Assembly: GCA_044238435.1 (NCBI GenBank)
Contig: JBIIDH010000001.1
Span: 5,101-69,100 of the forward strand
Origin: Ilumatobacteraceae bacterium
GTDB taxonomy: Bacteria > Actinomycetota > Acidimicrobiia > Acidimicrobiales > Ilumatobacteraceae
Direction of reading: 5' to 3'
Length of the DNA stretch: 64,000 nt
In this document: in pieces, positions 1 to 64,000 of the stretch
How positions within the stretch are numbered: position 1 is the stretch's first letter
How the letters are laid out: each line of letters begins with the position of its first letter
Program-made: the position numbers and the translations under genes
Notes under the pieces: model-generated
The model's input: only the letters and a program-made list of their open reading frames with translations
Databases searched by the model: none
Told to the model about the DNA's origin: nothing

Positions 1-1102
1 CATCGGCGACGACGGCACGCGCTACTCGCGCTGCCACCACGTCGACCGCATCGACCAGATCCACGACGACGTCACCAAGGTGGGCATCAGCATGCTGGTG
101 CCCGATGAGGCACACCCCGATGTGCTGCAGCTCAGTCACGTGTCGAAGACGTTCCACCAGCGCAGCACGGCCATTCCAGCGCTTGTCGATGTCGACCTCG
201 AACTCGTCGAGGGCGAGACACTCGGCATCGTCGGCGAGTCGGGTTCGGGAAAGTCGACGCTCGCCAAGACGATGCTCGGGATCGAGAGCCTCGACATCGG
301 TGGCGCGGTGTCGCTCGACGGCCACCAGCTCGCCGCATCAACCGTCGACCGCACGGCCGCCGACAAGCGCTCGATGCAGATGATCTTCCAGAACCCCGAC
401 TCGGCGCTGAACCGCAGTTGGTCGGTGCGGCGCATCCTGGTGCGTAGTGTCGAGAAGCTCACCGGCATCAAGGGCAAGGAGGCCAACGACCGAGTCGAGG
501 CGTTGGCTGCACATCTGCGGCTCACCCCGCGGCATCTCGACCTCAAGCCTCGCCAACTCTCGGGCGGCCTGAAGCAGCGTGTCGCCATCGCCCGCGCCTT
601 CGTGGGCGATCCGCGCATCGTGGTGTGCGACGAGCCCACCAGCGCGCTCGACGTGTCGGTGCAGGCCGCCATCTTGAACCTGCTCGCCGACCTGCAGTCG
701 GAGAACAAGACGAGTTACGTCTTCATCTCCCACGACATGGGCGTGGTGCGCTACCTGGCCGACCGCATCGCCGTGATGTACCTCGGTCGCATCCAGGAGA
801 TCGGCTCCACCGACGAGGTGTTCAAGGGGCCCAACCACCCCTACACCGAGGCGCTGCTGTCGGCCATCCCCGACGTGGATGGTGGCGTGAAGGAACGCAT
901 CCGCCTCGGCGGCGAGATCCCCAGCCCGGCCAATCCGCCGTCGGGCTGTGTGTTCCACCCTCGCTGCCCGCGGGCCATGCCAGGGGTGTGCGAGGTCAGC
1001 GAACCGCCGCTGCGTGAGGTGTCGCCGGGGCACGCGATGCGCTGCCACATCCCCATCGAGACCCTCGTCGAACTGCAACGCAAGCCCTCGGTCGACGCCT
1101 GA
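1..1102 (+). CDS. ABC transporter ATP-binding protein, C-terminal half of a fused double-ATPase (5' partial); Dpp/Opp-type
   Basis: ORF 80..1102 has Walker A GESGSGKST, the LSGGLKQRVAIARAF signature, Walker B IVVCDEPTSALD and an oligopeptide-ABC C-terminal Cys-rich tail. The frame stays open upstream to base 2 (…GDDGTRYSRCHHVDRIDQ…), matching the linker RCHHTDRVAE of the fused ATPase at 5254..7297. The window therefore begins inside a two-domain ATPase. Confidence 0.85.
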   Translation, partial: IGDDGTRYSRCHHVDRIDQIHDDVTKVGISMLVPDEAHPDVLQLSHVSKTFHQRSTAIPALVDVDLELVEGETLGIVGESGSGKSTLAKTMLGIESLDIGGAVSLDGHQLAASTVDRTAADKRSMQMIFQNPDSALNRSWSVRRILVRSVEKLTGIKGKEANDRVEALAAHLRLTPRHLDLKPRQLSGGLKQRVAIARAFVGDPRIVVCDEPTSALDVSVQAAILNLLADLQSENKTSYVFISHDMGVVRYLADRIAVMYLGRIQEIGSTDEVFKGPNHPYTEALLSAIPDVDGGVKERIRLGGEIPSPANPPSGCVFHPRCPRAMPGVCEVSEPPLREVSPGHAMRCHIPIETLVELQRKPSVDA

Positions 1103-1147
1103 CGGAAGCCCGACCGAGCCGCGTGGCAGCCCGCGGGTGCGGACGGT

Positions 1148-1384
1148 TCAGTCGACGATGCGGTCGACGCTGGTGTCGCGCTGCAGGGTGCACCACCGGT
1201 GGCAGCCGCCCGAGTGGAACCACCGCTCGGTCTGCACGCCCGACCCGTTGGTGTAGAACCACACCCGGTGCAGGTCGCGCTCGTTCGGGTCGGTGATCGA
1301 CGCGGGTGCCTCGGGGTCTTCGCCGCCGAAGCGGAACTCTTCCACCGGACGTGGGCCGCAGTGGGGGCAGGGGATCGTCAGCAT
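1148..1384 (-). CDS. soxD: sarcosine oxidase delta subunit
   Basis: 78-aa product MLTIPCPHCGPRPVEEFRFGG… is the typical SoxD N-terminus. It lies 8 nt downstream of soxB. The ORF-track N-terminal extension is spurious. Confidence 0.8.
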   Translation of the reverse strand: MLTIPCPHCGPRPVEEFRFGGEDPEAPASITDPNERDLHRVWFYTNGSGVQTERWFHSGGCHRWCTLQRDTSVDRIVD

Positions 1385-1392
1385 CGTGGCTC

Positions 1393-2601
1393 CTACTTGG
1401 TGCCGGTCGAGCCGAGGTCGGCCATCGGCTGGTCCTTGGCGAAGCGGTCGAGGGCGAACGGGGCGATGAGTTCGGGCACGCGGCCCGTGGCGATGAGTTG
1501 GGCCAACTGCTCGCCACCGGCGGGGATGGCCTTGAAGCCCCACGTGCCCCAGCCAGTGGTGATGTAGAACCCGTCGACACCGGTGTGGCCGATGATGGGC
1601 GAGAAGTCGGCCGACACGTCGCAGCGACCCGTCCACTGACGCAGGATGCGCAGGTCGCGGGTGAACGGCAGCACCATGGCCATCTTGCGCGAGCACTGCT
1701 GCAGGAACTGGAACGACGACTGCAACGAGTAGCTGGCCTGCGGCTCGTACTCATGGCCGATGAGCATCTGCCCACGGGCGGTCTGCGAGATGTACGAGTT
1801 CATCTCGGTGTCGGAGATGATGTTCGGGAACGTGCGGGCGTAGCTGTTGGTGACGAACGCCTGCAGCGGGTGGGTACGGATGGGCAGGCGCAGGTCGGCG
1901 TGGCGAGCGAGCTCCGACACGTTGCCACCCACGGCGCTCACGACGGCACCCGCGTGGATGTCGCCCATCGGCGTGCGCACACCGGTGACCCGGCCACCGT
2001 CGCGCAGCAGGCCGATGACCGGGGTGTTCTGCACCACGTGCACGCCACGACGCATCGCGCCCTGGGCATAGGCCCACACCACGCGGTCGTGGCGGGCCGA
2101 CGCGCCGGGCAGGTGATAGCTCGCGCCGAGCAACGGGTAGCGGCCGCCGCCGGCGAGGTCGATCTGCGGGCAGAGGCGCTTCACCTCGGCGGGCTCGATG
2201 AAGTGCGTCTCCACCCCGAACGCCTGGTTCAGCAGGGCGCGGGCGCGCTGGGTGCGCAGCGTGGCCTCGCTGTGGGCCAGCCACAGCAGGCCCTTGGTGT
2301 CGTGCATGATCCAGCAGCCGGTCTCGGCCTCGAGCTGTTGGTACAGATGCACGCTGTGGTCGTAGAACTTGATCGACTCAGACAACCCGTAGTTCGAGCG
2401 GATGATCGTGGTGTTGCGGCCCGAGTTGCCGCTGCCGATGTAGTTGGCCTCGATGACCAGCACATCGGTGATGCCGTGCCGCTCGGCGAGGTGGTACGCG
2501 GTCGACAGGCCGTGGCCGCCGCCGCCCACGATGACGACGTCGTACGACGACTTCGGTTCGTGCCAGGCCAGTTCGAGCAGGGTCTCGACGAACTCGTTCA
2601 T
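1393..2601 (-). CDS. soxB: sarcosine oxidase beta subunit (FAD-dependent oxidoreductase)
   Basis: 402 aa with an N-terminal dinucleotide-binding motif (YDVVIVGGGGHGLSTAYHLA) and DAO-family length. Its ATG overlaps the stop of the upstream gamma-subunit gene (ATGA). It sits between soxG and soxD. Confidence 0.85.
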   Translation of the reverse strand: MNEFVETLLELAWHEPKSSYDVVIVGGGGHGLSTAYHLAERHGITDVLVIEANYIGSGNSGRNTTIIRSNYGLSESIKFYDHSVHLYQQLEAETGCWIMHDTKGLLWLAHSEATLRTQRARALLNQAFGVETHFIEPAEVKRLCPQIDLAGGGRYPLLGASYHLPGASARHDRVVWAYAQGAMRRGVHVVQNTPVIGLLRDGGRVTGVRTPMGDIHAGAVVSAVGGNVSELARHADLRLPIRTHPLQAFVTNSYARTFPNIISDTEMNSYISQTARGQMLIGHEYEPQASYSLQSSFQFLQQCSRKMAMVLPFTRDLRILRQWTGRCDVSADFSPIIGHTGVDGFYITTGWGTWGFKAIPAGGEQLAQLIATGRVPELIAPFALDRFAKDQPMADLGSTGTK

Positions 2602-3092
2602 GCCACGGCCCCCAGTCGGTCGGGTACTTCATGGAACGCCGAGCCCGACACGATGAGCAGGGTGCGGTCGGCCTCCATCACCAGCTTGATGGCCAGGCCG
2701 CACACCATGCCCTGGGCCAGCGCCGGCCGGGCGGTGGGCAGCGGCCACTCGAGCTTGTGGGTCAGTGCCGTCAGCTGTGCCGCATCGAGCCAGGCGCCGC
2801 GGAACATGGCCTCGGGTTCGATGATGGCGTGCGGATCGGCGGCGGCCACGGCAGCGGCGTCGTCGACCGTGGCGTCGATGACCAACGCGTCGTCGGGGGC
2901 GACGCGCACCATGATGGCGCCGGCCGGCCAGGAGGCTGCGTCGATGGCAGCGGGATTGGCGGTGATGCGCACAGCCATGAGGGTGGTGAAGCGCATCGGT
3001 TCGAGTGCGTCAGAGGCGGGCACGGGCACCCTCCGGGTCGTAGAACGGGGTGGGAGCGACGGTGGCGGTGCGACCGTCGATGAACACGGCAT
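2598..3092 (-). CDS. soxG: sarcosine oxidase gamma subunit (start uncertain; alternative Met at 2996)
   Basis: A small ORF (133 to 164 aa) wedged between soxA and soxB, translationally coupled to soxB. Size and position fit SoxG. I could not recognise a sequence motif. Confidence 0.55.
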   Translation of the reverse strand: MPCSSTVAPPPSLPPRSTTRRVPVPASDALEPMRFTTLMAVRITANPAAIDAASWPAGAIMVRVAPDDALVIDATVDDAAAVAAADPHAIIEPEAMFRGAWLDAAQLTALTHKLEWPLPTARPALAQGMVCGLAIKLVMEADRTLLIVSGSAFHEVPDRLGAVA

Positions 3093-5214
3093 CGAGGAAT
3101 GGCAGACGTTTCTGCCAGCCGAGCAGCACGGTGTGGCCGAGCAGGGGAGAAGTGAAGCTGGTGGCCACGTGGCCGATCACCTCGCCGCCTTCACGGTCGA
3201 AGATGGGGGCTCCCTCCAAGGGGGCGGGGCCGTCCATCCGCATGCCGAACAGGCGGCGTGAATCCTCGAGGCTCGCCGTGCGGGCCAGCGACGGTCGGCC
3301 GATGAAGAAGGGCTTCTCCATCTTCACGGCCCATTCGAGGCCCAGGCGGGCGGGCGTGGAGTCCATCTCGGAGTCGAGCCCCACGAGGAAGTGGCCCTTT
3401 TCGAGGCGCAGGCCGAACAGCGCCTGCAGGCCGTGCGGGTGGATGCCGAGGTCGGCGCCCAGGCGCATCAGTTCGCGCCACAGTTCGACCGAGTGTGCCG
3501 TGAGGTGGTGCAGCTCGAAGCTGGCCTCGCCGGTGAACGACAGGCGCATCACGTGGCAGGGGACTCCGGCCACTGCGGCGTGCACGTGCTGCAGCATCTT
3601 CGGTGGCTCGGCCAGCCCGGCGCGGCGCAGCAGTTCGCCGGCCAGCGGCCCGGTGACGTTGATCGCTGCCAGCGAGAACGTGCGGTCGAGCACGTGCACG
3701 TCGAGGCCCCAGGTCTCGATCCAGTCGCGTACCCACATCTCGGCGAACGACGCGCCACCCGAGGTGAAGCTGAGGGCGAAACGGGTGTCGCTCTCGCGCA
3801 GGATCATGCCGTCGTCGATGACGTGGCCGCGCTCGTTCAGCAGCAGGGCGTAGCGGCTGCGGCCGGGGCGGATGTCGGCGACGTTGCAGGGGTACAGGCG
3901 CTCGAGCGCTTCGACCACGTCGGGGCCCGACACGATCATCTTGCCCAGCGTCGACACGTCGCCCAGCGACACCGCTTCGCGGACGGCCCAGTACTCGCGC
4001 ACGTGGTCGCCGTAGTTCCAGGGTCGCCACCAGCCGCCGAAGCGGTCCATGTGGGCGCCGAGGGCGAGGTGTTCGTCGTGCAGTGCGGTGCGCCGCCAGG
4101 CGTCGAGGTGCACATCGGCAGCGGCCTCGGCGATGGTGAGCTGACGCGAGGCCGGGCGACCGGTGAACGGTGCCGGCTCGGTGCCGCTGCGGTCGGCGAC
4201 GAAGGCCCGCAGATGCGGCATACATGCCCCGCCCTGACAGGTGCCGGTGCCGCACAGGCTGGCACGCTTCACCAGTTCGAGGTGCTGGAAGCCCTTCTGC
4301 CACACGCCGTCGAGGTCGTCGACGGTCACCTTCGAGCAGGGGCACACCGTGCCGGCCTGCGGGGCTGGCGGGAGGTCGAAGCGCTCGGCGGCCGCACCGA
4401 CGACGCGCACGGAGGGCTCGTCGGTCATGCGGGCGAGCAGGTCGCGAGGTGCTCGGCGAGCGCTGGTCACCACCACGCTGCGGCAGCTGTGCCGGGTGCC
4501 GTCGCGGGTGACCACGGTGTGCACCCAGCCGTCGTCGCCCTCGAAGTGGTCGAGGTCGTCGAGGTCGACGGTGACGCTGTCGTGCAGTTCGATGCCGCGT
4601 GCGGCGAGGTGGGCCGCTGCATCCGGTGTGAGGATGCCGCGCAGCATGTTGCCCTCGCACACCGGGTGCAGTTCGGCGGCACCGGTGGCGATGACCACTT
4701 CGTGGGCGTGCACGTGCAGCATGTGGTCGGGTCGGCGCACGATGACGGTGGGCCCCTGGTAGACGCCCACCACGTCGTCGCCCGACCCGCTGTCGAGCAC
4801 GAGCACCGTGTGACCACCTGCGTGTGCTGCGTCGGCCTCGGCTCGGCCGGCCTCGCTGGCACCGATGACGGCGACGTCGACGTGGGCTCGGCGCACGGCC
4901 ACCTCGATCGGTGGTGCGATGCGGGTGGGGTCGGCCAGCACCGCATTGCGTAGTGGCGGGCCACCCACCAACGGATGCCGGCGCACGTCGAGACCGGGAG
5001 CGGCTGCGGTCTGGCAGGTGCGGGTGAAGCCCACGCCGGCGACGACGGCGGAGCAGTTCCCGCAGTCGCCCGCCAGGCAGAGGGTGCCGCCGTGCTGTGG
5101 GTGCTGGCCGGCGCGGATGATCGCATCGGCCACCGTGTCGCCCGATTCGTAGGGCAGGGGCCGGTCGTCGACCACGATCCGGGCCGCGGAGATCGACTGG
5201 GAGGTCACGGTCAT
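3010..5214 (-). CDS. soxA: sarcosine oxidase alpha subunit (short 734-aa form: ferredoxin-like N-terminus, NAD/FAD domain, GcvT-like folate domain)
   Basis: N-terminus AARIVVDDRPLPYESGDTVADAIIRAG…CLAGDCGNCS matches the SoxA ferredoxin-like region. The C-terminal half is aminomethyltransferase-like. A SD-like AAAGGTG precedes the ATG. Confidence 0.75.
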   Translation of the reverse strand: MTVTSQSISAARIVVDDRPLPYESGDTVADAIIRAGQHPQHGGTLCLAGDCGNCSAVVAGVGFTRTCQTAAAPGLDVRRHPLVGGPPLRNAVLADPTRIAPPIEVAVRRAHVDVAVIGASEAGRAEADAAHAGGHTVLVLDSGSGDDVVGVYQGPTVIVRRPDHMLHVHAHEVVIATGAAELHPVCEGNMLRGILTPDAAAHLAARGIELHDSVTVDLDDLDHFEGDDGWVHTVVTRDGTRHSCRSVVVTSARRAPRDLLARMTDEPSVRVVGAAAERFDLPPAPQAGTVCPCSKVTVDDLDGVWQKGFQHLELVKRASLCGTGTCQGGACMPHLRAFVADRSGTEPAPFTGRPASRQLTIAEAAADVHLDAWRRTALHDEHLALGAHMDRFGGWWRPWNYGDHVREYWAVREAVSLGDVSTLGKMIVSGPDVVEALERLYPCNVADIRPGRSRYALLLNERGHVIDDGMILRESDTRFALSFTSGGASFAEMWVRDWIETWGLDVHVLDRTFSLAAINVTGPLAGELLRRAGLAEPPKMLQHVHAAVAGVPCHVMRLSFTGEASFELHHLTAHSVELWRELMRLGADLGIHPHGLQALFGLRLEKGHFLVGLDSEMDSTPARLGLEWAVKMEKPFFIGRPSLARTASLEDSRRLFGMRMDGPAPLEGAPIFDREGGEVIGHVATSFTSPLLGHTVLLGWQKRLPFLDAVFIDGRTATVAPTPFYDPEGARARL

Positions 5215-5253
5215 CGACAGTACACCTTTGGACAGATTCCTTGTACGAACGTT

Positions 5254-7297
5254 TCAGGAATGATCGGGGGCGGACGCACCCTGGGCAGTGGACGGTCGGG
5301 TCTGCAGGGTGACGAGTTGCTCGAACGGGATGTGGCAGCGGATGACACCACCGTCGGGAGTGGCCAGCAGCGGCGGCTCGACCGTCGAGCACAGGTCGCC
5401 TTCCAGGCGCCGCGGGCAACGGGTGTGGAACACGCAACCGCTCGGCACGTTCACGGCACTGGGGATCTCGCCCTCGAGCCGGATGCGCTCGCGAGTGTTG
5501 CCGTCGACCGACGGTGCCGCCGACAACAGCGCCTCGGTATAGGGGTGGTGCGGCCCGTCGAACACCCGCTCGGCCGGGCCGAGTTCCATGATGCGGCCGA
5601 GGTACAGCACCGCGATGCGGTCGGACAGATAGCGCACCACGCGCAGATCGTGCGAGATGAACAGATAGCTCGTGCGGCTGTCGCGCTGCAGGTCGCCGAG
5701 CAGGTTCAAGATGGCCGCCTGCACCGATACGTCGAGCGACGAGGTGGGCTCGTCGCACACCACGATGCGCGGCTTGCCGGCGAAGGCACGGGCGATGGCC
5801 ACACGCTGTTTCAGGCCACCCGACAACTGCGAGGGCCGCATGTCGAGGTGGCGGTCGGTGAGACGCACGGCGCTGGTGATGCCGTGCAGCTCGGTGTCGA
5901 TCTCCGCCGCAGGCACCTGGCCCAGGCGGCGCAGACTGCGGCCGATGATGCGCCGCACCGAATGGCGGCGATTGAGCGCCGAGTCGGGGTTCTGGAAGAC
6001 GATCTGGATGGCGCGGATGTGGTCGATCGGGCGCTTCTTGGTGTGCGCCGCGAGGGGCGTGCCGTCGAGTGTGACGACCGCTCCCTTGTCGGGCGCCGTG
6101 ATGCCGAGGATCGTGTGGGCGAGCGTGGTCTTGCCGCTGCCCGATTCGCCCACCAGGCCGAGCGTCTCGCCGGCATACAGTTCGAGCGACACATCGCGGA
6201 CGGCTTGGATCTGCTTGCCGCCCTGCTGGAAGGTCTTGCTCACACCCTCGAGGCGCAGTAGGGGAGCGACGCTGCGGTCGACCACCGTGGCCGTGCCCTC
6301 GGGGAACTCCGACGAGGCCAGTTCGGCCACCCGATCGGTGTGGTGGCAGCGCACCATCCGTCCGTCGAGCACGACCGCAGGCGGCACCTCGGTGCGGCAC
6401 CGGTCGCTCGCCAGCGGGCAGCGATCGACGAACACACAGGTGGGCAGATCGGCGCCGAGCGCAGGCAGGAACCCGGGGATCGTCTCGAGCCGCTGAGCGG
6501 TCTGGCGCGAGCCCTGGCGGGGAAGACAGCGCAGCAGCCCAACGGTGTAGGGGTGCTGCGGATTGTCGAACACCTCTTGGGCCGAGCCCTCCTCGACCAG
6601 CTTGCCTGCGTACAGCACGCCCACCCGGTCGCACATCGAGCGGATGGCACCGAGATTGTGCGAGATGAACAGCACCGAGGTGCCGAACTCGCGCTTCAGG
6701 GCCCGCACCAGGTCGAGCACCTCGGCTTCGACGGTGGCGTCGAGGCCGGTGGTGGGTTCGTCGAGGATGAGCAACTGCGGGCTCGAGGCCAGCGCCATCG
6801 CGATGACCACGCGCTGCTGCATACCGCCGGAGAGCTGGTGCGGGTAGCGGCCCAGCACCGAGTCGGGGTCGGCGATCTGCACCTTGTCGAGCATCTCGCG
6901 CGCCCGTTGGCGCGCCTCGGCACGATCGATGCCGATCACCTCGAAGGCTTCCATCAGTTGCGGACCCACCTTGATGGTGGGGTTCAGGGCCTGGCCCGGG
7001 TCCTGGTAGACGATCGAGGCGTTGTTGGCGCGGAGCAGACGCAGCTCCTCGTTCGGCATCGCCATGATGTCGCGGCCGGCGAGCGACACCGTGCCACCGA
7101 TGATGCGGGCGTTGTCGGGTAGATAGCGCACGGCGGCGTAGGCGGCCGTGCTCTTACCGCACCCGCTCTCGCCCACCAGGCCATACGACTCGCCCGGCGC
7201 CACGGCGAACGACACCCCACGCAACACCTCGCGCAGGTTGCCACGCACCATGTAGCCGAGGCGCAGGTCGTCGAACTGGAGCGCTGCCTCGGTCATC
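5254..7297 (-). CDS. ABC transporter ATP-binding protein, fused tandem ATPase domains (DppD/DppF-like)
   Basis: 681 aa from MTEAALQFDDLRLGY. It has two Walker A motifs (GESGCGKST, GESGSGKTT) and two LSGG signatures. Its ATG overlaps the stop of the upstream permease (ATGA). The ORF-track N-terminal 300 aa are out-of-frame read-through of the permease gene. Confidence 0.9.
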
Positions 7298-8186
7298 GGT
7301 CGATCAGCCCCTGGATCCCGTCGGCGATGAGGTTGATGGCCACCACCAGCGAGGCCAGCGCCAGGGCGGGCACCACACACGGCCACCAGGCGTTGCTCAG
7401 CAGGCCGGCGCGCTCTTCGAAGATGGTGCGGCCCCAGTCGGGCGAGCCGGGCTGGGTGCCGAAGCCGATGAACGCGAGGCCGGCCATGGTGAACACGGCG
7501 TAACCGAGGCGGACGGTGAACTCGACGACGATGGGGCCCATCACGTTCGGCAGGATCTCGACGAACATGATGTAGCTGCTGCGTTCGCCGCGTAGTTCGG
7601 CAGCTCGCACGTAGTCGAGGTTGCGCTCGGCGAGAACGGCAGCGCGGATGGTGCGGGCGATGATGGGGCCGAACAGGATGCCGATGAGCAGGATGATGGT
7701 GCCGCGCCCGCTGCTGAGGGCGGTGAGGGCGAGCAGGGCCACCAAGATGAGCGGCAGGCTCATCAGGGCCTCGATGAGTCGGCTCAATGCGTCGTCGAGC
7801 GGGCCACGGAAGTAGCCCATCAGCAGGCCGAGCACAATGCCGATGACAGTTCCGAGGATGACTGCGGCGGGGGCGACGATCATGATCTCGCGGGCGCCGT
7901 AGATGGCCCGGCTGTACACGTCGCGTCCGAACCGGTCGGTGCCGAACCAGTGGCCTTCCTTGAAGAACGGATGGATCCACTTGCTGAGCGGATCCTGCTT
8001 CGACGGGTCGTGGGTGGCGATGACCGAGGGGATGATCGAGCAGACCACCCAGAACAGCACGATGAGCGAGCCGACGATGAAGGTCTTCGACCGGAACAAC
8101 TGGCGGCGCAACTCCTTGCGCACCGCCTTGGCGGTGTACCCGGTGGGCGCACCGGCCGTCGGTTCGAGTTCGGCGGGCATGGTCAT
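7293..8186 (-). CDS. ABC transporter permease (DppC/OppC-like)
   Basis: 297 aa from MTMPAELEP, multi-TM, with a typical permease C-terminus. It overlaps the upstream permease stop by 4 nt. Confidence 0.85.
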   Translation of the reverse strand: MTMPAELEPTAGAPTGYTAKAVRKELRRQLFRSKTFIVGSLIVLFWVVCSIIPSVIATHDPSKQDPLSKWIHPFFKEGHWFGTDRFGRDVYSRAIYGAREIMIVAPAAVILGTVIGIVLGLLMGYFRGPLDDALSRLIEALMSLPLILVALLALTALSSGRGTIILLIGILFGPIIARTIRAAVLAERNLDYVRAAELRGERSSYIMFVEILPNVMGPIVVEFTVRLGYAVFTMAGLAFIGFGTQPGSPDWGRTIFEERAGLLSNAWWPCVVPALALASLVVAINLIADGIQGLIDR

Positions 8187-9130
8187 TGCTTGTTCCCCAG
8201 TCGGACACGGGGGTTGAGCCAGGCGATGAGCACGTCGGCGATGAAGTTCAAGAACATCGCGATGGCGCCCACGATGAAGACCGACCCCATCAGCATCGGG
8301 ATGTCGCGGTCGCCGGCGGCATCGAAGACGAGCAAGCCGAGCCCGCGGTAGTTGAAGAGGGTCTCGGTGACCAACAGGCCACCGAGCAGGTAGCTCACCT
8401 GCACCGCGATGACGGCGATGGTGGGCACGAGCGAGTTGCGCAACACGTGGCGCCGCAGCACGGTGCGCCGCGGCAGGCCCTTCAAGATGGCCGTGCGGGT
8501 GTAGTCGGCCGACAATGCCTCGATGGTGCCGGCTCGTGTCATGCGTGACAGGTACCCGAACAGGATGGCGCTGAGGGTGACCGCAGGAAGGATGAGCACC
8601 TGGATCTGCTCCCAGATCGAACCTTTGGCCGAGCCGCCCGATGGCAGCCATCCCAGCTTCACCGCGAACACGATGATCAGCACGATGCCGATGACGAACT
8701 CGGGCGTGACGGCCAGGCTGAGACCTGCCACGGTGATGAACCGGTCGACGGTCTTGCCCTTGCGCAACGCTGCCACGGTGCCGCCGACGATGCCCAGCGG
8801 CACGACGATGAGGAAAGTCATTGCCGCCAGCTTCAACGACGACCACAGCGCTTTCGGCACGAAGTCCATCACCGGTGCCTTGAACTTGTAGGAGTTGCCG
8901 AAGTCGCCTTGCAGCGCATCGGTGAACCAGCGGATGTAGCGCCCGACCAGCGGCCCGTCGACCCCCAACTCGCGGTTGAGGTTGTCGACGGACTGCTGGT
9001 CGGCGAACGGACCGAGGATGGCTCGCCCCACACTTCCGGGCAGCACAGCGGCAATGGTGAACACCACCACGCTGAGGAGGAACAGCGTGATGAGGGCCAG
9101 GCCGAGCCGGCGGAGGACGAAGCGAGCCAT
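8183..9130 (-). CDS. ABC transporter permease (DppB/OppB-like)
   Basis: 315 aa, MARFVLRRLGLALITLFLLSVVVF…, with the six-TM BPD_transp_1 architecture. Confidence 0.85.
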   Translation of the reverse strand: MARFVLRRLGLALITLFLLSVVVFTIAAVLPGSVGRAILGPFADQQSVDNLNRELGVDGPLVGRYIRWFTDALQGDFGNSYKFKAPVMDFVPKALWSSLKLAAMTFLIVVPLGIVGGTVAALRKGKTVDRFITVAGLSLAVTPEFVIGIVLIIVFAVKLGWLPSGGSAKGSIWEQIQVLILPAVTLSAILFGYLSRMTRAGTIEALSADYTRTAILKGLPRRTVLRRHVLRNSLVPTIAVIAVQVSYLLGGLLVTETLFNYRGLGLLVFDAAGDRDIPMLMGSVFIVGAIAMFLNFIADVLIAWLNPRVRLGNKQ

Positions 9131-9168
9131 CGCTGGAGGTCAGATGGAGGTGAGTGGAGCCGGCAGCG

Positions 9169-10956
9169 TCAGGCGATGGTGACGCCGTCGACGAAGTAGT
9201 GGCCCATGCCCGTGGCGACCGCTCCCGAGACGTTGGCCTTGGTGACCGACAGGAAGTTGATCGCGAACGGGATGAGCATCGGCACCTCGTCCTGCAGGAT
9301 GCCGGTGATCTTCTCGCCGGCGGCCTTCTGGCCCTGCAGGTCGGGGGTCGACGAGTACTCGTCGACCGCTGCGTCGAAGTCGGCGTTCGCGAACTCGGCC
9401 GCGTTCCACACGCCCGCACCGTCTTCGACGCTCTTGAAGCTCTTCAGCGCAGCGTTCAGGTACACGTCGGGCACACCGCGGTGGCCGTAGTCGGTGATGC
9501 CGATGTCGGCGCCCGGCACGCTGGGGTCGTAGGTGCGCACCCAGTTCTTGTCGTAGTAGTCGTCGCGCAGCTCGATCGTGAGGTTGATCCCGATCTCCTT
9601 GGCGGCGTTCTGCAGGATGACGGCCAGGTCGGGGGCCTCGAAGTAGTTGATGCCGTAGAGCGTGGCGTCGAAGCCGCCACCGGCATCGGCGACGAGCTGC
9701 TTGGCCTTCTCGACGTCGTACGGCGTCTCGGGCACGTTGCCGGCCGACGGGTACATCCCGAACAGCGGCGTGTCGTACGCAGCGGCGGCGCGACCACCGA
9801 AGATGGCCTCGATGATGGCCTTGCGGTCGGTGGCGAGCGCCATGGCCTGGCGGATGCGCTTGTCGGCGAAGGGACCTTCCGAGCACCGCATGTGGATCTG
9901 GCGGTGGTTGGCCGAGGGGATCTCGGAGATCGTGTAGTCGGGGTTGTCGAACAGCGACTCTGCGCCTGCGTAGTTGAACTGCGGGATGGCGTCGATCTCG
10001 TCGGACTGGAACGCAGCAACGGTGGCCGCCTGGTCGCTGAAGAACGTGAACTCGAGGCCGCCGAGGCTCATCGGCTTGCCCCAGTAGTTGGGGTTCGGCA
10101 CGTAGACGACACCCGAGGTGGCGTCGAACGACTTGATGGTCCAGGGGCCCGTGGTGGCGATCTTGCCGGCGGCCACGTCGGCGGCGAAGTTGCTGGTGTC
10201 GGTGACCGAGGCGGGCAGGATGACCGCGTTGTAGTTGTCGCTCGACACGATGTACGGGAAGTTGGCGAACGGCCCGTTCAGGGTGAACACCACGGTGGTG
10301 TCGTCGGCGGCCTTGGTGCCACCGGGCGACAACTTGCCCGTGCTGAACGCCGACAGCGAGTTCGAGTTGTTGGCGGGGTCGACGAGGCGCTCGATGGTGG
10401 CCACGACATCGGCCGCCGTGACGGGGGAGCCATCGCTGAACTTGGCAGCCGGGTCGAGCTTGAAGGTCCACTCGGTGGCATCGGCGTTGGCCGACCACTC
10501 CTTGGCGAGCGACGGGCTGAGCGTGAGGTCGGGGTTCGACAGGGTGAGGAACTGGCCCACCTGGCTGAGCAGGATGAGGCCACCACCGTCGTTGACGAGC
10601 ACCGGGTCGAGCGTGGCCGACGCAGCCGACGGCGCGACGCCGGCGACACGGAGGGTGCCGCCCCGGGCAGCGGGGGCGCTGGTCTCGACCGGAGCGGCCG
10701 TGGTCTCGGTGGCTCCGCCGCCGGCCGTGGTCTCGGTGCCGCCGCCGGCGGCCGTGGTGGACGCCGACTCCTTGTCGTCGCCGCAGGCGGCGATGACGGC
10801 ACCGATCGCGGGCAGCGAGAGCCCGACGACCGTGCCCCGACGGATGAAGCCACGCCGCGACAAGCGGCCGGCCACGAATTCGTCGATCACGTGATTGGCG
10901 ACGTCGCCCTGTGTGCGGCGGATGCCGTCGATACGGGCGTGGTCCTTGCTGTTCAT
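9169..10956 (-). CDS. ABC transporter substrate-binding protein, family 5 (peptide/opine/nickel type), Tat-signal lipoprotein-like
   Basis: Start at MNSKDHARIDG…. It has a twin-arginine motif SRRGFIRRG, a hydrophobic stretch …AIGAVIAACGDD and a Thr/Gly-rich linker, with SBP_bac_5-like length. GGGGGA lies upstream of the ATG. The ORF-track upstream 66 aa are spurious. Confidence 0.8.
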   Translation of the reverse strand: MNSKDHARIDGIRRTQGDVANHVIDEFVAGRLSRRGFIRRGTVVGLSLPAIGAVIAACGDDKESASTTAAGGGTETTAGGGATETTAAPVETSAPAARGGTLRVAGVAPSAASATLDPVLVNDGGGLILLSQVGQFLTLSNPDLTLSPSLAKEWSANADATEWTFKLDPAAKFSDGSPVTAADVVATIERLVDPANNSNSLSAFSTGKLSPGGTKAADDTTVVFTLNGPFANFPYIVSSDNYNAVILPASVTDTSNFAADVAAGKIATTGPWTIKSFDATSGVVYVPNPNYWGKPMSLGGLEFTFFSDQAATVAAFQSDEIDAIPQFNYAGAESLFDNPDYTISEIPSANHRQIHMRCSEGPFADKRIRQAMALATDRKAIIEAIFGGRAAAAYDTPLFGMYPSAGNVPETPYDVEKAKQLVADAGGGFDATLYGINYFEAPDLAVILQNAAKEIGINLTIELRDDYYDKNWVRTYDPSVPGADIGITDYGHRGVPDVYLNAALKSFKSVEDGAGVWNAAEFANADFDAAVDEYSSTPDLQGQKAAGEKITGILQDEVPMLIPFAINFLSVTKANVSGAVATGMGHYFVDGVTIA

Positions 10957-11075
10957 GATCCCCCCAGAGGTCGTTGGTCGGTGCAGTATTGCACACACCC
11001 GATGTGTTGGTTCAGAGCAACCCCAGTTGCGATGAAACTCCTGACGTGCCCCGCGGCAGACAGTACCATCCGCCC

Positions 11076-11879
11076 ATGCCCAGCACCCTTGCGTCGGTCG
11101 TCGATCTCGAGTCCTATCCGCTCGATCGGGTCGGGTCGGATGACTGGATCGCACTCGTCGAACGGTGTCGCGCCGAGCTGATCGACCGGGGCATGTTCGA
11201 GTTGCCGGGCTTCCTGCGCGCCGATGTGCTGGCCGACATCACCGCCCGACTGCTGCCACGGATGGCGACCGAGTCGTGGGAGCAGCGACGGATGCACAAC
11301 ATCTACTTCCTCGACCACGTCGAGGGTCTGGCGCCCGACCATCCGGCCCTGCACCGCATCCTCACCGTGAACCACACCCTGTGCGCCGACCAGCTGCGCG
11401 ACACGGCGCTCACCGAGTTGTACGAGTGGGAGCCGTTCCGTCAGTTCATCGCCGCCACCGTGGGCATGGACGAGTTGTACCTGATGGACGACACCCTGGC
11501 CCGCGTGAACGTGCTCAGTTATCGCCCCGGCGAGGCGCTGAACTGGCACTTCGACCGATCGGTGTTCACCACCACGTTGCTGCTGCAGGCCGCCGAGCAC
11601 GACGGCATCTTCGAGTACCGCCGCGAGCTGCGCACCGACACCGACCCCAACTACGAGGGTGTGGGCCACGTCGTGGCGGGCACCGACCCCGACGTCATCC
11701 GCTGCGCGGTGCAGCCCGGGGCGCTCAACGTGTTCTTCGGCAAGAACACGGCCCACCGGGTCACCACCGTGGAGGGTTCGCTCGAGCGGATGATCGCCGT
11801 GTTCTCGTTCTACGACCGGCCCGGTGTGGTGTTCACCGACAGCGAGAACCTCGGCTTCTACGGTCGCACTGCACCGTGA
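11076..11879 (+). CDS. putative Fe(II)/2-oxoglutarate-dependent oxygenase (small PhyH/IDO-like)
   Basis: 267 aa from MPSTLASVVDLESY. It has a candidate HxD…H facial triad (NWHFDRS … NTAHRVTTV). It is divergent from the SBP operon and immediately upstream of the Rieske oxygenase. Family assignment is tentative. Confidence 0.5.
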   Translation: MPSTLASVVDLESYPLDRVGSDDWIALVERCRAELIDRGMFELPGFLRADVLADITARLLPRMATESWEQRRMHNIYFLDHVEGLAPDHPALHRILTVNHTLCADQLRDTALTELYEWEPFRQFIAATVGMDELYLMDDTLARVNVLSYRPGEALNWHFDRSVFTTTLLLQAAEHDGIFEYRRELRTDTDPNYEGVGHVVAGTDPDVIRCAVQPGALNVFFGKNTAHRVTTVEGSLERMIAVFSFYDRPGVVFTDSENLGFYGRTAP

Positions 11880-13021
11880 ACCCGACGCAGCCCGCCGGAG
11901 CGCTGGCCGCCGTGAGGCGTGCCCTCGTGGCGGCCGAGCAGCAGGGCTACGACGACGCCTGGTCGCTGCCGCACGAGGCCTACACCGATACCGACCTCCT
12001 GGCCGTCGAGCAGTTGGAACTGTTCGGCCAGGAGTGGGTGTGCATCGGTCGGGGCGACGAGATCGCCCACGTGGGCGACACGATGCCGTTCCAGCTCTGC
12101 GACGAGCCGCTCGTCGCAGTGCGCGGCGACGACGGTCGGGTTCGTGTGCTGTCGAACGTGTGCCGTCACCGCGGTGCCATCGTCGTGCCCGAACGCAGCC
12201 AGGGGTCGCATCTGCTGTGCCCCTACCACCACTGGTCGTACGACCTCGACGGGGCGCTGGCCCGCGCCCCGCGCCTCGACGAGCACACTGCGTTCGAGCC
12301 AGCCGCCTGCCGCCTGCCGGAGGTGGCCTGCGAGGAGTGGCTCGGGTTCCTGTTCGTGTCGCTGGCCGACCGACCAGCGCCCCTGGCGCCCCGTCTGGCC
12401 GGGCTCGAAGCGCTCGTCGGTAACTACCACCTCGAACAGATGACCACCCGCTTCGTGGCCGACGAGGTGTGGCCCACCAACTGGAAGTGCTTCGTCGAGA
12501 ACTTCATGGAGGGCTACCACCTCACCCCGCTGCACCGAACCACTCTGCACCCGGTGAACCCCACCCGACTGTGCCGGCACTACGAACCCGGCGACGCCTA
12601 TTTCGGCTATCACGCCGGGTTCTCGCCCGATCTGCCGCGCAGCGAGCGCGGCCATCCAGACCTGTCGCCCGCAGAGGTCGACAACTGCGTGATGTTCGCC
12701 ATCCCGCCCGGCCTGGTGTCGGGGTGCGCGGGCGACTACAGCTCGTTCATCTGCATCCAGCCCGAGAGCGTCGACCGGGTGCGGTTGAAGATGGGGCTGC
12801 AGTTCTTCGGCGAGCACTGGACCGACGAACTGGTCGAGCACGCCGCGGTGCTGTTCCAGGAGACGAACGCCGAGGACCGCGTGGTGCTCGAGGGCATCAC
12901 CCGGGCCTATCGGTCACGGCACCATCGGCCGGGGCCACTCGCCCCGGCCGCGTTCGAAGGACCGATCCACGACTTCCACCGGTACCTGGCCAGGCGGCTG
13001 GTACCGGCGCTGGGCGCCTGA
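11876..13021 (+). CDS. Rieske non-heme iron oxygenase alpha subunit, GbcA/Stc2/CntA-like (betaine N-demethylase type)
   Basis: The GTG start overlaps the upstream stop (GTGA). N-terminus LPHEAYTDTDLLAVEQLELFGQEWVCIGRGDE is typical of the family. The Rieske motif is CRHRG…x17…CPYHHW, followed by a C-terminal catalytic domain. The ORF-track N-terminal 237 aa are out-of-frame junk. Confidence 0.8.
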   Translation: MNPTQPAGALAAVRRALVAAEQQGYDDAWSLPHEAYTDTDLLAVEQLELFGQEWVCIGRGDEIAHVGDTMPFQLCDEPLVAVRGDDGRVRVLSNVCRHRGAIVVPERSQGSHLLCPYHHWSYDLDGALARAPRLDEHTAFEPAACRLPEVACEEWLGFLFVSLADRPAPLAPRLAGLEALVGNYHLEQMTTRFVADEVWPTNWKCFVENFMEGYHLTPLHRTTLHPVNPTRLCRHYEPGDAYFGYHAGFSPDLPRSERGHPDLSPAEVDNCVMFAIPPGLVSGCAGDYSSFICIQPESVDRVRLKMGLQFFGEHWTDELVEHAAVLFQETNAEDRVVLEGITRAYRSRHHRPGPLAPAAFEGPIHDFHRYLARRLVPALGA

Positions 13022-13029
13022 TCAGGCGC
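13014..13029. other. perfect 16-bp palindrome GCGCCTGATCAGGCGC containing both stop codons of the convergent Rieske and DMGO genes
   Basis: Seen in the sequence. The genes abut with a zero-length spacer (TGA/TCA). Confidence 0.3.
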
Positions 13030-15481
13030 GCATCCGCAGGCCCTCGGGGTCGAGCACCGGCTCGTGCTGCAGCGTCGCCGGGCGACGACGGCCCATGATC
13101 TCGATCTCGAAGCCCGATTCGGCCGTAGCGATCTCGGTGGGGACGTAGCCGAGGGCCAGCGACACCGCCGAGTAGTGGGCGTAGCCGCCACTGGTGATCC
13201 AGCCGACCACCTCGCCGTTGTGCCACACCGGCTCGTCGCCGATCACGTCGGCGGGGGCATCGGGGTCGACCTCGACACGGAACATGACGAGCTTGCGCTT
13301 CGGGCCGCCGGCGGCGATCTCGGCCTCGACGGCTGCACGTCCGATGAACTCGTGGTCGAACTTCAGCGAACGGTCCATGCCGGCCTCGAGCGGCGTGTAG
13401 ATGGGCCGGTACTCGCGGTACCAGGTGCCGAAGTTCTTCTCGAGACGCATCGTGATGAGCGCTCGGAAGCCGAACAGGCGCATGTCGAACTCCTGGCCGG
13501 CCTCCCAGATGAGGTCGAACAGGTAGCGCTGGTACTCGGGCTCCATCCAGATCTCGTAGCCGAGATCGCCCGAGTAGGTCATCCGGCTCAGCCACACCGG
13601 CGCCATGCCGAGGTTCACCTTGCGGAACGCCATGAACGGGAAGTCCTTCGTGGCGAGCGAGGTGTCGGTGAGCTTCTGGAGCACATCGCGCGACAGCGGA
13701 CCAGCCACGGTGAGGCCCACCATCGACAGACGGAGGTTCTCGAAGCGGATGGGGCTGCCTTCGGGCAGGTGCGAGAGGAACCACCGCGGGTGGTGCACCT
13801 CGGCGGCCTGCGAGCCGAACAGGAAGAACTCGTCGTCGCCGATGCGGCTGACCGAGAACTCGCCCTCGATACGACCCTGCGGGTTCAGCATCGCAGTGAG
13901 GTTGGTGCGGCCGATCTTCGGCAGGCTGTTGGTGAACAGACCCTGCAGCCACTCGGCTGCGCCGGGGCCACTCACCTTGTACTTGGCGAAGTTCGAGGCC
14001 TCGCTGAAGCCCACCCGCTCGCGCACCGCACGGCTCTCCTCGGCCACCACGTCGAACGCGTTCGAACGCAGGAAGGTGATGTTCTCGACCGGCTCGAGGC
14101 CCGGCTTCTGGAACCACAGCGGGTGCTCGAGACCCATCGCCGCGCCCCACACCGCATTGTGCGCGGTGAGACGGTCGTAGATGGGGGTGGTGAGCAGCGG
14201 ACGTGCCGCCGGCAGTTCCTCGTTCGGGAAGGTGATGCGGAAGCGCCGCGAGTAGTTCTCGCGCACTTTCGAGTTGGTGTATGCGAGGGTGGCGAAGTCG
14301 CCGTAGCGGGCCACGTCCATGCCCCAGATGTCGGCACCCGGGTCGCCGTTCACCATCCACTCGGCGAGGCTGAGGCCCACGCCACCGCCCTGCGACAGAC
14401 CGGCCATCACGGCGCACGCCGACCACATGCCGCGCATGCCCTTGATGGGGCCCACCAGCGGGTTGCCGTCGGGGCTGAACGTGAACGGCCCGTTCACGAA
14501 CCGCTGGATACCGGCGCGGCCGACGGCGGGGAAGTGCTCGAAGGCCCGCTCGAGCTCGGGCGAGATGCGGTCGAGGTCGTGGGGGAGCAGCTGCGAGACG
14601 AAGTCCCACGGGGTCTGCTTGGCCGACCACACCCGGTTCTCCTGCTCGTAGGTGCCGAGCAGGATGCTCTGGCCCTCCTGGCGGGCGTAGATCTCGCCGG
14701 CGAAGTCGATCATGTGGGGCAGTTCGCGGCCGTGCGTCTGGTTGTACTCGATCACCTCGGGCATCGGCTCGGTCATCAGGTAGTGGTGCTCCATCGCCAG
14801 CACCGGCAGCTCCAAGCCGCACATCCGGCCCACTTCACGGGCCCACAGACCGCCGGCGTTCACGACGTGCTCGGTGTGGATGACACCCTTGTCGTCGCCG
14901 GTGTTCGGGTCGTAGCAGTGCACGTCCCAGGTGCCGTCCTGACGCTGGGTGAGCTTGTTCACCCAGGTGTGCTGGTAGGTCTCGGCGCCGCGGTTGCGGG
15001 CGCAGATGAGGTACGCGTTGGTCACGCCGGTGGGGTCGACGCTGCCCTCGTCCTCGTCGTACATCGCGCCGACGAAGAAGCGCTCCTCGAGCAGCGGGTT
15101 CAGCTCCTTGGCCTCCTTCATCGACATCATCTCGGTCTTCATGCCGAGGTAGCGGCCGCGGGCGTGCGCCATGCGCAGCCAGTCGAGGCGCTCGGGCGTG
15201 TCGGCCAGCTGCAGGCCGCCGGGCAGGTGGATGCCGCAGTTCTGGCCGCTCTCGGCCTCGATCTCGCGGTACAGGTTCACCGTGTACTGCTGCAGGCGGG
15301 CCACGTTGGGGTCGCCGTTCAGCGTGTGCATGCCACCTGCGGCATGCCACGTGCTGCCCGAGGTGTACGTCGCCTTCTCGACGAGAACGACATCGGACCA
15401 GCCGGCCTTGGTGAGGTGGTACAGCACGCTGGCGCCGACCACACCTCCACCGATGACGACGACCTGGGTTGAGGTTTTCAT
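13022..15481 (-). CDS. dimethylglycine oxidase / sarcosine-dimethylglycine dehydrogenase family flavoenzyme (FAD DAO domain fused to GcvT folate-binding domain)
   Basis: 819 aa from MKTSTQVVVIGGGVVGASVLYHL (Rossmann GxGxxG). The C-terminal half is glycine-cleavage-T-like. AGGAG lies 7 nt upstream of the ATG. The 120-aa ORF-track extension is spurious. Confidence 0.85.
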   Translation of the reverse strand: MKTSTQVVVIGGGVVGASVLYHLTKAGWSDVVLVEKATYTSGSTWHAAGGMHTLNGDPNVARLQQYTVNLYREIEAESGQNCGIHLPGGLQLADTPERLDWLRMAHARGRYLGMKTEMMSMKEAKELNPLLEERFFVGAMYDEDEGSVDPTGVTNAYLICARNRGAETYQHTWVNKLTQRQDGTWDVHCYDPNTGDDKGVIHTEHVVNAGGLWAREVGRMCGLELPVLAMEHHYLMTEPMPEVIEYNQTHGRELPHMIDFAGEIYARQEGQSILLGTYEQENRVWSAKQTPWDFVSQLLPHDLDRISPELERAFEHFPAVGRAGIQRFVNGPFTFSPDGNPLVGPIKGMRGMWSACAVMAGLSQGGGVGLSLAEWMVNGDPGADIWGMDVARYGDFATLAYTNSKVRENYSRRFRITFPNEELPAARPLLTTPIYDRLTAHNAVWGAAMGLEHPLWFQKPGLEPVENITFLRSNAFDVVAEESRAVRERVGFSEASNFAKYKVSGPGAAEWLQGLFTNSLPKIGRTNLTAMLNPQGRIEGEFSVSRIGDDEFFLFGSQAAEVHHPRWFLSHLPEGSPIRFENLRLSMVGLTVAGPLSRDVLQKLTDTSLATKDFPFMAFRKVNLGMAPVWLSRMTYSGDLGYEIWMEPEYQRYLFDLIWEAGQEFDMRLFGFRALITMRLEKNFGTWYREYRPIYTPLEAGMDRSLKFDHEFIGRAAVEAEIAAGGPKRKLVMFRVEVDPDAPADVIGDEPVWHNGEVVGWITSGGYAHYSAVSLALGYVPTEIATAESGFEIEIMGRRRPATLQHEPVLDPEGLRMRA

Positions 15482-15539
15482 GCGGTACTCCTGGACTGAA
15501 AGGTTGCTGAGCTGGAATGGAACGAGTGAGAGGGACCGG

Positions 15540-17156
15540 TCAGTAGTCGGTGGCGACGCCGCCCTCGGCGACGCGCCGGGCGAGGAACTCGTCGAGTTCC
15601 TGGCGGCGGTCGGCGGGCATGGCGGGCGGCTCGTAGGCGTCGAGGAACTTGGCGGCGAGCTGCTTGGCCTTGCCGTCGGCGGTGGGCGAGCCGGCTTCCT
15701 CCCAGCTCTCGTAGTTGCGCCAGTCGCTGAGGAACGGTCGATAGAAGGCGTCGCGGAACCGGGCCTGAGTGTGCGCCGTACCGAAGAAGTGGCCACCCGG
15801 CCCGACCTCTTCGATGGTGTCGATGGCGAGCGTGTCGGCATCGACGATGACGGGCTCCATCATCTTGGTGACCATCTGCAACAGGTCGGCGTCGAGCACC
15901 ATCTTCTCGAGGCTCGAGTGGAGGCCACCCTCCATCCAGCCAGCGCCGTGCATCATGAAGTTCACGCCACCCATGACGGCGCCCCACAGCGCGAACACGC
16001 TTTCGTAGGCGGCCTGGGCGTCGAGCGCGTTGGCTGCACAGACGTTCGAGCTGCGGTACGGGATGCCGTAGCGGCGGGCCAACTGGCCGCCGATCATGGC
16101 GGTGCGCACGTACTCGGGGGTGCCGAACGCCGGCGCGCCGCTCTGCATGTCGACGTTCGAGGTGAACCCTCCGTACATCGCCGGCGCGCCAGGGTTGACG
16201 ATCTGCAGGAAGGCGATACCCGCCAGGGCTTCGGCGTTCTGCTGCGCCAGCGCGCCGGCCAGCGTGATGGGAGCCATGGCGCCGGCGAGGGTGAACGGGG
16301 TGACCACGACGGGCTGGTTGTGGAGGGCGAACTCGATCATGCCCTGTGCCATCGGGATGTCGAGACGCAGCGGCGAGTTGGTGTTCACCACGGTGATGAG
16401 TGACGGCTCGCGGTCGATGGTGGCCTGGTCGACACCGCGGGCGATGCGCACCATCTCGATGCAGTCGATGTTGCGCTGGCGACCGAGGCTGTAGCAGTAC
16501 ATGCCCTTGTCGGTCATCGTGAGGATGTCGTGCGAGGCCTCGAGATGGCGTACCGAGTGGTGGATGTCGATCGGTTCCACCGGGTAGCCCGGCACGTAGT
16601 GGATGACGTTCAGCATCTGCGCCAGCTTCAGCAGGTCGCGGAAGCCTTCGCGGTCGCCGGTGCGGCGCACGCCGTTGCGGTCGATGTAGTGCGGGGTGCT
16701 GGCCACCGTGCCGAACGTGAGCCAGCGGCCGCCGATGCGCACGTTGTGGTCGGGGTTCCAGCTGTGCAGGGTGTACTCGCTGGGTGCCGTGGTGATGGCC
16801 GACTCGATCAGTTCACGGGGGAAGCGCACCCGGTGGTTGCTCTCGTCGACATCGGCGCCGGCAGCCTTCATGATGCTGCGCGACTCGGGGCACATGAACT
16901 CCATGCCGATGCGTTCGAGGATGGTGAGCGAGGCCTGGTGGATCGACTCGAGCTCGTCGGCCGACACCACCTCGGTGTGGTTGAGTCGCATCTGCGGCTG
17001 CTTGAAGGGCAACTGCTCGGGCAGCCGGGAACGGGTGCCCTCGGCGCGGTCGCGGCCACGCCGACGAGCGGGAGTTCCGCCGTCTGGTCCGCTGGTGGGG
17101 CCGGTGTCGGAAGCGGTGTCGGTCACGAGATCCGACACTACACCGCCCGACGGCAT
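15540..17156 (-). CDS. MttB-superfamily (trimethylamine methyltransferase family) methyltransferase, non-pyrrolysine type
   Basis: 538 aa, uninterrupted with no in-frame amber. It aligns along its full length with the second copy at 26624..28138 (…[21 protein letters not shown]…[18 protein letters not shown]…[19 protein letters not shown]…GPGGHFF…). AAGGA lies 4 nt upstream. It ends 58 nt upstream of the DMGO-like gene. Confidence 0.85.
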
Positions 17157-17221
17157 TCCTTGTACGGTTGTCTCGCGAATGGCCGAGCCGGCCGCGTGTC
17201 GTGGAGGAGAGGGGCCGAGCC

Positions 17222-18391
17222 GTGAGCACGATCGTCGCCATCGACATCACCCACCACCAACTGGTGCTCGACCCACCGTTCCCGGCGTCGTGGGATCCGC
17301 AGCCCCGCACGCGGTTCCCCGCCACGATCGTGCGGGTCCGCGACAGCGAGGGTCGGGTGGGCGTGGGCTCGGGCGATGCGATGTACGGCTTCGCCGACTA
17401 CGCCCGCTGGTTCCTGGGCGAGGACCCGCTCGATCTCCAGCAGCACGCGGCCTGCCTGGCCAACGTGGGCTTCCATGCCGGTCGCCCGTGGCCGCTCGAC
17501 GTGGCCCTGTGGGATCTCGCCGGTCAGATCCGCGAGCAGCCGGTGTGGTCGATGCTCGGTGGACGATCGCCCCGGCTGCGGGTATACGCCTCCACCGCAG
17601 TGCACAGGCCGGTGGCGGCGATGGTGGAGGTGGCCCGACGACTCGTCGACGAGGGCTTCGACGCGATGAAGGTGCGGTTCGGTCGAGCGTCGCTGGCCGA
17701 CGACCTGGCCGTCGTGCGCGCGGTTCGAGATGCGGTCGGGCTGGCGCTGACCCTCATGGTCGACTGCAACCAGGGGTGGCGCATGCCGTGGGACACCCAG
17801 GCCCCCTGGCATCTCGACCAGGCCACCGAGGTGGCGCTGGCCCTGCAGCGCGAGGGCGTGTACTGGATGGAGGAACCGCTGCACCGCGGCGACTACGGCG
17901 CGATGAGCGAACTGCGGCGGCGGGTGCGCGAGGCGGCCATCGGTGAGGCACCGATGCTGATCGCCGGCGGCGAGATGACACGTGAGCCGTACGAGTTCGA
18001 CGAGTTGCTGCGACGCGATTGCCTCGACGTGTTCCAGCCGGACGTGGTGTGCACGCAGGGGTTCGCTGCACTCGCCTCGCTGGGGCGCCGCGTGGTGGCC
18101 GACGGCAAGGTGTTCACGCCGCACACGTGGGGTAACGGCATCGGGGTGCTGGCCAACCTCCATCTGACGGCCGGGTCGGTGGGCCACGAGGGGTCGCGGT
18201 GGGTGGAGTTCCCGCTCGACCCACCGGAATGGAGTATCGAGCGACGCGACTACCCGCTCGAATCTCCGATCACTGCAGAGCGCGGTGAACAGGGCATGTG
18301 GGTCGAGCTCGGCGAGCGACCCGGTCTCGGCATCGACCTCGACGAACAGCGCCTCGCGGCCACCGCCAGTGCCTCGGCCACCTTCTCCTGA
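17222..18391 (+). CDS. enolase-superfamily enzyme, mandelate racemase/muconate-lactonizing-enzyme subgroup (racemase/epimerase/dehydratase)
   Basis: GTG start [12 protein letters not shown] preceded by GGAGGAGAGGGG. It has N-terminal capping and C-terminal barrel features (…MVDCNQGW…EEP…DV…). It is divergent from the MttB gene. Confidence 0.8.
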
Positions 18392-18417
18392 CCGTCGGCC
18401 TGGTTAGCCTCCACACC

Positions 18418-19584
18418 GTGTCCACCATCGCCAGCATCGTCGCCACCCCGGTCAACGTGCCGATGGTGGCGCCCTACCGGTTCTCGTTCGGCACTCTCGC
18501 CAGCTTCACCACCACCATCGTCGAGGTCACCGACAGTGACGGGGTCACCGGCATCGGCGAGACCCCGCACGGCGACCTCTCGGGCCTGATCTCCTCGATG
18601 GGCGCGCAGCTCGCCGGTTGCTCGGTCGACGACCTGAACGGGTGCGAAGCCCGGTGTGTGGCCCGCACCGGCTTCAGCCTGTGGGACGACTCGGCCAACG
18701 AGCGGCGGGCGTTCGGCGGCATCGAGATGGCGCTGTGGGACCTGCGGGCCAAGCGTGCCGGTGTTCCGCTGGTCGACCTGCTCGGTGGCCGAGTGCGCGA
18801 CAGCGTGGCGTTCACCGAGTACTTCGCGCTGCGCGTGGGCCGTGAGGAGACACCCGTCGACGTGGTGCGCTACTGCGAGCAGATCGCCGCCGATTTCGAC
18901 GCCCGGGTGTTCGAGGGCAAGCTCGGCGTGCTCGACGTGGAGACCGAGATGGCCATGGTGGCCGATCTGGTGCGGGCGCTCGGGCCGGGCCGGGTGCAGC
19001 GCCTCGATGCCAACGGCGTGTACACCGTGCCCACCGCTCGTCAGGTGGTGCGACGGCTCGCCGATCTGGGAGTGGGCTGGCTGGAAGACCCGTGCCGTAC
19101 CCACGACGAGACGGCCCGTCTACGCGCCGACGGGGCGCCGATCTCGTTCAGCACCCACCAGGTCGACCTCGCCCGCGCCGCCCGCGATGGCGTGCCCGAT
19201 GCCTTCTGCATCGACGCCACCGAGATGGGCGGCCTGCGACGCACGCAGGACTTCCTGCGCGCCTGCGCTGCGCTCGGCATCGACTTCTGGTGCTACAGCG
19301 GCGACGCCGGCGTGATGACCGCCGCCTACCTGCACCTCACCGCGGCGGAGGCATCGATGATCCGTCCGCACCAGAGCCTGTTCCGGTTCACCGCCGACGT
19401 GGTCGTCGAGCAGGGTCACTACTCGCCGAGGGGTGGTGTGCTGCCGGTGCCCGAGGCACCCGGCCTCGGTGTCACCATCGATCGGGCGGCCTTGGCTCGG
19501 CTCCATGAACGCTTCCGTGCCGAAGGGTCGATGGCGGCATCCGATGGCGACGGCGGGTACCGCCAGCAGTTCCGTCAGCAGTAG
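18418..19584 (+). CDS. enolase-superfamily enzyme (second tandem paralog)
   Basis: GTG start VSTIASIVATPVNVP, the same VSTI start as its neighbour. It has MR/MLE-like features (…LDANGVYT…EDP…). It lies 27 nt after the first copy. Confidence 0.8.
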   Translation: MSTIASIVATPVNVPMVAPYRFSFGTLASFTTTIVEVTDSDGVTGIGETPHGDLSGLISSMGAQLAGCSVDDLNGCEARCVARTGFSLWDDSANERRAFGGIEMALWDLRAKRAGVPLVDLLGGRVRDSVAFTEYFALRVGREETPVDVVRYCEQIAADFDARVFEGKLGVLDVETEMAMVADLVRALGPGRVQRLDANGVYTVPTARQVVRRLADLGVGWLEDPCRTHDETARLRADGAPISFSTHQVDLARAARDGVPDAFCIDATEMGGLRRTQDFLRACAALGIDFWCYSGDAGVMTAAYLHLTAAEASMIRPHQSLFRFTADVVVEQGHYSPRGGVLPVPEAPGLGVTIDRAALARLHERFRAEGSMAASDGDGGYRQQFRQQ

Positions 19585-19616
19585 CAGCACCCCAGCGCAG
19601 GGGTAGTGTTCCGGCC

Positions 19617-20231
19617 GTGGCGCGGACACCCGATCTCGAGCGTCGGCAGGAACTGCTCGACCGGATCGTCGATCACCTCGCCGAACACGGCCTCGCGCAG
19701 ACGACGTTGCGGCCACTCGCCGCCTCGCTCGGTGTCAGCATCAACCGCCTCGTGCACCATTTCGGTACCAAGGAGGAGCTGCTCGCCACGGCGTTGCGCC
19801 GCGGTGTCGAGCGGCAGAACGAGATCGAGGACGCGTGGATCGAGCGCGACCCGTCGATCTCGATGGCCGACATCTACCGCAAGTGGTGGAAGTGGATGAA
19901 CGCCAAACCGCAGAACCTGGCGCTCGTTCGACTCGGGTACGAGGCGGCTGCACTGAACACCACCGTCACCGGTCTCCCCGGCGACCTGCGCGCCGACCAG
20001 TTGGCGGTGTGGCGGCACTTCGTGGAGGAGAAGCTGCACCGCGAGGGCCTGCCCATGCCGCTCGCCCAGAGCGAGGCATCCATCCAGAAGGCCATCTTCA
20101 CCGGGTTGATCATCGACCTCGTGGCGTCGGGCGATCGCAAGCGACTCGGTGCAGCACTCGAGGTGTCGCTGCAGCGGCTCGAGGCGCTCATCGCCGCGGC
20201 CCGCGCCTCCACCGAACTGTCCGACACATAG
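19617..20231 (+). CDS. TetR-family transcriptional regulator
   Basis: 204 aa with an N-terminal HTH (LAEHGLAQTTLRPLAASLGVSINRLVHHFGTKEELL). GTG start. Confidence 0.8.
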   Translation: MARTPDLERRQELLDRIVDHLAEHGLAQTTLRPLAASLGVSINRLVHHFGTKEELLATALRRGVERQNEIEDAWIERDPSISMADIYRKWWKWMNAKPQNLALVRLGYEAAALNTTVTGLPGDLRADQLAVWRHFVEEKLHREGLPMPLAQSEASIQKAIFTGLIIDLVASGDRKRLGAALEVSLQRLEALIAAARASTELSDT

Positions 20232-20296
20232 CACCCTTGGTATGACGGTCAGACCACGAGTAGTGTTCGCCGACACCTGCCGAACAAGGGAGTGAC

Positions 20297-20824
20297 ATGA
20301 CGTACCCGAACATCCTGGTCTTCGTCGACTTTCCGACCGACGATGTGAACGCCGCTCGCGCCTTCTACGCCGAGGTCTTCAACTGGGAGGTCGAGGACCG
20401 CATCAAGGACCTCTTCGCCCGTATCGTCCCGGGCCAGAACTTCAAGCTCGACGACGGCACCCAGGGGCCCACGGGCAACCTGCACATGGGCATCGCCAAC
20501 GCGGCCGACATGCGGCCGCGACCCGACTACGTGTCGGGCGAGCCCACCACGCTGAACCGCACCGGCCGTGGTGCTCGCGCCTGGATCCTGGTCAGCGAGG
20601 ACGACTCGTTCGAGCGCATCCTCGAGGCAGCGGTGCGCCTCGGTGGCACCGAACTGTGGCGCAACCACTTCTGGACCGAGTTCGGCGGCGCCAACGCCTC
20701 GTTCATAGACCCGTGGGGCAACCAGATCATGCTGTGGCAGCACCTGCCCGATGTGGAGCGCGACGAGGAGAGCCACCAGGTGGTGGGCGAACACAAGATC
20801 CCCGAGGGCTGGACCGTCGAGTGA
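20297..20824 (+). CDS. VOC-family (glyoxalase/bleomycin-resistance/dioxygenase-like) protein
   Basis: 175 aa with glyoxalase-like beta-alpha-beta-beta-beta modules (…AARAFYAEVFNWEV… / …FIDPWGNQIMLWQ). AAGGGAG lies upstream of the ATG. Confidence 0.6.
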   Translation: MTYPNILVFVDFPTDDVNAARAFYAEVFNWEVEDRIKDLFARIVPGQNFKLDDGTQGPTGNLHMGIANAADMRPRPDYVSGEPTTLNRTGRGARAWILVSEDDSFERILEAAVRLGGTELWRNHFWTEFGGANASFIDPWGNQIMLWQHLPDVERDEESHQVVGEHKIPEGWTVE

Positions 20825-20846
20825 CCGCCCGGCGCGGAGCCGACGC

Positions 20847-22094
20847 TCAGTCGATGGTGCCGTAGGCGCCCTGATCGCCTGAGGCGGCGGCTGCGGTCAC
20901 CTCGTCGATCGACGCGCCGAGATCGGCGAGGAATGACTCCACCTTGTCGGCGTGCACGGCATTCACGGTGAGGTGCAGCGACGGGGGAGGGCCCTGCCGG
21001 TCGACGTACCAGCCGCGCCGCCACAGCGCGTCGGCGACCGCGTACACATCGAGTGCCGATGGGTCGGCAGCGCCGAACGACAGCAGCATCGCATCGGGTT
21101 CGGCGCGCAGCACCAGTTCGGGCATCGACCGCACGGCGGCAGCGATCTGCTCGGTGGCGCGTCGGGCGTCGGCCGTGAGGCGGAGGTACCCCTCGTCGCC
21201 CAGGTGGTGCATCACCGCCCACGCCGCGGCCATCGGACCGCCACCCTTGGTGCCCAGCACACCCGACGAGCCGTACATGCCGCCGAGCCAGTTGTCGGTG
21301 ACGAAGGTCTGGTAGGCACGCAGTCGCTTCGAGCGGTGCATGATCACCGACGCACCCTTCGCGGTGTAGCCGAACTTGTGCAGGTCGACCGAGATGCTGG
21401 TCACCCCCGGCACCGTGAAGTTCCACGGGGCGATGTCGTAGCCCAGCCGGGCGAGATACGTCAGCGTCACGCCGCCCATGCAGGCGTCGACGTGGCAGTT
21501 GATGTCGCGCTCGGCGGCCAGGGCGGCGATGTCGGCGATGGGGTCGACCACACCCTGCGGGTACTGGGGTGCCGAGCCCACCACCAGCACGGTGTCGTCG
21601 TCGATGGCGTCGGCCATCGCGTCTGCATCGGCTCGCCAGTCGTCGCGCACGGCAACCCGTCGGCTCTCGAGGCCGAAGTAGTAGCACCCTTTCTCGAACG
21701 CCGCGTGGGCACTGGTGGGCAGCACCACGTTCGGCCGGGCAACGCCTCGCTCGGCGCGGCCCCGCTCGCGTGCCGCCTTCACCGCCATGAGAATGCTCTC
21801 GGTGCCGCCACTCGTCATGAATCCGGCACCATCGGGGCCCGCCTGCAGCCAGTCGGCCACGATTCCCACCACCTCGGCCTGGATGGTGCGCAGGCTGGGG
21901 AACGCATCGGTGTTGAGGGCGTTGTCGGTGCTGAAGCGGCGGTGCGCCTCGTCGGCGACGGCCGACACCTCGGGCCCCGCGTAGTAGGCGAGCGTGAACG
22001 CCCGCCCGTCGCGCCACCGGACGTCGTGCTCCTTCAGCGCGTCGAGCCGGGCGAGCACCTGATCGGCAGGAACGCCGGAGGAGGGGAGTGTCAT
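20847..22094 (-). CDS. PLP-dependent group II decarboxylase / sphingosine-1-phosphate-lyase-like enzyme (start uncertain)
   Basis: 415 aa with a PLP-lysine context SISVDLHKFGYTAKGASV and a …MTSGGTESILMAV… motif. Its ATG overlaps the divergent aminotransferase ATG. Confidence 0.7.
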   Translation of the reverse strand: MTLPSSGVPADQVLARLDALKEHDVRWRDGRAFTLAYYAGPEVSAVADEAHRRFSTDNALNTDAFPSLRTIQAEVVGIVADWLQAGPDGAGFMTSGGTESILMAVKAARERGRAERGVARPNVVLPTSAHAAFEKGCYYFGLESRRVAVRDDWRADADAMADAIDDDTVLVVGSAPQYPQGVVDPIADIAALAAERDINCHVDACMGGVTLTYLARLGYDIAPWNFTVPGVTSISVDLHKFGYTAKGASVIMHRSKRLRAYQTFVTDNWLGGMYGSSGVLGTKGGGPMAAAWAVMHHLGDEGYLRLTADARRATEQIAAAVRSMPELVLRAEPDAMLLSFGAADPSALDVYAVADALWRRGWYVDRQGPPPSLHLTVNAVHADKVESFLADLGASIDEVTAAAASGDQGAYGTID

Positions 22095-23301
22095 GACGGC
22101 AACGTACCCGAGCAGCCCACTCGGGCCTGCCTACGCTCGGTTGGTGCGCACCGACGGCTTCCTCCTGAACCCCGACATCACGTTCCTGAACCACGGTTCG
22201 TTCGGAGCGTGCCCGGAGCCGGTGTTCGCGGCGTACCAGCGCCTGCAGCTCGAGATGGAACGCCAGCCGGTCGAGTGGTTGGCCCGTCGCTCCGACGACC
22301 TGCTGGGCGCTGCCCGGGCGCGCCTGGCCGCCTACCTCGGTGCGCAGGCCGACGACCTGGTGTACGTGCCCAACCCCACCACGGCGGTGAACATCGTGGC
22401 GCGCAGCCTGCGCCTGCAGCCGGGCGACGAGGTGCTCACCACCGACCACGAGTACGGTGCGATGAACCGCACCTGGCGGGTGATCTGCGAGCAGGCCGGG
22501 GCGCGCTACGTGCAGGTGCCCGTCCCCGTACCGGTCTCCACGCACGCCGACTTCGTCGAGCGACTGTGGGCCCAGGTCACCGAGCGCACCAAGGTGATCT
22601 TCCTCAGCCACATCACCAGCGACACCGCGCTCGTGTTCCCGGCCGACGAGATCTGCCGCCGGGCCAGGGCCGCCGGCATCTTCACCATCGTCGACGGGGC
22701 GCACGTGCCGGCCCACATCCCGCTGCACCTCGGCACCCTCGACGCCGACATCTACACCGGCGCCTGCCACAAGTGGCTGTGCGCCCCGAAGGGCTCGGCG
22801 TTCCTGTGGGCCCGCCGCGACGTGCAGCCGATGCTGCGTCCGCTGGTGGTGAGTTGGGGATGGGAGCCCGCCGTGCCCGGTCCCTCGCCGTTCATCGACC
22901 ATCACCAGTGGCAGGGCACCCGCGACCTGAGCGCGTTCCTGGCCACACCTGCGGCCATCGACTACGAGGAAGCCAACGACTGGGACGGTGTGCGCGAGCG
23001 CTGCCACGCCGCTGCCGTCGAGGCGAGCGCACTGCTGCACGGCGTCACCGGGTGCGAACCGTTCAGCCCCGAGCACACCGGCGACCAGCGTTCGCCCATC
23101 TGGTACGGGCAGATGGTGGCCATCCGCCTGCCCGACCACGTCGATGTGGCCGACCTGAAGCGGCGCCTGTACGACGACCACCGCATCGAGGTGCCCGTCT
23201 ACCGCTGGGCCGACATCCCCATCCTGCGCGTGTCGATCCAGATGTACAACACCCCCGACGACGTCGACCGCCTCGCCGCCGCCCTCCGCACGCTCCTCTG
23301 A
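22093..23301 (+). CDS. class V aminotransferase-fold PLP-dependent enzyme (cysteine desulfurase / isopenicillin-N-epimerase-like)
   Basis: 402 aa, …FLNHGSFGACPE…, with PLP Lys in GACHKWLCAPKGSAF. A strong SD GGAGGAGGGGAG lies 6 nt upstream. Confidence 0.75.
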   Translation: MTATYPSSPLGPAYARLVRTDGFLLNPDITFLNHGSFGACPEPVFAAYQRLQLEMERQPVEWLARRSDDLLGAARARLAAYLGAQADDLVYVPNPTTAVNIVARSLRLQPGDEVLTTDHEYGAMNRTWRVICEQAGARYVQVPVPVPVSTHADFVERLWAQVTERTKVIFLSHITSDTALVFPADEICRRARAAGIFTIVDGAHVPAHIPLHLGTLDADIYTGACHKWLCAPKGSAFLWARRDVQPMLRPLVVSWGWEPAVPGPSPFIDHHQWQGTRDLSAFLATPAAIDYEEANDWDGVRERCHAAAVEASALLHGVTGCEPFSPEHTGDQRSPIWYGQMVAIRLPDHVDVADLKRRLYDDHRIEVPVYRWADIPILRVSIQMYNTPDDVDRLAAALRTLL

Positions 23302-23369
23302 CCCGCCACCACCCGCCGCGATGAGCACCCTGCGCAGCAGGTGCGCATGTTGCTCATCGCGGTGGCGGG
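23302..23369. other. large imperfect hairpin (9-bp plus 10-bp stem with a 7-nt bulge, 23-nt loop containing two TGCGCA palindromes) between the aminotransferase and amidohydrolase genes
   Basis: The arms cccgccacc/ggtggcggg and gcgatgagca/tgctcatcgc are seen directly. The element starts 1 nt after the aminotransferase stop. It is a candidate intrinsic terminator or attenuator, or a REP-like element. Confidence 0.4.
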
Positions 23370-23392
23370 GGAGGGCGGCTAACGTCGGCGCG

Positions 23393-24265
23393 ATGGGGAT
23401 GCCGACCGACATCGGGGTGATCGACCTCATGCTGGGCATCCCCGAACCGGGCATGCGCGCCCACTGGTACGACTTCTTGAAGCCGAACCTGCGCGACACC
23501 GAGAGCCAGTCGATGGCGATGCCGGCGCAGTACCTGTTCAAGGACATCCCCGACGACCCGAGCGATGCCGACATGATCGCCTGGACCGTCGACCAGATGA
23601 ACGGCCACGGCATCGCCAAGGCGCTCATCGGCGTCGACCTCGCCGGCGGCATCCAGAACGACGCCATCGTCCGACACCCCGACCGTTTTTTCGGCTGCCT
23701 GCACGTCGATCCCAACGGCGGTATGGCCGTGGTGCGCGCCATCCAGGAGGCGCACGACCGGCTCGGCATCAAGGGCGTGTCGCTGTTCCCCTCGGGCTGC
23801 AACCCGCCGGTGCCCATCGACGACAAGCGCATGTACCCGGTGTACGCGAAGTGCGCCGAACTCGGCATCGCCGTGCTGTGCTGCGTGGGCGTGCCCGGGC
23901 CGCGGCTGCCGATGGCGGCCCAGCACGTCGAACGCATCGACGAGGTGTGCTGGTACTTCCCCGAGCTCACCTTCGTGATGCGCCACGGCGGCGAACCCTG
24001 GGTCGACCTCGCCGTGAAGCTGCTGCTGAAGTGGCCGAACCTCTACTACAGCACGTCGGCGTTCACGCCCCGGCGCTACCCGCAGGAGATCATCGACTTC
24101 GCCAACACCCGGGGGAGCGACAAGGTGATGTACGCCGGCTACTTCCCGATGGGCCTCAGCCTCGGCCGCATCTTCCGCGAACTGCCGAACGTGCCGCTGC
24201 GCGACGAGGTGTGGCCGAAGTTCCTGCGCGACAACGCCGTGCGCGTGTTCGGACTCGACCGATGA
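23393..24265 (+). CDS. amidohydrolase-2 / TIM-barrel metal-dependent hydrolase family protein (ACMSD-like)
   Basis: Start at MGMPTDIGVIDLMLGIPE. It has a C-terminal …DKVMYAGYFPMG… motif. Its stop overlaps the next ATG (ATGA). An alternative upstream ATG at 23321 lies inside a large hairpin. Confidence 0.6.
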   Translation: MGMPTDIGVIDLMLGIPEPGMRAHWYDFLKPNLRDTESQSMAMPAQYLFKDIPDDPSDADMIAWTVDQMNGHGIAKALIGVDLAGGIQNDAIVRHPDRFFGCLHVDPNGGMAVVRAIQEAHDRLGIKGVSLFPSGCNPPVPIDDKRMYPVYAKCAELGIAVLCCVGVPGPRLPMAAQHVERIDEVCWYFPELTFVMRHGGEPWVDLAVKLLLKWPNLYYSTSAFTPRRYPQEIIDFANTRGSDKVMYAGYFPMGLSLGRIFRELPNVPLRDEVWPKFLRDNAVRVFGLDR

Positions 24266-25239
24266 GTGCACCCCTGCAGCAGCGACCCACCAGCGAACGC
24301 TGGCCGTGGCCCATCCCGTTCGGCTGGTTCGCCCTCGGCTGGTCGCACGAACTGACCGAGCAACAGGTGCTGCCGCGGCACGTGTTCGGCGCCGACACCG
24401 TGCTGTGGCGCGACGCCGACGGAACCGCCCACCTGCACGACGCCTACTGCCCCCACCTCGGCGCGCACCTCGGCGTGGGCGGCAGCGTCGACGGATGCAC
24501 CATCGTGTGCCCGTTCCACGCCTGGGCGTTCGATGCCGAAGGCCGCAACACGATCATCCCCTACAGCGACCGCACCAACGCCAAGGCCCGCCTGCGCACC
24601 TACCCGGTGGTCGAGCGCAACGGGCTGATCATGGCCTGGTACCACCCGCACGAGGCCGAGCCGCAGTGGGAGATCCCCGAGGTGCCCGAGTTCGGCACCA
24701 CAGGTGTGGGGGAGGAGTTCAGCGACCCGTTCACCCGCCAGTTCGAGATCGCCACGGCATGGCAGGAGATGGCCGAGAACGGCGTCGACTCGGCCCACTT
24801 CCGCTACGTGCACGGTACTGCCGAGGTGCCCGTGCTCGAGAGCTACGAGACCGAGGGCCATCGCTCGCGGATGCGGTCGAAGCAGTTCTTCGTCACGCCT
24901 CGGGGCACCACCGAGGGCCGCATCGACAGCGACGGGTGGGGCCCGGGCTTCTCGGTGGTGCGTTTCAGCGGCATCGTCGAGACCCTGCTGCTGGGCTGTG
25001 CCACCCCGGTGGAACGCGACCGGTGCGAGATGCGGTTCACGTTCTGCGTGCGTCGTTTCGCCGACGACCGGGTCACGAGCAGTGTGGGCGAGGCCTTCGT
25101 GAACGAGGTGTCGCGGCAACTGCTGGAAGACAAGCCGATCTGGGAGCACAAGACCTACATCGACCGGCCAGCACTCGCCGACACCGACGGACCCTTCGCC
25201 GCCTTCCGCCGCTGGGCCAGCCGGTTCTACGCGGCCTGA
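24262..25239 (+). CDS. Rieske [2Fe-2S] non-heme iron oxygenase, KshA/phthalate-family-like, alpha-only
   Basis: 325 aa from MSAPLQQ. Rieske motif CPHLGAHLG…x17…CPFHAW. Mononuclear-iron motif ENGVDSAHFRYVHG (D-x2-H-x4-H). Confidence 0.8.
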   Translation: MSAPLQQRPTSERWPWPIPFGWFALGWSHELTEQQVLPRHVFGADTVLWRDADGTAHLHDAYCPHLGAHLGVGGSVDGCTIVCPFHAWAFDAEGRNTIIPYSDRTNAKARLRTYPVVERNGLIMAWYHPHEAEPQWEIPEVPEFGTTGVGEEFSDPFTRQFEIATAWQEMAENGVDSAHFRYVHGTAEVPVLESYETEGHRSRMRSKQFFVTPRGTTEGRIDSDGWGPGFSVVRFSGIVETLLLGCATPVERDRCEMRFTFCVRRFADDRVTSSVGEAFVNEVSRQLLEDKPIWEHKTYIDRPALADTDGPFAAFRRWASRFYAA

Positions 25240-25260
25240 GCAGCGCGGATCACCCGTCGA

Positions 25261-26091
25261 ATGGCCATCCTCCTCGCCGCCGTCGCCGCCGTGCTGCTGG
25301 GCGCCTCCGACTTCTTCGCCGCCCGCTCGGCGCGCCATGCCGCCAGCCTCACGGTCACCCGCACGGTGGTGCTCACCTCGGCCGTGCTGTCGCCGCTGCT
25401 GGTGCTGGTGGTCGACTCGCGGTGGATCGGCCGCGACATGCTGCTGGGCGCGCTGGCCGGGCTGTCGATGATCACCGGGCTGATGCTGCTCTACCACGGC
25501 TACAAGGTGTCGCGCATCGGCATCGTTGCTCCCATCTCGTCGGTGCTGCTGGCTGCCGTACCGGTCGTCACCGATCTGGTGCGCGGCGAGCGCCCCAGCA
25601 CCCTCGGCACGGTCGGCATCGCCATCGGCCTCGTCGCCGTGGTGCTGACCAGCTATCAGCCGGGCGGCGAGGGCAGCGTGCGCCAGGGCGCCATCCTCGG
25701 GGTCACCTCGGGCATCGGGTTCGGCATCGCCTTCACGCTGATGGGCGAGGTGAGCGCTGAGGCCGGCCTGGCGCCCGTGTTCGCTCAACGTGGCACCGGA
25801 CTGGTGCTGCTGTGCGTGATCGCCCTGTTCCGGGCCGAGCCGTTCCTGGTGCAGCACCCGCTCGGCCGACGCATGGCGATGATCAGCGGCGTGTTCGGCG
25901 TGGTGGCCATCGGCTCGCTGCAGTTGGCGTTCCGCGAGGGGGCATCGGGCCCGGTGTCGGTGGCCGGCTCGCAGTTCGCCACCGTCGCCGTCATCCTCTC
26001 GGTGCTGTTCAACCGCGAGCGGATGCGCTGGTGGCAGGGCATCGGGGTGGGCGCCACCGCCGTGGGTGTCGCCCTGATGGCCCTCGGCTGA
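25261..26091 (+). CDS. EamA/DMT-family transporter
   Basis: 276 aa with about 10 predicted TM helices and two-repeat EamA topology. Confidence 0.7.
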   Translation: MAILLAAVAAVLLGASDFFAARSARHAASLTVTRTVVLTSAVLSPLLVLVVDSRWIGRDMLLGALAGLSMITGLMLLYHGYKVSRIGIVAPISSVLLAAVPVVTDLVRGERPSTLGTVGIAIGLVAVVLTSYQPGGEGSVRQGAILGVTSGIGFGIAFTLMGEVSAEAGLAPVFAQRGTGLVLLCVIALFRAEPFLVQHPLGRRMAMISGVFGVVAIGSLQLAFREGASGPVSVAGSQFATVAVILSVLFNRERMRWWQGIGVGATAVGVALMALG

Positions 26092-26116
26092 CGGCCCCAC
26101 ACCGGTCGGCGCCGAT

Positions 26117-26158
26117 CTTGTTCGAGTTTCCGTTGTGTACGACCGAAACTCGAACAAG
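26117..26158. promoter_or_regulatory. perfect 14-bp inverted repeat CTTGTTCGAGTTTC…GAAACTCGAACAAG separated by 14 nt; candidate operator or structured element
   Basis: Seen directly in the sequence. It is a locally AT-richer site between EamA and the FKBP/MttB2 genes with no downstream T-tract. Confidence 0.4.
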
Positions 26159-26235
26159 TTCGGGTGTGGCTACCGCCGCAAGCCAGCGTCGACCCGCCAG
26201 GGACTGGCCGACCGGACAGCGGCTAGGGTCGAGAC

Positions 26236-26613
26236 ATGAGCGATCGCACCAAGCCTTCCATCACCATTCCCGCCGGCGACCCGCCCGCCGACCTGCTGAT
26301 CGACGACGAGATCGTCGGCGACGGCGACGAGGCCACCATCGGCAAGCGGGTCACCGTGCACTACGCCGGTGTGGCGTGGAGCACAGGCAGCGAGTTCGAC
26401 GCCAGCTGGAACCGCGGCGAGACGTTCAGCTTCCGCCTCGGCGCCCGCGAAGTGATCGAGGGCTGGGACCGCGGCGTGAAGGGGATGAAGGTGGGTGGCC
26501 GTCGGCGCCTCACCATCCCGGCCGACCTGGGCTACGGCAGCAGGGGAGCGGGCGGGGTGATCAAGGGCGGCGAGACCCTCGTGTTCGTCGTCGACCTCGT
26601 CTCGGTGCGCTGA
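26236..26613 (+). CDS. FKBP-type peptidyl-prolyl cis-trans isomerase
   Basis: 125 aa. …VTVHYAGVAWSTGSEFDASWNRGETFSFRLGAREVIEGWDRGVKGMKVGGRRRLTIPADLGYG… is the canonical FKBP fold signature. Confidence 0.9.
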   Translation: MSDRTKPSITIPAGDPPADLLIDDEIVGDGDEATIGKRVTVHYAGVAWSTGSEFDASWNRGETFSFRLGAREVIEGWDRGVKGMKVGGRRRLTIPADLGYGSRGAGGVIKGGETLVFVVDLVSVR

Positions 26614-26623
26614 GCAACCGTCG

Positions 26624-28138
26624 GTGAGCCGCCTCAACCGCACCCGTACTCGGCGCGAGGCGACCGGCGCCACGCCACAGCCGTTCACCCCGCTGCGCAA
26701 CCCGTACCGTCCGGTGGAGGTGCTGTCGGCCGACCAGGTCGAGCACATCCACCGCTCGTCGCTGCAACTGCTGGCCACCACCGGGATGCGCATCCTCGAT
26801 GCACAGGCGCGGCGCTACTTCGCCGACGCCGGGTGCGTGGTCGACGACCTGATCGTGCGGTTCGACCCCGAGATGGTGGAGGCCACCGTCGCCCTCGCTC
26901 CTGCCGAGTTCACCCTGCGGGCCCGGAACCCGCAGCACTCGATCACGCTCGGCGGCAACCATGTGGCGTTCAGTGCCGTGGGAGGCCCCGCCTTCACCCA
27001 CGACCTCGACCGCGGGCGTCGCGGCGGCTCGGCCGCCGAACAGCGCGAGTACCTGCAGCTCATCCAGATGCTGGGCGTGGTGCACCAAGAGGGTGGCGGC
27101 CCGTTCGAGGCACTCGACCTGCCCGCCGAGACCCGGCACCTCGACCTCTACCTGAGCCTCATCCGCACCCTCGACAAGAACTGGCAGGCCGTTGCGCTGG
27201 GCCGCGAGCGCGCGGCCGACGCCATCGACATGGCCGCCATCGCCCTCGGCACCGACCGCGACGGTCTGGCTGCCATGCCCGCCGTGATGGCGGTCATCAA
27301 CACCAACACCCCGCTCACGCTCGACATCCCGATGGCCGAGGGGCTCATCGAACTCGCGGGCGCCGGACAGGCGGTGTGCGTCACCCCGTTCACGCTCGCC
27401 GGCGCCATGGCCCCGGCCACCATCGCCGGCGCGCTGGTGCTCCAGAACGCCGAAGCGCTGGCCGGTATCACCCTCACCCAACTGGTCAGGCCCGGCGCAC
27501 CAGCCATCTACGGCTCGTTCACGTCGAACGTCGACATGCGCAGCGGCTCGCCGGCCTTCGGCACTCCTGAGTTCACCCGTGCCGCGCAGGCGAGCGGCCA
27601 ACTGGCCCGCCGCTACGGGCTGCCGTTCCGGTCGTCGAACACCACGGCCTCGAACGCCGTCGACGCCCAGGCCGCCTACGAGAGCGGCATGTCGCTGTGG
27701 GGCGCCGTGATGGGCGGCGCCCACCTGGTGAACCACGCCGCAGGCTGGTTGGAGGGAGGGCTCACGGCGTCGTTCGAGAAGCTGATCATCGACGCCGAGA
27801 TGCTGCAGATGATGGCCGAGTACCTGAAGCCCATCGAGGTGAACGACGCCGAGATCGGCCTCGACGCCATCGCAGCCGTGGGGCCCGGCGGGCACTTCTT
27901 CGCCTCACCCCACACGATGGAGCGCTACGAGCGGGCGTTCTACTCGCCACTCGTGTCGGACTGGCGCAACTTCGAGACCTGGCAGGAGTCAGGCTCGATC
28001 GACGCCACCCACCGCGCCAACCGCATCTGGAAGCAGTTGCTCGACCAGTACGAGGCGCCCGTGCTCGATCCAGCCATCGACGAAGCGCTCGTCGACTTCG
28101 TGGTCCGCCGCCGGGCGGCGCTCGACTCGGTGGCCTGA
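26624..28138 (+). CDS. MttB-superfamily methyltransferase, non-pyrrolysine type (second paralog)
   Basis: 504 aa, uninterrupted. It shares blocks with the first copy ([64 protein letters not shown]). GTG start 10 nt after the FKBP stop. Confidence 0.85.
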   Translation: MSRLNRTRTRREATGATPQPFTPLRNPYRPVEVLSADQVEHIHRSSLQLLATTGMRILDAQARRYFADAGCVVDDLIVRFDPEMVEATVALAPAEFTLRARNPQHSITLGGNHVAFSAVGGPAFTHDLDRGRRGGSAAEQREYLQLIQMLGVVHQEGGGPFEALDLPAETRHLDLYLSLIRTLDKNWQAVALGRERAADAIDMAAIALGTDRDGLAAMPAVMAVINTNTPLTLDIPMAEGLIELAGAGQAVCVTPFTLAGAMAPATIAGALVLQNAEALAGITLTQLVRPGAPAIYGSFTSNVDMRSGSPAFGTPEFTRAAQASGQLARRYGLPFRSSNTTASNAVDAQAAYESGMSLWGAVMGGAHLVNHAAGWLEGGLTASFEKLIIDAEMLQMMAEYLKPIEVNDAEIGLDAIAAVGPGGHFFASPHTMERYERAFYSPLVSDWRNFETWQESGSIDATHRANRIWKQLLDQYEAPVLDPAIDEALVDFVVRRRAALDSVA

Positions 28139-28154
28139 GCCCAGGTCGTCCTGC

Positions 28155-30023
28155 TCAGTCAGGCAGGGCGCGGTACCCGAGGCGCTCGCGCAGGTCGCCG
28201 AACTGCAACAGCGAGATGATGCCGGCCGTGGGCACCAGCAGCAGACCCACCACACCGTCGATGAGGTTCACCACCGTGAACGACCAGTCGGTGAGGAGCA
28301 GGGCCAGCACACCGCACGCCGCCGGGACGACGGTGGCCAACGTGTAGGCCGCGCCGCCGAGGGCGAGCGAGCGCAAGCGGCGGCGCAGGGTGAGGCGACG
28401 GCTGAGCCAGAGGGGAGCGGAGTCGACCAGTGCCGCAGGTACGGCAACGGCCCACATGGCGAGCAACACCAGACCCAGGGGGAGCAGCACGGTGGTGGCG
28501 GTGAGGCCGGTCAGCCCTGCTGAGAGGAACAGTGAGATGAGGACGACGCGTCGCCGTTGCCACACCTCCGACACCACGAGGCGCCAGGAGACAGGCTCGT
28601 CGGAGTCGATGTGCAGCGTGGCGATCATCGCCGCAACGCTCACCGTCGCCGTCGCCGGGCCGATGAACAGCGAGCCGAGCAGGAGGGCGACGAATCCCCC
28701 CGATGCCGAGTCGCGGTCGGCGACATCGGCGACGTCGCCGAGTTCGGTGAAGTGGAGCACGACGGTCTGGACGATCGAAGCGAGAAGGCCGGCGAGGGGG
28801 AGCAGCGCCCCGATCCGCATGTACAGCAGCGGTCGGCGCCGAACCGTCGACACCGCAGCGCGGATGATCTGACCCCCGGCGCGTCGGGCGCGAACCGGCC
28901 GGGTGAACACAGGCCGCCAGCGCGTGCTGCGCAGCAACACCGTGAGCACCAGCAGCAGACCCACCAGGAACGCACCGGTGAGCAGCGGTTGCTGCAGCAG
29001 CCGGAACAGGACCTGCGAGGCATAACCGGCGACAGCACAGAACGCGTCGGTGACCTTCGTGCCCTCCGCCGGCAGATTGGCCGCACCGCGGCGGCCTTCC
29101 TCCTCCACCCAGCGCACCGGGTTGGTCCACTGCGTCTTCATGTTCGGACCCGTGGGCCCGTTGTTGAACGACGGCTGCCTCTCGCCCCAGTGGCCACGGA
29201 ACCCGGCCCAGGTGGGCAGGGACTCGTCGTCGAGCATGATCACGTCGGGCGACACATCCTCCGACGGCGCCCGGGTGTCGTCGCAGCCGAACCCGCTCTG
29301 CGCGCTCTTGCCGAACCAGCGCTCGGCTTGGAAGTACGAGGCATGGCTACCGGCCGCCACGTACACGACGGGTCGAGTGCCGTCGACCACCTGCAGCACG
29401 TCGTCGCTCCAGTCCGACACCTCAGCTCCCTCGTGCTGTGCGAACGCCACCAGGCGGGGCTCGGTGCCGATGGCCGAGCGGGCGTCGGGGGCGTCGAAGA
29501 ACAACTGGATCATCTCCCAGTCGCCCTCGTGGCGGTCGTTCCAGTCGTTGTAGAGGTAGAAGAACCAGTACTGCAGGACCAGCGTCTCGGGATCGTCGGG
29601 GTCGGAGAACACGTGGGCGTAGATCACCGGCGGGGTGCGCCACTGGTCGAACAGCTTCTCGTACGAGCAGCCGGGCGACAGGGCGTTGCCGGGGATGTCG
29701 AGGTACCAGTCGCCGGCGCTGTCGGCGAGGTCGGCCTCGGTGGGGGCCTTCACCGTGCCGTCGGGCTTGCGGAGCACCACGCCTTCTCGACCGAACAGGG
29801 CGTCGACCGCCATCACCCGGTACGGCTCGCCCGGGCCGCAGGTGACGGGTTGCTGCTGGACCCGCAGGAGGGGAGTGTGGCGCGCGGCCAGCTCGGCCGC
29901 TGCCTCGTCGGCGCTCTCGACGCGCGGCGCAGTTGACGAGGAAGCAGCCGTTGGAACCAACAGCGCTGCGAGTGCACCCATCACCAGTCCCAGTACCGAG
30001 ATCGTGCGCAGCCGCCGAGTCAT
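28155..30023 (-). CDS. hypothetical exported protein: signal peptide, extracytoplasmic domain of about 320 aa, C-terminal polytopic membrane domain of about 270 aa
   Basis: N-terminus MTRRLRTISVLGLVMGALAALLVPTAASSS. The conserved-looking core is YWFFYLYNDWNDRHEGDWEMIQ. The C-terminal third is hydrophobic with multiple helices. Confidence 0.5.
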   Translation of the reverse strand: MTRRLRTISVLGLVMGALAALLVPTAASSSTAPRVESADEAAAELAARHTPLLRVQQQPVTCGPGEPYRVMAVDALFGREGVVLRKPDGTVKAPTEADLADSAGDWYLDIPGNALSPGCSYEKLFDQWRTPPVIYAHVFSDPDDPETLVLQYWFFYLYNDWNDRHEGDWEMIQLFFDAPDARSAIGTEPRLVAFAQHEGAEVSDWSDDVLQVVDGTRPVVYVAAGSHASYFQAERWFGKSAQSGFGCDDTRAPSEDVSPDVIMLDDESLPTWAGFRGHWGERQPSFNNGPTGPNMKTQWTNPVRWVEEEGRRGAANLPAEGTKVTDAFCAVAGYASQVLFRLLQQPLLTGAFLVGLLLVLTVLLRSTRWRPVFTRPVRARRAGGQIIRAAVSTVRRRPLLYMRIGALLPLAGLLASIVQTVVLHFTELGDVADVADRDSASGGFVALLLGSLFIGPATATVSVAAMIATLHIDSDEPVSWRLVVSEVWQRRRVVLISLFLSAGLTGLTATTVLLPLGLVLLAMWAVAVPAALVDSAPLWLSRRLTLRRRLRSLALGGAAYTLATVVPAACGVLALLLTDWSFTVVNLIDGVVGLLLVPTAGIISLLQFGDLRERLGYRALPD

Positions 30024-30045
30024 CGCACCGATGGTAGATCGCGTG

Positions 30046-30083
30046 TGTGAGCGGGAGAGCGTGGTGCCGGGGTTCCGCTCACA
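30046..30083. other. hairpin: 9-bp stem TGTGAGCGG/CCGCTCACA with a 20-nt loop
   Basis: Seen in the sequence between two minus-strand genes. It is a possible terminator of the Cys-rich gene or a 5'-UTR element of the membrane-protein gene. Confidence 0.25.
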
Positions 30084-30163
30084 GACGCTGCGGTGGTGTC
30101 AGGTTGAGTTGACATAACGAGGATTATGGGCGTTGTCACTGGAACCGGCGGGCCAAGGGGGCG

Positions 30164-30529
30164 TCAGCCCGATGCGGGTAGACGGCGCCCCGCCAGGGGT
30201 TCTGCGGCGTCGAGCAGCCAGCGCAGCGCATCCAGCGCCTCGGCCGCCGTGAGGTCGTGCTCGAGATCGCGCCGGGTGTCGACCACTGCGCACTGCAGCA
30301 CGTACAGGTCGTCGTACAGCGCGTCGAGTTCGCTGCGCGCCATCACCAGCTCGCCCTCGCTGAGCGCCAGCTCCCGAGCCCGCTGGCGCGACACCCAGTC
30401 CCATTGGCGACACCGTTGCGAGCAGAACGCCCGTGGACGCCCCGGGCCCTGCCGGGTCGCGAGGACGATGCGGCACCACCGGCAGCGTCGCTCCTCCGGC
30501 GACGACGGGTCATCGACTGATTTCGTCAT
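30164..30529 (-). CDS. hypothetical Cys-rich small protein (CxxC…CxxxC zinc-ribbon-like N-terminus, helical C-terminus)
   Basis: 121 aa. MTKSVDDPSSPEERRCRWCRIV…FCSQRCRQWDW…. The start codon is embedded in a perfect 18-bp palindrome. Confidence 0.45.
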   Translation of the reverse strand: MTKSVDDPSSPEERRCRWCRIVLATRQGPGRPRAFCSQRCRQWDWVSRQRARELALSEGELVMARSELDALYDDLYVLQCAVVDTRRDLEHDLTAAEALDALRWLLDAAEPLAGRRLPASG

Positions 30530-30537
30530 GACGAAAT
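30520..30537. promoter_or_regulatory. perfect 18-bp palindrome ATTTCGTCATGACGAAAT centred on the start codon of the Cys-rich gene
   Basis: Seen in the sequence. The reverse complement is identical. It spans -8 to +10 relative to the ATG. Confidence 0.35.
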
Positions 30538-30606
30538 GGTAGGTGACACGATGCTTGCCGACGGGTGATCATGCAGGTCGACCTGTGACGACCGGGAGGC
30601 AGCGGT

Positions 30607-30894
30607 GTGGCCGACGAGCAGTTCTCGATCGACGTGCACGTGCGCCCCGGCGCTCGGCGCACCTCGGTGGGCGGCGAGCACGATGGTGCGCTGACGGTCG
30701 CCGTGAACGCGCCCGCAGTCGACGGCCGGGCCAACGAAGCCGTCGTCGCTGCGCTCGCTGCTGCCTTCGCCGTACGGCCCGCTGCCGTGTCGATCGTGCG
30801 TGGCGCCACCTCGCGCCGGAAGTCGGTGCGCATAGCCGGCGATGTGGAGCACCTCGCAGCCATGGCGGTGGTGCTGCGTCGCCAGGGTCGCTGA
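30607..30894 (+). CDS. DUF167 (YggU/UPF0235) family protein
   Basis: 95 aa. …VHVRPGARRTSVGGEHDGALTVAVNAPAVDGRANEAVVAALAAAF… is typical of the YggU family. Confidence 0.7.
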   Translation: MADEQFSIDVHVRPGARRTSVGGEHDGALTVAVNAPAVDGRANEAVVAALAAAFAVRPAAVSIVRGATSRRKSVRIAGDVEHLAAMAVVLRRQGR

Positions 30895-30938
30895 CGACGC
30901 ACCACCACCGACCACGGCCGGTCACTCGATGTGAACCG

Positions 30939-33062
30939 TCACTCGACGGGAACCGGCATCTCGACGGGAGCTGGCAGGGCACCACTCCCCTCGTTCGTCG
31001 GCGCGAACCGCTTGATGAGGGTGGCCGCCAGACCCTCGATGCTGCTGCCACCACTCACCAACACCTGGGGCATCACGTCGATGCGGCCCTCGGCGATGGC
31101 GTTGATGGCCGCCACGATGGCTGTGGCCGACGGTCCGAGGGCCTCCTTCTGGGCCTCGAACCCCTGGGCCCGGGCCAGGCCGAGCGCTTCGGCGGCCTTG
31201 GCCTCGGCCAGGCCCACCGCCTCGGCGCGGGTGGCCTCGGCGGCACCCACTGCGCCCACCTTGCTCGCCTCAGCGAGACCCAGGGCCTCGACGCGGCTGG
31301 CGTCGGCCTGGCCGAGCGCTTCCACCTTGCTCGCCTCGGCCCGACCGAGCACCTCGATCTTGGTGGCCTCGGCCCGTGCGGTGGTCTCGACGAACGCCGC
31401 TTCACCACGGGCCTGTGCGGCCCGGGCGTCGGCGGCGTTCGAGTTGATCTCGATCGAGACCTGCGAGCTGGCGAGTTGACCCTGCATGTCGGCGGTGCCG
31501 CGGGCCTTCTCCACCTCGATGCGGGCCTGTTGGGCGTCGCGTTGCTCGTGGAAGGTGGCCTTCTCCTGCTTGGCGATCTCGCGCTCGGTGAGCACCTGGA
31601 CCAGCTCAGCCGGGAAGATCACGTCCTGGATGTACACGCCGCGGGTCTCGACGTCGTACGACGCCAGGTAGCCGGTGATCGCGGCGAGCGCAGCCTCCTG
31701 CACCTCGTCGCGGGTCTCGATGAACCGCACCGCCTCGAGGCGTTGCAGAGTGTTGCGGAAGTGGTTCCCCACCGCCGACTGCAGCACCTCGTTGACGAGG
31801 TTCTGCATGGTGCCGACCATCGAGATCACCTTCGGCGCCTTGGTGTCGCTGACGTGGATCTGCACCTGCAGATCGATGGAGAACACGAACCCCTCGCGGC
31901 TCTTGCCCTCGATGGGGCTGAGCGACGAGTCGAGGTTGTGGGCCTGGCTCGAGGCGCTCGCCCAGTTGAGGGTGAGGATGCTGGTGGGCACGATCTCGGC
32001 CGAATAGATGCGCGGGTTGATCGGGTACTTGCCCGTGCGCAGCGGCTCCTGCCAGATACCGCGTCGGCCGGGCTGCACGATCGAACCGAACTTGAACTCC
32101 GAACCACTGGTGTCGAGGGTGGGCAGACCCACGAAGCTCTTCACCACGGCCACCTCGCCCTGGCGCACGACGAGCATGGGAACCATCTCGACGCGAACGA
32201 GGAACGGGTTCAGCAGGTACGCGCCGTACAGCAGCGGGTCGTGCTGCAGGCCGATGCGCCCACCGTGGCTCAGGAACGCCTGGAAGTCCTGGTAGTTGTT
32301 GTGGAGTTCGTTCTTGCGGCCCAGCAGCGTGTCGATGATCTCGGCGTCGGCGGCGCCGGCGGCCTCCATCCGTGTCATGTCGTCGAAGCCGCCAAGGCGG
32401 CTGGCGATGTCGCCGCTCGGCAGCGGTTCGCCCTCGAGGGCGGTGACGATGCCCACCATGTCGGTCGTGCCATTCGGCGCGATGACGGTGACCCGGAGTT
32501 GCTCGGGCGACAGCCCGAACGCCTCGGAGGTGAGCACACCGCGGTACTGGCGGGCGACCGACTGGAGTTCCTGCGACACCGGTTCGCCGTACACGCGGCT
32601 GGCCGTGATGACGAGGAACGCGGCCGGGTGGATGGGCACCAGCGTCCCTGGCGGCAGCACCGGTCGCTGGACGCCCTTCTGGCCGCCGTTGGCCAAGAAG
32701 GCGTCGAGGTCGCCGAAGTTGCCGAACTCGAGATGGAACTCGGCGCTCTTGGCGCCGATGGCGATGGGGTCGCCCACCTGGGCGATCACCACACCGATCT
32801 CGCCCGCGGGCACCTGCACCCAGGGGTGCTTGGTCACCACGAAGATGGGCCACAGCTTGAAACGCAGGCCCGGCATGAGCAGCTCGGCCTGGTAGCCGGC
32901 CTCGCCGTTGGAAGCGACGGGGTTGCCGTCGGCAAGGCTGCGCCTGGCGAGCCGCTTGTTGACCAGTCCGATCTCGGCCGGTCCGATGACGGTGAGCGAC
33001 TGGAACACGACGAGTGCGACCAGCGCGACAACGAGCAATGAGGCGATGAGCACGATGAACAC
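30939..33062 (-). CDS. flotillin / SPFH (band-7) family protein with extended EA-repeat coiled-coil tail
   Basis: 707 aa from GTG (VFIVLIASLLVV… TM anchor) preceded by AAAGGAGGTGA. SPFH domain. The tail carries repeated A-E-A-x-K-V-E-A-L-G heptad-like units. The ORF-track MMM… extension is spurious. Confidence 0.85.
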   Translation of the reverse strand: MFIVLIASLLVVALVALVVFQSLTVIGPAEIGLVNKRLARRSLADGNPVASNGEAGYQAELLMPGLRFKLWPIFVVTKHPWVQVPAGEIGVVIAQVGDPIAIGAKSAEFHLEFGNFGDLDAFLANGGQKGVQRPVLPPGTLVPIHPAAFLVITASRVYGEPVSQELQSVARQYRGVLTSEAFGLSPEQLRVTVIAPNGTTDMVGIVTALEGEPLPSGDIASRLGGFDDMTRMEAAGAADAEIIDTLLGRKNELHNNYQDFQAFLSHGGRIGLQHDPLLYGAYLLNPFLVRVEMVPMLVVRQGEVAVVKSFVGLPTLDTSGSEFKFGSIVQPGRRGIWQEPLRTGKYPINPRIYSAEIVPTSILTLNWASASSQAHNLDSSLSPIEGKSREGFVFSIDLQVQIHVSDTKAPKVISMVGTMQNLVNEVLQSAVGNHFRNTLQRLEAVRFIETRDEVQEAALAAITGYLASYDVETRGVYIQDVIFPAELVQVLTEREIAKQEKATFHEQRDAQQARIEVEKARGTADMQGQLASSQVSIEINSNAADARAAQARGEAAFVETTARAEATKIEVLGRAEASKVEALGQADASRVEALGLAEASKVGAVGAAEATRAEAVGLAEAKAAEALGLARAQGFEAQKEALGPSATAIVAAINAIAEGRIDVMPQVLVSGGSSIEGLAATLIKRFAPTNEGSGALPAPVEMPVPVE

Positions 33063-33220
33063 CGCCTCACCTCCTTTCGGGGGTGTTCGGGCGCCGAGAC
33101 GGTCTCGGCGCTCGGACGGCGACCACAGGATCGCCGACATCATCACGTGCTACTCCGCTTCGCGCGGAAGTCAAGATGTCGCCGACGACACGCCGACGCA
33201 GCGCGGTGGCGCGGTGCTTC

Positions 33221-34057
33221 TCAGCGGTCGGTGAGGACTTCGCGCCAGACGGCCTCGAGCCGGTCGAGGCGTTCGGTGGCGTGGGCCCGCAGCCGGTCGG
33301 CCACGGCCGAGACGAACAGGTCGAACACCGCCAGCGTGCCGGTGTGGCTGTCGAACGGTCCGCTGCCGGCGGCAGCGAGCACCACCGTCACATCGGCCGT
33401 CTGTGCGAGCGGCGACAGCACGCTGTCGGTGAGCGCCACCGACCACACCCCCGCCGCCCGGGCCGTCTGCGCGACGTCGACCACCCACCGCTCGTAGCGG
33501 CGCAGGTCGAGCGCCACCAGCACGTCGCCGGCACGAAGCAGCGCAGCCTGACGGCGCACGGCGATGGGGTTGCCGTCGATGAGCGCGACGTCATCGCGGA
33601 GCGACCCGAGATCGCCGACGAACTGCAGCGCCACACCGCGCGAGGCATCGCCCGACAGCACGAAGATGCGCGCCTCGCGTTCGGCGAGGTGGTCGACCAC
33701 TGCGGCGAGCGTGTCGGCCGATACCGCCCCGAGCGAGGCGTGCACATTGGCCACCTCGAGCTGCTGATGACGGGTGGCGAGGCCGGCACCCGCTGGCTCG
33801 CGGATGCGTTCGGCGGCCGGACGCAACTGGGCGGCCAGTTCGGCCTGCACCGCAGCCTGGAGCGCCGTGAACCCGTCGTACCCGAGTTTGGTGGACAGGC
33901 GCACCACTGTCGCTGCGCCCGAACCCGATGCCGTGGCCAGTTCGGCGACGGTGCCGAAGGCCACCAGTTGGGGCCGGGCCAGCACCACTTCGGCCACGCG
34001 TCGTTCTGCTGTGGTGAGCGAAGCCCCCTGAGCACCGATTCGATCCGCCACCAGCAT
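33221..34057 (-). CDS. MurR/RpiR-family transcriptional regulator (HTH plus SIS domain)
   Basis: 278 aa from MLVADRIGAQGASLTTAERRVAEVVLARPQLVAFGTVAELA (HTH_6). SIS-like C-terminus (…IFVLSGDASRG…). Divergent from the hydroxylase gene. Confidence 0.75.
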   Translation of the reverse strand: MLVADRIGAQGASLTTAERRVAEVVLARPQLVAFGTVAELATASGSGAATVVRLSTKLGYDGFTALQAAVQAELAAQLRPAAERIREPAGAGLATRHQQLEVANVHASLGAVSADTLAAVVDHLAEREARIFVLSGDASRGVALQFVGDLGSLRDDVALIDGNPIAVRRQAALLRAGDVLVALDLRRYERWVVDVAQTARAAGVWSVALTDSVLSPLAQTADVTVVLAAAGSGPFDSHTGTLAVFDLFVSAVADRLRAHATERLDRLEAVWREVLTDR

Positions 34058-34165
34058 CGCCGCGGAGTGTAGTCGCAGGCCGCGGAGTGTGTTCGTTCCG
34101 GTCCGCCTTCCACGGGAACGGTGACCAAGTGGAACAGTTCTTCCAGCCTGTGTAGTGTCTGGAAC

Positions 34166-35155
34166 ATGACGACCCGACGCGACCTCGACCTCGACCTCGA
34201 CATCCGCCACCGTCAGCACCGGCCCCCGGCGGTGGTGGTCTGGGGCGACCAGACCGGTTGGTCGGCACCCGACTCGGTCGACTGCATCGACGACCTCGTC
34301 GGCGCGGCAGGCCACGCCGGTCGGCGTCTGCCTGCTGCGGTGCACGACGCCCTGGTCGACTTCGCCGACGAGCCGCACCCCAGCGGCGCGCTCCTCGTCC
34401 GCGGAGCACCGATCGGTACGGTCGGTCGCACCCCCGCCTCACCCACCTCCATCGGGGCCAAGGACCGCACCAGCGAGTTCACGCTGCTGGCCGTGGCCCG
34501 CCGGCTGGGCCAGCCCGTCGGATACCTACCCGAGCACGGAGGCGACATCGTCCAGAACATCGTGCCCGTGGCCGGCACCGCCGACCGGCAGGTGTCGACC
34601 TCGTCGAAGGTCGAGCTGATGTTCCACACCGAGGCCGCCTTCCACCCGCATCGACCCCGCTACCTGGTGCTGCTGTGCCTGCGCGGCGACTCGGCTGCCC
34701 ACACCACGCTGTCGTCGATCGGCGAAGTGCTGCCCCTGCTCCCCCACGACGTCGTCGACACCCTGTTCGCTCCGCGCTTTCGCACTGCGGTCGACGAGAG
34801 CTACCTGCACGGACGCCAGAACGTGTTGGGCGCGCCGATGGCCGTGCTCAGCGGGCGCCGCGATCGACCGACGATGGTGTTCGACGCCGACCTGATGGTG
34901 GGTGTCGACGGTGAGGCCGACGAGGCGTTGCAGGCGCTCGGCGCCGCAGTTGCCTGCCACAGCACCTCCGTCTCGCTCTGTGCCGGCGACGTGCTGGTCG
35001 TCGACAACACCGTCGCCGTGCACGGCCGCACTCCCTTCGTCCCCCGCTTCGATGGCACCGACCGCTGGCTGCAGCGCAGCTTCGTCGTCGCCGACCTCGC
35101 ACCCAGCGCCGGCGAGCGGCGGGGCCGGGTCGTCGTCACCGAGTTCGGCGTCTGA
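34166..35155 (+). CDS. clavaminate-synthase-like (TauD/TfdA family) Fe(II)/2OG-dependent amino-acid hydroxylase (VioC/AsnO-like)
   Basis: HxE…H triad: ELMFHTEAAFHPHRPRYLVLLCLR plus DNTVAVHGRTPF, the canonical CAS-like signature. The start is uncertain (GTG at 34121 or ATG at 34166). Confidence 0.75.
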   Translation: MTTRRDLDLDLDIRHRQHRPPAVVVWGDQTGWSAPDSVDCIDDLVGAAGHAGRRLPAAVHDALVDFADEPHPSGALLVRGAPIGTVGRTPASPTSIGAKDRTSEFTLLAVARRLGQPVGYLPEHGGDIVQNIVPVAGTADRQVSTSSKVELMFHTEAAFHPHRPRYLVLLCLRGDSAAHTTLSSIGEVLPLLPHDVVDTLFAPRFRTAVDESYLHGRQNVLGAPMAVLSGRRDRPTMVFDADLMVGVDGEADEALQALGAAVACHSTSVSLCAGDVLVVDNTVAVHGRTPFVPRFDGTDRWLQRSFVVADLAPSAGERRGRVVVTEFGV

Positions 35156-35211
35156 CACCCGGGCACCGAACCCGCAGGGGGCGCTGAACCAGCCGAGGCG
35201 CAGGGCAGACT

Positions 35212-36279
35212 GTGGGCATGCTCGTCCTGCCGCCCGCACCGTCACGCAGTTTCGGGAGCGACAACGCCGCGGGGATGCACCCGCGGGTACTCGGCGCCCT
35301 CGCCGCAGCCAACGACGGCCACGCGGTCGCTTACGGAGCCGACCGGTGGACCGCCGAGTGCACCGACCGGCTCCGCGACCTGTTCGGCCCCCGCACCACG
35401 AGCCTGCTGGTGTGGAACGGCACCGGTGCCAACGTCACGGCCCTGGCGGCGATGCTGCGGCCGGCCGACTGCGTGGTGTGCAGCCAGTGGGCGCACATCG
35501 CCGTCGACGAGACCGGTGCACCCGAGCGCATCCTCGGTGCGAAGTTGCTGACACTCCCCTCCTCCGACGCCAAGGTGGTGCCCGAGCAGCTCGACGAACT
35601 CGCCCATCTCATCGGCGTGCAGCACCATGCCCAGCCTGGTGTGCTGTCGATCACCCAGAGCACCGAACTCGGCACGCTCTACACGCCTGACGAGATCGCC
35701 GCGCTGTGCGACGCTGCGCATCGGCTCGGTATGCGCGTGCACCTCGACGGCGCACGGTTGGCCAACGCCACGGCAGCGCTCGGCGGCACGGTCGAGGCGC
35801 TGCGGTCGTTCACCGTCGACGCCGGGGTCGACGTGCTGAGCTTCGGCTTCACCAAGGCGGGCGCAGCGTTCGGCGAAGCGGTGGTGTTCCTCGATCCCGA
35901 ACTCGCCGGCCGGGCCATGTTCATCCGCAAGCAGGTCACCCAACTGCCGTCGAAGATGCGGTTCGTCGCGGCCCAGCTGCTGGCCCTGCTCGACGGCGAC
36001 CTGTGGCTCGAACTGGCGCGCCACTCGAACGCGATGGCCAAGCGGCTCTACGAGGCAACGGTGCACCTCCCCGGCGTGCGTTTCGACTCGCCGCCCCAGG
36101 TGAACAGCGTCTTCCCACTCCTGCCGCCCGAGGTCATCGCTCCGCTGCAGCAGTGGTGCTCGTTCTACGACTGGGACGTCTCGCGTCACCAGGTGCGTTG
36201 GATGGCGGCCTGGGACACCAGCGCCGACGACGTCGACCAGTTCGTCGCCGGGGTGGCCGCCGCGCTCGGCACACGATGA
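35212..36279 (+). CDS. low-specificity threonine aldolase family PLP enzyme (beta-hydroxy-alpha-amino-acid aldolase)
   Basis: 355 aa. N-terminus SFGSDNAAGMHPRVL matches the threonine-aldolase DxRSDT-type motif. PLP Lys in FGFTKAGAAFGEAVVF. Confidence 0.75.
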   Translation: MGMLVLPPAPSRSFGSDNAAGMHPRVLGALAAANDGHAVAYGADRWTAECTDRLRDLFGPRTTSLLVWNGTGANVTALAAMLRPADCVVCSQWAHIAVDETGAPERILGAKLLTLPSSDAKVVPEQLDELAHLIGVQHHAQPGVLSITQSTELGTLYTPDEIAALCDAAHRLGMRVHLDGARLANATAALGGTVEALRSFTVDAGVDVLSFGFTKAGAAFGEAVVFLDPELAGRAMFIRKQVTQLPSKMRFVAAQLLALLDGDLWLELARHSNAMAKRLYEATVHLPGVRFDSPPQVNSVFPLLPPEVIAPLQQWCSFYDWDVSRHQVRWMAAWDTSADDVDQFVAGVAAALGTR

Positions 36280-36431
36280 TTGCGCGCTGCAATTGACTGG
36301 GCGGTCACTTCTGGTACGCTCGGGTCCAGCACGTCGGTGACGTCTCGCCCCTCGACCTCGGTCGATCGGCAGCGACACACGGGGGTCGAGTCGTCGAGTG
36401 CACCTGGGATCGTTCGTGCAAGGGGGCACTG

Positions 36432-36737
36432 ATGGCCGCTGTCGAGACTCTGTTCCACCGCATCGTCACCGATGACGCGTGGATGGCGAACGCCGAGTGC
36501 AAAGGCCTCACCCACTTGTTCTTCCCCGCTGCGGCCGAACGTCCGCAGGCACGCGAGCGACGCGAAGCAGCCGCTGAAGCCGTCTGTGGGGCGTGCCGGG
36601 TGCAGAGCACCTGCCGCGAGTTCGCCCGCACCAACCACGAGTACGGCTTCTGGGGTGGCGAGAGCGAAGACCAACGGCATCAGGCCGGGTTCCGACTCAT
36701 CGCCCCCATCGGCGTACGCGCCCGCGACGCAGTCTGA
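36432..36737 (+). CDS. WhiB-family (Wbl) transcriptional regulator
   Basis: 101 aa with four Cys (AECKG … CGACRVQSTCREFA) and a C-terminal GFWGGESEDQR turn. It has a leader of about 150 nt with a possible TTGACT-16nt-TACGCT promoter at about 36291..36318. Confidence 0.85.
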   Translation: MAAVETLFHRIVTDDAWMANAECKGLTHLFFPAAAERPQARERREAAAEAVCGACRVQSTCREFARTNHEYGFWGGESEDQRHQAGFRLIAPIGVRARDAV

Positions 36738-36801
36738 ACCGCACGCTCTGAGCCGCACGGTCTGAACCGCGGCGTCGCCCGACGCCGCCTACGCTGCCAC
36801 C

Positions 36802-37872
36802 ATGTCCGCCGATGCCCAGCAGCGCGCCGCCGTCGCCTCGGCATGGGCCGAATACGGCGACCCGCGGGCCATCGTCGCACTCGACGAGGTGAGTGCCGAC
36901 GTCTCGACGAACCGCGTGTACCGCATCCACCTCGACGACGGCAGCACCTGTGTGACCAAGGTGTCGTCGTACGGGTCGTACTTCTTGTTCGTCGAGGACC
37001 ACGATCGCCTGCACCGCTGCGCCCGATTGCTCGACGACACCCGCTTCGCCGGAATGCTCGCCGGGGTGTGGACCGAGCGGGGCCGACCCGACCGCATCTT
37101 CACCTGGTACGACCAGTCGATGTGGGCGGTGTTCTACGACGACGTGCCACGCGCCGACTCGCTGCCCCGCGTGCTCGGTGTCGACCAGGTCGAGAACCTC
37201 GGCCGCGAGATCGCCGAGTTCCATCTGGCGTGCACCGACATCGCGCCGCACATCCCGGGCAGCTCGAAGACCATCAAGAGCGATGCCATCCATCTGCTCG
37301 AACTGCTCGAGAGTCCGTTCGCCCCGCGCAACTTCGACCTGCCTCCCGAAGCGATCGGCCTGCTGTGGCGCCACACCCACGAGTTCCTCGAGCGGCTGGT
37401 CGAGGTGGGCTACGACGAGTGGCCGAAGATCCCCGTCCTCATCGACTGGAACCTCGGCAACTTCTCGGTCGCCCCCGCCGACCCGGCGCACCCCGACAAG
37501 GGGTTCCGCCTGTTCAGCCGCTGGGACTACGACTGGTTCCGCATCGAGCCGCGCCTGCTCGACTTCTACTTCCTGTCGCGCGTGTCGAGCCGTACCGGCG
37601 ACCGCACCCGTTTCACCTACGGCGCCCACACCCTCACCGAACCCACGTTCCTGGCGCTGGTGCAGGCCTATCGCTCGGTGTTCCCCTTGTCTGCCGACGA
37701 GGTGCGCTTCCTGCCCGAGGTGTACCGCTTCTTCATCCTCAACTACGTCGTGCGTGAGGGAGCGAGGTTCTTCCGGCCCGACCTGTGCGCCCAGTTCCGC
37801 CGCGACACGGTGCGCTCGTACCTGCCGTCGTTCGACCGTCACGACTTCTCACCGCTGTTCGATCTGGCCTGA
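36802..37872 (+). CDS. phosphotransferase (APH/choline-kinase-like) family protein
   Basis: 356 aa with a Brenner-like motif PVLIDWNLGNFSV and a kinase-like fold. Confidence 0.6.
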   Translation: MSADAQQRAAVASAWAEYGDPRAIVALDEVSADVSTNRVYRIHLDDGSTCVTKVSSYGSYFLFVEDHDRLHRCARLLDDTRFAGMLAGVWTERGRPDRIFTWYDQSMWAVFYDDVPRADSLPRVLGVDQVENLGREIAEFHLACTDIAPHIPGSSKTIKSDAIHLLELLESPFAPRNFDLPPEAIGLLWRHTHEFLERLVEVGYDEWPKIPVLIDWNLGNFSVAPADPAHPDKGFRLFSRWDYDWFRIEPRLLDFYFLSRVSSRTGDRTRFTYGAHTLTEPTFLALVQAYRSVFPLSADEVRFLPEVYRFFILNYVVREGARFFRPDLCAQFRRDTVRSYLPSFDRHDFSPLFDLA

Positions 37873-37924
37873 CGTTCCACTCCCCCTGGTCCACTCCCCT
37901 GCGGCGGCGTGCCACGATGCAGGC

Positions 37925-38737
37925 ATGGAGTACACCCAGATCGAGGTGGCGCGTCGGGGCCCCGTCAGCGTCATCACCCTGAACCGGCCCGAGAAGCTGA
38001 ACGCGTGGACGCCCACGATGGCCGAGGAACAGGCGCACGCCATTCGTTCCGCCAACGACGACCCGACCATCGGTGCGATCGTGATGACGGGTGCCGGACG
38101 CGGTTTCTGCGCCGGCGCCGACATGGACGCCACGTTCCGGTCGCGGCTCGACGGCGTCGATCCCGGACGTGACACGGCGGGTGGCGTGGGCGGAATGCCC
38201 GCCGGTCTCGACTGGGTGGCACTGCTGCGTGAGAGCAAGCCCGTGGTGTGCGCGGTGAACGGTGCGGCGGTGGGCATCGGTGTGACCATGTGCCTACCCG
38301 CCGACCAGATCGTCGCGTCCACCAAGGCCCGGTTCGGCATGGGCTTCATCACCATGGGCCTGGTGCCCGAACTGGCCAGCACCCGGCTGCTCGGCGCCCG
38401 GGTGGGATTCGGCCGGGCAAGCGATCTGTTCCTGTCGGGCCGCCTCGTCGACGCCGCCGAGGCCCACCGCATCGGGCTCGCCGACCGGCTGGCCGAACCC
38501 GACGACCTGCTCGACGAGGCCGTCGCCGTGGCCCTGTCGTACGCGGCCAACCCCGACCGCCAGCTCCGGATGACGAAGCGCTTGCTCACCGAGCACATGG
38601 TCGAGAGCGATCTGCAGCACATCCAGCGCCGCGAGCAGGAACTGCTGGCCGAGTGCTGGGCGTCGCCCGAGCACGCCGAAGCGGTGGCGGCCTTCCTGGC
38701 CAAGCGTCCTCCGGTGTTCCGACCGGCCGACGAGTAG
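37925..38737 (+). CDS. enoyl-CoA hydratase/isomerase (crotonase) family protein
   Basis: 270 aa. …VITLNRPEKLNAW…GAGRGFCAGADM…VNGAAVGIGVTM… are the crotonase signatures. Confidence 0.85.
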   Translation: MEYTQIEVARRGPVSVITLNRPEKLNAWTPTMAEEQAHAIRSANDDPTIGAIVMTGAGRGFCAGADMDATFRSRLDGVDPGRDTAGGVGGMPAGLDWVALLRESKPVVCAVNGAAVGIGVTMCLPADQIVASTKARFGMGFITMGLVPELASTRLLGARVGFGRASDLFLSGRLVDAAEAHRIGLADRLAEPDDLLDEAVAVALSYAANPDRQLRMTKRLLTEHMVESDLQHIQRREQELLAECWASPEHAEAVAAFLAKRPPVFRPADE

Positions 38738-38747
38738 CGTCGCGGCG

Positions 38748-39617
38748 ATGAGCGCCGAGTTCGACGTGTGTGTGGTGGGCAGCAGCAACCTCGACCTGGT
38801 GGCCACGGCAGCGGTGCTACCGGCCCCGGGCGAGACGGTGATGGGTCGCGACTACCACGAGCACCCGGGTGGCAAGGGCCTGAACCAGGCGGTGGCGGCC
38901 GCACGTGCCGGCGCGTCGACCTGCTTCGTCTCGGCGCTCGGCGACGACACCGCAGCCGATGTGCTGCGCGGCGTGATGGATGCCGACGGCATCGAACGCT
39001 CGCGGGTGCGCACCGTCGAGGGAGTGGCGACGGGCCGGGCTCTCATCGGGGTGGCCGACAGCGGTGAGAACTCGATCATCGTCGTGTCGGGCGCCAACCG
39101 GTCGGTGGTTGCCGACGACATCCCGTCGGCTGCGGTGGTGCTGTCGCAGCTGGAGGTGCCGCTTCCCACCATCATCGCTGCCTTCCGCTCGGCACGCGAG
39201 ATGGGTGCCGTCACGGTGCTGAACCCGGCGCCGGCCCAGGTACTCGATGCCGAACTCCTCGGGCTCTGCGACATCGTGGTGCCCAACGAGCACGAGGTCG
39301 AACTGCTCGGCGGCATCGATGCGGTGCTGGCCGCCGGGGCGGGCACCGTGGTGGTCACCCTCGGTGCCGAGGGCGCGATGGTGCACGACCGCAACGGTCG
39401 CACTGCCGTGGCACCGTTCGCTGTCCGGCCGGTCGACACCACCGGTGCGGGCGACACGTTCTGCGGGGCGCTGTGCGCCCGGCTCGCCGCCGGCGACAGC
39501 CGGGCCGATGCACTGCGTTACGCCTCGGCAGCCGCTGCGCTGAGCACCACTACGGCCGGTGCCGTGCCGTCGATCCCGCGGCGGGCCGACGTGGAGGCGT
39601 TCATCGCCGCAGGGTGA
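38748..39617 (+). CDS. rbsK: ribokinase / PfkB-family carbohydrate kinase
   Basis: 289 aa. N-terminal GSSNLDLV, GGKGLNQAVAAAR and C-terminal DTTGAGDTFCGAL are PfkB motifs. Confidence 0.8.
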   Translation: MSAEFDVCVVGSSNLDLVATAAVLPAPGETVMGRDYHEHPGGKGLNQAVAAARAGASTCFVSALGDDTAADVLRGVMDADGIERSRVRTVEGVATGRALIGVADSGENSIIVVSGANRSVVADDIPSAAVVLSQLEVPLPTIIAAFRSAREMGAVTVLNPAPAQVLDAELLGLCDIVVPNEHEVELLGGIDAVLAAGAGTVVVTLGAEGAMVHDRNGRTAVAPFAVRPVDTTGAGDTFCGALCARLAAGDSRADALRYASAAAALSTTTAGAVPSIPRRADVEAFIAAG

Positions 39618-40425
39618 CCGCGGCCCAGCCGTCGAGCACGTCGACCGCCACCACCTGCGCCGGTGAGAGGGCTGCGACGACGTGGTCGTACCGGCCGTCG
39701 AGCACGCCGCTGATGACGAGGGCGCCGCGGGCAGCCAGTACCCGGAGCAGGTCGTCGGCCAACTCCACCAGCGTCGGGGCGAGAATGTTCGCCACCACGA
39801 TGTCGTAGCTGCCCTCCACCTCGGCCAGCGGTGTGGTCGACACCTGTACCCGGTCGTCGACACCGTTGCGGACGGCGTTGTCGAGCGTGGTGGGCACGGC
39901 GGCCGGCGCGATGTCGATGCCTACTGCGCTGGCGGCGCCGAACAGCACAGCGCCGATGGCGAGCACACCCGAGCCGCAGCCCACGTCGAGCAGTGTCGCC
40001 TCCGTCCGGTCGGCCAACACGCGGCGCACGGCCAGCATCGACAGCCGCGTGGTGGGATGGTCGCCGAGGCCGAACGTGGCGCCTGGCTCGATGTGCACCA
40101 CGGTGGTGCCGGGGTCGACGCCCTCCGGCATCGGCACCCACGCCGGGCACACGACCAGGTCGTCGTCGGCCCACACCGGCGCGGCGAACTCGCGCCAGGT
40201 GTCGGCCACCGCTTCGTCGACCGTCTCCCAGCGCCACTGCCAGCCGGGTGGGAACGCATCGATCGCATCGGCGGCCGCGGCGGTGTCGTCGCCGAGCGAG
40301 GTCCACAGTTCCACCACGCCGTCGGCGGTGGTGCGCTCCTCCACCGCCACCACCCCGAGCGACCACAGGTGATCGGCGGCGATCTCGACCTCGTCGGGCG
40401 GTGCCGTCAGCACCAGGACGAGCAT
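39601..40425 (-). CDS. prmA: ribosomal protein L11 methyltransferase
   Basis: 274 aa from MLVLVLTAPP, with an SAM motif LLDVGCGSGVLAIGA. Its 3' end overlaps the ribokinase 3' end by 17 nt (convergent). Confidence 0.75.
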   Translation of the reverse strand: MLVLVLTAPPDEVEIAADHLWSLGVVAVEERTTADGVVELWTSLGDDTAAAADAIDAFPPGWQWRWETVDEAVADTWREFAAPVWADDDLVVCPAWVPMPEGVDPGTTVVHIEPGATFGLGDHPTTRLSMLAVRRVLADRTEATLLDVGCGSGVLAIGAVLFGAASAVGIDIAPAAVPTTLDNAVRNGVDDRVQVSTTPLAEVEGSYDIVVANILAPTLVELADDLLRVLAARGALVISGVLDGRYDHVVAALSPAQVVAVDVLDGWAAVTLRR

Positions 40426-40943
40426 CAGTCGATCCGGCGCAGCGTGTCGCGATAACGGCGCGACTTGTCGAGGTAGCTGGCCACACCCATCTCGATGTCG
40501 GCGGCGCGCGCCCGGCCTTCTTTGATGACCGCTGGCACGCCGACGGCGATGGCACCGGTGGGCACCTCGAGGCCGTTCAGCAGCACGGCGTTCGCCGCCA
40601 CGATGGCGCCGGTGTGCACCACCACTCGGTGCAGCACGATGGAGCCGTTGCCCACCAGTACACCCGATTCGATGGTGCACCCCTCGAGGTGCACGATGTG
40701 GCCGACCACGCAGTCGTCGCCCACCACGGTGGGAAACATCGGTGTGGTGTGCAGCACCGAGTTGTCCTGGATGGAGGTACGTGCGCCGATGCTGATGTAT
40801 CCGTCGTCGCCGCGCAGCACGGCCCCGGGCCACACCGAACTCTGGGCGCCGATGGTGACCGAGCCGATGATGACGGCGTCGGGATGGATGAATGCATCGG
40901 GGTGGATGTCGGGAACCTGGTCGCCGAGCGCGTAGATGGGCAC
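40425..40943 (-). CDS. gamma-carbonic-anhydrase-like / hexapeptide-repeat (PaaY/CaiE-like) protein
   Basis: 172 aa from GTG VPIYALGDQVPDIHPDAFIHPDAVIIGSVTIG, with left-handed beta-helix hexapeptide repeats. Confidence 0.75.
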   Translation of the reverse strand: MPIYALGDQVPDIHPDAFIHPDAVIIGSVTIGAQSSVWPGAVLRGDDGYISIGARTSIQDNSVLHTTPMFPTVVGDDCVVGHIVHLEGCTIESGVLVGNGSIVLHRVVVHTGAIVAANAVLLNGLEVPTGAIAVGVPAVIKEGRARAADIEMGVASYLDKSRRYRDTLRRID

Positions 40944-41010
40944 GCGGCAACCGTATCGACGCGACTGCGGGCGTGCAGAACCGGTGCACGGCCGGGTACC
41001 GTGGGCGACC

Positions 41011-42549
41011 ATGTCCCGACGGATCGACATCGAACTCACCAGCGCGCGCCCCGACGGCTCGTGGACCTGGCGCGCCGCAGGCGCGCGCGAGCCCCGCGGG
41101 GTGGTCGACGGCGCCCTCGTGCCCGACGGCGCCAAGACGGGCCAGGTGTTCAAGGCCGAGGCCGAGGTCGAGCTCGACGGGCTCACCATCGTCTCCGTTG
41201 CGGGCACGAAGGGCAGCACGCCGCGGTCGGGTCTGCTCGAGCTGATCCCCAGCGACAAGCCGTTCGAGGCCGTCACCCAGCAGCTCGCACGTCGCGAGCG
41301 CAGCGACCGTGGCGATCGCGGCGACCGTCCTCGTCGCGACCGTCCCCGCGGCGACCGCCCCGAGGGCGACCGTGCCCGTGGCGACCGTCCCCGTGGCGAC
41401 CGCCCCGAGGGCGACCGTGCCCGTGGCGACCGGCCGCGCGGCGATCGTCCGGCAGGCGACCGTCCCCGCGGCGACCGCCCCGCAGGCCAGGGCGACCGCC
41501 CTGCCCGCAAGCCACGCCCGTCGTTCACTCCCCCGCCCGAGTTGCCACAGCGCCCGAAGGCCAAGCGCCTCAAGCCGGGTCGCACCCATCGCAACGCCGT
41601 GCTCGCCGATCTGCCCGAGGCGCAGCGCCCCGTCGCCGAGCGTGCGCTGCAGGGCGGTATCCCCGCCGTGCGCCAGGCCATCAACGAGCAGAACACCCGC
41701 TTGCGCGCCGAGGGCCTCGACGAGGTACCGGCAGCCGGACTGCTGTCGATGGCCGAACAGTTGCTGCCGAAGCTCCGCGTCGCCGAATGGCTCGACCGTG
41801 CCGACGCAGCCAAGGCGGTCATCGACGATCTCGATCTTCGCGATCTGCGCAGCGTCGTGGCAGCGGGCGACGACCCGGCCGTGGCACGCGACGAATCGAC
41901 CCGCGCCATCGCCGCCGAGTTGAAGCAGGCGCTCGCTGCTAAGCAGGAGAAGGAACTCCGGTTGTGGCTCGACGACATCGATGCCGCCATCGGCGTCGGT
42001 CGTGTGGTGCGTGCGCTGAAACTGTCGTCGCAGCCGCCGAAGGCCGGCATCCCCTTCCCCGCCGACCTGGCTAAGCGCCTGGCCGACGCGGCCACTGCGT
42101 CGCTCACCGCCGATTCGGCGAGCGAGCGCTGGGTCGCGTTGCTCGAGGCGGCAGCGTTCTCACCGGTGCGCGCTCAGGTGGCCCCCACCGCCCGACCCGA
42201 GCAGCCCTCTGCCGAGTTGAGCAGCACGGTGAAGCGCCTTGGCCCCTTGCTGCCACAGGTGGCGGCACTGTTCGGCATCGAGGTCGCCGAAGGTGCTGCT
42301 GCTCCCAAGCCGCTGCGCCCCACGCGTCCGGCCGCGCCCGCCAAGAAGGCGGCGCCGCCGAAAGCAGCGCCCGCCAAGGCCGCCCCCGCTGCCGAACCCC
42401 CCACTGCCGAACCCGTGGCTGAGCCCGCGGCCGAAGCACCCGCAGCCGACGAATCCAGCGACACCGCTCCGGCCGCAGCCGACGAGTCGGTGGCCGCAGC
42501 GCCTGCTGCAGCCGACGACGCTGCTGCTGGCGACGCCACCGACGCCTGA
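41011..42549 (+). CDS. hypothetical protein with tandem GDRPR/GDRPE/GDRAR repeats and Ala/Pro-rich C-terminal tail
   Basis: 512 aa from MSRRIDIELTSARPDGSWTWRAAG. It has a structured N-domain, a repeat block and a disordered AP-rich tail. Confidence 0.45.
   Translation: MSRRIDIELTSARPDGSWTWRAAGAREPRGVVDGALVPDGAKTGQVFKAEAEVELDGLTIVSVAGTKGSTPRSGLLELIPSDKPFEAVTQQLARRERSDRGDRGDRPRRDRPRGDRPEGDRARGDRPRGDRPEGDRARGDRPRGDRPAGDRPRGDRPAGQGDRPARKPRPSFTPPPELPQRPKAKRLKPGRTHRNAVLADLPEAQRPVAERALQGGIPAVRQAINEQNTRLRAEGLDEVPAAGLLSMAEQLLPKLRVAEWLDRADAAKAVIDDLDLRDLRSVVAAGDDPAVARDESTRAIAAELKQALAAKQEKELRLWLDDIDAAIGVGRVVRALKLSSQPPKAGIPFPADLAKRLADAATASLTADSASERWVALLEAAAFSPVRAQVAPTARPEQPSAELSSTVKRLGPLLPQVAALFGIEVAEGAAAPKPLRPTRPAAPAKKAAPPKAAPAKAAPAAEPPTAEPVAEPAAEAPAADESSDTAPAAADESVAAAPAAADDAAAGDATDA
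41341..41430 (+). repeat. two tandem 45-bp direct repeats (1 mismatch) inside the coding sequence, flanked by degenerate 15-bp subrepeats (about 41300..41500)
   Basis: cgtccccgcggcgaccgccccgagggcgaccgtgcccgtggcgac is repeated twice. It encodes RPRGDRPEGDRARGD. Confidence 0.8.
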
Positions 42550-42566
42550 GTCGGGTGCCGCTCGGC

Positions 42567-43025
42567 TCAGCCGAGCCGTTTCGACACGGTGATCAGCCGA
42601 GCGGTCAGGCCCGACCGTTCGAACAGGTTCTTCGTCTCGCGGTCGCCCGGTAGGGCAACGGCTTCGATGGTGGCGCCACCGGCGGCGACTGTCGCCTCGA
42701 TGGCCGCCGCCAGCATCTCGTCGCCGAGGCCCAGTTCGCGGGCACCCGGCACCACGTACACCTGGCGCACCTCACCGGTGCCACCCGGATACGCCGGCAA
42801 CCGGAGTTCGAGCACGCCGAGCACGACCTCGTCGATGGTGGCCACCCATACCGCTCGCCCCGGTTCGGCGAGCGCGGCATCCCACTCGCCCACCGCTGGA
42901 CGATCGGCCAGCAGGGCGGCGCCGCCACGAGACTCGGTGATGGCCTCACGCGCCTCGTGCTCGAGCGCGGCGAGCGCCTCGGTATCGGCTGCCGTGGCGC
43001 GCCGCACGGCGAGCGTGGGGCTCAT
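42567..43025 (-). CDS. GNAT-family N-acetyltransferase
   Basis: 152 aa from MSPTLAVRRATAADTEALAALEHEAR, with an acetyl-CoA motif …RELGLGDEMLAAAIE…. Confidence 0.7.
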   Translation of the reverse strand: MSPTLAVRRATAADTEALAALEHEAREAITESRGGAALLADRPAVGEWDAALAEPGRAVWVATIDEVVLGVLELRLPAYPGGTGEVRQVYVVPGARELGLGDEMLAAAIEATVAAGGATIEAVALPGDRETKNLFERSGLTARLITVSKRLG

Positions 43026-43531
43026 GCGCCCTGCAGGACGTCGATCTTGGCGAGGATGGTGCGCCGCCCTCGGTTGGCCACCTCGAACCGGCGGATCTGC
43101 TCGATCTCGTCGGGGGTCAGCGTGGCCAGCCGTTGCACCACGTTCACCGCAGGCAGGCTCTCGTAGGCCGGAATGGCCAGCGAGTCGGCACCAGGCACCG
43201 CGGCGCTGGCAGCAGGTGCTGCAGCGTCGGACCCAGCGGGTGCTGCGGCCGTGGCGGGCGCCGGTGCCGCCTCGTGCGCCACGGCGTCGACCACTGCAGC
43301 CGAGGCGGGCGGGCGACGCGCCGCGAGGCGCTTGTCGACTTCGCGCCGCCCCTGCTGCACGGCCATCTGGCCGATGAACCGGGCCAACATGACACGGTTC
43401 TCCACCACCTGGCGGCCCTGCCGGGTGTAGGCCGGCAGTTGCTCCTTCAACGCCGTGTACATCCCGATGGGTGCGTACACCGCGAGATCGAGCAGGCGCT
43501 CGATCGGGGGGCGTTCGGGCTCGGGCGGCAT
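43022..43531 (-). CDS. hypothetical protein
   Basis: 169 aa with conserved-looking ends and an Ala-rich centre. It overlaps the GNAT start by 4 nt. Confidence 0.35.
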   Translation of the reverse strand: MPPEPERPPIERLLDLAVYAPIGMYTALKEQLPAYTRQGRQVVENRVMLARFIGQMAVQQGRREVDKRLAARRPPASAAVVDAVAHEAAPAPATAAAPAGSDAAAPAASAAVPGADSLAIPAYESLPAVNVVQRLATLTPDEIEQIRRFEVANRGRRTILAKIDVLQGA

Positions 43532-43536
43532 GTCGC

Positions 43537-44031
43537 TCAGGTGAACAGCGGGCAGTCGTCGTCGCCGACGGGGCAGTTGGGGGCGGTCTGGCGAACGAGC
43601 AGGAAGCAGTTCGAGCAGAGCGTCTCGTCGGCACGTTTGGGCTGCAGGCGGTCGGACTGCTCGGAGCGGTCTTCGGGCTCCTCGTCGTCCTCGTTGCCCT
43701 CGTCGTCGGAGGCGACGAGTCGGTCCTTGAGAATGGTGTCGAGATCGGCTTCGACGTCGTCGGGGGTGATGAGGTCGTCGTCGTCGTCGTCCTCGTCACC
43801 GCTCAGCGAACGACGAACGGGACCGGTGGTGGCGGCCTCCTCCTCGGTCTCCTCGGCGTCTTCGAACTCGTCGGCCAGGCCCCCGAACTCGTCGTCCTCG
43901 TCGGCCAGCGCATCTTCGTCGAGGTCTTCGACGTCGATCTCCTCGTCGTCGAGTTCGTCGACGAGCTCGACCTCCTCGTCGATCTCCTCGATGTCGTCGG
44001 GCTCCATGACCTCATCGTCGTCGGCTGCCAT
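43537..44031 (-). CDS. DUF4193-family acidic protein
   Basis: Start MAADDDEV. It has a very acidic D/E body and a C-terminal ETLCSNCFLLVRQTAPNCPVGDDDCPLF four-Cys motif characteristic of actinobacterial DUF4193. Confidence 0.65.
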   Translation of the reverse strand: MAADDDEVMEPDDIEEIDEEVELVDELDDEEIDVEDLDEDALADEDDEFGGLADEFEDAEETEEEAATTGPVRRSLSGDEDDDDDDLITPDDVEADLDTILKDRLVASDDEGNEDDEEPEDRSEQSDRLQPKRADETLCSNCFLLVRQTAPNCPVGDDDCPLFT

Positions 44032-44185
44032 CTCGACCCCTTTCGAACGAGCGTGTGGGCCGCGGATGATACGAGCGTCCCGCGACCGGGGGCGTGATCG
44101 TACCTGTGACACAGGTCACTTGGAACGTTTCAGCCCCGCGAACAGGTCGAATGTCGGGCCCTGCGGACCGAACGGACCCGCCGCG

Positions 44186-45781
44186 TCAACTACCGCGGCG
44201 CTGTTCCGCTCGGCGCTCGGCCTCGAGCCGCTCGAGCTCAGGGGCGGCGACGGTGATGTGCGTCATCGCATCAGCGACGGCATGGTGCCCGGCCTGCTCG
44301 GCGATGAGGCGATGCATCTCGAGCGCCACCCGGCGGTACGAGGGGTGGCCCTGGGGCGACGAGCGCAGTTCGAGCATGTGGATGGCCTCGCGGGCGTTGA
44401 ACTGCATCGAGTACCGGATGCGGTACGCCATCGAGACTGCGTAGCTGGCCTGTTCGGGGAACTCGTCCTTCAACGCGTCGTACAGCGCCGCCGAGCGCGC
44501 CATGGCGTCGTCGAACACATCGGCCATGCCGGCCTCGTCGATCAGTTCCGGCCGCACGTAGCCGTGGTTCGGCGTGAGCCGCTGCCACTCGACGGTGAGC
44601 ATGCGATGGCGCTGCAGGTCGCGGAAGGCGCCGTAGTCGGTGAGCACGTCGAAGCGGTAGTCGACGCGCTCGAAGGCCCGGCCCGGCTTGTGGCGACGGT
44701 TCTCGCGTTCGCCCACGTAGGCACGCATCAGCGCCAGGCGTTCCGTCGCCCCCATCCGCTGCACCCGCTCGAGCACCTGGTGCTCGGGCAGATTGGTGTG
44801 CGGATAGCAGATGGCGGCCAGCATCTTGTCCTCGGCCTCGGGGTCGAAGTCGACGAGTTCGACGAACTCGGCCCGGTCCACCGGTGTCTCGCCGAACAGC
44901 GAGTCGACGAGCTCACCCGTACGGGTGCGGGTGGAGGTGAGGTAGTCGCTCCAGCGCCCACCGCGGTCGGCCAGGTCGACGCGGCGCAGGAAGCTGGGGA
45001 TCACCTTGCGCAACTCGGCCAGCATCAGATCGGCGTAGTGGCGGGCCTCGGGCAACGGGTGCGAGCGCATGCGCAGCAGCAGCTGCTCGAATCCCTGACC
45101 CGAGCCGTAGATGCCGACGTTCGACAGCGACGACGCCGGCAGCACACCGCGCACGGCATCGAGCGCCTTGGCCCGGGTGGCCTGGCGGAAGACGAAGTCG
45201 GAGTCGTTGCCCTGGGGGATGCTGGCCCGCACGTGGTCGGTGACCTTGGTGAGCAGCAGGCTGTAGGCGTCGAACATGCGGTCCATGTCGCCCACGTAGC
45301 GCGTGCCGAACCGGCTCGACAGCAGTGCCGGGTCGCGGAAGTACCGGTAGCGGCCACCCAGGCGTGCGTCGTAGGCGATGTACCGGGTGCTCTGCTCGAG
45401 GTAGCTCATCAGCCGGCCCCACTCGAGCACTTTGGTGAGCACGTTCGAGGCCTGCTCACAGGCCAGGTGCACACCGCCGAGCTGGGCGACCGAGTCGTCG
45501 CCGTACTCGAAGAACACCTTCTCGTACAGTTCCTCGGCCCGTTCCAGGCCCATCGTGGCATCGACGGACTGGTCGCCGCTGATGTCGAGGTCGCCGACGA
45601 ACTCGTCGAGGAAGAGCCGTCGCAGGCTCTTCGGGCTGCGGCTGTAGCGGGCGAACAGCGCGCCCTTCACCACCTCGGGCAGGTTCACCAGTGCGAACAC
45701 CGGGCCGTCGAGGTTGGTGAAGTAGCGACGCAGGATGTCGGCTTCGCCAGGGGTGAACGCTTCGGGGACGTAGACCGTCAC
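44186..45781 (-). CDS. ThyX-like (FAD-dependent thymidylate synthase family) protein, double-length
   Basis: 531 aa. It has an RHR-containing motif DLQRHRMLTVEWQR and ThyX-like N-terminal …ALFARYSRSPKSL…. It is about twice canonical ThyX length. Assignment is tentative. Confidence 0.45.
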   Translation of the reverse strand: MTVYVPEAFTPGEADILRRYFTNLDGPVFALVNLPEVVKGALFARYSRSPKSLRRLFLDEFVGDLDISGDQSVDATMGLERAEELYEKVFFEYGDDSVAQLGGVHLACEQASNVLTKVLEWGRLMSYLEQSTRYIAYDARLGGRYRYFRDPALLSSRFGTRYVGDMDRMFDAYSLLLTKVTDHVRASIPQGNDSDFVFRQATRAKALDAVRGVLPASSLSNVGIYGSGQGFEQLLLRMRSHPLPEARHYADLMLAELRKVIPSFLRRVDLADRGGRWSDYLTSTRTRTGELVDSLFGETPVDRAEFVELVDFDPEAEDKMLAAICYPHTNLPEHQVLERVQRMGATERLALMRAYVGERENRRHKPGRAFERVDYRFDVLTDYGAFRDLQRHRMLTVEWQRLTPNHGYVRPELIDEAGMADVFDDAMARSAALYDALKDEFPEQASYAVSMAYRIRYSMQFNAREAIHMLELRSSPQGHPSYRRVALEMHRLIAEQAGHHAVADAMTHITVAAPELERLEAERRAEQRRGS

Positions 45782-45844
45782 AACGTCGAACTCTAGGCGG
45801 CGCGGCGACGAATCCCCGGGATAGGAGTCGTCTCACCGACCAGG

Positions 45845-47080
45845 TCAGAGCACCGACACACCGGTCGGCCGCATCGCGAACTCGCGATCGACCTGTTCGC
45901 GCAGTGCAGCCGAGCACCACAGGTCGACGACGGTCATGGCCATGGCCTTGGCCCCGTCGATCACGGCGCGGTCGCCCGATTCGCCACCGGCGAATGCTGC
46001 GAACTCGAGCGTGTGGATGGGCACTCCGGCGTCGGCCACCTGGATCATCGGGTGGATCGACGGCACCAGGTAGCTGATGTTGCCCATGTCGGTGGAGCCG
46101 ACCACGGCCTTGCCCACCGCACGGGGATCGACCACGCTGCGGCCGATGCGATCGGCGTTGGCCACGTAGGCAGCGACGATCGGGCCGTTGTCGATCATGT
46201 CGGCGTAGGGGTCGCCCTCCCACGCGGCGGTGCACCCGCACCCGGTGGCGGCCGCCGATGCCTCGAGCGCGGTGCGCACGCGCTGCTTCAGCGGCTGCAG
46301 CGAGGCGATGGTGGGCGACCTGACCATCCACAGCATCTCGGTCTCGGCAGGGACGATGTTGGCCACATCGCCCGCCCGGGTGAACACCCCGTGGATGCGC
46401 TCGGTGGGCAGGATGTGCTGGCGCAGCGCGGCCACGTTCATGTAGCCGAGCACGGCGGCGTCGAGCGCGTTGCGGCCCTCGTGCGGGGCAGCGGCGGCGT
46501 GTGCAGCACGGCCGTGGTACTGCACCCGCATCTGCTCGATCGCGATGCAGTCCATCCGCACCAGGTCGGCATCGGCGGGGTGCACCATCATCGCTGCAGT
46601 GAGCCCCTCGAACGCGCCCTTGCGGGCCATGCGGATCTTGCCGCCACCTCCCTCCTCGGCGGGTGTGCCCATGATGCGCACCCGACCTCCGGCCTCGTCG
46701 GCCAGAGCCGCTGCCGCCAAGCCGGCACCCAGGCCCGCGGCAGCGATGACGTTGTGCCCACAGGCGTGGCCCACCCCGGGCAGGGCGTCGTACTCGCACA
46801 GCACGGCGATCTCGGGGCCCTCGCTGCCGGCGCGGGCCTCGAACGCGGTGTCGACCCCGTAGGCGTGGCGCGTGGCGGTGCGGCCGGTGTCGTCGAGCAC
46901 CTGGGTGAGCAGGTCGTGGGCGAACACCTCCTGGTAGTTCAGTTCCGGGTGGGCGTGGATCTGCCGGCTCGTGTCGACCAGCCGATCGGCGAGGCGGTCG
47001 ACCTCGGCGCAGACGCGTTGCTTGAGCGATTCGATCCAGCCAGGCTGGTCCCGACCAGTTCCGATTGGGGCAGTGTCCAT
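45845..47080 (-). CDS. M20-family metallopeptidase / amidohydrolase (M20D, aminoacylase/hippuricase-like)
   Basis: 411 aa. …IHAHPELNYQEV…CEYDALPGVGHACGHN… is the M20D metal-binding region. Confidence 0.8.
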   Translation of the reverse strand: MDTAPIGTGRDQPGWIESLKQRVCAEVDRLADRLVDTSRQIHAHPELNYQEVFAHDLLTQVLDDTGRTATRHAYGVDTAFEARAGSEGPEIAVLCEYDALPGVGHACGHNVIAAAGLGAGLAAAALADEAGGRVRIMGTPAEEGGGGKIRMARKGAFEGLTAAMMVHPADADLVRMDCIAIEQMRVQYHGRAAHAAAAPHEGRNALDAAVLGYMNVAALRQHILPTERIHGVFTRAGDVANIVPAETEMLWMVRSPTIASLQPLKQRVRTALEASAAATGCGCTAAWEGDPYADMIDNGPIVAAYVANADRIGRSVVDPRAVGKAVVGSTDMGNISYLVPSIHPMIQVADAGVPIHTLEFAAFAGGESGDRAVIDGAKAMAMTVVDLWCSAALREQVDREFAMRPTGVSVL

Positions 47081-47107
47081 GGCCGAGACGGTACCGCGGC
47101 CGGGCGG

Positions 47108-47668
47108 CTACACGCAGACCAGCAGCGGCTCGGACTCGACCGTGACGGTGGCTTCGCGCACCGTCGCCCACGGTCGCCCGTCGAGCCACACCCGGGTGGG
47201 TCGCCGCCAGACGAGATCGATCGATGCGGCCTGACGCACCGAGATGTGCGGATGCGGGAGGTGTGCACCCAGGGGAAGTCGTCGCTTCGCAGTACGGCGG
47301 TCGCGCAGGCTCATCGCTCGGTCGACCCGCACCACATCGACCCGCCCGTCGCCGGGATGCGCTCGGGGCGCGACGTCCCAGGAGCCGAGGTACTGACCGT
47401 TCATCACCGCCGTCAGCTCGCCCCGCCACCAGGCCCGCCGGGCGAGCAGGTGGACGACGAACCAGCCCGTCGCCTCGGGAGTGTCGACCCGCACCACGTC
47501 CACCGGCAACAGCGCCACCTCACCGGCGAACCGGGTGGGATCGCCCGAGCCACCCACGCAGCGCAGCAGGTCGCCGCCGAGCAGGCCCACCGGGGGTAGC
47601 GGCTCGCCTGCCCTACGGCAGCGGGTGACGAGCGTGTTCAGTTCGCCGTCGGAGCCCACGACGACCAT
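47108..47668 (-). CDS. degenerate diacylglycerol-kinase-catalytic-domain (YegS-like lipid kinase) protein; start uncertain (possibly up to 47722)
   Basis: GSDGELNTLV resembles the GGDGT motif and PVGLLGGDLLRCVGGSG resembles PLGxxPxGTGND. The N-terminal about 50 aa usually found in the family are absent or overlap helY. Confidence 0.35.
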   Translation of the reverse strand: MVVVGSDGELNTLVTRCRRAGEPLPPVGLLGGDLLRCVGGSGDPTRFAGEVALLPVDVVRVDTPEATGWFVVHLLARRAWWRGELTAVMNGQYLGSWDVAPRAHPGDGRVDVVRVDRAMSLRDRRTAKRRLPLGAHLPHPHISVRQAASIDLVWRRPTRVWLDGRPWATVREATVTVESEPLLVCV

Positions 47669-47702
47669 GCCGTCGGGTGCCGCGCCGGTGCCGCCCCAGG
47701 CC

Positions 47703-50360
47703 TCACCCTTGCGGATCGGCACCGGGGTCCTCCACCTCGACCGCGCTCGACGCGGCGACCACCCCGCGGAACAGTTGCTGTGCCGCCTGGTCGGCTGCAC
47801 GGCGGGTGTCGCGTTCGGGTGCCACCAGGGCCAGCTGGCGCAGCAGGTCGATGAGTTGCTTGGTGGTGCGCACGAAGTCGCCGCCGCTCAGTTCCTCGTC
47901 GGCCACCACCTCGGCGAAGCCCTCCCCCGCCGCCCAGGCGTAGGCGATGGCTACGAAGGTGGGGTCGGGCGGGCGGTGTTCGGCCAGTCCGGCAGCGTCT
48001 TCGATCGAACGCAGTTCGTCGCTGACGGCTCGGATGCGCTGCCATCGACGCCGGGCGAGCGGCGACGGGAACCACGGGGGCGGCGGCGGGTCGGGGCTGC
48101 GGTGCTCGTACACGAACACCGACACCAGCGCCGCCAGCACCGGCGGTTCGAGACCGTCGAGCAGACCTTGGCGGAGGCATTCGACGATCAGCAGATCGCA
48201 CTCGTGGAACGTGCGCGCCAGGATGTCGCCCGCCGGGGTGAGCGACCACCCGTCGACGTAGTCCCAGTTCTGGAGGATGCGCAGCACGCGGTCGAAATCA
48301 CGCGAGATGGTCTGGCTGCGACCGCGCATGCGCTGACGCAGTTCGTCGATCTCGCGGGCCACGCGGGCGGCCTGGTTCGCAGCCTTGAGCCGATCGGCCA
48401 GATCGGGATCGGCCTCGACGGGATGCGCCGCGAGCGCATCCTCCACCTCACCGACCCGGCGCCGACCCCGCGTGTGCGCTTCCACCTCGGCGCGCTCGAG
48501 CCGTCGAGCCACCTCGCGCTGGTAGTCGGCGCTGTTGGGTGCGAAGTCGTCGGGCAGTTCGATGTGCCCGATGGCCCGCGGCACCTCGTCGAAGTCGGTG
48601 GCATCGAGTTGGATGAGGTCGCGCCGCGTGGTGACGCCACTCACACGGATGCCGTTCTTGCGGTGCGCCGAGGCCAGCACCGCCACCCGCCCGGCGTAGC
48701 GGCCCTTGTCGGCGTACACGACGTCGCCCGGCTTCAGCTTCAGCAGCGCCAGCGTGATCGGGTCGTCGCGACCGATCGACGGCGCCTGCCCACCCGCCAG
48801 TTCGTTGCGGCGCTCGAGCAGTCGGCGGTACTCGTCGATGTCGCCGTACGGGCTCACCGATGCAGCGGTGAGGTCGCGCAGATGCTGCTGACGGCGTTCG
48901 AGACGCGACTCGATCTTCACCACGTCGCGGTCGGCCTGGTACTGGGCGAACGAGAGGTTGAGCAGATGATGGGCCTGGTCGCTGGTGTACGACCGCACCA
49001 GGTTGGCCGCCATGTTGTACGTGGGACGGAACGCCGAGTTGAGGTGGAACACACGGCTCGACGCCAGCGCGGCGATCTGGTCGAACGGCACGAACGGGCT
49101 CCACAGCACGATGGCGTTGCCGAGATCGTCGATACCACGGCGGCCGGCCCGCCCGGTGAGCTGGGTGTACTCGCCCGGGCTGAGGAACGCGTGGTGGTCG
49201 CCGGTGAACTTGGTGAGTTTCTCGATGACCACACACTTGGCGGGCATGTTCAGGCCCACTGCGAGGGTCTCGGTGGCGAACACCACCTTCACCAGCCCGG
49301 CGGTGAAGCAGGCCTCGACCACCTCCTTGAACGGCGGCACCATACCGGCGTGGTGCGCGGCGATGCCCGCTTCGAGCTGGGCGAGGAACTGGCCGTAGCC
49401 CAGCACGGCCAGGTCGGCAGCTTCCATCGAACCGAGTCGGGCGTCGACGATGGCCCGGATGCGGTCGCGTTCGTCGCCAGTGGTGAGCCGCAGTCCTGCT
49501 GCCAGAGCCGTACGGGCGGCCTCGTCGCACTGGTTGCGACTGAAGATGAAGTAGATGGCGGGCAGCATCTCGTCGTGCTCGAGCACGTCGATGACGTCGA
49601 GCCGAGTGGGCGTGTACAGCTTGCGCCGTCCCTGGGTGCCCTTGCGTTGGCGACCGCCACGCGGCGCCCGGGCAGCTTCACTGTCGATGCGCAGTGCGTT
49701 CTGGTTGGGGCGACCACCCACCAGCACCGGCAGCAGGTGAAGGCGGCCGTGGGTCTTGTCGCCGACCAGGTAGAGGTTCTCGAGGCGGACGGGGCGTCGC
49801 TCCTCGACGATGGCCCGCGTGGGGCCGCGCACGGTGGAGATCCAGTCGGCGAGCTCCTGCGCGTTGCTCACCGTGGCCGACAGGCACACCAGGCGCACCG
49901 CATCCGGCAGGTGGATGATGACCTCCTCCCACACCGGTCCGCGGTAGGTGTCCTGCAGGAAGTGCACCTCGTCGAGCACCACCACGTCGAGCAGATCGAG
50001 GCCGCTGCTGCGCGCGTAGATCATGTTGCGCAACACCTCGGTGGTCATCACCACCACCGGCGCATCGCCATTGATGGTGTTGTCGCCGGTGAGCAGGCCC
50101 ACCGAGTCGGGACCGTACCGCTCGACGAGGTCGTGGTACTTCTGGTTCGACAGCGCCTTGATGGGCGCCGTGTAGAACGCCCGTCGCCCGGCTCGTCGGG
50201 CTGCCTCGATTGCGTACTCGGCCACCACCGTCTTGCCGCTGCCCGTGGGGGCCGCCACGAGCACCGACTCGCCGGCGTCGAGCGCGTCGAAGGCCTGCAG
50301 TTGGAACCCGTCGAGCGGGAAGGCGTACTGCGAGGTCAGTTCGGCCCGGTCGGCGCGCAC
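47703..50360 (-). CDS. helY: Ski2-like DEAD/DEAH-box ATP-dependent RNA helicase
   Basis: 885 aa. Walker A APTGSGKT, DEVH box, SAT, C-terminal DSHCT-like region. It is located next to tatC as in other actinobacteria. Confidence 0.9.
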   Translation of the reverse strand: MRADRAELTSQYAFPLDGFQLQAFDALDAGESVLVAAPTGSGKTVVAEYAIEAARRAGRRAFYTAPIKALSNQKYHDLVERYGPDSVGLLTGDNTINGDAPVVVMTTEVLRNMIYARSSGLDLLDVVVLDEVHFLQDTYRGPVWEEVIIHLPDAVRLVCLSATVSNAQELADWISTVRGPTRAIVEERRPVRLENLYLVGDKTHGRLHLLPVLVGGRPNQNALRIDSEAARAPRGGRQRKGTQGRRKLYTPTRLDVIDVLEHDEMLPAIYFIFSRNQCDEAARTALAAGLRLTTGDERDRIRAIVDARLGSMEAADLAVLGYGQFLAQLEAGIAAHHAGMVPPFKEVVEACFTAGLVKVVFATETLAVGLNMPAKCVVIEKLTKFTGDHHAFLSPGEYTQLTGRAGRRGIDDLGNAIVLWSPFVPFDQIAALASSRVFHLNSAFRPTYNMAANLVRSYTSDQAHHLLNLSFAQYQADRDVVKIESRLERRQQHLRDLTAASVSPYGDIDEYRRLLERRNELAGGQAPSIGRDDPITLALLKLKPGDVVYADKGRYAGRVAVLASAHRKNGIRVSGVTTRRDLIQLDATDFDEVPRAIGHIELPDDFAPNSADYQREVARRLERAEVEAHTRGRRRVGEVEDALAAHPVEADPDLADRLKAANQAARVAREIDELRQRMRGRSQTISRDFDRVLRILQNWDYVDGWSLTPAGDILARTFHECDLLIVECLRQGLLDGLEPPVLAALVSVFVYEHRSPDPPPPPWFPSPLARRRWQRIRAVSDELRSIEDAAGLAEHRPPDPTFVAIAYAWAAGEGFAEVVADEELSGGDFVRTTKQLIDLLRQLALVAPERDTRRAADQAAQQLFRGVVAASSAVEVEDPGADPQG

Positions 50361-50372
50361 AGGTGCATCGTG

Positions 50373-51182
50373 TCAGGTTGCGGTGGCTTGTGCGGCACGT
50401 CGGCGCTTCTGGACCAGATAGCCGATGAGGACGGCGATCAGGTAGAAGAACGTCATCGGCAGCGCCAGCGCCATCATGCTGTACGGATCGCCGCTCGGCG
50501 TGATGACCGCGGCGATGACGAAGATCGTGAGGATGGCGTAGCGCCAGCCCTTGATGAGGGTCTGCGGGGTGAGCACGCCGACGAGCTGCAGGAACACCAA
50601 CAGCACGGGGAACTCGAACGCAATGCCGAACGCAGCGACCATGAGGCCGACGAGTCGCACGTATTCGCTCACCCGGAAGATCGACTGCACATCCTCGCCA
50701 GCCCACGAGATGAGGAAGTCGAGCGCCTTGTCGAGCGTCCAGTAGGCGACGTACGCGCCCATCAGGAACAGCGCCAACGAGCAGAGGATGAACGGGATGG
50801 CGTACTTCTTCTCCTTGGCGTGCATCGCCGGCACGATGAACCGCCAGAGCTGCCACATCAGCACCGGCAGGGCGATGATGACGCCGCCGTAGGTGGCGAT
50901 GGAGAGCCGGGTACTGAAGCCCTCGAGGGGGGCGGTGGAGATGACGTTGCCATTGCTCAACTCGCAGAACTGCGGCTTCAGCGCACACAACTGCCGGTAG
51001 GGCTCGAGCAGGAAGTCCATCACCGGGTCGTAGAACGCGAGGATGATGACGATGCCCACCACCACGGCGAGCAGGCCGCGGATGATGCGCGTGCGCAGTT
51101 CGGCCAGGTGATCCGTGAGGGTCATCTGGTCGTCGGGCGTCTTCACCTGCGGCCGCTCGGCACGCTTGAACGGGTTCTTCAC
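50373..51182 (-). CDS. tatC: twin-arginine translocase subunit TatC
   Basis: 269 aa, six TM helices. …MTLTDHLAELRTRIIRGL… is the TatC N-motif. The ATG overlaps the tatA stop (ATGA). Confidence 0.9.
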   Translation of the reverse strand: MKNPFKRAERPQVKTPDDQMTLTDHLAELRTRIIRGLLAVVVGIVIILAFYDPVMDFLLEPYRQLCALKPQFCELSNGNVISTAPLEGFSTRLSIATYGGVIIALPVLMWQLWRFIVPAMHAKEKKYAIPFILCSLALFLMGAYVAYWTLDKALDFLISWAGEDVQSIFRVSEYVRLVGLMVAAFGIAFEFPVLLVFLQLVGVLTPQTLIKGWRYAILTIFVIAAVITPSGDPYSMMALALPMTFFYLIAVLIGYLVQKRRRAAQATAT

Positions 51183-51730
51183 GACGCGTCGGCCTCACCG
51201 TCGGGTGCGGAGGTGGGCTGGGCCGGGTTGTTCGGCCGATACGTGTGGTCACGGTCCATCACGACGCTGTCGAGCATCGACAGGTCGGGGCCGGCTGCCT
51301 CGGTGGGCGTCTCGAGGGCCGACGGCACCGGCGGGGGTGTTGGTGCCGTTTCGTGTGCGCTCCACATCTGTTTCGGTTCGGGCGTCGCCACCGGCGGTGC
51401 GGCACCGGTGGCATCGGCTCCGGTGTCGGCCGCACTGTCGGCCCCGGTGTCGGGCGCCGGTGCGACCCCCGCGGGCTTCTTGCCCTCCAGCATGTCGGCG
51501 GCAATGTCGAACGATGCAGCCTGCTTGAACGCGTCGGCGGTCTCGCGCATTTCGCGCATCGGCTCGTCGAGGGCGGTCTTCAGTTCGCTCTGGAAGCCCG
51601 TGGTCATCTTCTTGAACTCGGCGTAGGTCTTGCCGAACGAGCGGATCGCGTCGGGCAACTTCTCCGGGCCGAGAATGATCAACGCCAGCAAGAGCAGGAA
51701 GACGATCTCGCTGCCGGAGAAGTTGAACAC
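51179..51730 (-). CDS. tatA: twin-arginine translocase TatA/TatB-family protein (long Pro/Ala-rich tail)
   Basis: MFNFSGSEIVFLLLLALIILGPEKLPDAIRSFGKTYAEFKK is the canonical TatA/B TM plus amphipathic helix. Confidence 0.85.
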   Translation of the reverse strand: MFNFSGSEIVFLLLLALIILGPEKLPDAIRSFGKTYAEFKKMTTGFQSELKTALDEPMREMRETADAFKQAASFDIAADMLEGKKPAGVAPAPDTGADSAADTGADATGAAPPVATPEPKQMWSAHETAPTPPPVPSALETPTEAAGPDLSMLDSVVMDRDHTYRPNNPAQPTSAPDGEADAS

Positions 51731-51799
51731 GGCGCAAGTCTAGGAGAACAGCCCGCTGGTTCAGCAGCGACACAGACGAGTGGGTGGCACACTGGCGGG

Positions 51800-52531
51800 G
51801 TGCAGCAACGGCTCCCCTCCCTGCTCGACGACCCCATCGCCTTCGCCCATCGAGGGGCTCGGGCCCATGCGCCGGAGAACACGCTCGAGGCCTTCACCCT
51901 GGCGCTCCGACTGGGCGCGAACGGCCTCGAGAGCGACGTGTGGCTCACCGCCGACGGGGTGGCGGTGCTCGACCACGACGGCGTCGTGGTGAGCCGACTC
52001 CGGAAGCGGCCCATCGGCGAGGTCGCGCGCGCTGATCTGCCGCCACACATCCCTACGCTGGCCGATCTCTACGCGACGTGTGGCACCGCGTTCAGCCTCT
52101 CGCTGGATCTGAAGGCACCGGGTACGGGCCAGGCGGTCGTCGACGTCACCCGCGAGGCCGACCCCGGCATGCTCGAACGTCTGTGGTTGTGCGCACCGCA
52201 GTGGGAGACGCTGCTGCCGTTGCGCGGTCAGGGTGCGCGCCTCATCGACTCCACTCGCCTGGCCCGCATCAAGGAGGGACCCGAGCGCCGAGCGTCGCTG
52301 CTGGCGAACGAGGGCATCGACGGCATCAACCTCCACCACACCGATTGGAACGGTGGGCTGGTCGCCCTGTTCCACCGCTTCCAGCGGGTCGCCTTCGGTT
52401 GGGACATGCAGCACGACGACGTGTTGCGACCAGCGCTGCGGATGGGCCTCGACGCCGTCTACAGCGACTGGGTCGATCGGATGGTCGACGCCTACCAGAG
52501 CGAGGTCGGTCTGCCCCGGCGACCAGGATGA
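51800..52531 (+). CDS. glycerophosphodiester phosphodiesterase (GDPD) family protein
   Basis: GTG start VQQRLPSLLDDPIAFAHRGARAHAPENTLEAF…LESDVWLTADGVAVLDHD is the GDPD catalytic motif. Confidence 0.75.
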   Translation: MQQRLPSLLDDPIAFAHRGARAHAPENTLEAFTLALRLGANGLESDVWLTADGVAVLDHDGVVVSRLRKRPIGEVARADLPPHIPTLADLYATCGTAFSLSLDLKAPGTGQAVVDVTREADPGMLERLWLCAPQWETLLPLRGQGARLIDSTRLARIKEGPERRASLLANEGIDGINLHHTDWNGGLVALFHRFQRVAFGWDMQHDDVLRPALRMGLDAVYSDWVDRMVDAYQSEVGLPRRPG

Positions 52532-52543
52532 GCAGCCTGGCGG

Positions 52544-53149
52544 CTAGAGCCAGGCCCAGTCGCCCACGGGCCAGATGATGACGAAGGCCCGGCCGATGAG
52601 CATGCCTTCGGCCACCGGTCCGAACGCCCGACTGTCACTCGACCGACCCCGGTGGTCGCCGAGCACGAACACCGTATTGTCGGGCACCATCAGTGCGGTC
52701 TGGTCGCCGCCGCACCCGTCGCGCGCCTGCACCACCGGGTCGATGTACGGCTCGGTGAGCGGTGCACCATCGATGTACACGGTGCAGGCACGGAACTCGA
52801 CGGTCTCGCCGGGGAGGGCGACGATTCGTTTGATGAGGTCGCGTTCCTCGCTGACCGCGTCGAAGCGCTGCAGCACCACCACATCGCCGCGGCGCGGATC
52901 GTGGAGGCGGTAGCTGAGGCGGTTCACCAGCACCCGGTCGCCGTCCTGCAGGGTGCTCAGCATCGATTCGCCCTGGACGGCGAACTGCTGCACCACATAG
53001 GCGCGCACCAGCAGGGCCGACGAGATGGCGACCACGACGACGACGACCCACTCGACGAGCGGATTCATCTTTCGTCGACGCCGAGCCACCTCCCCCTCGA
53101 CCGGGTCGGTGGCGGCGGCAGCGTCGTCGCGCTGGAGGTGCTCGCTCAT
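52544..53149 (-). CDS. lepB: signal peptidase I
   Basis: 201 aa with a TM anchor, an S26 box …GESMLSTLQDGDRVLVN… (catalytic Ser) and …VLGDHRGRSSDSR…. Confidence 0.85.
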   Translation of the reverse strand: MSEHLQRDDAAAATDPVEGEVARRRRKMNPLVEWVVVVVVAISSALLVRAYVVQQFAVQGESMLSTLQDGDRVLVNRLSYRLHDPRRGDVVVLQRFDAVSEERDLIKRIVALPGETVEFRACTVYIDGAPLTEPYIDPVVQARDGCGGDQTALMVPDNTVFVLGDHRGRSSDSRAFGPVAEGMLIGRAFVIIWPVGDWAWL

Positions 53150-54207
53150 GCGCCCGACACGGTACCCGGCCCGGCGATGAGCGACACTGCATGGCTGGTG
53201 GCGGCACCTGCCGCAGCGAAGAACAACGGGTCCTCGAGCGGCCCGCGGCCCATTGTCGTCACCCGCAGCCGGAACTGCTCGAGCACGGCGGCGACATCAG
53301 GAGGCTGGGTCACCACCACCCGGTGCGGGGCCAGATCAGGGGCTGCTGCAGCCAGGCTGCCAGGCAGCACCACGTCGACCGGCACGGCCGTGAGCGCCAG
53401 CGCCGTACGGGTGTGGTGGCTCACACCACGGTGGCGTGGGCGTGTGTCGCCGTCGCTGGCACGCACCATCACCACCGGCCTCGCCCCCAGCTGCGACGCT
53501 GTCGTGGCGATGGAGGCCACCTCCACGGCCGTGGTGCCGAGTGCGCTGGCGGTACCCACCACGCCGGGGCCCATCACGCACACCACCAGGTCGGCCTCGG
53601 CCTGCTCGACGGCCAGCTGTAGCGCCGAGGCCGTGCTCACCGCTTCGAGGTCGCCGCCGAACGCGTGCCCGGCGGTGATCGTGGCGTGCAGCAGGCCGCG
53701 CATGCGCAACTCGTGCACGAGATCGCTGAGCGCGATGGGCAGCGCAGCCCCGTCGGTCATCACGTACACCACCCGCAGCCCCGGCCGCTGGGCGTGCGCC
53801 ACTGCGGCGGCCACCCCCAACTGGCTGTGCAGGCTGCCGACGATGACGGGCACACCCCCGAGGTGCGGCAACAGTGGTGCACCCTCCCCCGCTGCCCCGG
53901 CGTCGAGGTGTTCTTCGGCTGCGCCGGTGTCGACCTGCAGGCTGGTGTAGCGCACCTTCATGATGTGGCCCGGGCCGGGTTGGTGCAGTTCGCGGTGCGA
54001 CAGGTTCCAGTGCACGACGTGCCATCCGCCGGTGCCGAGGCCGAGGTCGACGGCTGTGGTGTTCACCACCACCTCGTCGCCCACGGCCACCGTGCCGACG
54101 AGCTGCGTCAGCACATAGGCACGGCTGCCGTCGGCGAGCGCCACCCGCTGCAGTCCGGGCCGCTCGACGAGCATCTCGACGACGCGGTGGGTGCGGAACG
54201 TGGTCAT
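53146..54207 (-). CDS. DUF3866-family protein
   Basis: 353 aa. The conserved N-terminus …RVALADGSRAYVLTQLVGTVAVGDEVVVNTTAVDLGLGTGGWH… recalls actinobacterial DUF3866. It overlaps lepB by 4 nt. Confidence 0.5.
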   Translation of the reverse strand: MTTFRTHRVVEMLVERPGLQRVALADGSRAYVLTQLVGTVAVGDEVVVNTTAVDLGLGTGGWHVVHWNLSHRELHQPGPGHIMKVRYTSLQVDTGAAEEHLDAGAAGEGAPLLPHLGGVPVIVGSLHSQLGVAAAVAHAQRPGLRVVYVMTDGAALPIALSDLVHELRMRGLLHATITAGHAFGGDLEAVSTASALQLAVEQAEADLVVCVMGPGVVGTASALGTTAVEVASIATTASQLGARPVVMVRASDGDTRPRHRGVSHHTRTALALTAVPVDVVLPGSLAAAAPDLAPHRVVVTQPPDVAAVLEQFRLRVTTMGRGPLEDPLFFAAAGAATSHAVSLIAGPGTVSGA

Positions 54208-54220
54208 CGCTGACGGCGAC

Positions 54221-55579
54221 TCAGAGCGACGCGATGAGCTTCTCGACCCGCTCGTCGCGGCTCTTGAACGGGTCTTTGCACAGCACGGTGCGCTGGGCCT
54301 GGTCGTTGAGCTTCAGGTGCACCCAGTCGACGGTGTAGTCGCGCTTGCGTTCCTTCGCCTTCTTGATGAACTCGCCACGCAGTCGGGCGCGTGTGGTCTG
54401 CGGTGGCACGTCGACGGCGGTGTCGATGTCGGCGTCGGCGCACACCCGCTCGACCAGCCCGCGGTCCTGCAGTTTGTAGAACGGGCTGCGTGCCCGACTG
54501 ATGTCGTGGTACTGCAGGTCGAGCAGCTGCACCCGGGCATCGCCGAGCGTGAGGTCGTGACGGGCACGGAATGCCTCGATGAGCCGGTACTTGATGACCC
54601 AGTCGACCTCGCGGTCGAGCTTCAGCGGGTCGTTCTCGATGGTGGTGATGCAGTGTTCCCACATCTCGAGTGCCCGCTGTTCGAGCGGAGGGAACCCCTT
54701 GGTGTCGGCATAGCGCAGTGCCCGGTCGAGGTACTCGCGCTGGATGTCGAGCGCGCTGACCTCGCGGCCGTTGGCCAGGCGCACCCGGCGGCGACAGGTC
54801 ATGTCGTGGCTGATGTCGCGGATGGCCCGGATGGGGTTCTCGAGCGTCATGTCGCGTAGCACCACCGACGGGTCCTCGAGCATGCGCAGCATGCACGCCG
54901 CCGCGCCCACCTTCACGAAGGTGGAGTACTCGCTCATGTTCGAGTCGCCGACGATGACGTGCAGGCGCCGGTAGCGCTCGGCGTCGGCGTGGGGTTCGTC
55001 GCGGGTGTTGATGATGGGCCGGCTGCGGGTGGTGGCGCTCGACACTCCCTCCCAGATGTGTTCGGCGCGCTGGGCGATGGAGTACAGCGGCCCTCGCGCG
55101 GTCTGGAGCACCTTGCCCGCACCCGTGTAGATCTGGCGGCTGACGAGGAACGGAATGAGCACCTCGGCGTAGTGGCCCAGTTCGTCGTCGCGGCTGGTGA
55201 GGTAGTTCTCGTGGCAGCCATAGCTGTTGCCCGCCGAGTCGGTGTTGTTCTTGAACAGGTACACCGTGCCGCGGATGCCCTCTTCGCGCAGACGTTGTTC
55301 GGCGCTCTCGAGCAGGCTCTCGAGGATCCGCTCGCCTGCCTTGTCGTGCACCACGACGTCGTAGATGCTGTCGCACTCGGGCGTCGCGTACTCGGGGTGC
55401 GAGCCCACGTCGAGGTACAGCCGGGCGCCGTTCTGCAGGAACACGTTGCTGCTGCGCCCCCAGCTGACCACCTTCCGGAACAGGTAACGAGCCACCTCGT
55501 CGGGGCTGAGGCGCCGCTGGCCACGCAGGGTGCACGTGACGCCGTACTCGTTCTCGAGCCCGAAGATGCGCCGTTCCAT
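54221..55579 (-). CDS. pafA: Pup--protein ligase
   Basis: Start [13 protein letters not shown]. It shares [11 protein letters not shown] and …[28 protein letters not shown]… with Dop but lacks the Dop insertion. 453 aa. Confidence 0.85.
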
Positions 55580-55630
55580 CTCCGACAACCTAGCCCCGCT
55601 CGGCACCGAGGCGCCCCCGTGGCTCGGTGA

Positions 55631-56449
55631 TCAGCGTGCCGCGACGAACCGGATCGTGCTGCCGGGTGGTGCCTGCGCGACCACCTCGAGATCGGCCCGG
55701 TCGACGACGGCGACCACCGGATAGCCACCGGTGACTGGATGATCGGCCAGCATCACGATGGGACGGCCGTCGGGCGGCACCTGCACGGCACCCTCGATGA
55801 GACCCTCGGAGGGCAACTCGCCGCGTCCCGCGGTGCGGATGGCGGGCCCGGCGAGCCGCACCCCCACTCGGTCGCTGTCGACACCCACGGTGAACCGGCT
55901 CGAGGTGAGCGTGGCCCAGGCCCCCGGCTCGAACCAGTCGAGACGCGGTCCGGGCCACAGCCGCACGGGCCGGTCGAGGGCTCGCGGGACGGCCGCCACC
56001 GGCGAGGGTTCGCTCACGACGGTCAGATCGGCCAGCCAGACACCATCGGCGAGTGACCAGGAGCGGGCCCCGCCGCGCACCGACAGGTACACGCGGGCAC
56101 CGCCGCGCAGGCGCCCGATCCGCACGACGGCACCCGGCGGGAGCGCGGTGGCCACTCCCCAGCCGAGCGGCGGGCCGCCCGACACCTCGAGGTCGACCTG
56201 ACTGCCCGTCACCGCCACCAGCACCGCCCGCTCGGCACGGACGACGAGCCCGCCCGAGGTCTCGAACGCCGGAGCATCGGCCGTGTTCCCCACCAAACGG
56301 TTGGCGAGGCGCAGGGCCTCACGATCGACCGCCCCTCCCCTGCTGCGTCCGAGGTGCGCCAGGCCGGTGCGGCCGCCGTCGCAGAGTGAGGTGGCGATTC
56401 CCGCACGCTCGACGATGAGGTGCGGCGATGCATCGCCCTGAGTGCTCAT
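55631..56449 (-). CDS. pxpC: 5-oxoprolinase subunit C / KipA-like (biotin-independent carboxyltransferase family)
   Basis: Start MSTQGDASPHLIVERAGIATSL. Allophanate-hydrolase-subunit-2 family architecture. It overlaps pxpB by 4 nt. Confidence 0.7.
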   Translation of the reverse strand: MSTQGDASPHLIVERAGIATSLCDGGRTGLAHLGRSRGGAVDREALRLANRLVGNTADAPAFETSGGLVVRAERAVLVAVTGSQVDLEVSGGPPLGWGVATALPPGAVVRIGRLRGGARVYLSVRGGARSWSLADGVWLADLTVVSEPSPVAAVPRALDRPVRLWPGPRLDWFEPGAWATLTSSRFTVGVDSDRVGVRLAGPAIRTAGRGELPSEGLIEGAVQVPPDGRPIVMLADHPVTGGYPVVAVVDRADLEVVAQAPPGSTIRFVAAR

Positions 56450-57081
56450 CGGGCCTCGAACCGCACGCGCATCCCAGGGACCAACAGGGCGGGCGCGTGG
56501 CGCGATTCGTCCCACAGCACCAGGTCGGTGGTGCCGAGCAGATGCCAACCGCCGGGACTGGGTGAGGGGTACACGGCAGAGAACTCGGCCGCCATCGCCA
56601 CCGAGCCCGCAGGCACGCGCGTCCGCGGTGTGCTGCGACGCGGGAGCTGCAATTCGGGCGGCAGGCCCAGCAGGTAGGCGAACCCGGGCATGAACCCGCA
56701 GAACCCGACCCGGTACTCGGCTGAGCAGTGCAATGCCACGACCTCGGCCTCGCTCCGACCGGTGCGCACCGCCACCTCGGCCAGATCGACGCCGTCGTAT
56801 CGAACGGGCACCGTCACCAGTGGACCCGCGTGCTGCGGTGCCGGACCGGTGTCGACGAGCGCCGCTTCAACGGCGCTGCGGTCGGCGCCGTCGACGACCC
56901 TGCGATCGTCGAACACGACCAGGACGGTTCGCATGGCCGGCACCACCTCCACCACACCGGGCAACGCGAGGTCGCGCACACGCTGGGCCACCGCCAACAC
57001 GGTGTCGAGGTCGTCGTACTCGGCCAGCACGGCACCCGGCCCGTAGGGCATCAACCGAACCGGAGCGGCCGATGCCGTCAC
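56446..57081 (-). CDS. pxpB: 5-oxoprolinase subunit B / KipI-like
   Basis: About 211 aa from GTG. …VRLMPYGPGAVLAEYDD…CGFMPGFAYL… is the KipI family signature. Confidence 0.7.
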   Translation of the reverse strand: MTASAAPVRLMPYGPGAVLAEYDDLDTVLAVAQRVRDLALPGVVEVVPAMRTVLVVFDDRRVVDGADRSAVEAALVDTGPAPQHAGPLVTVPVRYDGVDLAEVAVRTGRSEAEVVALHCSAEYRVGFCGFMPGFAYLLGLPPELQLPRRSTPRTRVPAGSVAMAAEFSAVYPSPSPGGWHLLGTTDLVLWDESRHAPALLVPGMRVRFEAR

Positions 57082-57085
57082 GATG

Positions 57086-57808
57086 TCACCCGACGAACGG
57101 TGCGACGACGGCTCCGACGCCTTCGAGCGCTCGCCGCGCCGCCTGCGCCAACGCAGCCGCTCCCGGGGTGTCGCTGTGCACGCAGATCGACTCGACCCGC
57201 CAGGTGAGCAGTTCGACAGCCTGTTCGGCGACTGCCGCGGCGTCGGTGAGGAGCGCCCCCGGCTGCCCACGGGGCACCAACCGGCCGTCGGTGTCGTAGC
57301 CACGGTCGGCGAAGCCCTCCAGCACGTAGCGCAACCCGCGGGCAACGGCGTGGTGCTCGATCGCTGCGTTCGCCATGCCGAGGATCGGCAGCGAGGGGTC
57401 GACGGCGTGCACAGCGGCGGCAACCGCCTCGGCCTGGGCCTCGTGCTGCAGCACGGCGTGGTACAGCGCCCCGTGCGGTTTCACGTAGGCCACCCGACCA
57501 CCCTCCACCCGGGCGAGCGCGTCGAGGGCACCGATCTGGTACACCACGGCATCGGCGAGCTCGTGCGGGTCGATGTCGATGAAGCGACGTCCGAAGCCGA
57601 CCAGATCGGGGTACGCGACCTGGGCGCCGACGGCCACACCGTGACGAACCGCAGCGGCACAGGTGCGCCGGATGGTGGACGGGTCGCCGGCGTGGAAGCC
57701 GCAGGCCACGTTGGCCGAGGTGATGATGCCCATCAGGGCGTCGTCGTCGCCGAGGGTCCACCGACCGAAGCTCTCGCCGACATCGGCGTTGAGGTCGATC
57801 GGCCGCAT
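57086..57808 (-). CDS. pxpA: 5-oxoprolinase subunit A (LamB/YcsF family)
   Basis: [43 protein letters not shown] is the canonical LamB/YcsF N-terminus. Confidence 0.85.
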
Positions 57809-57810
57809 CG

Positions 57811-58491
57811 TCAGCCTGCCAAGAGCGCCGCGACCTCGTCGTCGGCGAGCCGCCGGAAGCAGCGCCGCCCGTTGCTGCGGGCCAGCACCGCCACCTCGAG
57901 GTCTTCCGCCTTCAGCGTGCGGTCGGGCCCGCTGAGGGCGCTGGTGGCGGCACCGATGGCCGCACCGAGCGACATGCCCTCGTGGTCGAGCTCACGGAGT
58001 CGACCGGTGATCGACTCGGCATCGCCACCGAGCACGCTGAACTGCCGCTCGTCCATCACGGTGCCGTCGTAGAGGATGTGGAACAGCTGGTCGTCGGCCC
58101 CGTCGGCGCCCACCTCGGCCACGAGGATCTCGACCTCCATCGGCTTCATCTCGTGGGTGAAGATCTGGCCGAGGATCTGCGCGTACTGGTTGGCCAGGCT
58201 GCGCGCGTCGACGTCGTCGCGCGAGTACTGGAAGCCCTTCAGGTCGGCGGCGCGCACACCGGCGACGCGGAGCTGGTCGAACTCGTTGTACTTGCCCACC
58301 CCGGCGAAGGCGATGCGGTCGTAGATCTCGCTGATCTTGCGCAGTGTGTTCGACGGGTTCTCGGCGACGAGGGCGATGCCGTCGACATAGCGAACGGCCA
58401 CGAGCGCACGGCCGCGGGCGATGCCCTTGCGGGCGTAGTCGGCCCGGTCCTTCATCACCTGCTCGGGAGCGACGTAGAAGGGCATGCTCAT
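57811..58491 (-). CDS. prcA: 20S proteasome alpha subunit
   Basis: 226 aa from [24 protein letters not shown]…, with a bacterial PrcA-like N-terminus. Its ATG overlaps the prcB stop (ATGA). Confidence 0.85.
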
Positions 58492-59279
58492 CGGTTGCGC
58501 ACCTCCGCGACGATCGCTTCGTACCGCGCGGCGAGGTCGGCGTCGGCGAGACGCTGCCAGCCGTCGGCGGTGATGGTTGCCACCACCGGGTAGATGCCAC
58601 GAAGGGCATCGGGCCCACCGGTGGCCGAGTCGGCGTCGGCGGCCTCCCACAGTGCGGTGCAGGCCAGCTTCACCGCCTCGTCGCGGCTGAGGCCATCGCG
58701 GTAGCCCACCTTCACGACGGTGCCGGCGTGCAGGCTGCCCGATCCGGTGGCCGAGTACTCGCTCTCCTCGTAGCGACCACCGGTGACGTCGTAACTCCAC
58801 AGCCGGCCCACACCGCGGCGGGTGTCGAACCCGGCGAAGAGGGGCACCACCACCATGCCCTGCATGGCCGCGGGCAGGTTGCCGCGCACCATCATCGACA
58901 GCTGGTTGGCCTTGCCCTCGAGGCTCAGCGACGAGCCCTCGACCTTCTCGTAGTGCTCGAGCTGCAGAGTGAACAGCTTGATCATCTCCATCGCCGGCCC
59001 GGCGGCGCCGGCAATGGCCACACCGCTGTGGCGGTCGGCCTGCACCACCTTCTCCATGCCGCGGTGGCTGATGAGGTTGCCGCTGGTGGCCCGACGGTCG
59101 CCCGCCATCACCACACCGTCGGCGAACCGAAGTGCCACGCACGTGGTGGCATGGGGCACGGTGAGCGCACCGGCGCCCAGCGAGGCATCGGCTGCAGGCG
59201 GCCACGCACCGATGCGGCGCAGCAGTTCCGGGAAGCTCGCGCCGGGGTCGTCGCCCGGCTGGAAGAACGGCATCGCCAT
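58488..59279 (-). CDS. prcB: 20S proteasome beta subunit (with propeptide)
   Basis: 263 aa. A propeptide is followed by TTCVALRFADGVVMAGDRRAT (catalytic Thr after the HATT cleavage site). Confidence 0.9.
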   Translation of the reverse strand: MAMPFFQPGDDPGASFPELLRRIGAWPPAADASLGAGALTVPHATTCVALRFADGVVMAGDRRATSGNLISHRGMEKVVQADRHSGVAIAGAAGPAMEMIKLFTLQLEHYEKVEGSSLSLEGKANQLSMMVRGNLPAAMQGMVVVPLFAGFDTRRGVGRLWSYDVTGGRYEESEYSATGSGSLHAGTVVKVGYRDGLSRDEAVKLACTALWEAADADSATGGPDALRGIYPVVATITADGWQRLADADLAARYEAIVAEVRNR

Positions 59280-59284
59280 CGCGA

Positions 59285-59479
59285 CTACTCGCCGCCCTTC
59301 TGGACGTACGACTTCACGAAGTCCTCGGCATTGGTCTCGAGCACGTCGTCGATCTCGTCGAGCAGGTCGTCGAGTTCGGCCCGCAACTTGTCGCCGGTGG
59401 CCGTCGATGCCAGAGCATCGACCACCTCGTCGTCGGTGCGGGCCGGTGCGGGCTTCTGCTTGTGGGTGCGCTCTGCCAT
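59285..59479 (-). CDS. pup: prokaryotic ubiquitin-like protein Pup (C-terminal GGE)
   Basis: 64 aa from MAERTHKQKP…DDLLDEIDDVLETNAEDFVKSYVQKGGE. The ORF-track upstream 25 aa are spurious. Confidence 0.9.
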   Translation of the reverse strand: MAERTHKQKPAPARTDDEVVDALASTATGDKLRAELDDLLDEIDDVLETNAEDFVKSYVQKGGE

Positions 59480-59507
59480 CGGATCGGGTCTCCTGGTCGG
59501 AACTGGC

Positions 59508-61019
59508 TCAGGTGTCGAGGCGGGCGAGCAGGTCGGCCGCCGTGTCACTTCCATCGATCAACCTAGCCACGTGATGACGGGTGCCGCGCAGCGGTTCCAT
59601 CATCGGTACGCGGCGCAGGGGGTCGCGGCCGACGTCGAACACCAGCGAATCCCAGTTCGCAGCCACGATCTCGTTCGGCCACTTGGCCAGGCAGCGCCCC
59701 CGGAAATAGGCGCGGGTGGTGTCGGGGGGCTCGGTCATCGATCGGGCGACCTCGTCGTCGGACACCACGGTGGCCAGACCCACCCGGCGGGCAAGGCACT
59801 TGTCGGGCCGCATGTCGTGGTACTGCAGGTCGAGCGCCTTCAGGCGTGCATCGCCGGCGCGCAGACCGTGTCGCTCGGCGAAACCCTGCACCACGCGGCG
59901 CTTGGCCACCCAGTCGACCAGGTGGGCGACCTCGTCGGGGTCGCGTTCCAGGCCGGTCAGCACGGTCTCCCACAGGTCGAGCACCTGCTCGCCCACCTCG
60001 ACGCCAACCGCCTCGAGGCCGTGCGTCCCTGCGTAGCGGCGGGCCTGCTGGTACATCCCCCACTGCACCTCGAGCGCCGTGGCCCGACGGCCCGAGCGGA
60101 GCAGGACGGTGCGCTGCAGGGTGGGGTCGTGGCTCACCTGACGGATGGCGCCCACCGGGTTGGCGAGCAACCACTCGTCGCCGAGGACGTCGTCTTCGAT
60201 CATGGCGAGCACGATGGCGGTGGCGCCCACCTTCACCAGCGTGGCGCTCTCGCTCATGTTGGCATCGCCCACGATGACGTGCAGGCGCCGGTACTTCGTG
60301 GCGTCGCAGTGCGGCTCGTCGCGGGTGTTCACGATGGGTCGCTTCAGCGTGGTCTCGAGGCCGACCTCCTCCTCGAAGAAATCGGCGCGCTGGCTGATCT
60401 GGTACGGCACCTGGTCGGCGCCCACACCGGGCAGTTCGCAGCCCACCTTGCCCGCACCCACCACGATCTGGCGGGTGACGAAGTGCGGGGTGATCTGGGC
60501 CACCAGACGCCCGAACGGCACCTCACGGGCGAGCAGGTAGTTCTCGTGGCAGCCGTAGCTGTTGCCCTTGCCGTCGGAGTTGTTCTTGTGACACAACACC
60601 TCGGCGCCCTCGGGCAGCAGGGCGCGTGCCGCCTCCATGCTGGCGGCGATGATGGCCTCGGCGGCCCGATCGAAGCGCACCACCTCGAGGGCATCGCGAC
60701 ACTCGGGGGTGGAGATCTCGGGGTGGGCGTGGTCGACGTAGTAGCGGGCGCCGTTGGTGAGCACGGCGTTCACCAGATGGCTCTCGATCTCGGGGACGAA
60801 CATGTCGTCGAGGCTGAAGCCGCGGGCGTCGCGGCCGGGGTGTTCGTCCTGGTAGTCCCATCCAGCACGCAGCGAGGGGCTCGACGGGTCGACGCCGCGG
60901 GCTGTGCTGGAGAGGTAGGCGTTGATCAGCAGCGACGACGCCAGTACCGGGTTGTTGTCGGCGCCGCGCACCAGGATCCCGTACTCGGTCTCGATGCCGC
61001 AGACCTTCGGGATCGCCAT
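59508..61019 (-). CDS. dop: Pup deamidase/depupylase
   Basis: 503 aa. [25 protein letters not shown], the Dop-specific insertion relative to PafA, and its position adjacent to pup. Confidence 0.85.
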   Translation of the reverse strand: MAIPKVCGIETEYGILVRGADNNPVLASSLLINAYLSSTARGVDPSSPSLRAGWDYQDEHPGRDARGFSLDDMFVPEIESHLVNAVLTNGARYYVDHAHPEISTPECRDALEVVRFDRAAEAIIAASMEAARALLPEGAEVLCHKNNSDGKGNSYGCHENYLLAREVPFGRLVAQITPHFVTRQIVVGAGKVGCELPGVGADQVPYQISQRADFFEEEVGLETTLKRPIVNTRDEPHCDATKYRRLHVIVGDANMSESATLVKVGATAIVLAMIEDDVLGDEWLLANPVGAIRQVSHDPTLQRTVLLRSGRRATALEVQWGMYQQARRYAGTHGLEAVGVEVGEQVLDLWETVLTGLERDPDEVAHLVDWVAKRRVVQGFAERHGLRAGDARLKALDLQYHDMRPDKCLARRVGLATVVSDDEVARSMTEPPDTTRAYFRGRCLAKWPNEIVAANWDSLVFDVGRDPLRRVPMMEPLRGTRHHVARLIDGSDTAADLLARLDT

Positions 61020-61075
61020 GACGGAACCCTATCGGCCGAACAGTTGCAGCGCAGCGGCCCTCTCGGAGCCGCTGA

Positions 61076-62788
61076 TCACAGGTACTGCCCGGTGCCCACC
61101 CGTTCGATGGCACGACCCCCCGAGCGGTCTGCCTCGGCCCGGCCCGACACCAGGGTGCGGATGAACACGATGCGCTCGCCCTTCTTGCCCGAGATCTTCG
61201 CCCAGTCGTCGGGGTTGGTGGTGTTGGGCAGGTCTTCGTGCTCCTTGTACTCCTGCTTGATCGAGTCGATCAGGTCCTGGGTGCACACGCCGCGCGGACC
61301 GCCGGCGATGACCCGCTTGATGGCCAGCTTCTTTGCCCTTCGCACGATGTTCTCGATCATCGCACCCGACGAGAAGTCCTTGTAGTACAGGATCTCCTTG
61401 TCGCCGTTCTGGTAGGTCACCTCGAGGAACTGGTTGGCCTCGTCGTCGCGGTACATCTCGGCCACGGTGGCATCGATCATGGACGGGATCTGTTCGCCCG
61501 CCGCGATGGGGATGTCGTCGGTGAGGTACTGGGCGAAGATCTGGCGCGCCGCGCCGGCGTCGGGGCGCTCGATCTTGATCTTCACGTCGAGGCGGCCGGG
61601 GCGCAGGATGGCCGGGTCGATGAGGTCTTCGCGGTTGGTGGCGCCGATGACGATGACGTTGCGCAGGCCCTCGACGCCGTCGATCTCGGCCAGCAACTGC
61701 GGCACGATGGTGCTCTCCATGTCGGAGCTGATACCCGAGCCGCGGGTGCGGAACATCGAGTCCATCTCGTCGAAGAAGACGATGACCGGCCAGCCCTCCT
61801 CGCTCTTCTCACGCGCCCGCTGGAACACGAGGCGGATCTGACGCTCGGTCTCGCCGACGTACTTGTTCAGCAGTTCGGGGCCCTTGATGTTGATGAAGTA
61901 GCTGCGGCCCTTCTCGCCACCGGTCTTCTCGGCCACCTTGGTGGCGAGTGAGTTGGCCACCGCCTTCGCGATGAGGGTCTTGCCGCAGCCCGGCGGGCCG
62001 TACAGCAAGATGCCCTTCGGCGCCGGCAACTGGTGCTCGGCGAACAGCTCGGCATACAGGAACGGCAGTTCCACGGCGTCGGCGATCTGTTCGATCTGTG
62101 CGTCGAGACCGCCGATGTCGGCGTAGCCGATGTCGGGCACCTCCTCCAGCAACAGGTCTTCCACCTCGGGCCGCGGCAACCGTTCGAGCAGCAGGTTGGT
62201 GCGGGTGTCGAGGCGCATCGTGTCGCCCGCTCGCAGGTGCATGCCGCGCACGCTGTCGGCCAGCTCGCATACGCGCTCTTCGTCGGCCCGCCCCACCACC
62301 AGGGCGCGCACACCGTCGTCCATCAGCTCGCGGATGGTGACCACCTCGCCGGTGGCCTCGGGGCTACGGGCCAGCACGACGTTGAAGCTCTCGTTCAGCA
62401 CCACCTCGGCGCCCCGGTCGAGGGTGTCGTGGTCGATGTCGGGGTGAAGGCTGACGCGCATCTTGCGGCCGCTGGTGAGCACGTCGACGGTGCCATCGTC
62501 GTTCTTGCCCACCACCACGCCGTACGCCGAAGGCGGTTGGCTCAGCTTGTCGACCTCGTCGCGTAGCGTGGCGATGTGCTCGCGGGCCTCGCGCAGGGTG
62601 TAGCTGAGCTTCTCGTTCTGCGAGACGGCCTGGGCGAGCTGACCCTTCGTCTCGAGCAGGCGCTCCTCGAGGGCGCGCATCCGCTTCGGCGCGTCGACCA
62701 GCCGGCGACGCAGATCGGCGATCTCCTGCTCGAGCACCAGCACCTGGGCTCGCACGACTTCGGCGCTGTCGTCATCGGCGTGTGCCAT
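61076..62788 (-). CDS. arc: proteasome-associated AAA+ ATPase ARC/Mpa
   Basis: 570 aa with an N-terminal coiled coil, OB domains, Walker A GPPGCGKT, an AAA+ core and the C-terminal GQYL proteasome-docking motif. Confidence 0.9.
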
Positions 62789-62911
62789 GTGGGGAACCTA
62801 CACGCATCATCGAACGACTGTGTAGCGCTAGGTGCAGGGCCACCTGGCCCGGTACACTCGACCCGACCGCCATCACCTGATGGCCCACCGCACGAGGAGA
62901 CTGCAACCGCA

Positions 62912-63157
62912 ATGAAGGTCTGGATCGACCAGGATCTGTGCACCGGCGACGGCCTGTGCGAGGAGATCGCCCCCGATGTCTTCACCCTGCTCGACGATGG
63001 CCTTGCCTACGTCCGAGAAGGCGACAAGATCTTCGCCGCCGCCAAGGGCCTTCCCCAGGGCGCCGAGGGTCTGGCGAACATCCCCGACAACAAGCTCGAC
63101 GGGGTCATCGAGAGCGCCGAGGAGTGCCCCGGCGAGTGCATCTTCATCGAACCCTGA
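62912..63157 (+). CDS. ferredoxin (single-cluster, FdxA/Fer-like)
   Basis: 81 aa. MKVWIDQDLCTGDGLCEEIAPDVF…ECPGECIFIEP, with a CxxGxC…C cluster motif. Confidence 0.8.
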   Translation: MKVWIDQDLCTGDGLCEEIAPDVFTLLDDGLAYVREGDKIFAAAKGLPQGAEGLANIPDNKLDGVIESAEECPGECIFIEP

Positions 63158-63232
63158 TCCGGTTCCACCATCTCAGTCGACGGGGCGCCTGCGGGCGCCC
63201 CGTTGCGCGCCCCGGCACCGGTGGGGGCGACC

Positions 63233-64000
63233 TCAGCCCAGGAACCGGCCGACGGTGAGGAATCCGGTGTGGGCCACCATGCGGTGGTCGGGCCGTACGG
63301 CTGCGCCTTCCACGTGCCAACCACGGTGCAACACCTCGAGCGAACGCAGCCCGGTCCACGCCTTGCCCACCATGGCCTCACGCAACTGCGACACCTGGAT
63401 GATCGACGGGCAGTAGGCCACGAAGATGCCCCCGGGACGGAGCGCCTCCATGGCATGGGGCACCACCTGCCACGGCTCGGGCAGGTCGAGCACCACTCGG
63501 TCGACGTTGCGTTCGTCGATGCCGGCGTAGCAGTCGCGAAGTTCGACCCGGTAGTTCGCCAGCGCTTCCTCGCCGAGGAACGATCGCACGTTGGCGATGG
63601 CGCGATTGGCGAAGTCTTCGCGCAGTTCGTAGCCGACGATGCGGGCGCCCCACCGCAGCATCGTCATGCTCAGCGCGCCCGAACCCACACCACTCTCGAG
63701 CACGGTCACACCGGGGCCGATGTCGGCCAGCATGCAGATGGGGGCCAGATCCTTGGGGTAGATCACCTGGGCCCCACGGGGCATCTCGATGACGAAGTCC
63801 TCGAGGGTGGGACGCAGCGCGATGTACACCGAGTTCTTCGTGGTACGCGCCACCAGGCCCTCGGCACGGTCGACGATGTCGGCGTGCGGGATGAACCCGT
63901 GGTGGCTGTGGAACTCGCCACCCTCGGCCAAGGTGATGAGATAGCGGCGTTGCTTGGTGTCGAGCAGCAGGACCTTGTCGCCGTATCGGAACGGACGGTT
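63233..64000 (-). CDS. trmI: tRNA (adenine-N1)-methyltransferase TrmI (N-terminus runs off the window)
   Basis: The frame continues upstream of the ORF-track start (…RPFRYGDKVLLLDTKQRRYLITLAEGGEFHSHHG…). SAM motif VLESGVGSGALSM. It is adjacent to arc, as in mycobacteria. Confidence 0.8.
   Translation of the reverse strand, partial: NRPFRYGDKVLLLDTKQRRYLITLAEGGEFHSHHGFIPHADIVDRAEGLVARTTKNSVYIALRPTLEDFVIEMPRGAQVIYPKDLAPICMLADIGPGVTVLESGVGSGALSMTMLRWGARIVGYELREDFANRAIANVRSFLGEEALANYRVELRDCYAGIDERNVDRVVLDLPEPWQVVPHAMEALRPGGIFVAYCPSIIQVSQLREAMVGKAWTGLRSLEVLHRGWHVEGAAVRPDHRMVAHTGFLTVGRFLG

Follow-up and report, generated by a model that had tools for sequence, protein, structure and literature searches.

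The genes at positions 1148-20231 (about 19 kb), and not the whole of the 27 kb flagged earlier as one catabolic island, appear from their families and arrangement to be a real functional set; they make up about two-thirds of the flagged region. On a modest balance of probability, we read them as small chromosomal operons, conserved across phyla, that serve to break down aerobically an imported compound of amino-acid type, either N-methylated or quaternary, with the distal MttB2 gene probably included. The clustering of the left 19 kb is considered to be above chance, since these families are also found clustered in another phylum; this does not apply to the genes at 20.3-26.6 kb.

Gene content and host

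The window, that is, the whole stretch of DNA analysed, spans 64 kb. Genes were called by third-position GC and families were assigned by Pfam and NCBIfam profile scans; public gene calls on identical contigs match those made here. The gene families named in the preliminary description were all found, contiguously (Table 1). No protein of the set reached an NCBIfam equivalog cut-off, which counts against our reading. The host is a freshwater, Ilumatobacteraceae-like member of the Acidimicrobiia, and the Pup-proteasome genes (Mpa, Dop, PrcB, PrcA and PafA) at 54-63 kb of the window bear out the earlier proposal of an actinobacterial host. The GC content is uniform across the flagged region (0.65-0.70), in which a search for marks of a mobile island revealed no tRNA and no integrase or transposase match in Pfam.

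Table 1. Features of the flagged region, with positions in the window
Feature	Position	Strand	Basis
SoxD-like delta subunit, 78 aa	1148-1384	-	PF04267, 65 bits
SoxB-like FAD oxidase beta subunit, 402 aa	1393-2601	-	PF01266 DAO, 225 bits
Conserved small ORF, SoxG (gamma) position, 132 aa	2598-2996	-	position between SoxA and SoxB
Short SoxA-like alpha subunit, 734 aa	3010-5214	-	Fer2_4, SO_alpha_A3, GCV_T (218 bits), GCV_T_C
Dpp-like ABC importer, whole	5254-10956	-	fused double ATPase, two permeases, SBP_bac_5
Fused double ABC ATPase, Dpp/Opp-type, 680 aa	5254-7296	-	2x ABC_tran, 2x oligo_HPY
ABC permease, OppC-like	7293-8186	-	BPD_transp_1, OppC_N
ABC permease, OppB-like	8183-9130	-	BPD_transp_1, BPD_transp_1_N
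Family-5 solute-binding protein, 595 aa	9169-10956	-	SBP_bac_5, 255 bits
BesD/HalD-family Fe(II)/2OG oxygenase, 267 aa	11076-11879	+	HxD...H triad, AF2 fold
Rieske non-haem-iron oxygenase alpha subunit, CntA/GbcA/Stc2 group, 381 aa	11876-13021	+	Rieske, Ring_hydroxyl_A
DMGDH-family flavoenzyme, 819 aa	13022-15481	-	DAO, FAO_M, GCV_T, GCV_T_C
MttB1, MttB-superfamily methyltransferase, conserved core 490 aa	15540-17012	-	PF06253, 635 bits
Eno1, MR_MLE enolase-superfamily, divergent from MttB1	17201-18391	+	MR_MLE_C, 145 bits
Eno2, enolase-superfamily, MLE-like group	18418-19584	+	MR_MLE_N, MR_MLE_C
TetR-family regulator	19617-20231	+	TetR_N, 36 bits
VOC/glyoxalase	20297-20824	+	Pfam
PLP decarboxylase-like	20847-22058	-	Pfam
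Class-V aminotransferase fold	22141-23301	+	Pfam
Amidohydro_2	23321-24265	+	Pfam
KshA-like Rieske	24262-25239	+	Pfam
EamA	25261-26091	+	Pfam
FKBP	26236-26613	+	Pfam
MttB2, MttB-superfamily methyltransferase, 504 aa	26624-28138	+	PF06253, 640 bits

MttB methyltransferases and corrinoid partners

Profile searches upheld the assignment of both methyltransferases to the MttB family, and neither gene contains an internal stop codon, so both are taken as non-pyrrolysine members. The MttB1 ORF possibly starts as far upstream as 17156. The solved matches of MttB1 include 4yyc (367 bits) and D. hafniense MtgB (296 bits); MttB1 and MttB2 are 35% and 39% identical to MtgB, respectively, and 48% identical to each other. 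R312 and H348, which bind the carboxylate in MtgB (PMC13080624), are kept in both proteins. In contrast, the Tyr97/Phe356 cation-pi cage of MtgB for glycine betaine is absent from both, which weighs against our reading: Y97 and F356 are replaced by Ala and Gly in MttB1, and the pattern of MttB2 at the compared sites is G-R-H-W-G. MttB1 orthologues carry Ala, Gly or Ser at Y97 and Gly at F356, and replacement of these two residues in MtgB raises the Km several hundred-fold (PMC13080624). Orthologues of MttB1 were found at 597 loci at least, nearly all in Acidimicrobiia MAGs.

No corrinoid protein, pterin methyltransferase, RamA or B12 riboswitch was found in the 64-kb window, a further point against our reading. 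Within 10 kb of MttB1, a B12-binding motif occurs at 6 of 41 related loci. A B12-binding protein, Pterin_bind, MTHFR and RACo activase lie within the same distance of MttB1 orthologues at L039, L040, L041, L043, L047, L050 and L068; B12-binding motifs also lie near MttB2 homologues in seven metagenome contigs. The preliminary description tied MttB chemistry to anaerobes, which is out of date: aerobic MttB-type betaine demethylation has been on record since 2025, when MtgBCD was reported to function in aerobic Ruegeria pomeroyi, often co-located with genes for the later demethylations of glycine betaine (PMC12478193).

MttB2 probably belongs to the same system as the left 19 kb, to judge from its orthologues. 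Those of Sulfitobacter, L153, Leisingera and Mesorhizobium B2-1-8 (55-62% identity) stand next to either a Rieske1-like gene or a 2OG-Rieske-ABC operon, and flavoenzymes of the StcD-like or DMGDH-like kind are encoded there too.

Flavin- and folate-linked enzymes

The 819-aa enzyme described previously as DMGO-type is present and is closer to mammalian DMGDH (540 bits against the human and rat proteins) than to Arthrobacter DMGO (285 bits). It keeps the covalent-FAD histidine motif STWHAAG and, from its domain matches, carries a predicted folate-binding domain. DMGDH lies directly downstream of MttB1 in 37 of the 41 related species-level loci, and Sox, often directly downstream of DMGDH, is found in 12 of them.

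Of the soxAGBD genes named earlier, SoxD, SoxB-like and SoxA-like families were recognised, and a conserved 132-aa ORF occupies the SoxG position. This ORF gave no match to a SoxG HMM, Pfam or NCBIfam even at E<=1, and its single-sequence AF2 model (pLDDT 44) was unusable; relatives carry a conserved ORF between SoxA and SoxB with 31-47% identity to it. The SoxA-like protein scored 268 bits against TIGR01372 soxA (cut-off 1164), with only the C-terminal half matched, and its GCV_T domain is predicted to be folate-binding. The Sox-like enzyme is atypical in that its alpha subunit is short and its gamma subunit cannot be recognised, which also counts against our reading. SoxD follows SoxB in relatives, and an identical SoxB protein with the same neighbours is present on four freshwater metagenome contigs.

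The oxygenase pair and its importer

A GbcA/Stc2-like Rieske protein and a small 2OG oxygenase, as named earlier, are both present, and their genes overlap by 4 bp. The 2OG oxygenase triad H158-x-D160...H227 is invariant across 121 homologues; PF23169 is present in homologues, whereas the window protein, at 17.9 bits, falls short of the cut-off of 26. Its AF2 model (pLDDT 94.9) has HalD, HalB, BesD and the hydroxylase homologue of BesD as best solved matches (TM 0.64-0.70), and the modelled fold places it as BesD/HalD-like, of the predicted hydroxylase type. In the Rieske protein, the CxH..CxxH and HxxxxH motifs are intact; its top solved match is CntA (120 bits, residues 25-351), followed by Stc2 and a GbcA-like chain, and it scores 145 bits against NCBIfam GbcA (cut-off 670). 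No reductase partner was seen for either Rieske protein of the region, be it in the window or among the genes of the conserved operons, which speaks against our reading.

Rieske orthologues (60-65% identity) always adjoin the 2OG gene and the ABC importer, and the 2OG-Rieske-ABC operon was found again in seven alphaproteobacterial loci. The order 2OG-Rieske-SBP5-permease-permease-ATPase recurs at 39-65% identity in Chachezhania, Sulfitobacter, Hypericibacter, Cypionkella, Rhizobium sp. and L184, and a Mesorhizobium WSM1497 plasmid has a partial operon with MttB, Ldh_2, 2OG, Rieske and SBP5 only. Identities to the alphaproteobacterial counterparts are 56-61% for the ATPase, 50-56% for the OppC-like permease, 51-55% for the OppB-like permease and 39-42% for the solute-binding protein, which reached no NCBIfam equivalog. 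To our knowledge, binding proteins of family 5 do not count among the classical betaine binders, and this weighs against our reading, as does the occurrence of the 2OG-Rieske pair in none of the 41 GTDB Acidimicrobiia MttB1 loci; the link within the phylum thus rests on the window's own lineage (L166-168).

Enolases

The two tandem enolase-superfamily enzymes are present as described. The candidate role of proline-betaine or hydroxyproline-betaine racemase/epimerases is not supported, as neither enzyme is an HpbD orthologue: among solved matches, HpbD chains come 16th and 20th for Eno2 and do not appear for Eno1 at E<=1e-10. Eno2 reads E-G-K at the KxK position, carries Asp where the strand-6 lysine would lie, and is without the second catalytic lysine position. 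The top solved matches of Eno1 are acid-sugar dehydratases (about 100 bits). Eno1 lies upstream of MttB1 in 10 of the 41 loci, among them two Chloroflexota with co-directional Eno1-ABC1 kinase-MttB1-DMGDH-Sox arrays. Eno2 is 42-48% identical to enolases in Mesorhizobium and Paracoccus MttB-enolase-DMGDH-like operons and beside 2OG-Rieske-ABC operons; in Leisingera, an Asp/Glu racemase takes the enolase slot of the MttB-DMGDH-like operon.

Recurrence of the combination and extent of the set

The linkage of MttB, Rieske/2OG and flavin/folate enzymes, enolases and a Dpp-like importer proposed earlier is seen again in Rhizobium sp. L182, Mesorhizobium WSM1497, Sulfitobacter LCG007 and Leisingera, and in the related Acidimicrobiia locus L166. 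In Rhizobium sp. L182, a 21-kb stretch contains SoxD, SoxB, DMGDH, MttB, enolase, Ldh_2, LysR, 2OG, Rieske and the ABC importer. In Alphaproteobacteria, some ten families of the left 19 kb are found clustered once more, in another gene order and with other regulators, and the locus is not confined to actinobacteria. In agreement with the preliminary description, no published account of a locus uniting MttB-, Rieske/2OG- and flavin-type enzymes was found in the literature.

Synteny across phyla took in the left 19 kb and MttB2, but not 20.3-26.6 kb, and a single 27-kb block is not supported. None of the genes at 20297-26613 occurs within 10 kb of MttB1 in the 41 related loci; only L081 and L082, both close relatives, share them, with indels such as the absence of Amidohydro_2 and the KshA-like gene from L082. 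They are neighbours, not demonstrated pathway parts, with no link to demethylation. The EamA transporter, like the TetR regulator and the Dpp-like importer, was confirmed by Pfam. For the KshA-like Rieske, the gene is present, but the oxygenase-type demethylase role is not supported: the best solved matches are steroid 9-alpha-hydroxylases, and the protein resembles no demethylase. The VOC/glyoxalase, PLP decarboxylase-like, class-V aminotransferase-fold, Amidohydro_2 and FKBP genes had not been mentioned before.

Alternative readings

A plain glycine-betaine pathway is possible but doubtful. MttB1, DMGDH and Sox would then be the Acidimicrobiia MtgB and the dimethylglycine and sarcosine demethylation steps, with the 2OG-Rieske-ABC genes and enolases as unrelated neighbours. 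The order MttB1-DMGDH-SoxAGBD, at about a dozen loci, fits three successive demethylations, corrinoid genes lie alongside in L039 and L068, and the score against mammalian DMGDH and the Ruegeria precedent (PMC12478193) point the same way. However, the residues at Y97 and F356 in MttB1 orthologues, given their Km effect in MtgB (PMC13080624), argue against it, as does an enolase or other-fold racemase in MttB-DMGDH-like operons of three alphaproteobacterial genera and beside MttB1 in the ten loci above, glycine betaine being achiral. The full combination in Rhizobium L182 also speaks against unrelated neighbours. The re-clustering of about ten families in Alphaproteobacteria, together with the MttB1-DMGDH adjacency in 37 of 41 loci, makes a chance neighbourhood of unrelated metabolic genes in a gene-dense genome very improbable; it is contradicted for 1.1-19.6 kb, while the right third does behave so.

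Reading the whole 27 kb as one co-evolved funnel, from glycine betaine, proline or hydroxyproline betaine and a third compound to sarcosine and glycine, with the KshA-like protein as a demethylase and the enolases as betaine racemases, is unlikely. The right-hand genes accompany MttB1 in none of the 41 loci, Amidohydro_2 and the KshA-like gene are variably present among close relatives, in which cell-wall hydrolases flank MttB2, the matches of the KshA-like protein are steroid hydroxylases, neither enolase resembles HpbD and island marks were not found. These points outweigh the contiguity of all named families, the two MttB paralogues and two oxygenase types, which suggest more than one substrate, and the association of MttB2 orthologues elsewhere with the 2OG-Rieske-ABC operon. 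A further reading has the MttB homologues dispense with a corrinoid partner and, for instance, hand the methyl straight to tetrahydrofolate or some other acceptor; it would account for the lack of corrinoid genes in the window and in most close relatives. The 64-kb window contains no B12-binding motif, and only 6 of the 41 MttB1 loci have one within 10 kb. We regard this reading as hardly credible, since every characterised family member methylates a corrinoid protein (PMC12155760, PMC13080624), mtgB, mtgC and mtgD are also unlinked in aerobic Ruegeria (PMC12478193), and relatives at 69-78% identity have corrinoid, pterin-binding, MTHFR and RACo genes beside MttB1.

Proposed pathway

In the catabolic system that we favour, the Dpp-type ABC system would import the substrate, and MttB1 would demethylate a quaternary amine that bears a carboxylate, moving one N-methyl to the Co(I) of a corrinoid protein encoded elsewhere in the host genome; MttB2 perhaps plays the same role for a second substrate. 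A pterin-binding methyltransferase would pass the methyl to tetrahydrofolate and a RamA/RACo-type activase would repair oxidised cobalamin, as the partner genes beside MttB1 orthologues in relatives suggest for this host. The DMGDH-type flavoenzyme and then the Sox-like oxidase would oxidatively strip the remaining N-methyls, with C1 units passing to folate via the GCV_T domains found in both; their substrates are presumed. The 2OG hydroxylase and the Rieske protein, always found with the importer, may carry out O2-dependent hydroxylation, demethylation or C-N cleavage on the same or a closely related compound, and the enolase-superfamily enzymes may serve as isomerase or dehydratase for a chiral intermediate. 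For MttB1-DMGDH-Sox, the simplest candidate substrate is glycine betaine; given the enolase/racemase link and the missing cage residues, a chiral amino-acid betaine would be at least as likely. Seven of the 41 loci have a TetR homologue (49-58% identity) directly upstream of MttB1, and the TetR protein of the window is likely the local regulator.

Gene content, composition and host of the region

Genes were called from third-position GC and the predicted proteins were scanned against Pfam and NCBIfam; our calls matched the public ones on contigs that carry identical proteins. All gene families listed in the preliminary description were recovered, and the Pup-proteasome attributed to the host is present, with Mpa, Dop, PrcB, PrcA and PafA all found. 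The orthologues of MttB1, one of two MttB-family methyltransferases of the region, placed the host in the Acidimicrobiia (Ilumatobacteraceae or Acidimicrobiaceae MAGs), and freshwater metagenome contigs carry identical proteins; near-identical copies are present in MAGs such as JBEICS01 and JBIKLX01. No protein reached an NCBIfam equivalog cut-off; therefore, no substrate names could be transferred.

Features of the window and their positions
Feature	Positions	Strand
Second Dpp-like ABC transporter (continues beyond the window edge)	2-1102	+
SoxD	1148-1384	
SoxB-like	1393-2601	
ORF in SoxG position	2598-2996	
Short SoxA-like protein	3010-5214	
Dpp-type ABC importer	5254-10956	
Family-5 binding protein of the importer	9169-10956	
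Small 2OG oxygenase, overlaps Rieske gene	11076-11879	+
Rieske oxygenase (Rieske1)	11876-13021	+
DMGDH-type flavoenzyme, 819 aa	13022-15481	-
MttB1	15540-17012	-
Two enolase-superfamily genes (Eno1, Eno2)	17201-19584	+
TetR	19617-20231	
KshA-like Rieske protein	24262-25239	
EamA	25261-26091	
MttB2	26624-28138	+
Secreted or membrane protein and Band_7/SPFH protein	28155-33062	-
Four genes downstream of MttB2	34166-38737	+
2OG amino-acid beta-hydroxylase (of the four)	34166-35155	+
GntG/threonine-aldolase-like PLP enzyme (of the four)	35212-36279	+
Stretch without called gene	41924-43536	
ThyX-type (Thy1) thymidylate synthase	44186-45781	-
Stretch without called gene	46928-47702	
YegS_C-like ORF	47108-47800	
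Genes adjoining the Pup-proteasome genes	47703-56201	
Stretch without called gene	56202-57085	

The region had been presented as a catabolic island. The G+C content of the window is about 69%, and it stays at 0.65-0.70 throughout with no compositional break; no tRNA genes and no Pfam match to integrase or transposase families were found in the region. Composition, tRNA and integrase or transposase content, the marks looked for, thus give no sign of a mobile island, and the reading of the whole region as plasmid-like or horizontally acquired was rejected. No riboswitch (cobalamin, glycine, THF or any other) turned up when the complete window was scanned with Rfam at gathering thresholds, and a search for a TetR operator among inverted repeats in the divergent intergenic regions yielded weak imperfect pairs of 12-13 nt only.

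Directly left of soxD, the second Dpp-like ABC transporter (fused ATPase, permease) is oriented convergently (L161, L162). The contigs with identical SoxB, which extend the region leftward, are 3-8 kb long and carry another Dpp-like transporter, and the same pair of back-to-back transporters is found in L166, a related Acidimicrobiia contig.

Conservation of the gene neighbourhood

Whether the flagged 27 kb is a single unit, as had been claimed, was assessed with 80 loci around MttB1 orthologues (species-representative genomes) and 80 around MttB2 homologues (metagenomes), onto which all window proteins were mapped by tblastn. The MttB1 counts refer to 41 loci of at least 15 kb and to genes within 10 kb. 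The DMGDH-type gene lies directly downstream of MttB1 in 37 of the 41 loci. Sox genes (12/41, often in the order MttB1-DMGDH-SoxA-G-B-D), Eno1 (10/41), a Dpp-type transporter (14/41) and TetR (7/41) also accompany it, and VOC, PLP decarboxylase, class-V aminotransferase, Amidohydro_2, KshA-like, EamA or FKBP genes do so in none (0/41).

These right-third genes are common only to the closest MttB2 relatives, L081 and L082 (75-76% identity), of which L082 has no Amidohydro_2 and no KshA-like gene; cell-wall hydrolases flank MttB2 in both. The KshA-like Rieske protein had been counted among the oxygenase-type demethylases. Its best solved matches are KshA steroid 9-alpha-hydroxylases (134-144 bits), as against at most 47 bits for DdmC and NdmA, and that assignment cannot be upheld. 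Given the 0/41 count, the sharing with close relatives only and the steroid-hydroxylase match, the right third of the flagged 27 kb counts as neighbourhood and not as demonstrated pathway, and the span does not hold as one unit.

MttB1 and MttB2

Both MttB proteins match nearly the full PF06253 profile (MttB1, 635 bits; MttB2, 640 bits), and both ORFs are uninterrupted, with no in-frame UAG or other internal stop; they are thus non-pyrrolysine members of the MttB family, in agreement with their first assignment. Solved homologues are 4yyc (Sinorhizobium), 2qne/9yce and 7xcl, and the closest to both in the PDB are Sinorhizobium 4yyc and MtgB of Desulfitobacterium hafniense, to which MttB1 is 35% and MttB2 39% identical. 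The MtgB active site comprises a carboxylate-binding pair, Arg312 and His348, and an aromatic pair, Tyr97 and Phe356, for the trimethylammonium group; replacement of the aromatic residues by non-aromatic ones raises the Km several hundred-fold (PMC13080624). Arg312 and His348 are kept in MttB1, MttB2 and all 79 MttB1 orthologues, and His348 is Gln in 17 of the 69 MttB2 homologues of at least 60% identity. The Tyr97/Phe356 positions are occupied by Ala/Gly in MttB1, by Gly/Gly in MttB2 and by Ala, Gly or Ser and Gly in the orthologues, so that the cation-pi pair that holds glycine betaine in MtgB is absent from both proteins; a Trp at position 352 is conserved in the MttBs and their orthologues. 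Since the carboxylate-binding residues are kept and the aromatic ones replaced, it seems probable that MttB1 and MttB2 are methyltransferases for carboxylated quaternary amines, but both fail one defining feature of the glycine-betaine-specific MtgB.

A third MttB paralogue, which is not in the window, is 41-43% identical to MttB2 and occurs in the L040-L050 group of Ilumatobacteraceae loci (for example, L043 4334-5902 and L047 6706-7971). It has Tyr at MtgB position 97, as does the Sinorhizobium 4yyc protein; its gene, with a RACo activase gene on one side and an MTHFR-like gene on the other, is situated directly upstream of MttB1-DMGDH. In further loci, from Acidimicrobiia or metagenomes (L068 828-6403 and 18701-20749; L153 2955-7817), an MttB gene accompanies genes for StcD-like flavoenzymes (Oxidored_FMN plus Pyr_redox_2), for a Rieske oxygenase and for a member of the ornithine-cyclodeaminase family, by their predicted families a stachydrine-like gene set with MttB added.

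Corrinoid partners

The B12-binding signature DxHxxG...SxL...GG is absent from the entire 64-kb window, in which Pfam and NCBIfam also detected no corrinoid protein, methylcorrinoid:THF methyltransferase or reductive activase. Six Acidimicrobiia loci have the signature at most 10 kb from an MttB1 orthologue, and seven contigs have it close to an MttB2 homologue. By Pfam, the genes next to MttB1-DMGDH-Sox in the relatives' loci L039, L040 and L068 include those for a corrinoid protein, a Pterin_bind methyltransferase, an MTHFR and a RACo/RamA-type activase. Until 2025, the B12-dependent MttB route was regarded as an anaerobic speciality, and the preliminary description had tied it to anaerobes. 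That view is out of date: MtgBCD is found in aerobic Ruegeria pomeroyi, where mtgB, mtgC and mtgD are unlinked, and in other bacteria the mtg genes are often co-located with genes for the later demethylations of glycine betaine (PMC12478193). The corrinoid genes beside MttB1 in relatives match this aerobic system.

Predicted flavin-linked demethylases

The DMGDH-type enzyme starts with a GGGVVG dinucleotide motif, contains DAO, FAO_M, GCV_T and GCV_T_C, and aligns with human DMGDH at 540 bits, including the covalent-FAD histidine motif STWHAAG. It is thus predicted to be a DMGDH/DMGO-type enzyme, as first proposed. Of the proposed soxAGBD set, the beta (SoxB) and delta (SoxD) subunits are clear, but the alpha and gamma subunits are less so. 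The SoxA-like subunit scores 268 bits against a cut-off of 1164 for the soxA model, which it matches in the C-terminal half only; it is about 230 aa shorter than canonical SoxA, keeps the N-terminal 2Fe-2S-like and folate domains, and has the same short form (743-755 aa) in relatives. The ORF in the SoxG position is conserved in relatives, shows no SoxG similarity in lenient Pfam searches even at E<=1, and gave a single-sequence AF2 model with a pLDDT of 44. The two flavoenzyme systems share with DMGDH/DMGO (mammalian, Arthrobacter) and TSOX (Corynebacterium/Stenotrophomonas) the domain architectures, the covalent-FAD histidine motif and the folate-binding GCV_T domain, but differ from TSOX in the short alpha subunit and the unrecognisable gamma-position ORF.

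The 2OG-Rieske-importer operon

The small 2OG oxygenase (267 aa) was confirmed, and its iron site, H158-x-D160...H227, is invariant. Given the aspartate in the triad, the enzyme should be of the hydroxylase type rather than a halogenase. Homologues carry the annotation PF23169 (Pfam HalD), for which the window protein itself scores below the cut-off. The AlphaFold model (pLDDT 94.9) has a BesD/HalD-like fold, with HalD, HalB, BesD and a hydroxylase homologue of BesD as best matches (TM 0.64-0.70), and the top 38 Foldseek matches are all HalD, HalB, BesD, HalA or a hydroxylase homologue. The substrates of these radical halogenases, and of the hydroxylases homologous to them, are free lysine or ornithine (PMC10041140). 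The window protein differs from BesD, HalB and HalD in its 10-16% identity, its hydroxylase-type HxD triad and its place in a catabolic operon with an importer.

Rieske1 has intact Rieske-cluster and mononuclear-iron motifs, and its five best solved matches comprise two CntA sequences, 3n0q, Stc2 and 4qup. The described likeness to quaternary-amine oxygenases such as GbcA and Stc2 thus stands at the level of closest solved relatives, but Rieske1 is an orthologue of none of CntA, GbcA and Stc2 (120 bits to CntA; 145 bits to the GbcA model, cut-off 670). No ferredoxin-reductase-type gene was found in the window or in seven orthologous operons, and its invariable partner, the BesD/HalD-like hydroxylase, is absent from the known CntAB, GbcAB and Stc2 systems.

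The orthologues of Rieske1 (60-65% identity) always adjoin the 2OG gene and a family-5 ABC importer, in the order LysR, then 2OG-Rieske-SBP5-permease-permease-fused ATPase. Carriers of this operon, with proteins 39-65% identical to those of the window, are Chachezhania sediminis, Sulfitobacter sp. LCG007, Hypericibacter adhaerens, Cypionkella sp., a Rhizobium sp. MAG and the metagenome contig L184, and a Mesorhizobium WSM1497 plasmid carries it in part, as MttB-Ldh_2-2OG-Rieske-SBP5. MttB genes recur beside it. In Sulfitobacter, an MttB 60% identical to MttB2 and a StcD-like flavoenzyme are transcribed divergently from the operon; L153 has a Rieske1-like gene beside StcD-like-MttB2-like; Leisingera has a Rieske gene next to MttB-Asp/Glu racemase-DMGDH-like-ABC; and L166 carries ABC, 2OG-Rieske, DMGDH-MttB and Eno1-Eno2. 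The Rhizobium contig L182 holds SoxD, SoxB, DMGDH-like, MttB, enolase, Ldh_2, LysR, 2OG, Rieske and importer genes within 21 kb; nearly all of the window's left 19 kb thus recurs in a second phylum, with the genes rearranged. Recurrence of this kind across phyla cannot be inherited gene order and points to functional coupling. The cross-phylum identity of 52-65% suggests that this one 2OG-Rieske-ABC module was possibly spread by old lateral transfer.

Enolase-superfamily proteins

The two enolases had been likened to betaine racemases/epimerases, but HpbD structures are the closest relatives of neither. Among solved matches, Eno1 weakly resembles acid-sugar dehydratases, with no HpbD chain at E<=1e-10, and Eno2 belongs to the MLE-like group, with the HpbD chains 4h2h and 4e8g ranked 16th and 20th (82 and 73 bits versus 118 for the top match). 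At the KxK site, Eno2 and its homologues read E-G-K, and at the strand-6 lysine site they carry Asp or Asn; these positions were taken from alignments with homologues and other MLE-group structures. HpbD requires Lys164 and Lys266 (pdHpbD), with Trp and Asp binding the betaine (PMC3950512), so that Eno2 is unlikely to be a two-lysine racemase. Homologues of Eno2 (42-48% identity) lie inside MttB-enolase-DMGDH-like operons of Mesorhizobium and Paracoccus, and in Leisingera the enolase slot is filled by a racemase of a different fold. A frequent next gene encodes Ldh_2 or an enzyme of the ornithine-cyclodeaminase family; both families include imino-acid reductases. An enolase or racemase inside MttB operons, together with such neighbours, argues that the pathway handles a chiral intermediate and that glycine betaine is not the whole story.

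Proposed pathway and substrate

By analogy, the locus would work like a hybrid of the MtgBCD and HpbD/Stc pathways. With MtgBCD of Ruegeria pomeroyi (Mausz et al. 2025, PMC12478193; also MtgB/MtgC/MtgA of D. hafniense), it shares a non-pyrrolysine MttB-family enzyme in an aerobe, the link of MttB to DMGDH-type and Sox-type enzymes for later demethylations, the corrinoid protein, pterin methyltransferase, MetF-like MTHFR and RamA-like activase beside orthologues in relatives, and the retained Arg312 and His348. It differs in the identity of its MttBs to MtgB (35-39%), in the replacement of Tyr97/Phe356 by Ala/Gly and Gly, in having no corrinoid genes in cis, in its freshwater Acidimicrobiia host, and in its coupling to enolases, a Dpp-type importer, a Rieske oxygenase and a 2OG hydroxylase, all of them absent from MtgBCD loci as described. 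With HpbD-HpbB1C1-HpbA of Paracoccus and Rhodobacter (PMC3950512) and stc2/stcD of Sinorhizobium, it would share an enolase, a Rieske first demethylase, a flavin second demethylase, an ABC importer and a chiral betaine, and StcD-like flavoenzymes lie beside MttB2 orthologues elsewhere. However, Eno1 and Eno2 are not HpbD orthologues, Eno2 probably lacks the second catalytic lysine position, an MttB methyltransferase is present in addition to, or replacing, the Rieske step, and the window holds no Rieske reductase gene of the HpbC/Stc3-4 type. The importer is of family 5, which we take to differ from the betaine-type binding protein of the Hpb/Stc pathways. The defining features that the locus fails are the aromatic cage of MtgB, GbcA/CntA orthology with a reductase and, probably, the catalytic lysines of HpbD.

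In the proposed scheme, the Dpp-type system would import the substrate, from which MttB1, as its family membership suggests, would pass one methyl group of a carboxylated quaternary amine to a corrinoid protein; MttB2 would do likewise with the same or a second compound, the corrinoid partners being those found in relatives and presumed here. The DMGDH-type and Sox-like flavoenzymes, whose domains are in place, would strip the remaining N-methyl groups oxidatively and pass them to folate. To judge by family and linkage, the 2OG-Rieske pair would carry out an O2-dependent hydroxylation, demethylation or C-N cleavage, and the enolases may isomerise or dehydrate.

Given the collinear gene order, glycine betaine is the simplest substrate for MttB1-DMGDH-Sox, but a chiral amino-acid betaine is no less likely for the complete set. 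In several close relatives (L009, L011, L014, L019, L021, L027, L033 and L037, and L166 from 20775 onward), genes for urocanase and of the histidine ammonia-lyase type occur 5-7 kb from MttB1. A histidine betaine, considered on account of such genes in 7-8 loci, was set aside: the loci belong to close relatives and the genes lie 5-7 kb off behind another regulator, and this may be mere lineage synteny. Returning to the chiral betaine, we put forward, tentatively and as a possibility only, that the operon of 2OG, CntA-like Rieske and Dpp importer, with an MttB clade having Ala/Gly/Ser at position 97, a DMGDH- or StcD-like flavoenzyme, an enolase or racemase and Ldh_2, encodes an aerobic pathway, so far undescribed, whose substrate is a chiral betaine other than glycine betaine, carnitine and, to judge by orthology, stachydrine. 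The substrate may be a lysine-, ornithine- or pipecolate-derived betaine (N-epsilon-trimethyllysine, homostachydrine) or a hydroxyproline-type betaine. If so, a single family of substrates would undergo both B12-dependent methyl transfer and O2-dependent oxidation of two kinds.

In the literature searched, neither this combination of genes nor any MttB locus from Acidimicrobiia was found to be described. The system is not categorically new, in that each chemistry and the aerobic MttB route are already known, but it is more than a new member, in that neither the conserved combination nor the distinct MttB clade has been described before. This clade appears to be wired to a 2OG hydroxylase, a CntA-like Rieske oxygenase, an enolase or racemase and a family-5 importer, a combination without counterpart in the described betaine pathways. 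Phototrophs, plants and heterotrophic bacteria exchange carbon, nitrogen and one-carbon units with methylated amines and betaines among the major currencies. Abundant freshwater Acidimicrobiia probably use the B12-dependent MttB route as well, in which case their nutrition would depend on the supply of cobalamin. The same gene set occurs in cultivable rhizobia and roseobacters, and the cultivable carriers include Mesorhizobium sp. WSM1497 (pWSM1497), Sulfitobacter sp. LCG007, Chachezhania sediminis, Hypericibacter adhaerens and Leisingera thetidis; the substrate is thus directly testable, and its identity would give functions to several thousand genes labelled hypothetical, 'trimethylamine methyltransferase family' or 'ring-hydroxylating dioxygenase'.

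Other features of the window

The interval from MttB2 to the SIS gene encodes a Band_7/SPFH protein of 707 aa and a secreted or membrane protein of 541-622 aa that has a faint Vps62-like match; this stretch is variable, since L081 and L082 have cell-wall hydrolase genes there instead. Further downstream, a clavaminate-synthase/VioC/GntD-like 2OG amino-acid beta-hydroxylase, the aldolase-like PLP enzyme, a 356-aa ORF and an enoyl-CoA hydratase remain together downstream of MttB2 in L081 and L082. By analogy, the hydroxylase and aldolase would split a beta-hydroxy amino acid into glycine and an aldehyde, following the logic of trimethyllysine-to-butyrobetaine conversion; a tie of these genes to MttB2 is speculative. 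The ThyX-type protein (531 aa), presumably about twice the usual ThyX length, has two matched Thy1 stretches, which suggests an internal duplication or a fusion. The GC3-based caller left three stretches of 0.8-1.6 kb without a gene, and the YegS_C-like ORF overlaps one such gap. Genes for a HelY-like DSHCT helicase, TatC, TatA, signal peptidase, DUF3866 and PafA adjoin the Pup-proteasome genes, in what we take to resemble the usual actinobacterial arrangement.

Follow-up and report, generated by a model that had tools for sequence, protein, structure and literature searches.

Two oxygenase genes, here called ORF A and ORF B, overlap within a putative uptake and catabolism island in the 64-kb stretch of DNA that we analysed (the window; Table 1). 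We favour, with modest confidence, the view that their products form the co-translated oxidative core of this island, which would be devoted to one imported cationic, carboxylate-bearing N-methylated compound, such as a betaine or a trimethylammonium amino-acid-like osmolyte. The two enzymes most likely catalyse sequential oxidative steps on that osmolyte, as judged from their conserved residues and gene contexts. Our literature searches found no published description of this Rieske/2-oxoglutarate (2OG) oxygenase pair.

Table 1. Features of the window discussed in the text, with positions counted from the first nucleotide of the window.
Feature	Positions	Strand	Remarks
SoxA-like protein	3010-5214		Bears an N-terminal Fer2_4 domain
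Remainder of the ABC importer	5254-9130	-	Permeases at 8183-9130 and 7293-8186, fused double ATPase at 5254-7296; from Pfam domains of the identical gene set on L004
SBP_bac_5 substrate-binding protein	9169-10956	-	Dpp/Opp/Nik type; divergent from ORF A; from Pfam domains in orthologous contexts
Intergenic region between the divergent SBP gene and ORF A	10957-11075	.	119 nt; presumed promoter/operator
ORF A, putative Fe(II)/2-oxoglutarate oxygenase	11076-11879	+	267 aa; ATG at 11076, TGA at 11877-11879; BesD/HalD fold, hydroxylase type (HxD, not HxG)
ORF B, putative Rieske non-haem iron oxygenase	11876-13021	+	381 aa; GTG at 11876, TGA at 13019-13021; alpha-only, group V (quaternary-amine type), CntA-like
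DMGDH-like flavoprotein (DAO-FAO_M-GCV_T)	13022-15481	-	819 aa; from Pfam domains of the L005 and L014 orthologues; candidate THF-linked N-demethylase
MttB-superfamily methyltransferase	15540-17156	-	538 aa; without in-frame amber codon; PF06253 on orthologues
Two enolase-superfamily (MR_MLE) genes	17201-19584	+	17201-18391 and 18418-19584; Pfam
TetR-family regulator	19617-20231	+	Edge of the cluster; Pfam TetR_N; also in L005, L017, L020 and L023
Second Rieske oxygenase gene	24262-25239		Pfam
Free-standing ferredoxin (Fer4_15)	62912-63157		Beside Pup-proteasome genes

The placing of both ORFs and the overlap between the GTG of ORF B and the stop codon of ORF A, as originally predicted, were borne out by their coordinates and by several other lines of evidence. 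The stop of ORF A and the start of ORF B share the four nucleotides GTGA, in the context ccGTGAacc. Both ORFs combine a GC3 of ~0.9 with a low GC2, which is the pattern of the other genes of the window, and their N-termini agree with those of their homologues. Furthermore, identical 267-aa and 381-aa proteins have been called by independent gene callers on other metagenome contigs. The pair is translationally coupled.

We assembled 48 genome loci, from Actinomycetota and Alphaproteobacteria, that harbour an ORF B orthologue of at least 55% identity, and neighbouring genes were counted by tblastn with reference proteins. ORF A is present in 46 of them and an orthologue of the SBP_bac_5 gene in 36; the other neighbours include genes for MttB (15 loci), a DddP-like M24 protein (14), the DMGDH-like protein (7) and Ldh_2 (6), and LysR or TetR regulators are also found among the conserved neighbours of the pair. 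The two oxygenase genes are adjacent on the same strand in 38 loci, in either order, and a 4-nt stop/start overlap occurs in 16, with both gene orders and both phyla represented. In ~9 loci the opposite strand carries ORF A at a distance of 1-5 kb, and one actinobacterial locus (L023) has ORF B without ORF A at that position. The pairwise identity matrices of the two proteins are correlated (r = 0.79; Mantel test, 0/2000 permutations), with similar evolutionary rates. Fusions between A and B or between MttB and B were hinted at by long stop-to-stop ORFs and were discarded: L054 consists of separate frames with a 14-nt gap, and L067 was rejected by reasoning. A simple shared pathway would not require 4-nt overlaps to be so frequent in both orders, and they would fit a physical complex equally well.

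As for ORF A, its Pfam scores lie under the gathering cut-offs (17.9 versus 26 for PF23169, HalD; 16.1 versus 27 for PF13640), and a precomputed PF23169 match is present in many of its homologues. These number more than 3,700, the alphaproteobacterial ones being 57-59% identical. The AlphaFold (AF2) model of the protein, with a pLDDT of 91, finds its best Foldseek matches in HalD, HalB, BesD and the lysine hydroxylase 'Hydrox' (TM ~0.65, probability 1.0). These structural relatives, i.e. the BesD/HalA-D halogenases and Hydrox (PDB 6nie, 7u6h, 7u6j and 7jsd), are only 10-17% identical to A, and their contexts are biosynthetic, in contrast with the catabolic context of A. A profile alignment with HalB spans residues 35-241 of ORF A and sets its H158, D160, H227 and R238 opposite the H-x-G, H and R of HalB. 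The original prediction had taken this ORF for a 2OG-type oxygenase, a reading that would have fallen with a missing metal triad; H158, D160 and H227 are all in place. The whole signature H158-x-D160...H227...R238 is invariant among 15 aligned sequences, which gives ORF A both the facial triad HxD...H and a basic residue for the C5 carboxylate of 2OG.

The motif of ORF A reads W-H-F-D, with an invariant Asp160, whereas that of HalB and HalD reads W-H-W-G. The halogenase hallmark HxG/A, where Gly or Ala replaces the carboxylate ligand and leaves a site for the halide, is thus absent. Because HxD stands in place of HxG, ORF A is predicted to be an oxygenase rather than a halogenase, and the public name 'HalD/BesD family halogenase' would be wrong for its clade. 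Directly after the HxD motif, ORF A has an invariant Arg161 where HalB has Asp. In BesD-like free amino-acid hydroxylases, an acidic residue after the motif reportedly binds the alpha-amine of the substrate, according to the 2019 work of Neugebauer et al. Arg161 departs from this expectation, which is a lead rather than a firm test. Since an invariant Arg is found where HalB has Asp, ORF A may bind its substrate in a mode unlike that for free lysine or ornithine.

ORF B matches the Pfam Rieske domain (PF00355) with 61 bits, for a cut-off of 20, and Ring_hydroxyl_A (PF00848) with 71 bits, well over the cut-off. Its Rieske [2Fe-2S] motif, C96-R-H98 and C115-P-Y-H118, is invariant among 10 orthologues. 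The iron site H215, H220 and D334 and the bridging E212 align with H208, H213, D323 and E205 of CntA and are invariant among orthologues, as is Phe210 (ENFMEGYH), which faces CntA Tyr203 (DNYMECYH) at the pi-cation position. The roles of the iron ligands, the bridging Glu and Tyr203 have been described for CntA, whose Y203F mutant is active, and an aromatic residue at the Tyr203 position marks group Va (CntA, choline monooxygenase and OxyBAC), unlike group Vb, which has none (PMC7948474). The AlphaFold model of ORF B, computed from a 10-sequence alignment, has a pLDDT of 52.7 and is unusable.

CntA is the only full-length solved relative of ORF B and its best match (E 7e-34, residues 25-351, 27% identity). 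ORF B and the group Va system CntA/CntB (YeaW/YeaX) have in common the alpha-only architecture, the Rieske ligands, the His-His-Asp iron site, the bridging Glu and the aromatic residue at the Tyr203 position. They differ in that Gly213 and Leu216 of ORF B replace Cys206 and Cys209 of CntA, the Cys-x-x-Cys pair by the iron site being found in some group V members only, and in the pocket, where the alignment places His235 of ORF B opposite Tyr225 of CntA. They also differ in partner, as B has a 2OG oxygenase, which CntA does not, and no CntB-type reductase gene beside it. The group Vb enzymes GbcA/GbcB (BmoA/BmoB) and Stc2 share with B the superfamily, the broad substrate class and a well-aligned N-terminal Rieske half. 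However, the alignment of Stc2 is limited to residues 29-222, and the GbcA equivalog model of NCBIfam (NF058607) yields 145.5 bits for a cut-off of 670, over residues 9-222 only. We therefore revise the initial description of ORF B as GbcA/Stc2-like: by these comparisons and by its Phe210, it is closer to the carnitine oxygenase CntA, and its catalytic half does not resemble GbcA/Stc2. The conserved residues, together with MttB, DMGDH-like and StcD-like neighbours, suggest that ORF B acts on a quaternary ammonium substrate.

The neighbours themselves are defined at the family level. NCBIfam matches of the SBP_bac_5 gene are generic and below cut-off. No sigma-70 consensus was found in the intergenic region that separates it from ORF A, which is an uninformative test in a high-GC actinobacterium. 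The DMGDH-like gene converges on ORF B with a 0-nt spacer, the two stop codons abutting, and the NCBIfam matches of its product are of the GcvT and SoxA types only. The MttB-superfamily protein reaches 315 bits with TIGR02369, under the cut-off of 525. The two enolase-superfamily genes are kept in the actinobacterial version of the cluster. Their assignment to the hydroxyproline betaine epimerase HpbD is unsupported, with generic NCBIfam and PDB matches and with 2pmq and 4h2h (~1e-22) coming behind many others. In outline, the island resembles the HpbD-HpbB/HpbC-HpbA cluster of Paracoccus and Rhodobacter, which comprises a Rieske demethylase, a flavin N-demethylase, an enolase-superfamily enzyme, a regulator and a transporter (PMC3950512). 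Nevertheless, the slot held by HpbC, the partner of HpbB, is occupied here by the 2OG oxygenase, the enolases of the window are not specifically HpbD-like, and its transporter is of the peptide/opine type. The homarine hom operon is unrelated, as its paper names neither an oxygenase nor 2-oxoglutarate and the pathway runs via N-methylglutamate.

ORF A is widespread without ORF B in other contexts; ORF B almost never occurs without ORF A. The B-less copies of A are interleaved in the tree with the B-linked ones, at 63-68% identity. Since A also occurs without B, A is the hub of the module and B an accessory. In Leeia oryzae, ORF A is followed by genes for a glutathione-dependent formaldehyde dehydrogenase (TIGR02818, 629 bits for a cut-off of 544) and a GST. 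AruI-type 2-oxo-acid decarboxylases are encoded near ORF A in two loci and cis-3-hydroxyproline-dehydratase-like enolases in three; the enolases beside A in Hypericibacter and Mesorhizobium approach cis-3-hydroxy-L-proline dehydratase, with 381 and 363 bits for a cut-off of 500. Several A-only loci hold no other methyl-handling gene.

That the two oxygenases might oxidise one substrate in sequence had been proposed at the outset. Sequential oxidation is still the reading that fits best, given that the pair and one importer have stayed together in both phyla. The assumption of a single substrate is not secure, because the contexts of A diverge, with formaldehyde dehydrogenase, AruI-type decarboxylases and cis-3-hydroxyproline-dehydratase-like enolases. 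In the pathway that we envisage, the compound would be imported by the divergently transcribed Dpp-type ABC system. The Rieske enzyme B might then bind the charged nitrogen at Phe210, in the way that CntA uses Tyr203, and hydroxylate the carbon adjoining it, which would give formaldehyde by demethylation, or an amine and an aldehyde by C-N cleavage. The Fe/2OG enzyme A would hydroxylate the same carbon skeleton one step before or after B, and the MttB-type methyltransferase and the DMGDH-like flavoprotein, by their families and context, could strip the remaining N-methyl groups. The electron donor of B would be a ferredoxin or reductase whose gene lies in another part of the genome, and A would not stand in for a reductase. 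Together with the methyl-removing enzymes, B has the look of an addition by which the cell could use the methylated form of the substrate of A. Proline betaine, trimethyllysine, guanidino acids and beta-alanine betaine were considered as substrates; each fits some of the neighbours but not all, and none was adopted.

An analogy for a 2OG oxygenase followed by a Rieske oxygenase on one trimethylammonium carboxylate is provided by BBOX, of the TauD family, and CntA, whose known reactions could run in sequence from gamma-butyrobetaine to carnitine and then to trimethylamine and malic semialdehyde. However, A does not belong to the TauD/BBOX family, and BBOX and CntA are not encoded as a pair. CntA also accepts gamma-butyrobetaine directly (PMC7948474).

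The dedicated, adjoining reductase gene of two-component systems such as GbcAB, CntAB and HpbBC has no counterpart beside ORF B; GbcA, for instance, has the linked reductase GbcB. With Pfam applied to essentially every ORF of the window, we found no reductase of the FNR, VanB, GbcB or CntB type and no ferredoxin reductase of the glutathione-reductase type. The statements that no reductase is adjacent and that the only ferredoxin is 50 kb away therefore hold for the window, with one refinement, namely the Fer2_4 domain of the SoxA-like protein. That free-standing ferredoxin was rejected as a dedicated partner of ORF B because of this distance and its location beside Pup-proteasome genes. A cognate reductase just outside the island, which would have changed the picture, was not detected either: sequence motif searches and Pfam spot checks revealed no linked reductase within ~10 kb on each side at ~48 orthologous loci, nor did any Pfam-annotated orthologous context contain a reductase gene. 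The plant-type 2Fe-2S motif C..G.CG.C gave only a few short, isolated matches (~95-160 aa) at the orthologue loci, far from the pair.

Yet the second Rieske oxygenase gene of the window also lacks a linked reductase (Pfam), as do a gammaproteobacterial relative of ORF B with ~50% identity (L082; Pfam) and a relative on a Leisingera plasmid with 41% identity (gene table). To see the 2OG oxygenase as taking the place of a reductase beside B thus reads too much into the absence, which is probably ordinary, since that second Rieske gene and the more distant relatives share it. There is precedent for unlinked, shared partners, in that the genes for MtgC and MtgD, on which aerobic MttB/MtgB enzymes rely, lie elsewhere (PMC12478193).

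Other explanations of the pair deserve consideration. One is a more specific version of the sequential oxidation that we favour and differs from it only in the chemistry given to A, which would be an oxidative N-demethylase, attacking an N-methyl group by hydroxylation with loss of formaldehyde. A trimethylated nitrogen would lose its methyl groups one at a time, first to MttB or the Rieske enzyme, next to A and last to the DMGDH-like protein. The formaldehyde dehydrogenase directly after A in Leeia oryzae is consistent with such a relay, as are the company of three other classes of N-methyl-removing enzymes where B is present and the binding mode suggested by the invariant Arg after HxD. We nevertheless hold it to be rather unlikely, as the link to formaldehyde dehydrogenase comes from one locus, several A-only loci are devoid of other methyl-handling genes, and the characterised relatives with the fold of A all target C-H bonds in the side chains of free amino acids (PMC10041140). 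It is also tempting to imagine an obligate two-oxygenase complex, in which A and B form a stable heteromer that channels an intermediate and, in the extreme form, A bypasses or changes the reductase need of B. The recurrent 4-nt overlaps in both gene orders and both phyla, the almost strict dependence of B on A, their similar evolutionary rates and correlated distances, and the lack of a linked reductase at any orthologous locus all agree with this proposal. Such a machine, if real, would explain why the reductase is missing clade-wide, why B is rarely found without A and why coupling occurs in both orders. However, A is common without B and is found at a distance on the opposite strand in ~9 loci, and other Rieske genes here also have unlinked reductases. 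Moreover, we know of no chemistry by which a 2OG oxygenase could deliver or export electrons. We regard the complex as improbable, and slightly more so the specific proposal that the 2OG enzyme alters or replaces the usual reliance of B on an NAD(P)H reductase of its own, or hands an unstable hydroxylated intermediate directly to the Rieske site.

A biosynthetic role, in which A and B would modify an amino acid on the way to a natural product, like BesD/HalD-type enzymes, would be in line with the closest structural relatives of A, which are biosynthetic amino-acid halogenases and one hydroxylase. It is highly improbable given the HxD motif of A instead of the halogenase HxG/A and given conserved neighbours that comprise an importer, LysR/TetR regulators and demethylases. 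Neither NRPS, PKS nor export genes are conserved; a single AMP-binding/PP-binding set occurs in L018, beyond the transporter. Equally, B is almost certainly not an ordinary aromatic ring-hydroxylating dioxygenase alpha subunit with an unrelated neighbour, despite its RefSeq and JGI label 'aromatic ring-hydroxylating dioxygenase subunit alpha'. CntA, Stc2 and other quaternary-amine enzymes are closer to it, aromatic dioxygenases match its N-terminal half only, and neither the window nor the orthologous contexts annotated by Pfam or RefSeq showed a beta-subunit gene. The methylated-amine-handling neighbours and the retention of A beside B in 46/48 loci further argue against that label.

Methylated nitrogen osmolytes rank among the main carriers of carbon, nitrogen and methyl groups in soils and waters, and it depends on the enzymes degrading them whether formaldehyde or trimethylamine is set free. 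The module described here brings together two classes of oxygenase whose joint action on such compounds is undescribed, and no member of either clade has been characterised. Its hosts are metagenome-assembled Actinomycetota of the Ilumatobacteraceae and Acidimicrobiia types and many Alphaproteobacteria, including rhizobia and roseobacters. As it is also carried by the cultured strains Sulfitobacter sp. LCG007 (CP161805), Chachezhania sediminis, Hypericibacter adhaerens (CP042582) and Mesorhizobium sp. WSM1497 (plasmid pWSM1497, A9K65_RS32690-32715), it is directly testable. Solving it would correct the widespread halogenase and aromatic dioxygenase annotations and reveal the electron source of reductase-less group V Rieske enzymes. 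It would also give the BesD/HalD fold its first catabolic role. The pair is most likely central to an as yet undescribed pathway that degrades a methylated nitrogen compound, and its elucidation would probably extend the betaine/carnitine map by a new substrate or route.

The original prediction placed a putative Fe/2-oxoglutarate (2OG) oxygenase gene (ORF A) directly before an overlapping Rieske oxygenase gene (ORF B), and this arrangement holds. The two genes share 4 nt (in the string ccGTGAacc), their codon-position GC is of the coding type in this high-GC DNA (about 0.69 over the window), and the same two proteins have been called independently on other metagenome contigs. The stop codon of ORF B abuts that of a convergent DMGDH-like gene, with zero spacer and no terminator-like hairpin between them.

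Orthologues of B with 55-95% identity are found in Actinomycetota and many Alphaproteobacteria. A 92%-identical relative sits on an Actinomycetota MAG contig; further relatives come from MAGs of Ilumatobacteraceae and Acidimicrobiia. Among 48 genome loci harbouring B at 55% identity or more, 46 contain A. The genes are neighbours on one strand in 38 and share the 4-nt stop/start overlap in 16, in the order A-B or, in Hypericibacter and relatives, B-A; in about nine loci A lies on the opposite strand, 1-5 kb away. One of the two A-less loci (L021) is cut at a contig end. In the other (L023) A is truly absent at that position: the Rieske start and the divergent gene for the binding protein are about 130 nt apart, and the stretch separating them contains no HalD-like gene, a natural case of B without A. 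From locus to locus, the pairwise identities of A correlate with those of B (r = 0.79; Mantel 0/2000), and these conservation data rule out chance adjacency. Rieske proteins below about 55% identity come from loci mostly without A. One such relative (L082) has no HalD-like gene and is followed instead by genes for a class II aldolase and for a protein of 537 aa whose N-terminal part is a Rieske domain and whose C-terminal part is unassigned.

Coordinates of the features discussed, in the window and in the comparison loci (L-numbers)
Location	Feature	Position	Strand	Remark
Window	Sarcosine-oxidase/N-methylglutamate-dehydrogenase-like genes	1148-5214	-
Window	ORF A	11076 (ATG)-11879 (TGA)	+	267 aa
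Window	ORF B	11876 (GTG)-13021 (TGA)	+	381 aa; stop 13019-13021
Window	DMGDH-like gene, stop	13022-13024		TCA on + strand
Window	MttB paralog	15540-17156	-
Window	Amidohydro_2 gene	23393-24265	+
Window	Second Rieske oxygenase	24262-25239	+	KshA_C type
Window	MttB paralog	26624-28138	+
Window	TauD-family 2OG oxygenase	34166-35155	+
Window	Beta_elim_lyase (threonine-aldolase-like)	35212-36279	+
Window	ThyX (Thy1) ORF	44186-45781	-	531 aa
Window	Ferredoxin	62912-63157
L012, Leeia oryzae	A and the two following genes	10001-12689
L016	TPP enzyme	10830-12434
L009	TPP enzyme	3795-5372
L009	DddP-like M24 protein	10786-12030
L018	DddP-like M24 protein	3615-4850
L053	DddP-like M24 protein	11146-12375
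L023, Ilumatobacteraceae MAG EUL_283	Rieske orthologue	9840-11134		72% identity
L082, gammaproteobacterial MAG	Rieske relative and downstream genes	9971-14082		~50% identity
L102, Mesorhizobium sp. WSM1497 plasmid pWSM1497	A9K65_RS32690-32715	7327-14853

ORF B carries Pfam Rieske and Ring_hydroxyl_A domains. Among its relatives of solved structure, the carnitine monooxygenase CntA ranks first and alone aligns over the full length (E 7e-34, residues 25-351, 27% identity); alignments to Stc2, 3n0q, 4qup and all aromatic dioxygenases are confined to the N-terminal half of B. The GbcA/Stc2-like label first given to it fails in the catalytic half: the GbcA equivalog model, too, covers residues 9-222 only and gives 145 bits, where the cut-off is 670. 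The Rieske ligands (C96, H98, C115, H118), the bridging Glu212, the iron ligands (H215, H220, D334) and Phe210 are invariant in ten orthologues. Phe210 occupies the position of CntA Tyr203, the residue that defines subgroup Va and binds the trimethylammonium group through a pi-cation interaction; CntA remains active when this Tyr is changed to Phe (Y203F; PMC7948474). The Cys pair shared by CntA and Stc2 (PMC10952381) is missing from B. The full-length CntA match, the half-length GbcA and Stc2 matches, the ligands and Phe210 together assign B, at sequence level, to a new clade of group V; the C-N-cleaving enzymes of subgroup Va are closer to B than the GbcA/Stc2 demethylases are.

That no reductase is encoded nearby proved real. 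None was found by Pfam scans of essentially all ORFs of the window, whose sole free-standing ferredoxin lies beside the genes of a Pup-proteasome cluster. A motif search of 80 related genome loci, with flanks of at most 10 kb, found no adjoining gene with a VanB-, GbcB- or CntB-type ferredoxin domain, and Pfam- or RefSeq-annotated orthologous contexts likewise showed no reductase, nor did Rieske relatives at 41% and about 50% identity. The lack of a linked reductase is general in this Rieske branch. An unlinked electron donor is the simplest reading; aerobic MttB enzymes, too, rely on partners encoded elsewhere (PMC12478193). The second Rieske oxygenase of the window also has no reductase nearby; the Amidohydro_2 gene overlaps it by 4 nt, forming another coupled pair.

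ORF A is barely detectable by sequence (PF23169, 17.9 bits; PF13640, 16.1 bits; both under cut-off) and has no NCBIfam match. Its AlphaFold model is confident (pLDDT 91) and best matches HalD, HalB, BesD, HalA and a BesD-like hydroxylase (TM about 0.65, 10-17% identity). H158, D160, H227 and R238, kept in 15 of 15 homologues, line up with H-x-G, H and R in HalB, so the metal triad expected of a 2OG oxygenase is present. With H158-x-D160 where HalB has H-x-G, A is predicted to be a hydroxylase-type oxygenase and not a halogenase, its public name. The motif is directly followed by an Arg, invariant in A where HalB has Asp, hinting that the binding mode may differ from that for free lysine or ornithine.

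Homologues of A number more than 3,700, and B-less copies are interleaved with B-linked ones in the tree (63-68% identity). They lie alongside LysR and DddP-like M24 genes in Roseovarius, an enolase-family gene and the same importer type in Mesorhizobium, or only LysR and an MFS transporter. In Leeia oryzae, again without B, A is followed by a genuine S-(hydroxymethyl)glutathione dehydrogenase, i.e. glutathione-dependent formaldehyde dehydrogenase (629 bits, cut-off 544), and a GST-like gene, which hints that A may release formaldehyde. TPP enzymes found near further B-less copies, immediately downstream of A and convergent (L016) or about 5 kb away (L009), score above threshold in the subfamily model for 5-guanidino-2-oxopentanoate decarboxylase (AruI), a hint of a route through a basic amino acid or 2-oxo acid. 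Given these settings, A looks like the hub, and B and the methyl-handling enzymes like an add-on.

Around the pair we found an SBP_bac_5 ABC importer (36/48 loci), MttB (15), a DddP-like M24 protein (14), a DMGDH-like flavoprotein (7), Ldh_2 (6), an enolase-family gene (4) and a StcD-like FMN/FAD enzyme (3); a Hyphomicrobiales MAG (L031) has the order MttB-Ldh_2-A-B-M24-ABC. The M24 proteins, present beside the pair or A alone, reach 324-388 bits with the model for the DMSP lyase DddP, whose cut-off is 600, and make up a sister group, itself uncharacterised, to a sulfonium lyase. Both MttB-superfamily paralogs of the window lack an in-frame amber codon; with the TMA methyltransferase model they reach about 315-321 bits, under its cut-off of 525. 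The sarcosine-oxidase/N-methylglutamate-dehydrogenase-like genes lie directly beyond the importer (in the order A-like with N-terminal Fer2_4, unassigned 132-aa ORF, B-like, D-like). Elsewhere in the window, the TauD and Beta_elim_lyase genes, the second downstream of the first, belong to the enzyme types that carnitine biosynthesis uses as trimethyllysine hydroxylase and as hydroxytrimethyllysine aldolase, and the ThyX ORF is about twice the usual length, its best Thy1 stretch being in the C-terminal half (residues 309-496).

With moderate confidence we favour sequential oxidation by A and B of a single imported carboxylate that is cationic and N-methylated. B, taking its electrons from an unlinked donor, would attack the carbon adjacent to the charged nitrogen, A would hydroxylate the same skeleton, and MttB and the DMGDH-like enzyme would strip further methyl groups. 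That A is itself a formaldehyde-releasing N-demethylase within a relay, as the Leeia context might suggest, is possible but rather unlikely. An obligate A-B complex, possibly with altered electron supply, is improbable; overlapping genes occur, as do opposite-strand arrangements and A without B. It is very hard to credit B as an ordinary aromatic dioxygenase, such enzymes aligning to half of it, and a biosynthetic role of the pair, set among importer and methyl-handling genes, deserves equally little weight. The neighbours suggest proline-type betaines, trimethyl-lysine-like amino acids, guanidino acids or beta-alanine-betaine-like compounds, and because these clues disagree we name no substrate.

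The plasmid of Mesorhizobium sp. WSM1497, a cultured rhizobial strain, offers a handy experimental system, with LysR next to MttB-Ldh-A-B-SBP; beyond SBP, an IS91 transposase interrupts this module. No description of the A-B pair was found in the literature searched. The pair fits a known kind, catabolic islands of the betaine type that include a Rieske oxygenase; what is new is the enzyme combination and the Rieske clade, and the pair would place the BesD/HalD fold in a catabolic setting for the first time.

Follow-up and report, generated by a model that had tools for sequence, protein, structure and literature searches.

The window, a 64-kb stretch of DNA from a freshwater Ilumatobacteraceae (Acidimicrobiia) genome, encodes a methyltransferase of the MttB superfamily, MttB1, directly followed by a flavoenzyme of the dimethylglycine dehydrogenase (DMGDH) type, and the pair is conserved across related loci. 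No corrinoid partner of the methyltransferase is encoded in the window, while orthologous pairs in sister genomes lie beside such partners. The explanation that we favour, with reasonable confidence, is a conventional cobalamin-dependent betaine demethylation in which the partners act in trans from genes outside the 64-kb window.

The methyltransferase-flavoenzyme pair

MttB1 (15540..17156, minus strand) is a non-pyrrolysine member of the MttB superfamily that matches PF06253 (MTTB) at E 7.8e-193 over the complete profile (1-500/500). Its open reading frame is uninterrupted, stop-free and full length, and thus lacks an in-frame amber codon; a GTG at 17138 or 17126 may replace the ATG at 17156 as the start. 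The best solved relatives are 4yyc (E 1.1e-110), an S. meliloti protein according to its sequence label, and the D. hafniense glycine-betaine methyltransferase MtgB (2qne/9yce, 7e-87). MttB1 is predicted to transfer a methyl group from a quaternary amine (an acidic betaine) to a corrinoid.

The flavoenzyme (13022..15481, minus strand) comprises DAO, FAO_M, GCV_T and GCV_T_C domains, combining an FAD oxidoreductase and a folate-binding GcvT module in one protein. This four-domain architecture, with full-length alignment, is shared with mitochondrial DMGDH (5l46, 4p9s) and the Arthrobacter dimethylglycine oxidase (1pj5). Human DMGDH (5l46) matches residues 4-817 at E 4.5e-165, and the alignment runs end to end with the human and rat enzymes, whereas the Arthrobacter oxidase is a weaker match (E 3e-88). 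The sequence-only reading had described the protein as of the dimethylglycine oxidase type; the FAD-GcvT architecture stands, but by sequence the enzyme is nearer to the DMGDH-type dehydrogenases than to the oxidase. A GSTWHAAG stretch aligns with the human DMGDH sequence and includes the histidine that bears covalent FAD in the mammalian enzyme. For sarcosine dehydrogenase there is no solved structure to set beside the flavoenzyme, whose substrate and electron acceptor are putative; the ORFs scanned in the window contain no ETF domain. The flavoenzyme is predicted to be the oxidative N-demethylase of the tertiary amine left by MttB1, with capture of the methyl group on tetrahydrofolate (THF).

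The coordinates and Pfam assignments bear out the earlier placement of the MttB paralog 58 nt upstream of the flavoenzyme gene on the same strand. Neither a promoter-like nor a terminator-like site was reported by a simple scan of this spacer (15482..15539, minus strand). In 75 of 78 related loci the flavoenzyme gene begins 12-118 nt (median 34) past the MttB1 ortholog, tight adjacency being lost in three (L046, L047 and L050). The pair is kept across 65-99% MttB1 protein identity, and, as far as the contigs reach, tblastn matches to it cover the reading frames over their whole length. This adjacency is far beyond chance. The two genes constitute a conserved unit that is probably co-transcribed, as judged only from their spacing and the simple terminator scan.

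It is highly improbable that the adjacency is meaningless, with the two enzymes serving separate pathways, or that MttB1 is a relic whose genome no longer has a corrinoid system. The three loci without tight adjacency and the lack of a local partner would fit either possibility, but short spacers have survived over the whole range of protein identity, the reading frames are covered in full and the key residues discussed below are invariant. The same design also recurs in another paralog, MttBc, which in window-type relatives is followed by an Oxidored_FMN/Pyr_redox demethylase-type gene with the DgcA/StcD architecture.

Corrinoid partners and the fate of the first methyl group

In 58 ORFs that together cover the window, Pfam detected no PF02310, PF02607, PF00809 or RACo domain. 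The motif DxHxxG...SxL...GG, a pattern that did recover real corrinoid proteins in related loci, had no match in the six frames of the 64 kb. Searches of the window by tblastn returned nothing below E 0.1 with E. coli MetH domains and nothing below E 0.2 with an actinobacterial corrinoid protein, DUF1638 protein, pterin methyltransferase, RACo and homocysteine methyltransferase. An Rfam scan gave no cobalamin riboswitch. The earlier statement that the 64 kb lack a corrinoid partner is thus confirmed by Pfam, the six-frame motif search and tblastn.

The orthologous pair is differently placed in sister Ilumatobacteraceae. In 8 of 80 loci (L061, L062, L064, L069, L072, L076, L077 and L078), corrinoid-system genes are found 2.6-9.4 kb upstream of it and in the same orientation; four of the eight yielded all three marker genes. 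These pairs are 72-75% identical to the window's. The canonical set consists of a corrinoid protein, DUF1638, a pterin methyltransferase, a RACo activase and another MttB. L064 is complete by Pfam, with a B12-binding_2 plus B12-binding protein carrying DIHDIG...SALL...GG, then DUF1638, Pterin_bind and RACo, followed by another MttB; in L094 the same set precedes an Eno1 ortholog (70% identity). The corrinoid protein is 85-97% conserved among its best 120 database matches, many of which carry the label Ilumatobacteraceae or Actinomycetota. The set also stands alone in other Ilumatobacteraceae, together with OpuAC, a GMC oxidoreductase and a homocysteine methyltransferase, which is the MtgBCDE layout.

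Separate location of the partners has a precedent in an aerobe. In Ruegeria pomeroyi DSS-3 the locus tags of mtgC, mtgD and the MttB-family genes, each an ORF of its own, lie far apart (Mausz et al. 2025, PMC12478193). Betaines induce the MtgB homologues SPO2108 and SPO2134, and to grow on glycine betaine the bacterium needs MtgC (SPO2160) and MtgD (SPO1863), which are encoded at different loci (PMC12478193). As in R. pomeroyi, the PF06253 methyltransferase of the window is encoded apart from a PF02310 corrinoid protein and PF00809 methyltransferase (partners that we infer for the window's genome), there are several MttB paralogs per genome, genes for demethylation of dimethylglycine and sarcosine lie nearby, and relatives show the same MtgC/MtgD/activase/homocysteine-methyltransferase layout. 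The systems differ in host, marine Proteobacteria versus freshwater Ilumatobacteraceae (Actinomycetota), and in that the MttB1 clade lacks the Tyr97 aromatic and the window's system is known from genes alone. Because the B12 helper genes adjoin the same pair in sister genomes, and in view of the Ruegeria precedent, a conventional system with dispersed genes is the most likely. The sequence-only reading had offered three methyl acceptors, and it is the trans-encoded corrinoid protein that the sister loci and Ruegeria favour; its proposal of a mechanistically novel pairing is not supported, as orthologous pairs adjoin genes of the canonical corrinoid set.

The two-step route proposed earlier, in which the methyltransferase takes the first methyl and the THF-capturing flavoenzyme the next, is also the natural reading here. 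MttB1 would take the first methyl group of an acidic quaternary amine and methylate the Co(I) centre in a small corrinoid protein, from which a pterin-binding methyltransferase would hand the group to tetrahydrofolate, a RACo-type activase repairing the oxidised cofactor. The tertiary amine product, which unlike the quaternary amine would be open to oxidation by a flavin, would then be demethylated by the probably co-transcribed DMGDH-type enzyme, its GcvT module capturing the one-carbon unit on THF, and the sarcosine-oxidase-like set downstream would probably take the last methyl.

Several observations count against this conventional reading. The closer relatives (76-99% identity) have no corrinoid gene within 10 kb of MttB1, nor do the L101-L112-type loci within 10 kb of the MttBc paralog, and no placement of the MttB1 locus and a corrinoid locus on one contig of a window-type genome was obtained; the trans partners are inferred, not seen. 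To these are added three features described below: the missing MtgB aromatic pair, a peptide/opine-type transporter and sarcosine-oxidase-like genes that fall under family cut-offs.

The absence of partners from the 64 kb, and from within 10 kb in every closer relative, might instead suggest that MttB1 works independently of a corrinoid protein, with THF, perhaps bound to the GcvT module of the flavoenzyme, as the direct acceptor of the methyl group, or with free cobalamin in place of a dedicated carrier. The flavoenzyme is indeed a far steadier neighbour (75/78) than any corrinoid gene (8/80), and MtgB methylates free cob(I)alamin in vitro (PMC13080624). We nevertheless consider this mechanism very unlikely. 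Orthologs with 72-75% identity and the same invariant pocket residues adjoin genes of the corrinoid set, which is complete in L064, dispersed genes have their precedent in an aerobe, and steady adjacency to the next enzyme of a pathway is ordinary operon logic. The characterised quaternary-amine members MtgB, MtpB, MtcB, MtyB and MthB all use a corrinoid protein (PMC12478193), and a full-text literature search found no report of a corrinoid-independent member of the superfamily.

Genes flanking the pair

Downstream of the pair lie genes with potential roles in uptake and in later demethylation. A peptide/opine-type ABC importer (5254..11154, minus strand) was assigned by Pfam and consists of an SBP_bac_5 binding protein (9169-11154), a permease (8183-9139) and a long ORF (5254-8247) that contains two ABC ATPase domains; in L005, L006, L010 and L036 its orthologs (69-89% identity) come after the flavoenzyme gene. 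Beyond it is a divergent sarcosine-oxidase-like set (1148..5253, minus strand), comprising a Sox alpha-like protein (3010-5253; Fer2_4, SO_alpha_A3 and GCV_T), an ORF in the gamma position, so named by position only (2598-2996), a Sox beta-like DAO protein (1393-2601) and SoxD (1148-1384). The set scores under the NCBIfam cut-offs (soxA 268 bits against 1164, soxB 397 against 529). L011, L015 and L016 have SoxA-like and SoxB-like genes after the flavoenzyme gene and in the same orientation, immediately after it in L011; in L011 and L016 SoxD follows. These genes are candidates for the last demethylation step.

A Rieske non-haem-iron oxygenase gene of the CntA/GbcA/Stc2-like quaternary-amine group (11876..13021, plus strand; PF00355 and PF00848) is convergent with that of the flavoenzyme, whose stop codon it directly adjoins. 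It had been overlooked earlier, and the interval 11880-13021 only looks empty; third-position GC of the frame is 0.82-0.98. The protein has the Rieske and catalytic domains of GbcA, Stc2 and CntA. Carnitine monooxygenase CntA (6y8j, 6.9e-34) is its best match, followed by 3vca (2e-22), deposited as 'Ring-hydroxylating dioxygenase' and presumably S. meliloti Stc2; against NCBIfam GbcA it reaches 145 bits, under the cut-off of 670. The ORFs scanned near the gene contain no reductase-type domain. Upstream, a 301-aa protein (10974..11879, plus strand), whose stop overlaps the GTG start of the Rieske gene, had no match at default thresholds and only a sub-threshold one to HalD (E 0.003); L005 carries an ortholog (89% identity). 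Full or near-full Rieske matches are limited to L004, L005 and L006, while L029 retains a remnant of 73 aa, and as it is confined to the closest relatives the gene is accessory and outside the conserved pair. It represents an oxygen-dependent alternative for attacking a quaternary amine.

Divergent from MttB1 are two enolase-superfamily genes with MR_MLE_C/MR_MLE_N domains, Eno1 (17168-18391) and Eno2 (18298-19584), both on the plus strand; of the 80 loci, 37 and 39 have Eno1 and/or Eno2 upstream. Their nearest solved structures are uncharacterised or sugar-acid enzymes, and the HpbD-type proteins 2pmq, 4h2h and 4e8g match only at 1e-19 to 1e-22. A TetR-family regulator gene (19617..20231, plus strand; PF00440) adjoins the enolase genes in L005, L006, L007 and L009. 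Further away is a second paralog, MttB2 (26561..28138, plus strand; PF06253 E 1.9e-192), which is 46% identical to MttB1, has no flavoenzyme or corrinoid neighbour, and retains Arg312 and His348 with Gly at the Tyr97 position (MtgB numbering).

Substrate of MttB1

In D. hafniense MtgB, Arg312 and His348 hold the betaine carboxylate (Picking et al. 2026, PMC13080624). MttB1 aligns with the TIM-barrel MtgB structures and keeps both equivalents, and among MttB1 and its 120 closest homologues Arg312 is present in 121 of 121 and His348 in 120 of 121. This constancy, with and without nearby corrinoid genes, gives no sign of altered chemistry. Both aromatics of the glycine-betaine site are absent from MttB1, with Ala at Tyr97 and Gly at Phe356, residues that contact the betaine nitrogen in MtgB, where Y97A and F356L raise Km several hundred-fold (PMC13080624). 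Across the whole MttB1 clade the Tyr97 position is Ala, Gly or Cys. The D. hafniense MtgB/MtgC/MtgA system (Ticak et al. 2014; PMC13080624) differs further in that the organism of the window is aerobic, no partner genes adjoin MttB1 and MttB1 is followed by an oxidative flavoenzyme instead of feeding an anaerobic energy pathway.

The earlier proposal of glycine betaine as substrate is uncertain, the Arg and His being retained and the aromatics missing; glycine betaine is the leading candidate. There is an appreciable possibility, which we rate somewhat short of even, that the substrate of MttB1 and the DMGDH-type enzyme is a different acidic betaine (proline betaine, gamma-butyrobetaine, or a betaine of the hydroxyproline or alanine type) and that the MttBc-type paralog takes glycine betaine, the mechanism still being corrinoid-dependent. 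MttBc retains Tyr97, is 43-44% identical to MtgB compared with 35% for MttB1, and in relatives adjoins OpuAC and a choline-dehydrogenase-like GMC oxidoreductase. The pair in the window lies near an SBP_bac_5 transporter, not OpuAC/ProX, and the frequent divergent enolase-superfamily neighbours, the divergence of the Sox-like genes and the adjacent CntA/Stc2-like oxygenase point the same way. Against this, the flavoenzyme is about as close to authentic DMGDH as could be expected, and a methyltransferase, a DMGDH-like enzyme and a sarcosine-oxidase-like enzyme, found in a row in L011, provide the three demethylations that glycine betaine needs. Moreover, 4yyc and MttBc likewise have Gly at the Phe356 position, a Trp four residues before it is conserved, and the aromatic cage may differ in this branch. 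The pairing of MttBc with a DgcA/StcD-type demethylase fits either assignment.

Whichever betaine is used, the data describe a conserved two-gene unit for betaine-type demethylation in a freshwater actinobacterium, which is most likely an ordinary B12-dependent system with dispersed genes.

The MttB1-flavoenzyme pair

MttB1 (15540-17156, minus strand) was matched by the PF06253 MTTB profile at 641.5 bits, against a cut-off of 25, over profile positions 1-500 of 500 (E 7.8e-193). The gene is an uninterrupted open reading frame with no in-frame amber codon and therefore encodes a non-pyrrolysine member of the MttB superfamily; the Pyl-type equivalog TIGR02369 scored 315 bits, below its 525-bit cut-off. 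The flavoenzyme gene (13022-15481, minus strand) lies 58 nt downstream on the same strand, and a simple scan of the spacer found no terminator-like site. Its 819-residue product carries DAO, FAO_M, GCV_T and GCV_T_C on one polypeptide, all four above the Pfam cut-offs. Residues 4-817 align with human dimethylglycine dehydrogenase (DMGDH; E 4.5e-165), the Arthrobacter dimethylglycine oxidase being a much weaker match (E 3e-88). The GSTWHAAG stretch of the mammalian enzyme, which includes the histidine that we take to be the covalent FAD carrier, is kept ('sgstwhaag' aligned with 'agstwhaag' of human DMGDH). DMGDH entries head the structural matches, in a comparison for which no sarcosine dehydrogenase structure exists. 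Architecture and motif point to a folate-dependent amine dehydrogenase of the DMGDH/SARDH family, for which dimethylglycine is a candidate substrate.

The pairing is widespread among relatives. From species-representative genomes 80 related loci were taken, 78 of which had enough sequence for the pair to be scored. In 75 of the 78 the MttB1 ortholog is followed, after a gap of 12-118 nt (median 34), by the DMGDH-type gene in the same orientation, and this adjacency is kept across 65-99% MttB1 identity. The association of MttB1 with an FAD-GcvT gene, noticed in the sequence-only reading, is thus real, and the pair constitutes a conserved functional unit. The closest MttB1 homologues (identity up to 99%) and the 80 loci derive from freshwater, soil and other environmental MAGs, labelled mostly as Ilumatobacteraceae, Acidimicrobiaceae or Actinomycetota. 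The MAGs from which L003 (JBEICS01), L004 (JBIKLX01) and L005 (JBAXSU01) come are nearly identical to the source genome, and the Lake Mendota series JGI 3300044614 contains the exact MttB1 protein. The window has a G+C content of ~69% and contains the actinobacterial markers two Pup-ligase family genes, a proteasome subunit and ATPase, and TatA/TatC.

Two regions distant from the pair are recorded as separate observations. The 548-aa ThyX-family (Thy1) protein encoded at 44186-45832 (minus strand) has two matched stretches and about twice the usual length, suggesting a duplicated or fused flavin-dependent thymidylate synthase. At 33221-36279 genes for an RpiR/SIS regulator, a TauD-family dioxygenase and a beta-eliminating lyase adjoin one another; read from stop to stop, the regulator and dioxygenase frames share ~360 nt, and therefore at least one start is mis-set.

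Substrate pocket and genomic neighbourhood

In the glycine-betaine site of D. hafniense MtgB, Tyr97 and Phe356 touch the nitrogen by cation-π interactions, and Arg312 and His348 hold the carboxylate, Arg312 forming a salt bridge to the acid group of the substrate (Picking et al. 2026, PMC13080624). The acidic quaternary-amine methyltransferases of the MttB superfamily comprise MtgB, MtpB, MtcB, MtyB and MthB; Arg312 is kept in all characterised acidic-betaine members, His348 is less strict and the aromatic pair is not kept (PMC13080624). The corresponding positions were read, in D. hafniense MtgB numbering, from an alignment made in this analysis. MttB1 (35% identity to MtgB) shares Arg312 and His348 with MtgB but lacks its aromatic pair, having Ala at position 97 and Gly at position 356. 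The second paralog, MttB2 (26561-28138, plus strand; 39% identity), has Gly at both positions, and MttBc, a third paralog type known from related loci (43-44% identity), has Tyr97 and Gly356; both retain Arg312 and His348. Identity between MttBc and the 4yyc sequence is 60%. Among MttB1 and its 120 closest homologues (n=121), position 97 is Ala in 74, Gly in 46 and Cys in 1, Arg312 and Gly356 each occur in 121 of 121, and His348 in 120 of 121. The Trp at the residue-352 position is invariant in the same set and might substitute for the MtgB aromatic pair. Given Arg312 and His348, MttB1 is a predicted acidic quaternary-amine methyltransferase. The aromatic residues with which MtgB contacts glycine betaine, the substrate suggested in the sequence-only reading, are lacking in it. 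MttB2 is preceded by an FKBP gene and followed by one for a 647-aa protein without a family match; no flavoenzyme or transporter was found near it.

The genes flanking the pair bear on the substrate. An ABC importer of the peptide/opine type (5254-11154, minus strand; Pfam) and a divergent sarcosine-oxidase-like set (1148-5253, minus strand; Pfam and NCBIfam) lie on the downstream side. Within this set SoxD exceeds the Pfam cut-off (65 bits). The alpha-like subunit scored 268 bits against a soxA cut-off of 1164, the beta-like subunit 397 bits against a soxB cut-off of 529 (both NCBIfam), and the 132-aa ORF in the gamma position had no Pfam family match; the family cut-offs of a SoxABDG set are thus not all reached, and the genes are named sarcosine-oxidase-like only. 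The alpha-like subunit is unusually short (747 aa), with an N-terminal Fer2_4 domain in place of a match to the first half of the SoxA model, and the gamma-position ORF and the beta-like gene share an ATGA stop-start overlap. In three related loci (L011, L015 and L016) the flavoenzyme gene has SoxA-like and SoxB-like genes downstream of it in the same orientation, immediately so in L011; SoxD is found downstream of it in L011 and L016. The odds that glycine betaine is the MttB1 substrate are roughly even: the close DMGDH match of the flavoenzyme and the three-step arrangement with the sarcosine-oxidase-like set speak for it, but the MttB1 pocket is altered, the binding protein is of the peptide/opine type, the Sox-like genes are divergent and MttBc is better placed for this substrate.

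On the upstream side, two enolase-superfamily genes, Eno1 (17168-18391) and Eno2 (18298-19584), together spanning 17168-19584 on the plus strand, are divergent from MttB1 and accompanied by a TetR regulator gene. Their products share a mere 27% identity, and one or both genes are kept upstream of the pair in about half of the related loci. If these proteins were proline/hydroxyproline betaine epimerases of the HpbD type they would point to proline betaine. However, Eno2 matches the HpbD-type structures 2pmq, 4h2h and 4e8g at only 1e-19 to 1e-22, with better matches to muconate cycloisomerases and to uncharacterised enolases, and Eno1 resembles sugar-acid dehydratases; the two enolases are not close to known betaine epimerases, and these matches neither favour nor refute an epimerase role. 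Further along, at 20847-24265, genes for a PLP decarboxylase (MfnA/GAD-like), a class-V aminotransferase or desulfurase-like protein and an Amidohydro_2 protein form a conserved block that accompanies the locus in L005, L006 and L007.

The apparently empty stretch 11880-13021 is filled by a gene overlooked in the sequence-only reading (11876-13021, plus strand; third-position G+C 0.82-0.98), whose product combines a Rieske domain with a ring-hydroxylating catalytic domain. This gene and the flavoenzyme gene are convergent, and it abuts the flavoenzyme stop codon with zero spacing. The nearest solved relative of its product is the carnitine monooxygenase CntA (6.9e-34), followed by 3n0q and 3vca, the last presumably a Stc2-type entry; matches to the GbcA family model are below cut-off. 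By these matches the protein is predicted to belong to the oxygenases acting on quaternary amines. Outside the closest relatives (L004, L005 and L006) the gene has no full or near-full match, and it is therefore accessory. No reductase-type domain was found among the ORFs scanned near it. The stop of the preceding gene (10974-11879, plus strand) and the Rieske GTG start overlap, suggesting that the two genes are translationally coupled. The 301-aa product of the preceding gene has no family assignment, with a sub-threshold HalD-like match only, and by eye displays an HxD...H pattern like that of a 2-oxoglutarate/Fe(II) enzyme.

Corrinoid partners in the window and in related loci

A three-component corrinoid methyltransferase system (MtgBCA or MtgBCD) calls for a genome that encodes a cognate corrinoid protein (PF02607 with PF02310), a methylcobamide:THF methyltransferase (PF00809) and a reductive activase. 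Among 58 ORFs that cover the window, Pfam detected neither a B12-binding nor a pterin-binding nor a RACo domain. The DxHxxG...SxL...GG signature, a pattern that recovered every true corrinoid protein in the related loci, was absent from all six frames of the window. When the window was searched by tblastn, four E. coli MetH domains gave nothing below E 0.1, and an actinobacterial corrinoid protein, DUF1638 protein, pterin methyltransferase, RACo activase and homocysteine methyltransferase gave nothing below E 0.2. No Rfam match to a cobalamin riboswitch or other RNA was found in the window. The Pfam, motif and tblastn searches thus uphold, for the window, the earlier claim that these 64 kb encode no corrinoid partner.

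Unlike the window, 8 of the 80 related loci carry corrinoid-system genes on the strand of the orthologous pair, 2.6-9.4 kb upstream of it (L061, L062, L064, L069, L072, L076, L077 and L078; MttB1 orthologs 72-75% identical). In L064, as read from Pfam matches and ORFs, a 240-residue corrinoid protein (B12-binding_2 and B12-binding, with DIHDIG, SALL and GG motifs) is followed by a DUF1638 protein, a Pterin_bind methyltransferase, a RACo-type activase, the further MttB paralog MttBc, and then the MttB1 ortholog and the flavoenzyme gene. The same corrinoid set in L094 is followed by an Eno1 ortholog. Among its best 120 database matches, many labelled Ilumatobacteraceae or Actinomycetota, the corrinoid protein shows 85-97% identity.

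In other contigs the corrinoid set stands alone, in what is the MtgBCDE layout, with an OpuA-type transporter, a GMC oxidoreductase, a homocysteine S-methyltransferase and a weakly MTHFR-like gene (E 0.003) as neighbours; the stand-alone clusters L084-L093 include FTHFS and FolD too. A small PF13769 'Virulence_fact' gene lies between the DUF1638 and pterin methyltransferase genes of stand-alone clusters (L084-L093, L099 and L100). The weak MTHFR match in L084 (E 0.003) belongs to a 294-aa protein encoded after MttBc, a possible counterpart of the methyl-THF-oxidising MetF2 proposed for Ruegeria. No link was found between the low-GC (0.52) corrinoid clusters L084-L093 and the low-GC MttB1 loci L080-L082 as a single lineage, their shared flanking genes being merely 58-76% identical.

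No corrinoid gene was found within 10 kb of MttB1 in closer relatives (76-99% identity), or within 10 kb of MttBc in loci of window-type genomes, the close relatives of the window's lineage. Of the metagenome loci centred on MttBc, only L118 has a corrinoid gene within 10 kb, together with L134 by motif only. Comparison of the matches listed for MttB1, the corrinoid protein and RACo recovered contigs with both loci only for L076, L077 and L078, all of them among the known adjacent cases.

Dispersal of such genes has precedent. Aerobic Ruegeria pomeroyi has two PF06253 proteins, SPO2108 and SPO2134, that are induced on betaines, and components of its betaine system are also used by a split methionine synthase (Mausz et al. 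2025, PMC12478193). MttB paralogs often number up to seven per genome (PMC12478193). The characterised quaternary-amine members cited in PMC12478193 and PMC13080624 act via corrinoid, and a full-text literature search found no report of a corrinoid-independent member of the superfamily; a partner-free 64 kb therefore fits a conventional dispersed system. The missing corrinoid neighbours are best explained as dispersed genes of a known cobalamin-dependent system and not as new chemistry. Because of orthology, of pocket residues that stay invariant across lineages whether or not corrinoid genes lie nearby, and of the published precedent, we infer that the corrinoid partners are encoded in trans in the window's genome. 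The mechanistic novelty proposed in the sequence-only reading is not supported, given the corrinoid-system genes beside 8 of 80 orthologous pairs and the dispersed-gene precedent (PMC12478193). In window-type Ilumatobacteraceae the 10 kb around both MttB1 and MttBc are free of corrinoid genes. These lineages might have no dedicated corrinoid carrier, the methyl passing, for example, from MttB1 directly to the GcvT-bound THF of the flavoenzyme or travelling via free cobalamin; we consider this very improbable.

MttBc and paired demethylation modules

In window-type relatives the gene order is MttB1, flavoenzyme, ABC importer, MttBc, and in L057 an ATPase stop and the MttBc start overlap. At its left edge (2-1102, plus strand) the window carries an ATPase gene that is 65-80% identical to the ATPase flanking the MttBc-type paralog in L108, L111, L156, L057 and L101. 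As its orthologs flank MttBc, a third MttB gene, of the MttBc type, may lie ~7 kb beyond the window start, rather than a corrinoid gene. The ATPase gene that follows the corrinoid cluster in L099 is a different gene.

In the two annotated MttBc loci, L101 and L111, MttBc is followed by a gene for a 724-745-residue Oxidored_FMN and Pyr_redox_2 protein, an architecture that we take to be that of DgcA, StcD and trimethylamine dehydrogenase. FTHFS comes next in both loci, then FolD in L111, with a GMC-oxidoreductase-like gene further downstream. Judged by these gene neighbourhoods, every MttB paralog would have its own tertiary-amine flavoprotein, MttB1 the DMGDH-type enzyme and MttBc a predicted DgcA/StcD-type enzyme. 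Flavin oxidation needs a nitrogen lone pair, which a quaternary amine lacks, and because of this nucleophilic Co(I) would take the first methyl off the quaternary amine and the flavoenzymes would take the remaining methyls.

The advance is a modest one, comprising a freshwater actinobacterial instance of the system, an MttB clade with an altered substrate pocket, and paired methyltransferase/flavoenzyme modules. The data also caution that 'no corrinoid gene nearby' is not to be read as 'no corrinoid', and that the database label 'trimethylamine methyltransferase' is not to be relied on. The reach of the recently described aerobic cobalamin-dependent demethylation of betaines would widen from marine Proteobacteria to abundant freshwater Actinomycetota, where such a route implies a vitamin-B12 demand tied to the turnover of osmolytes in lakes.
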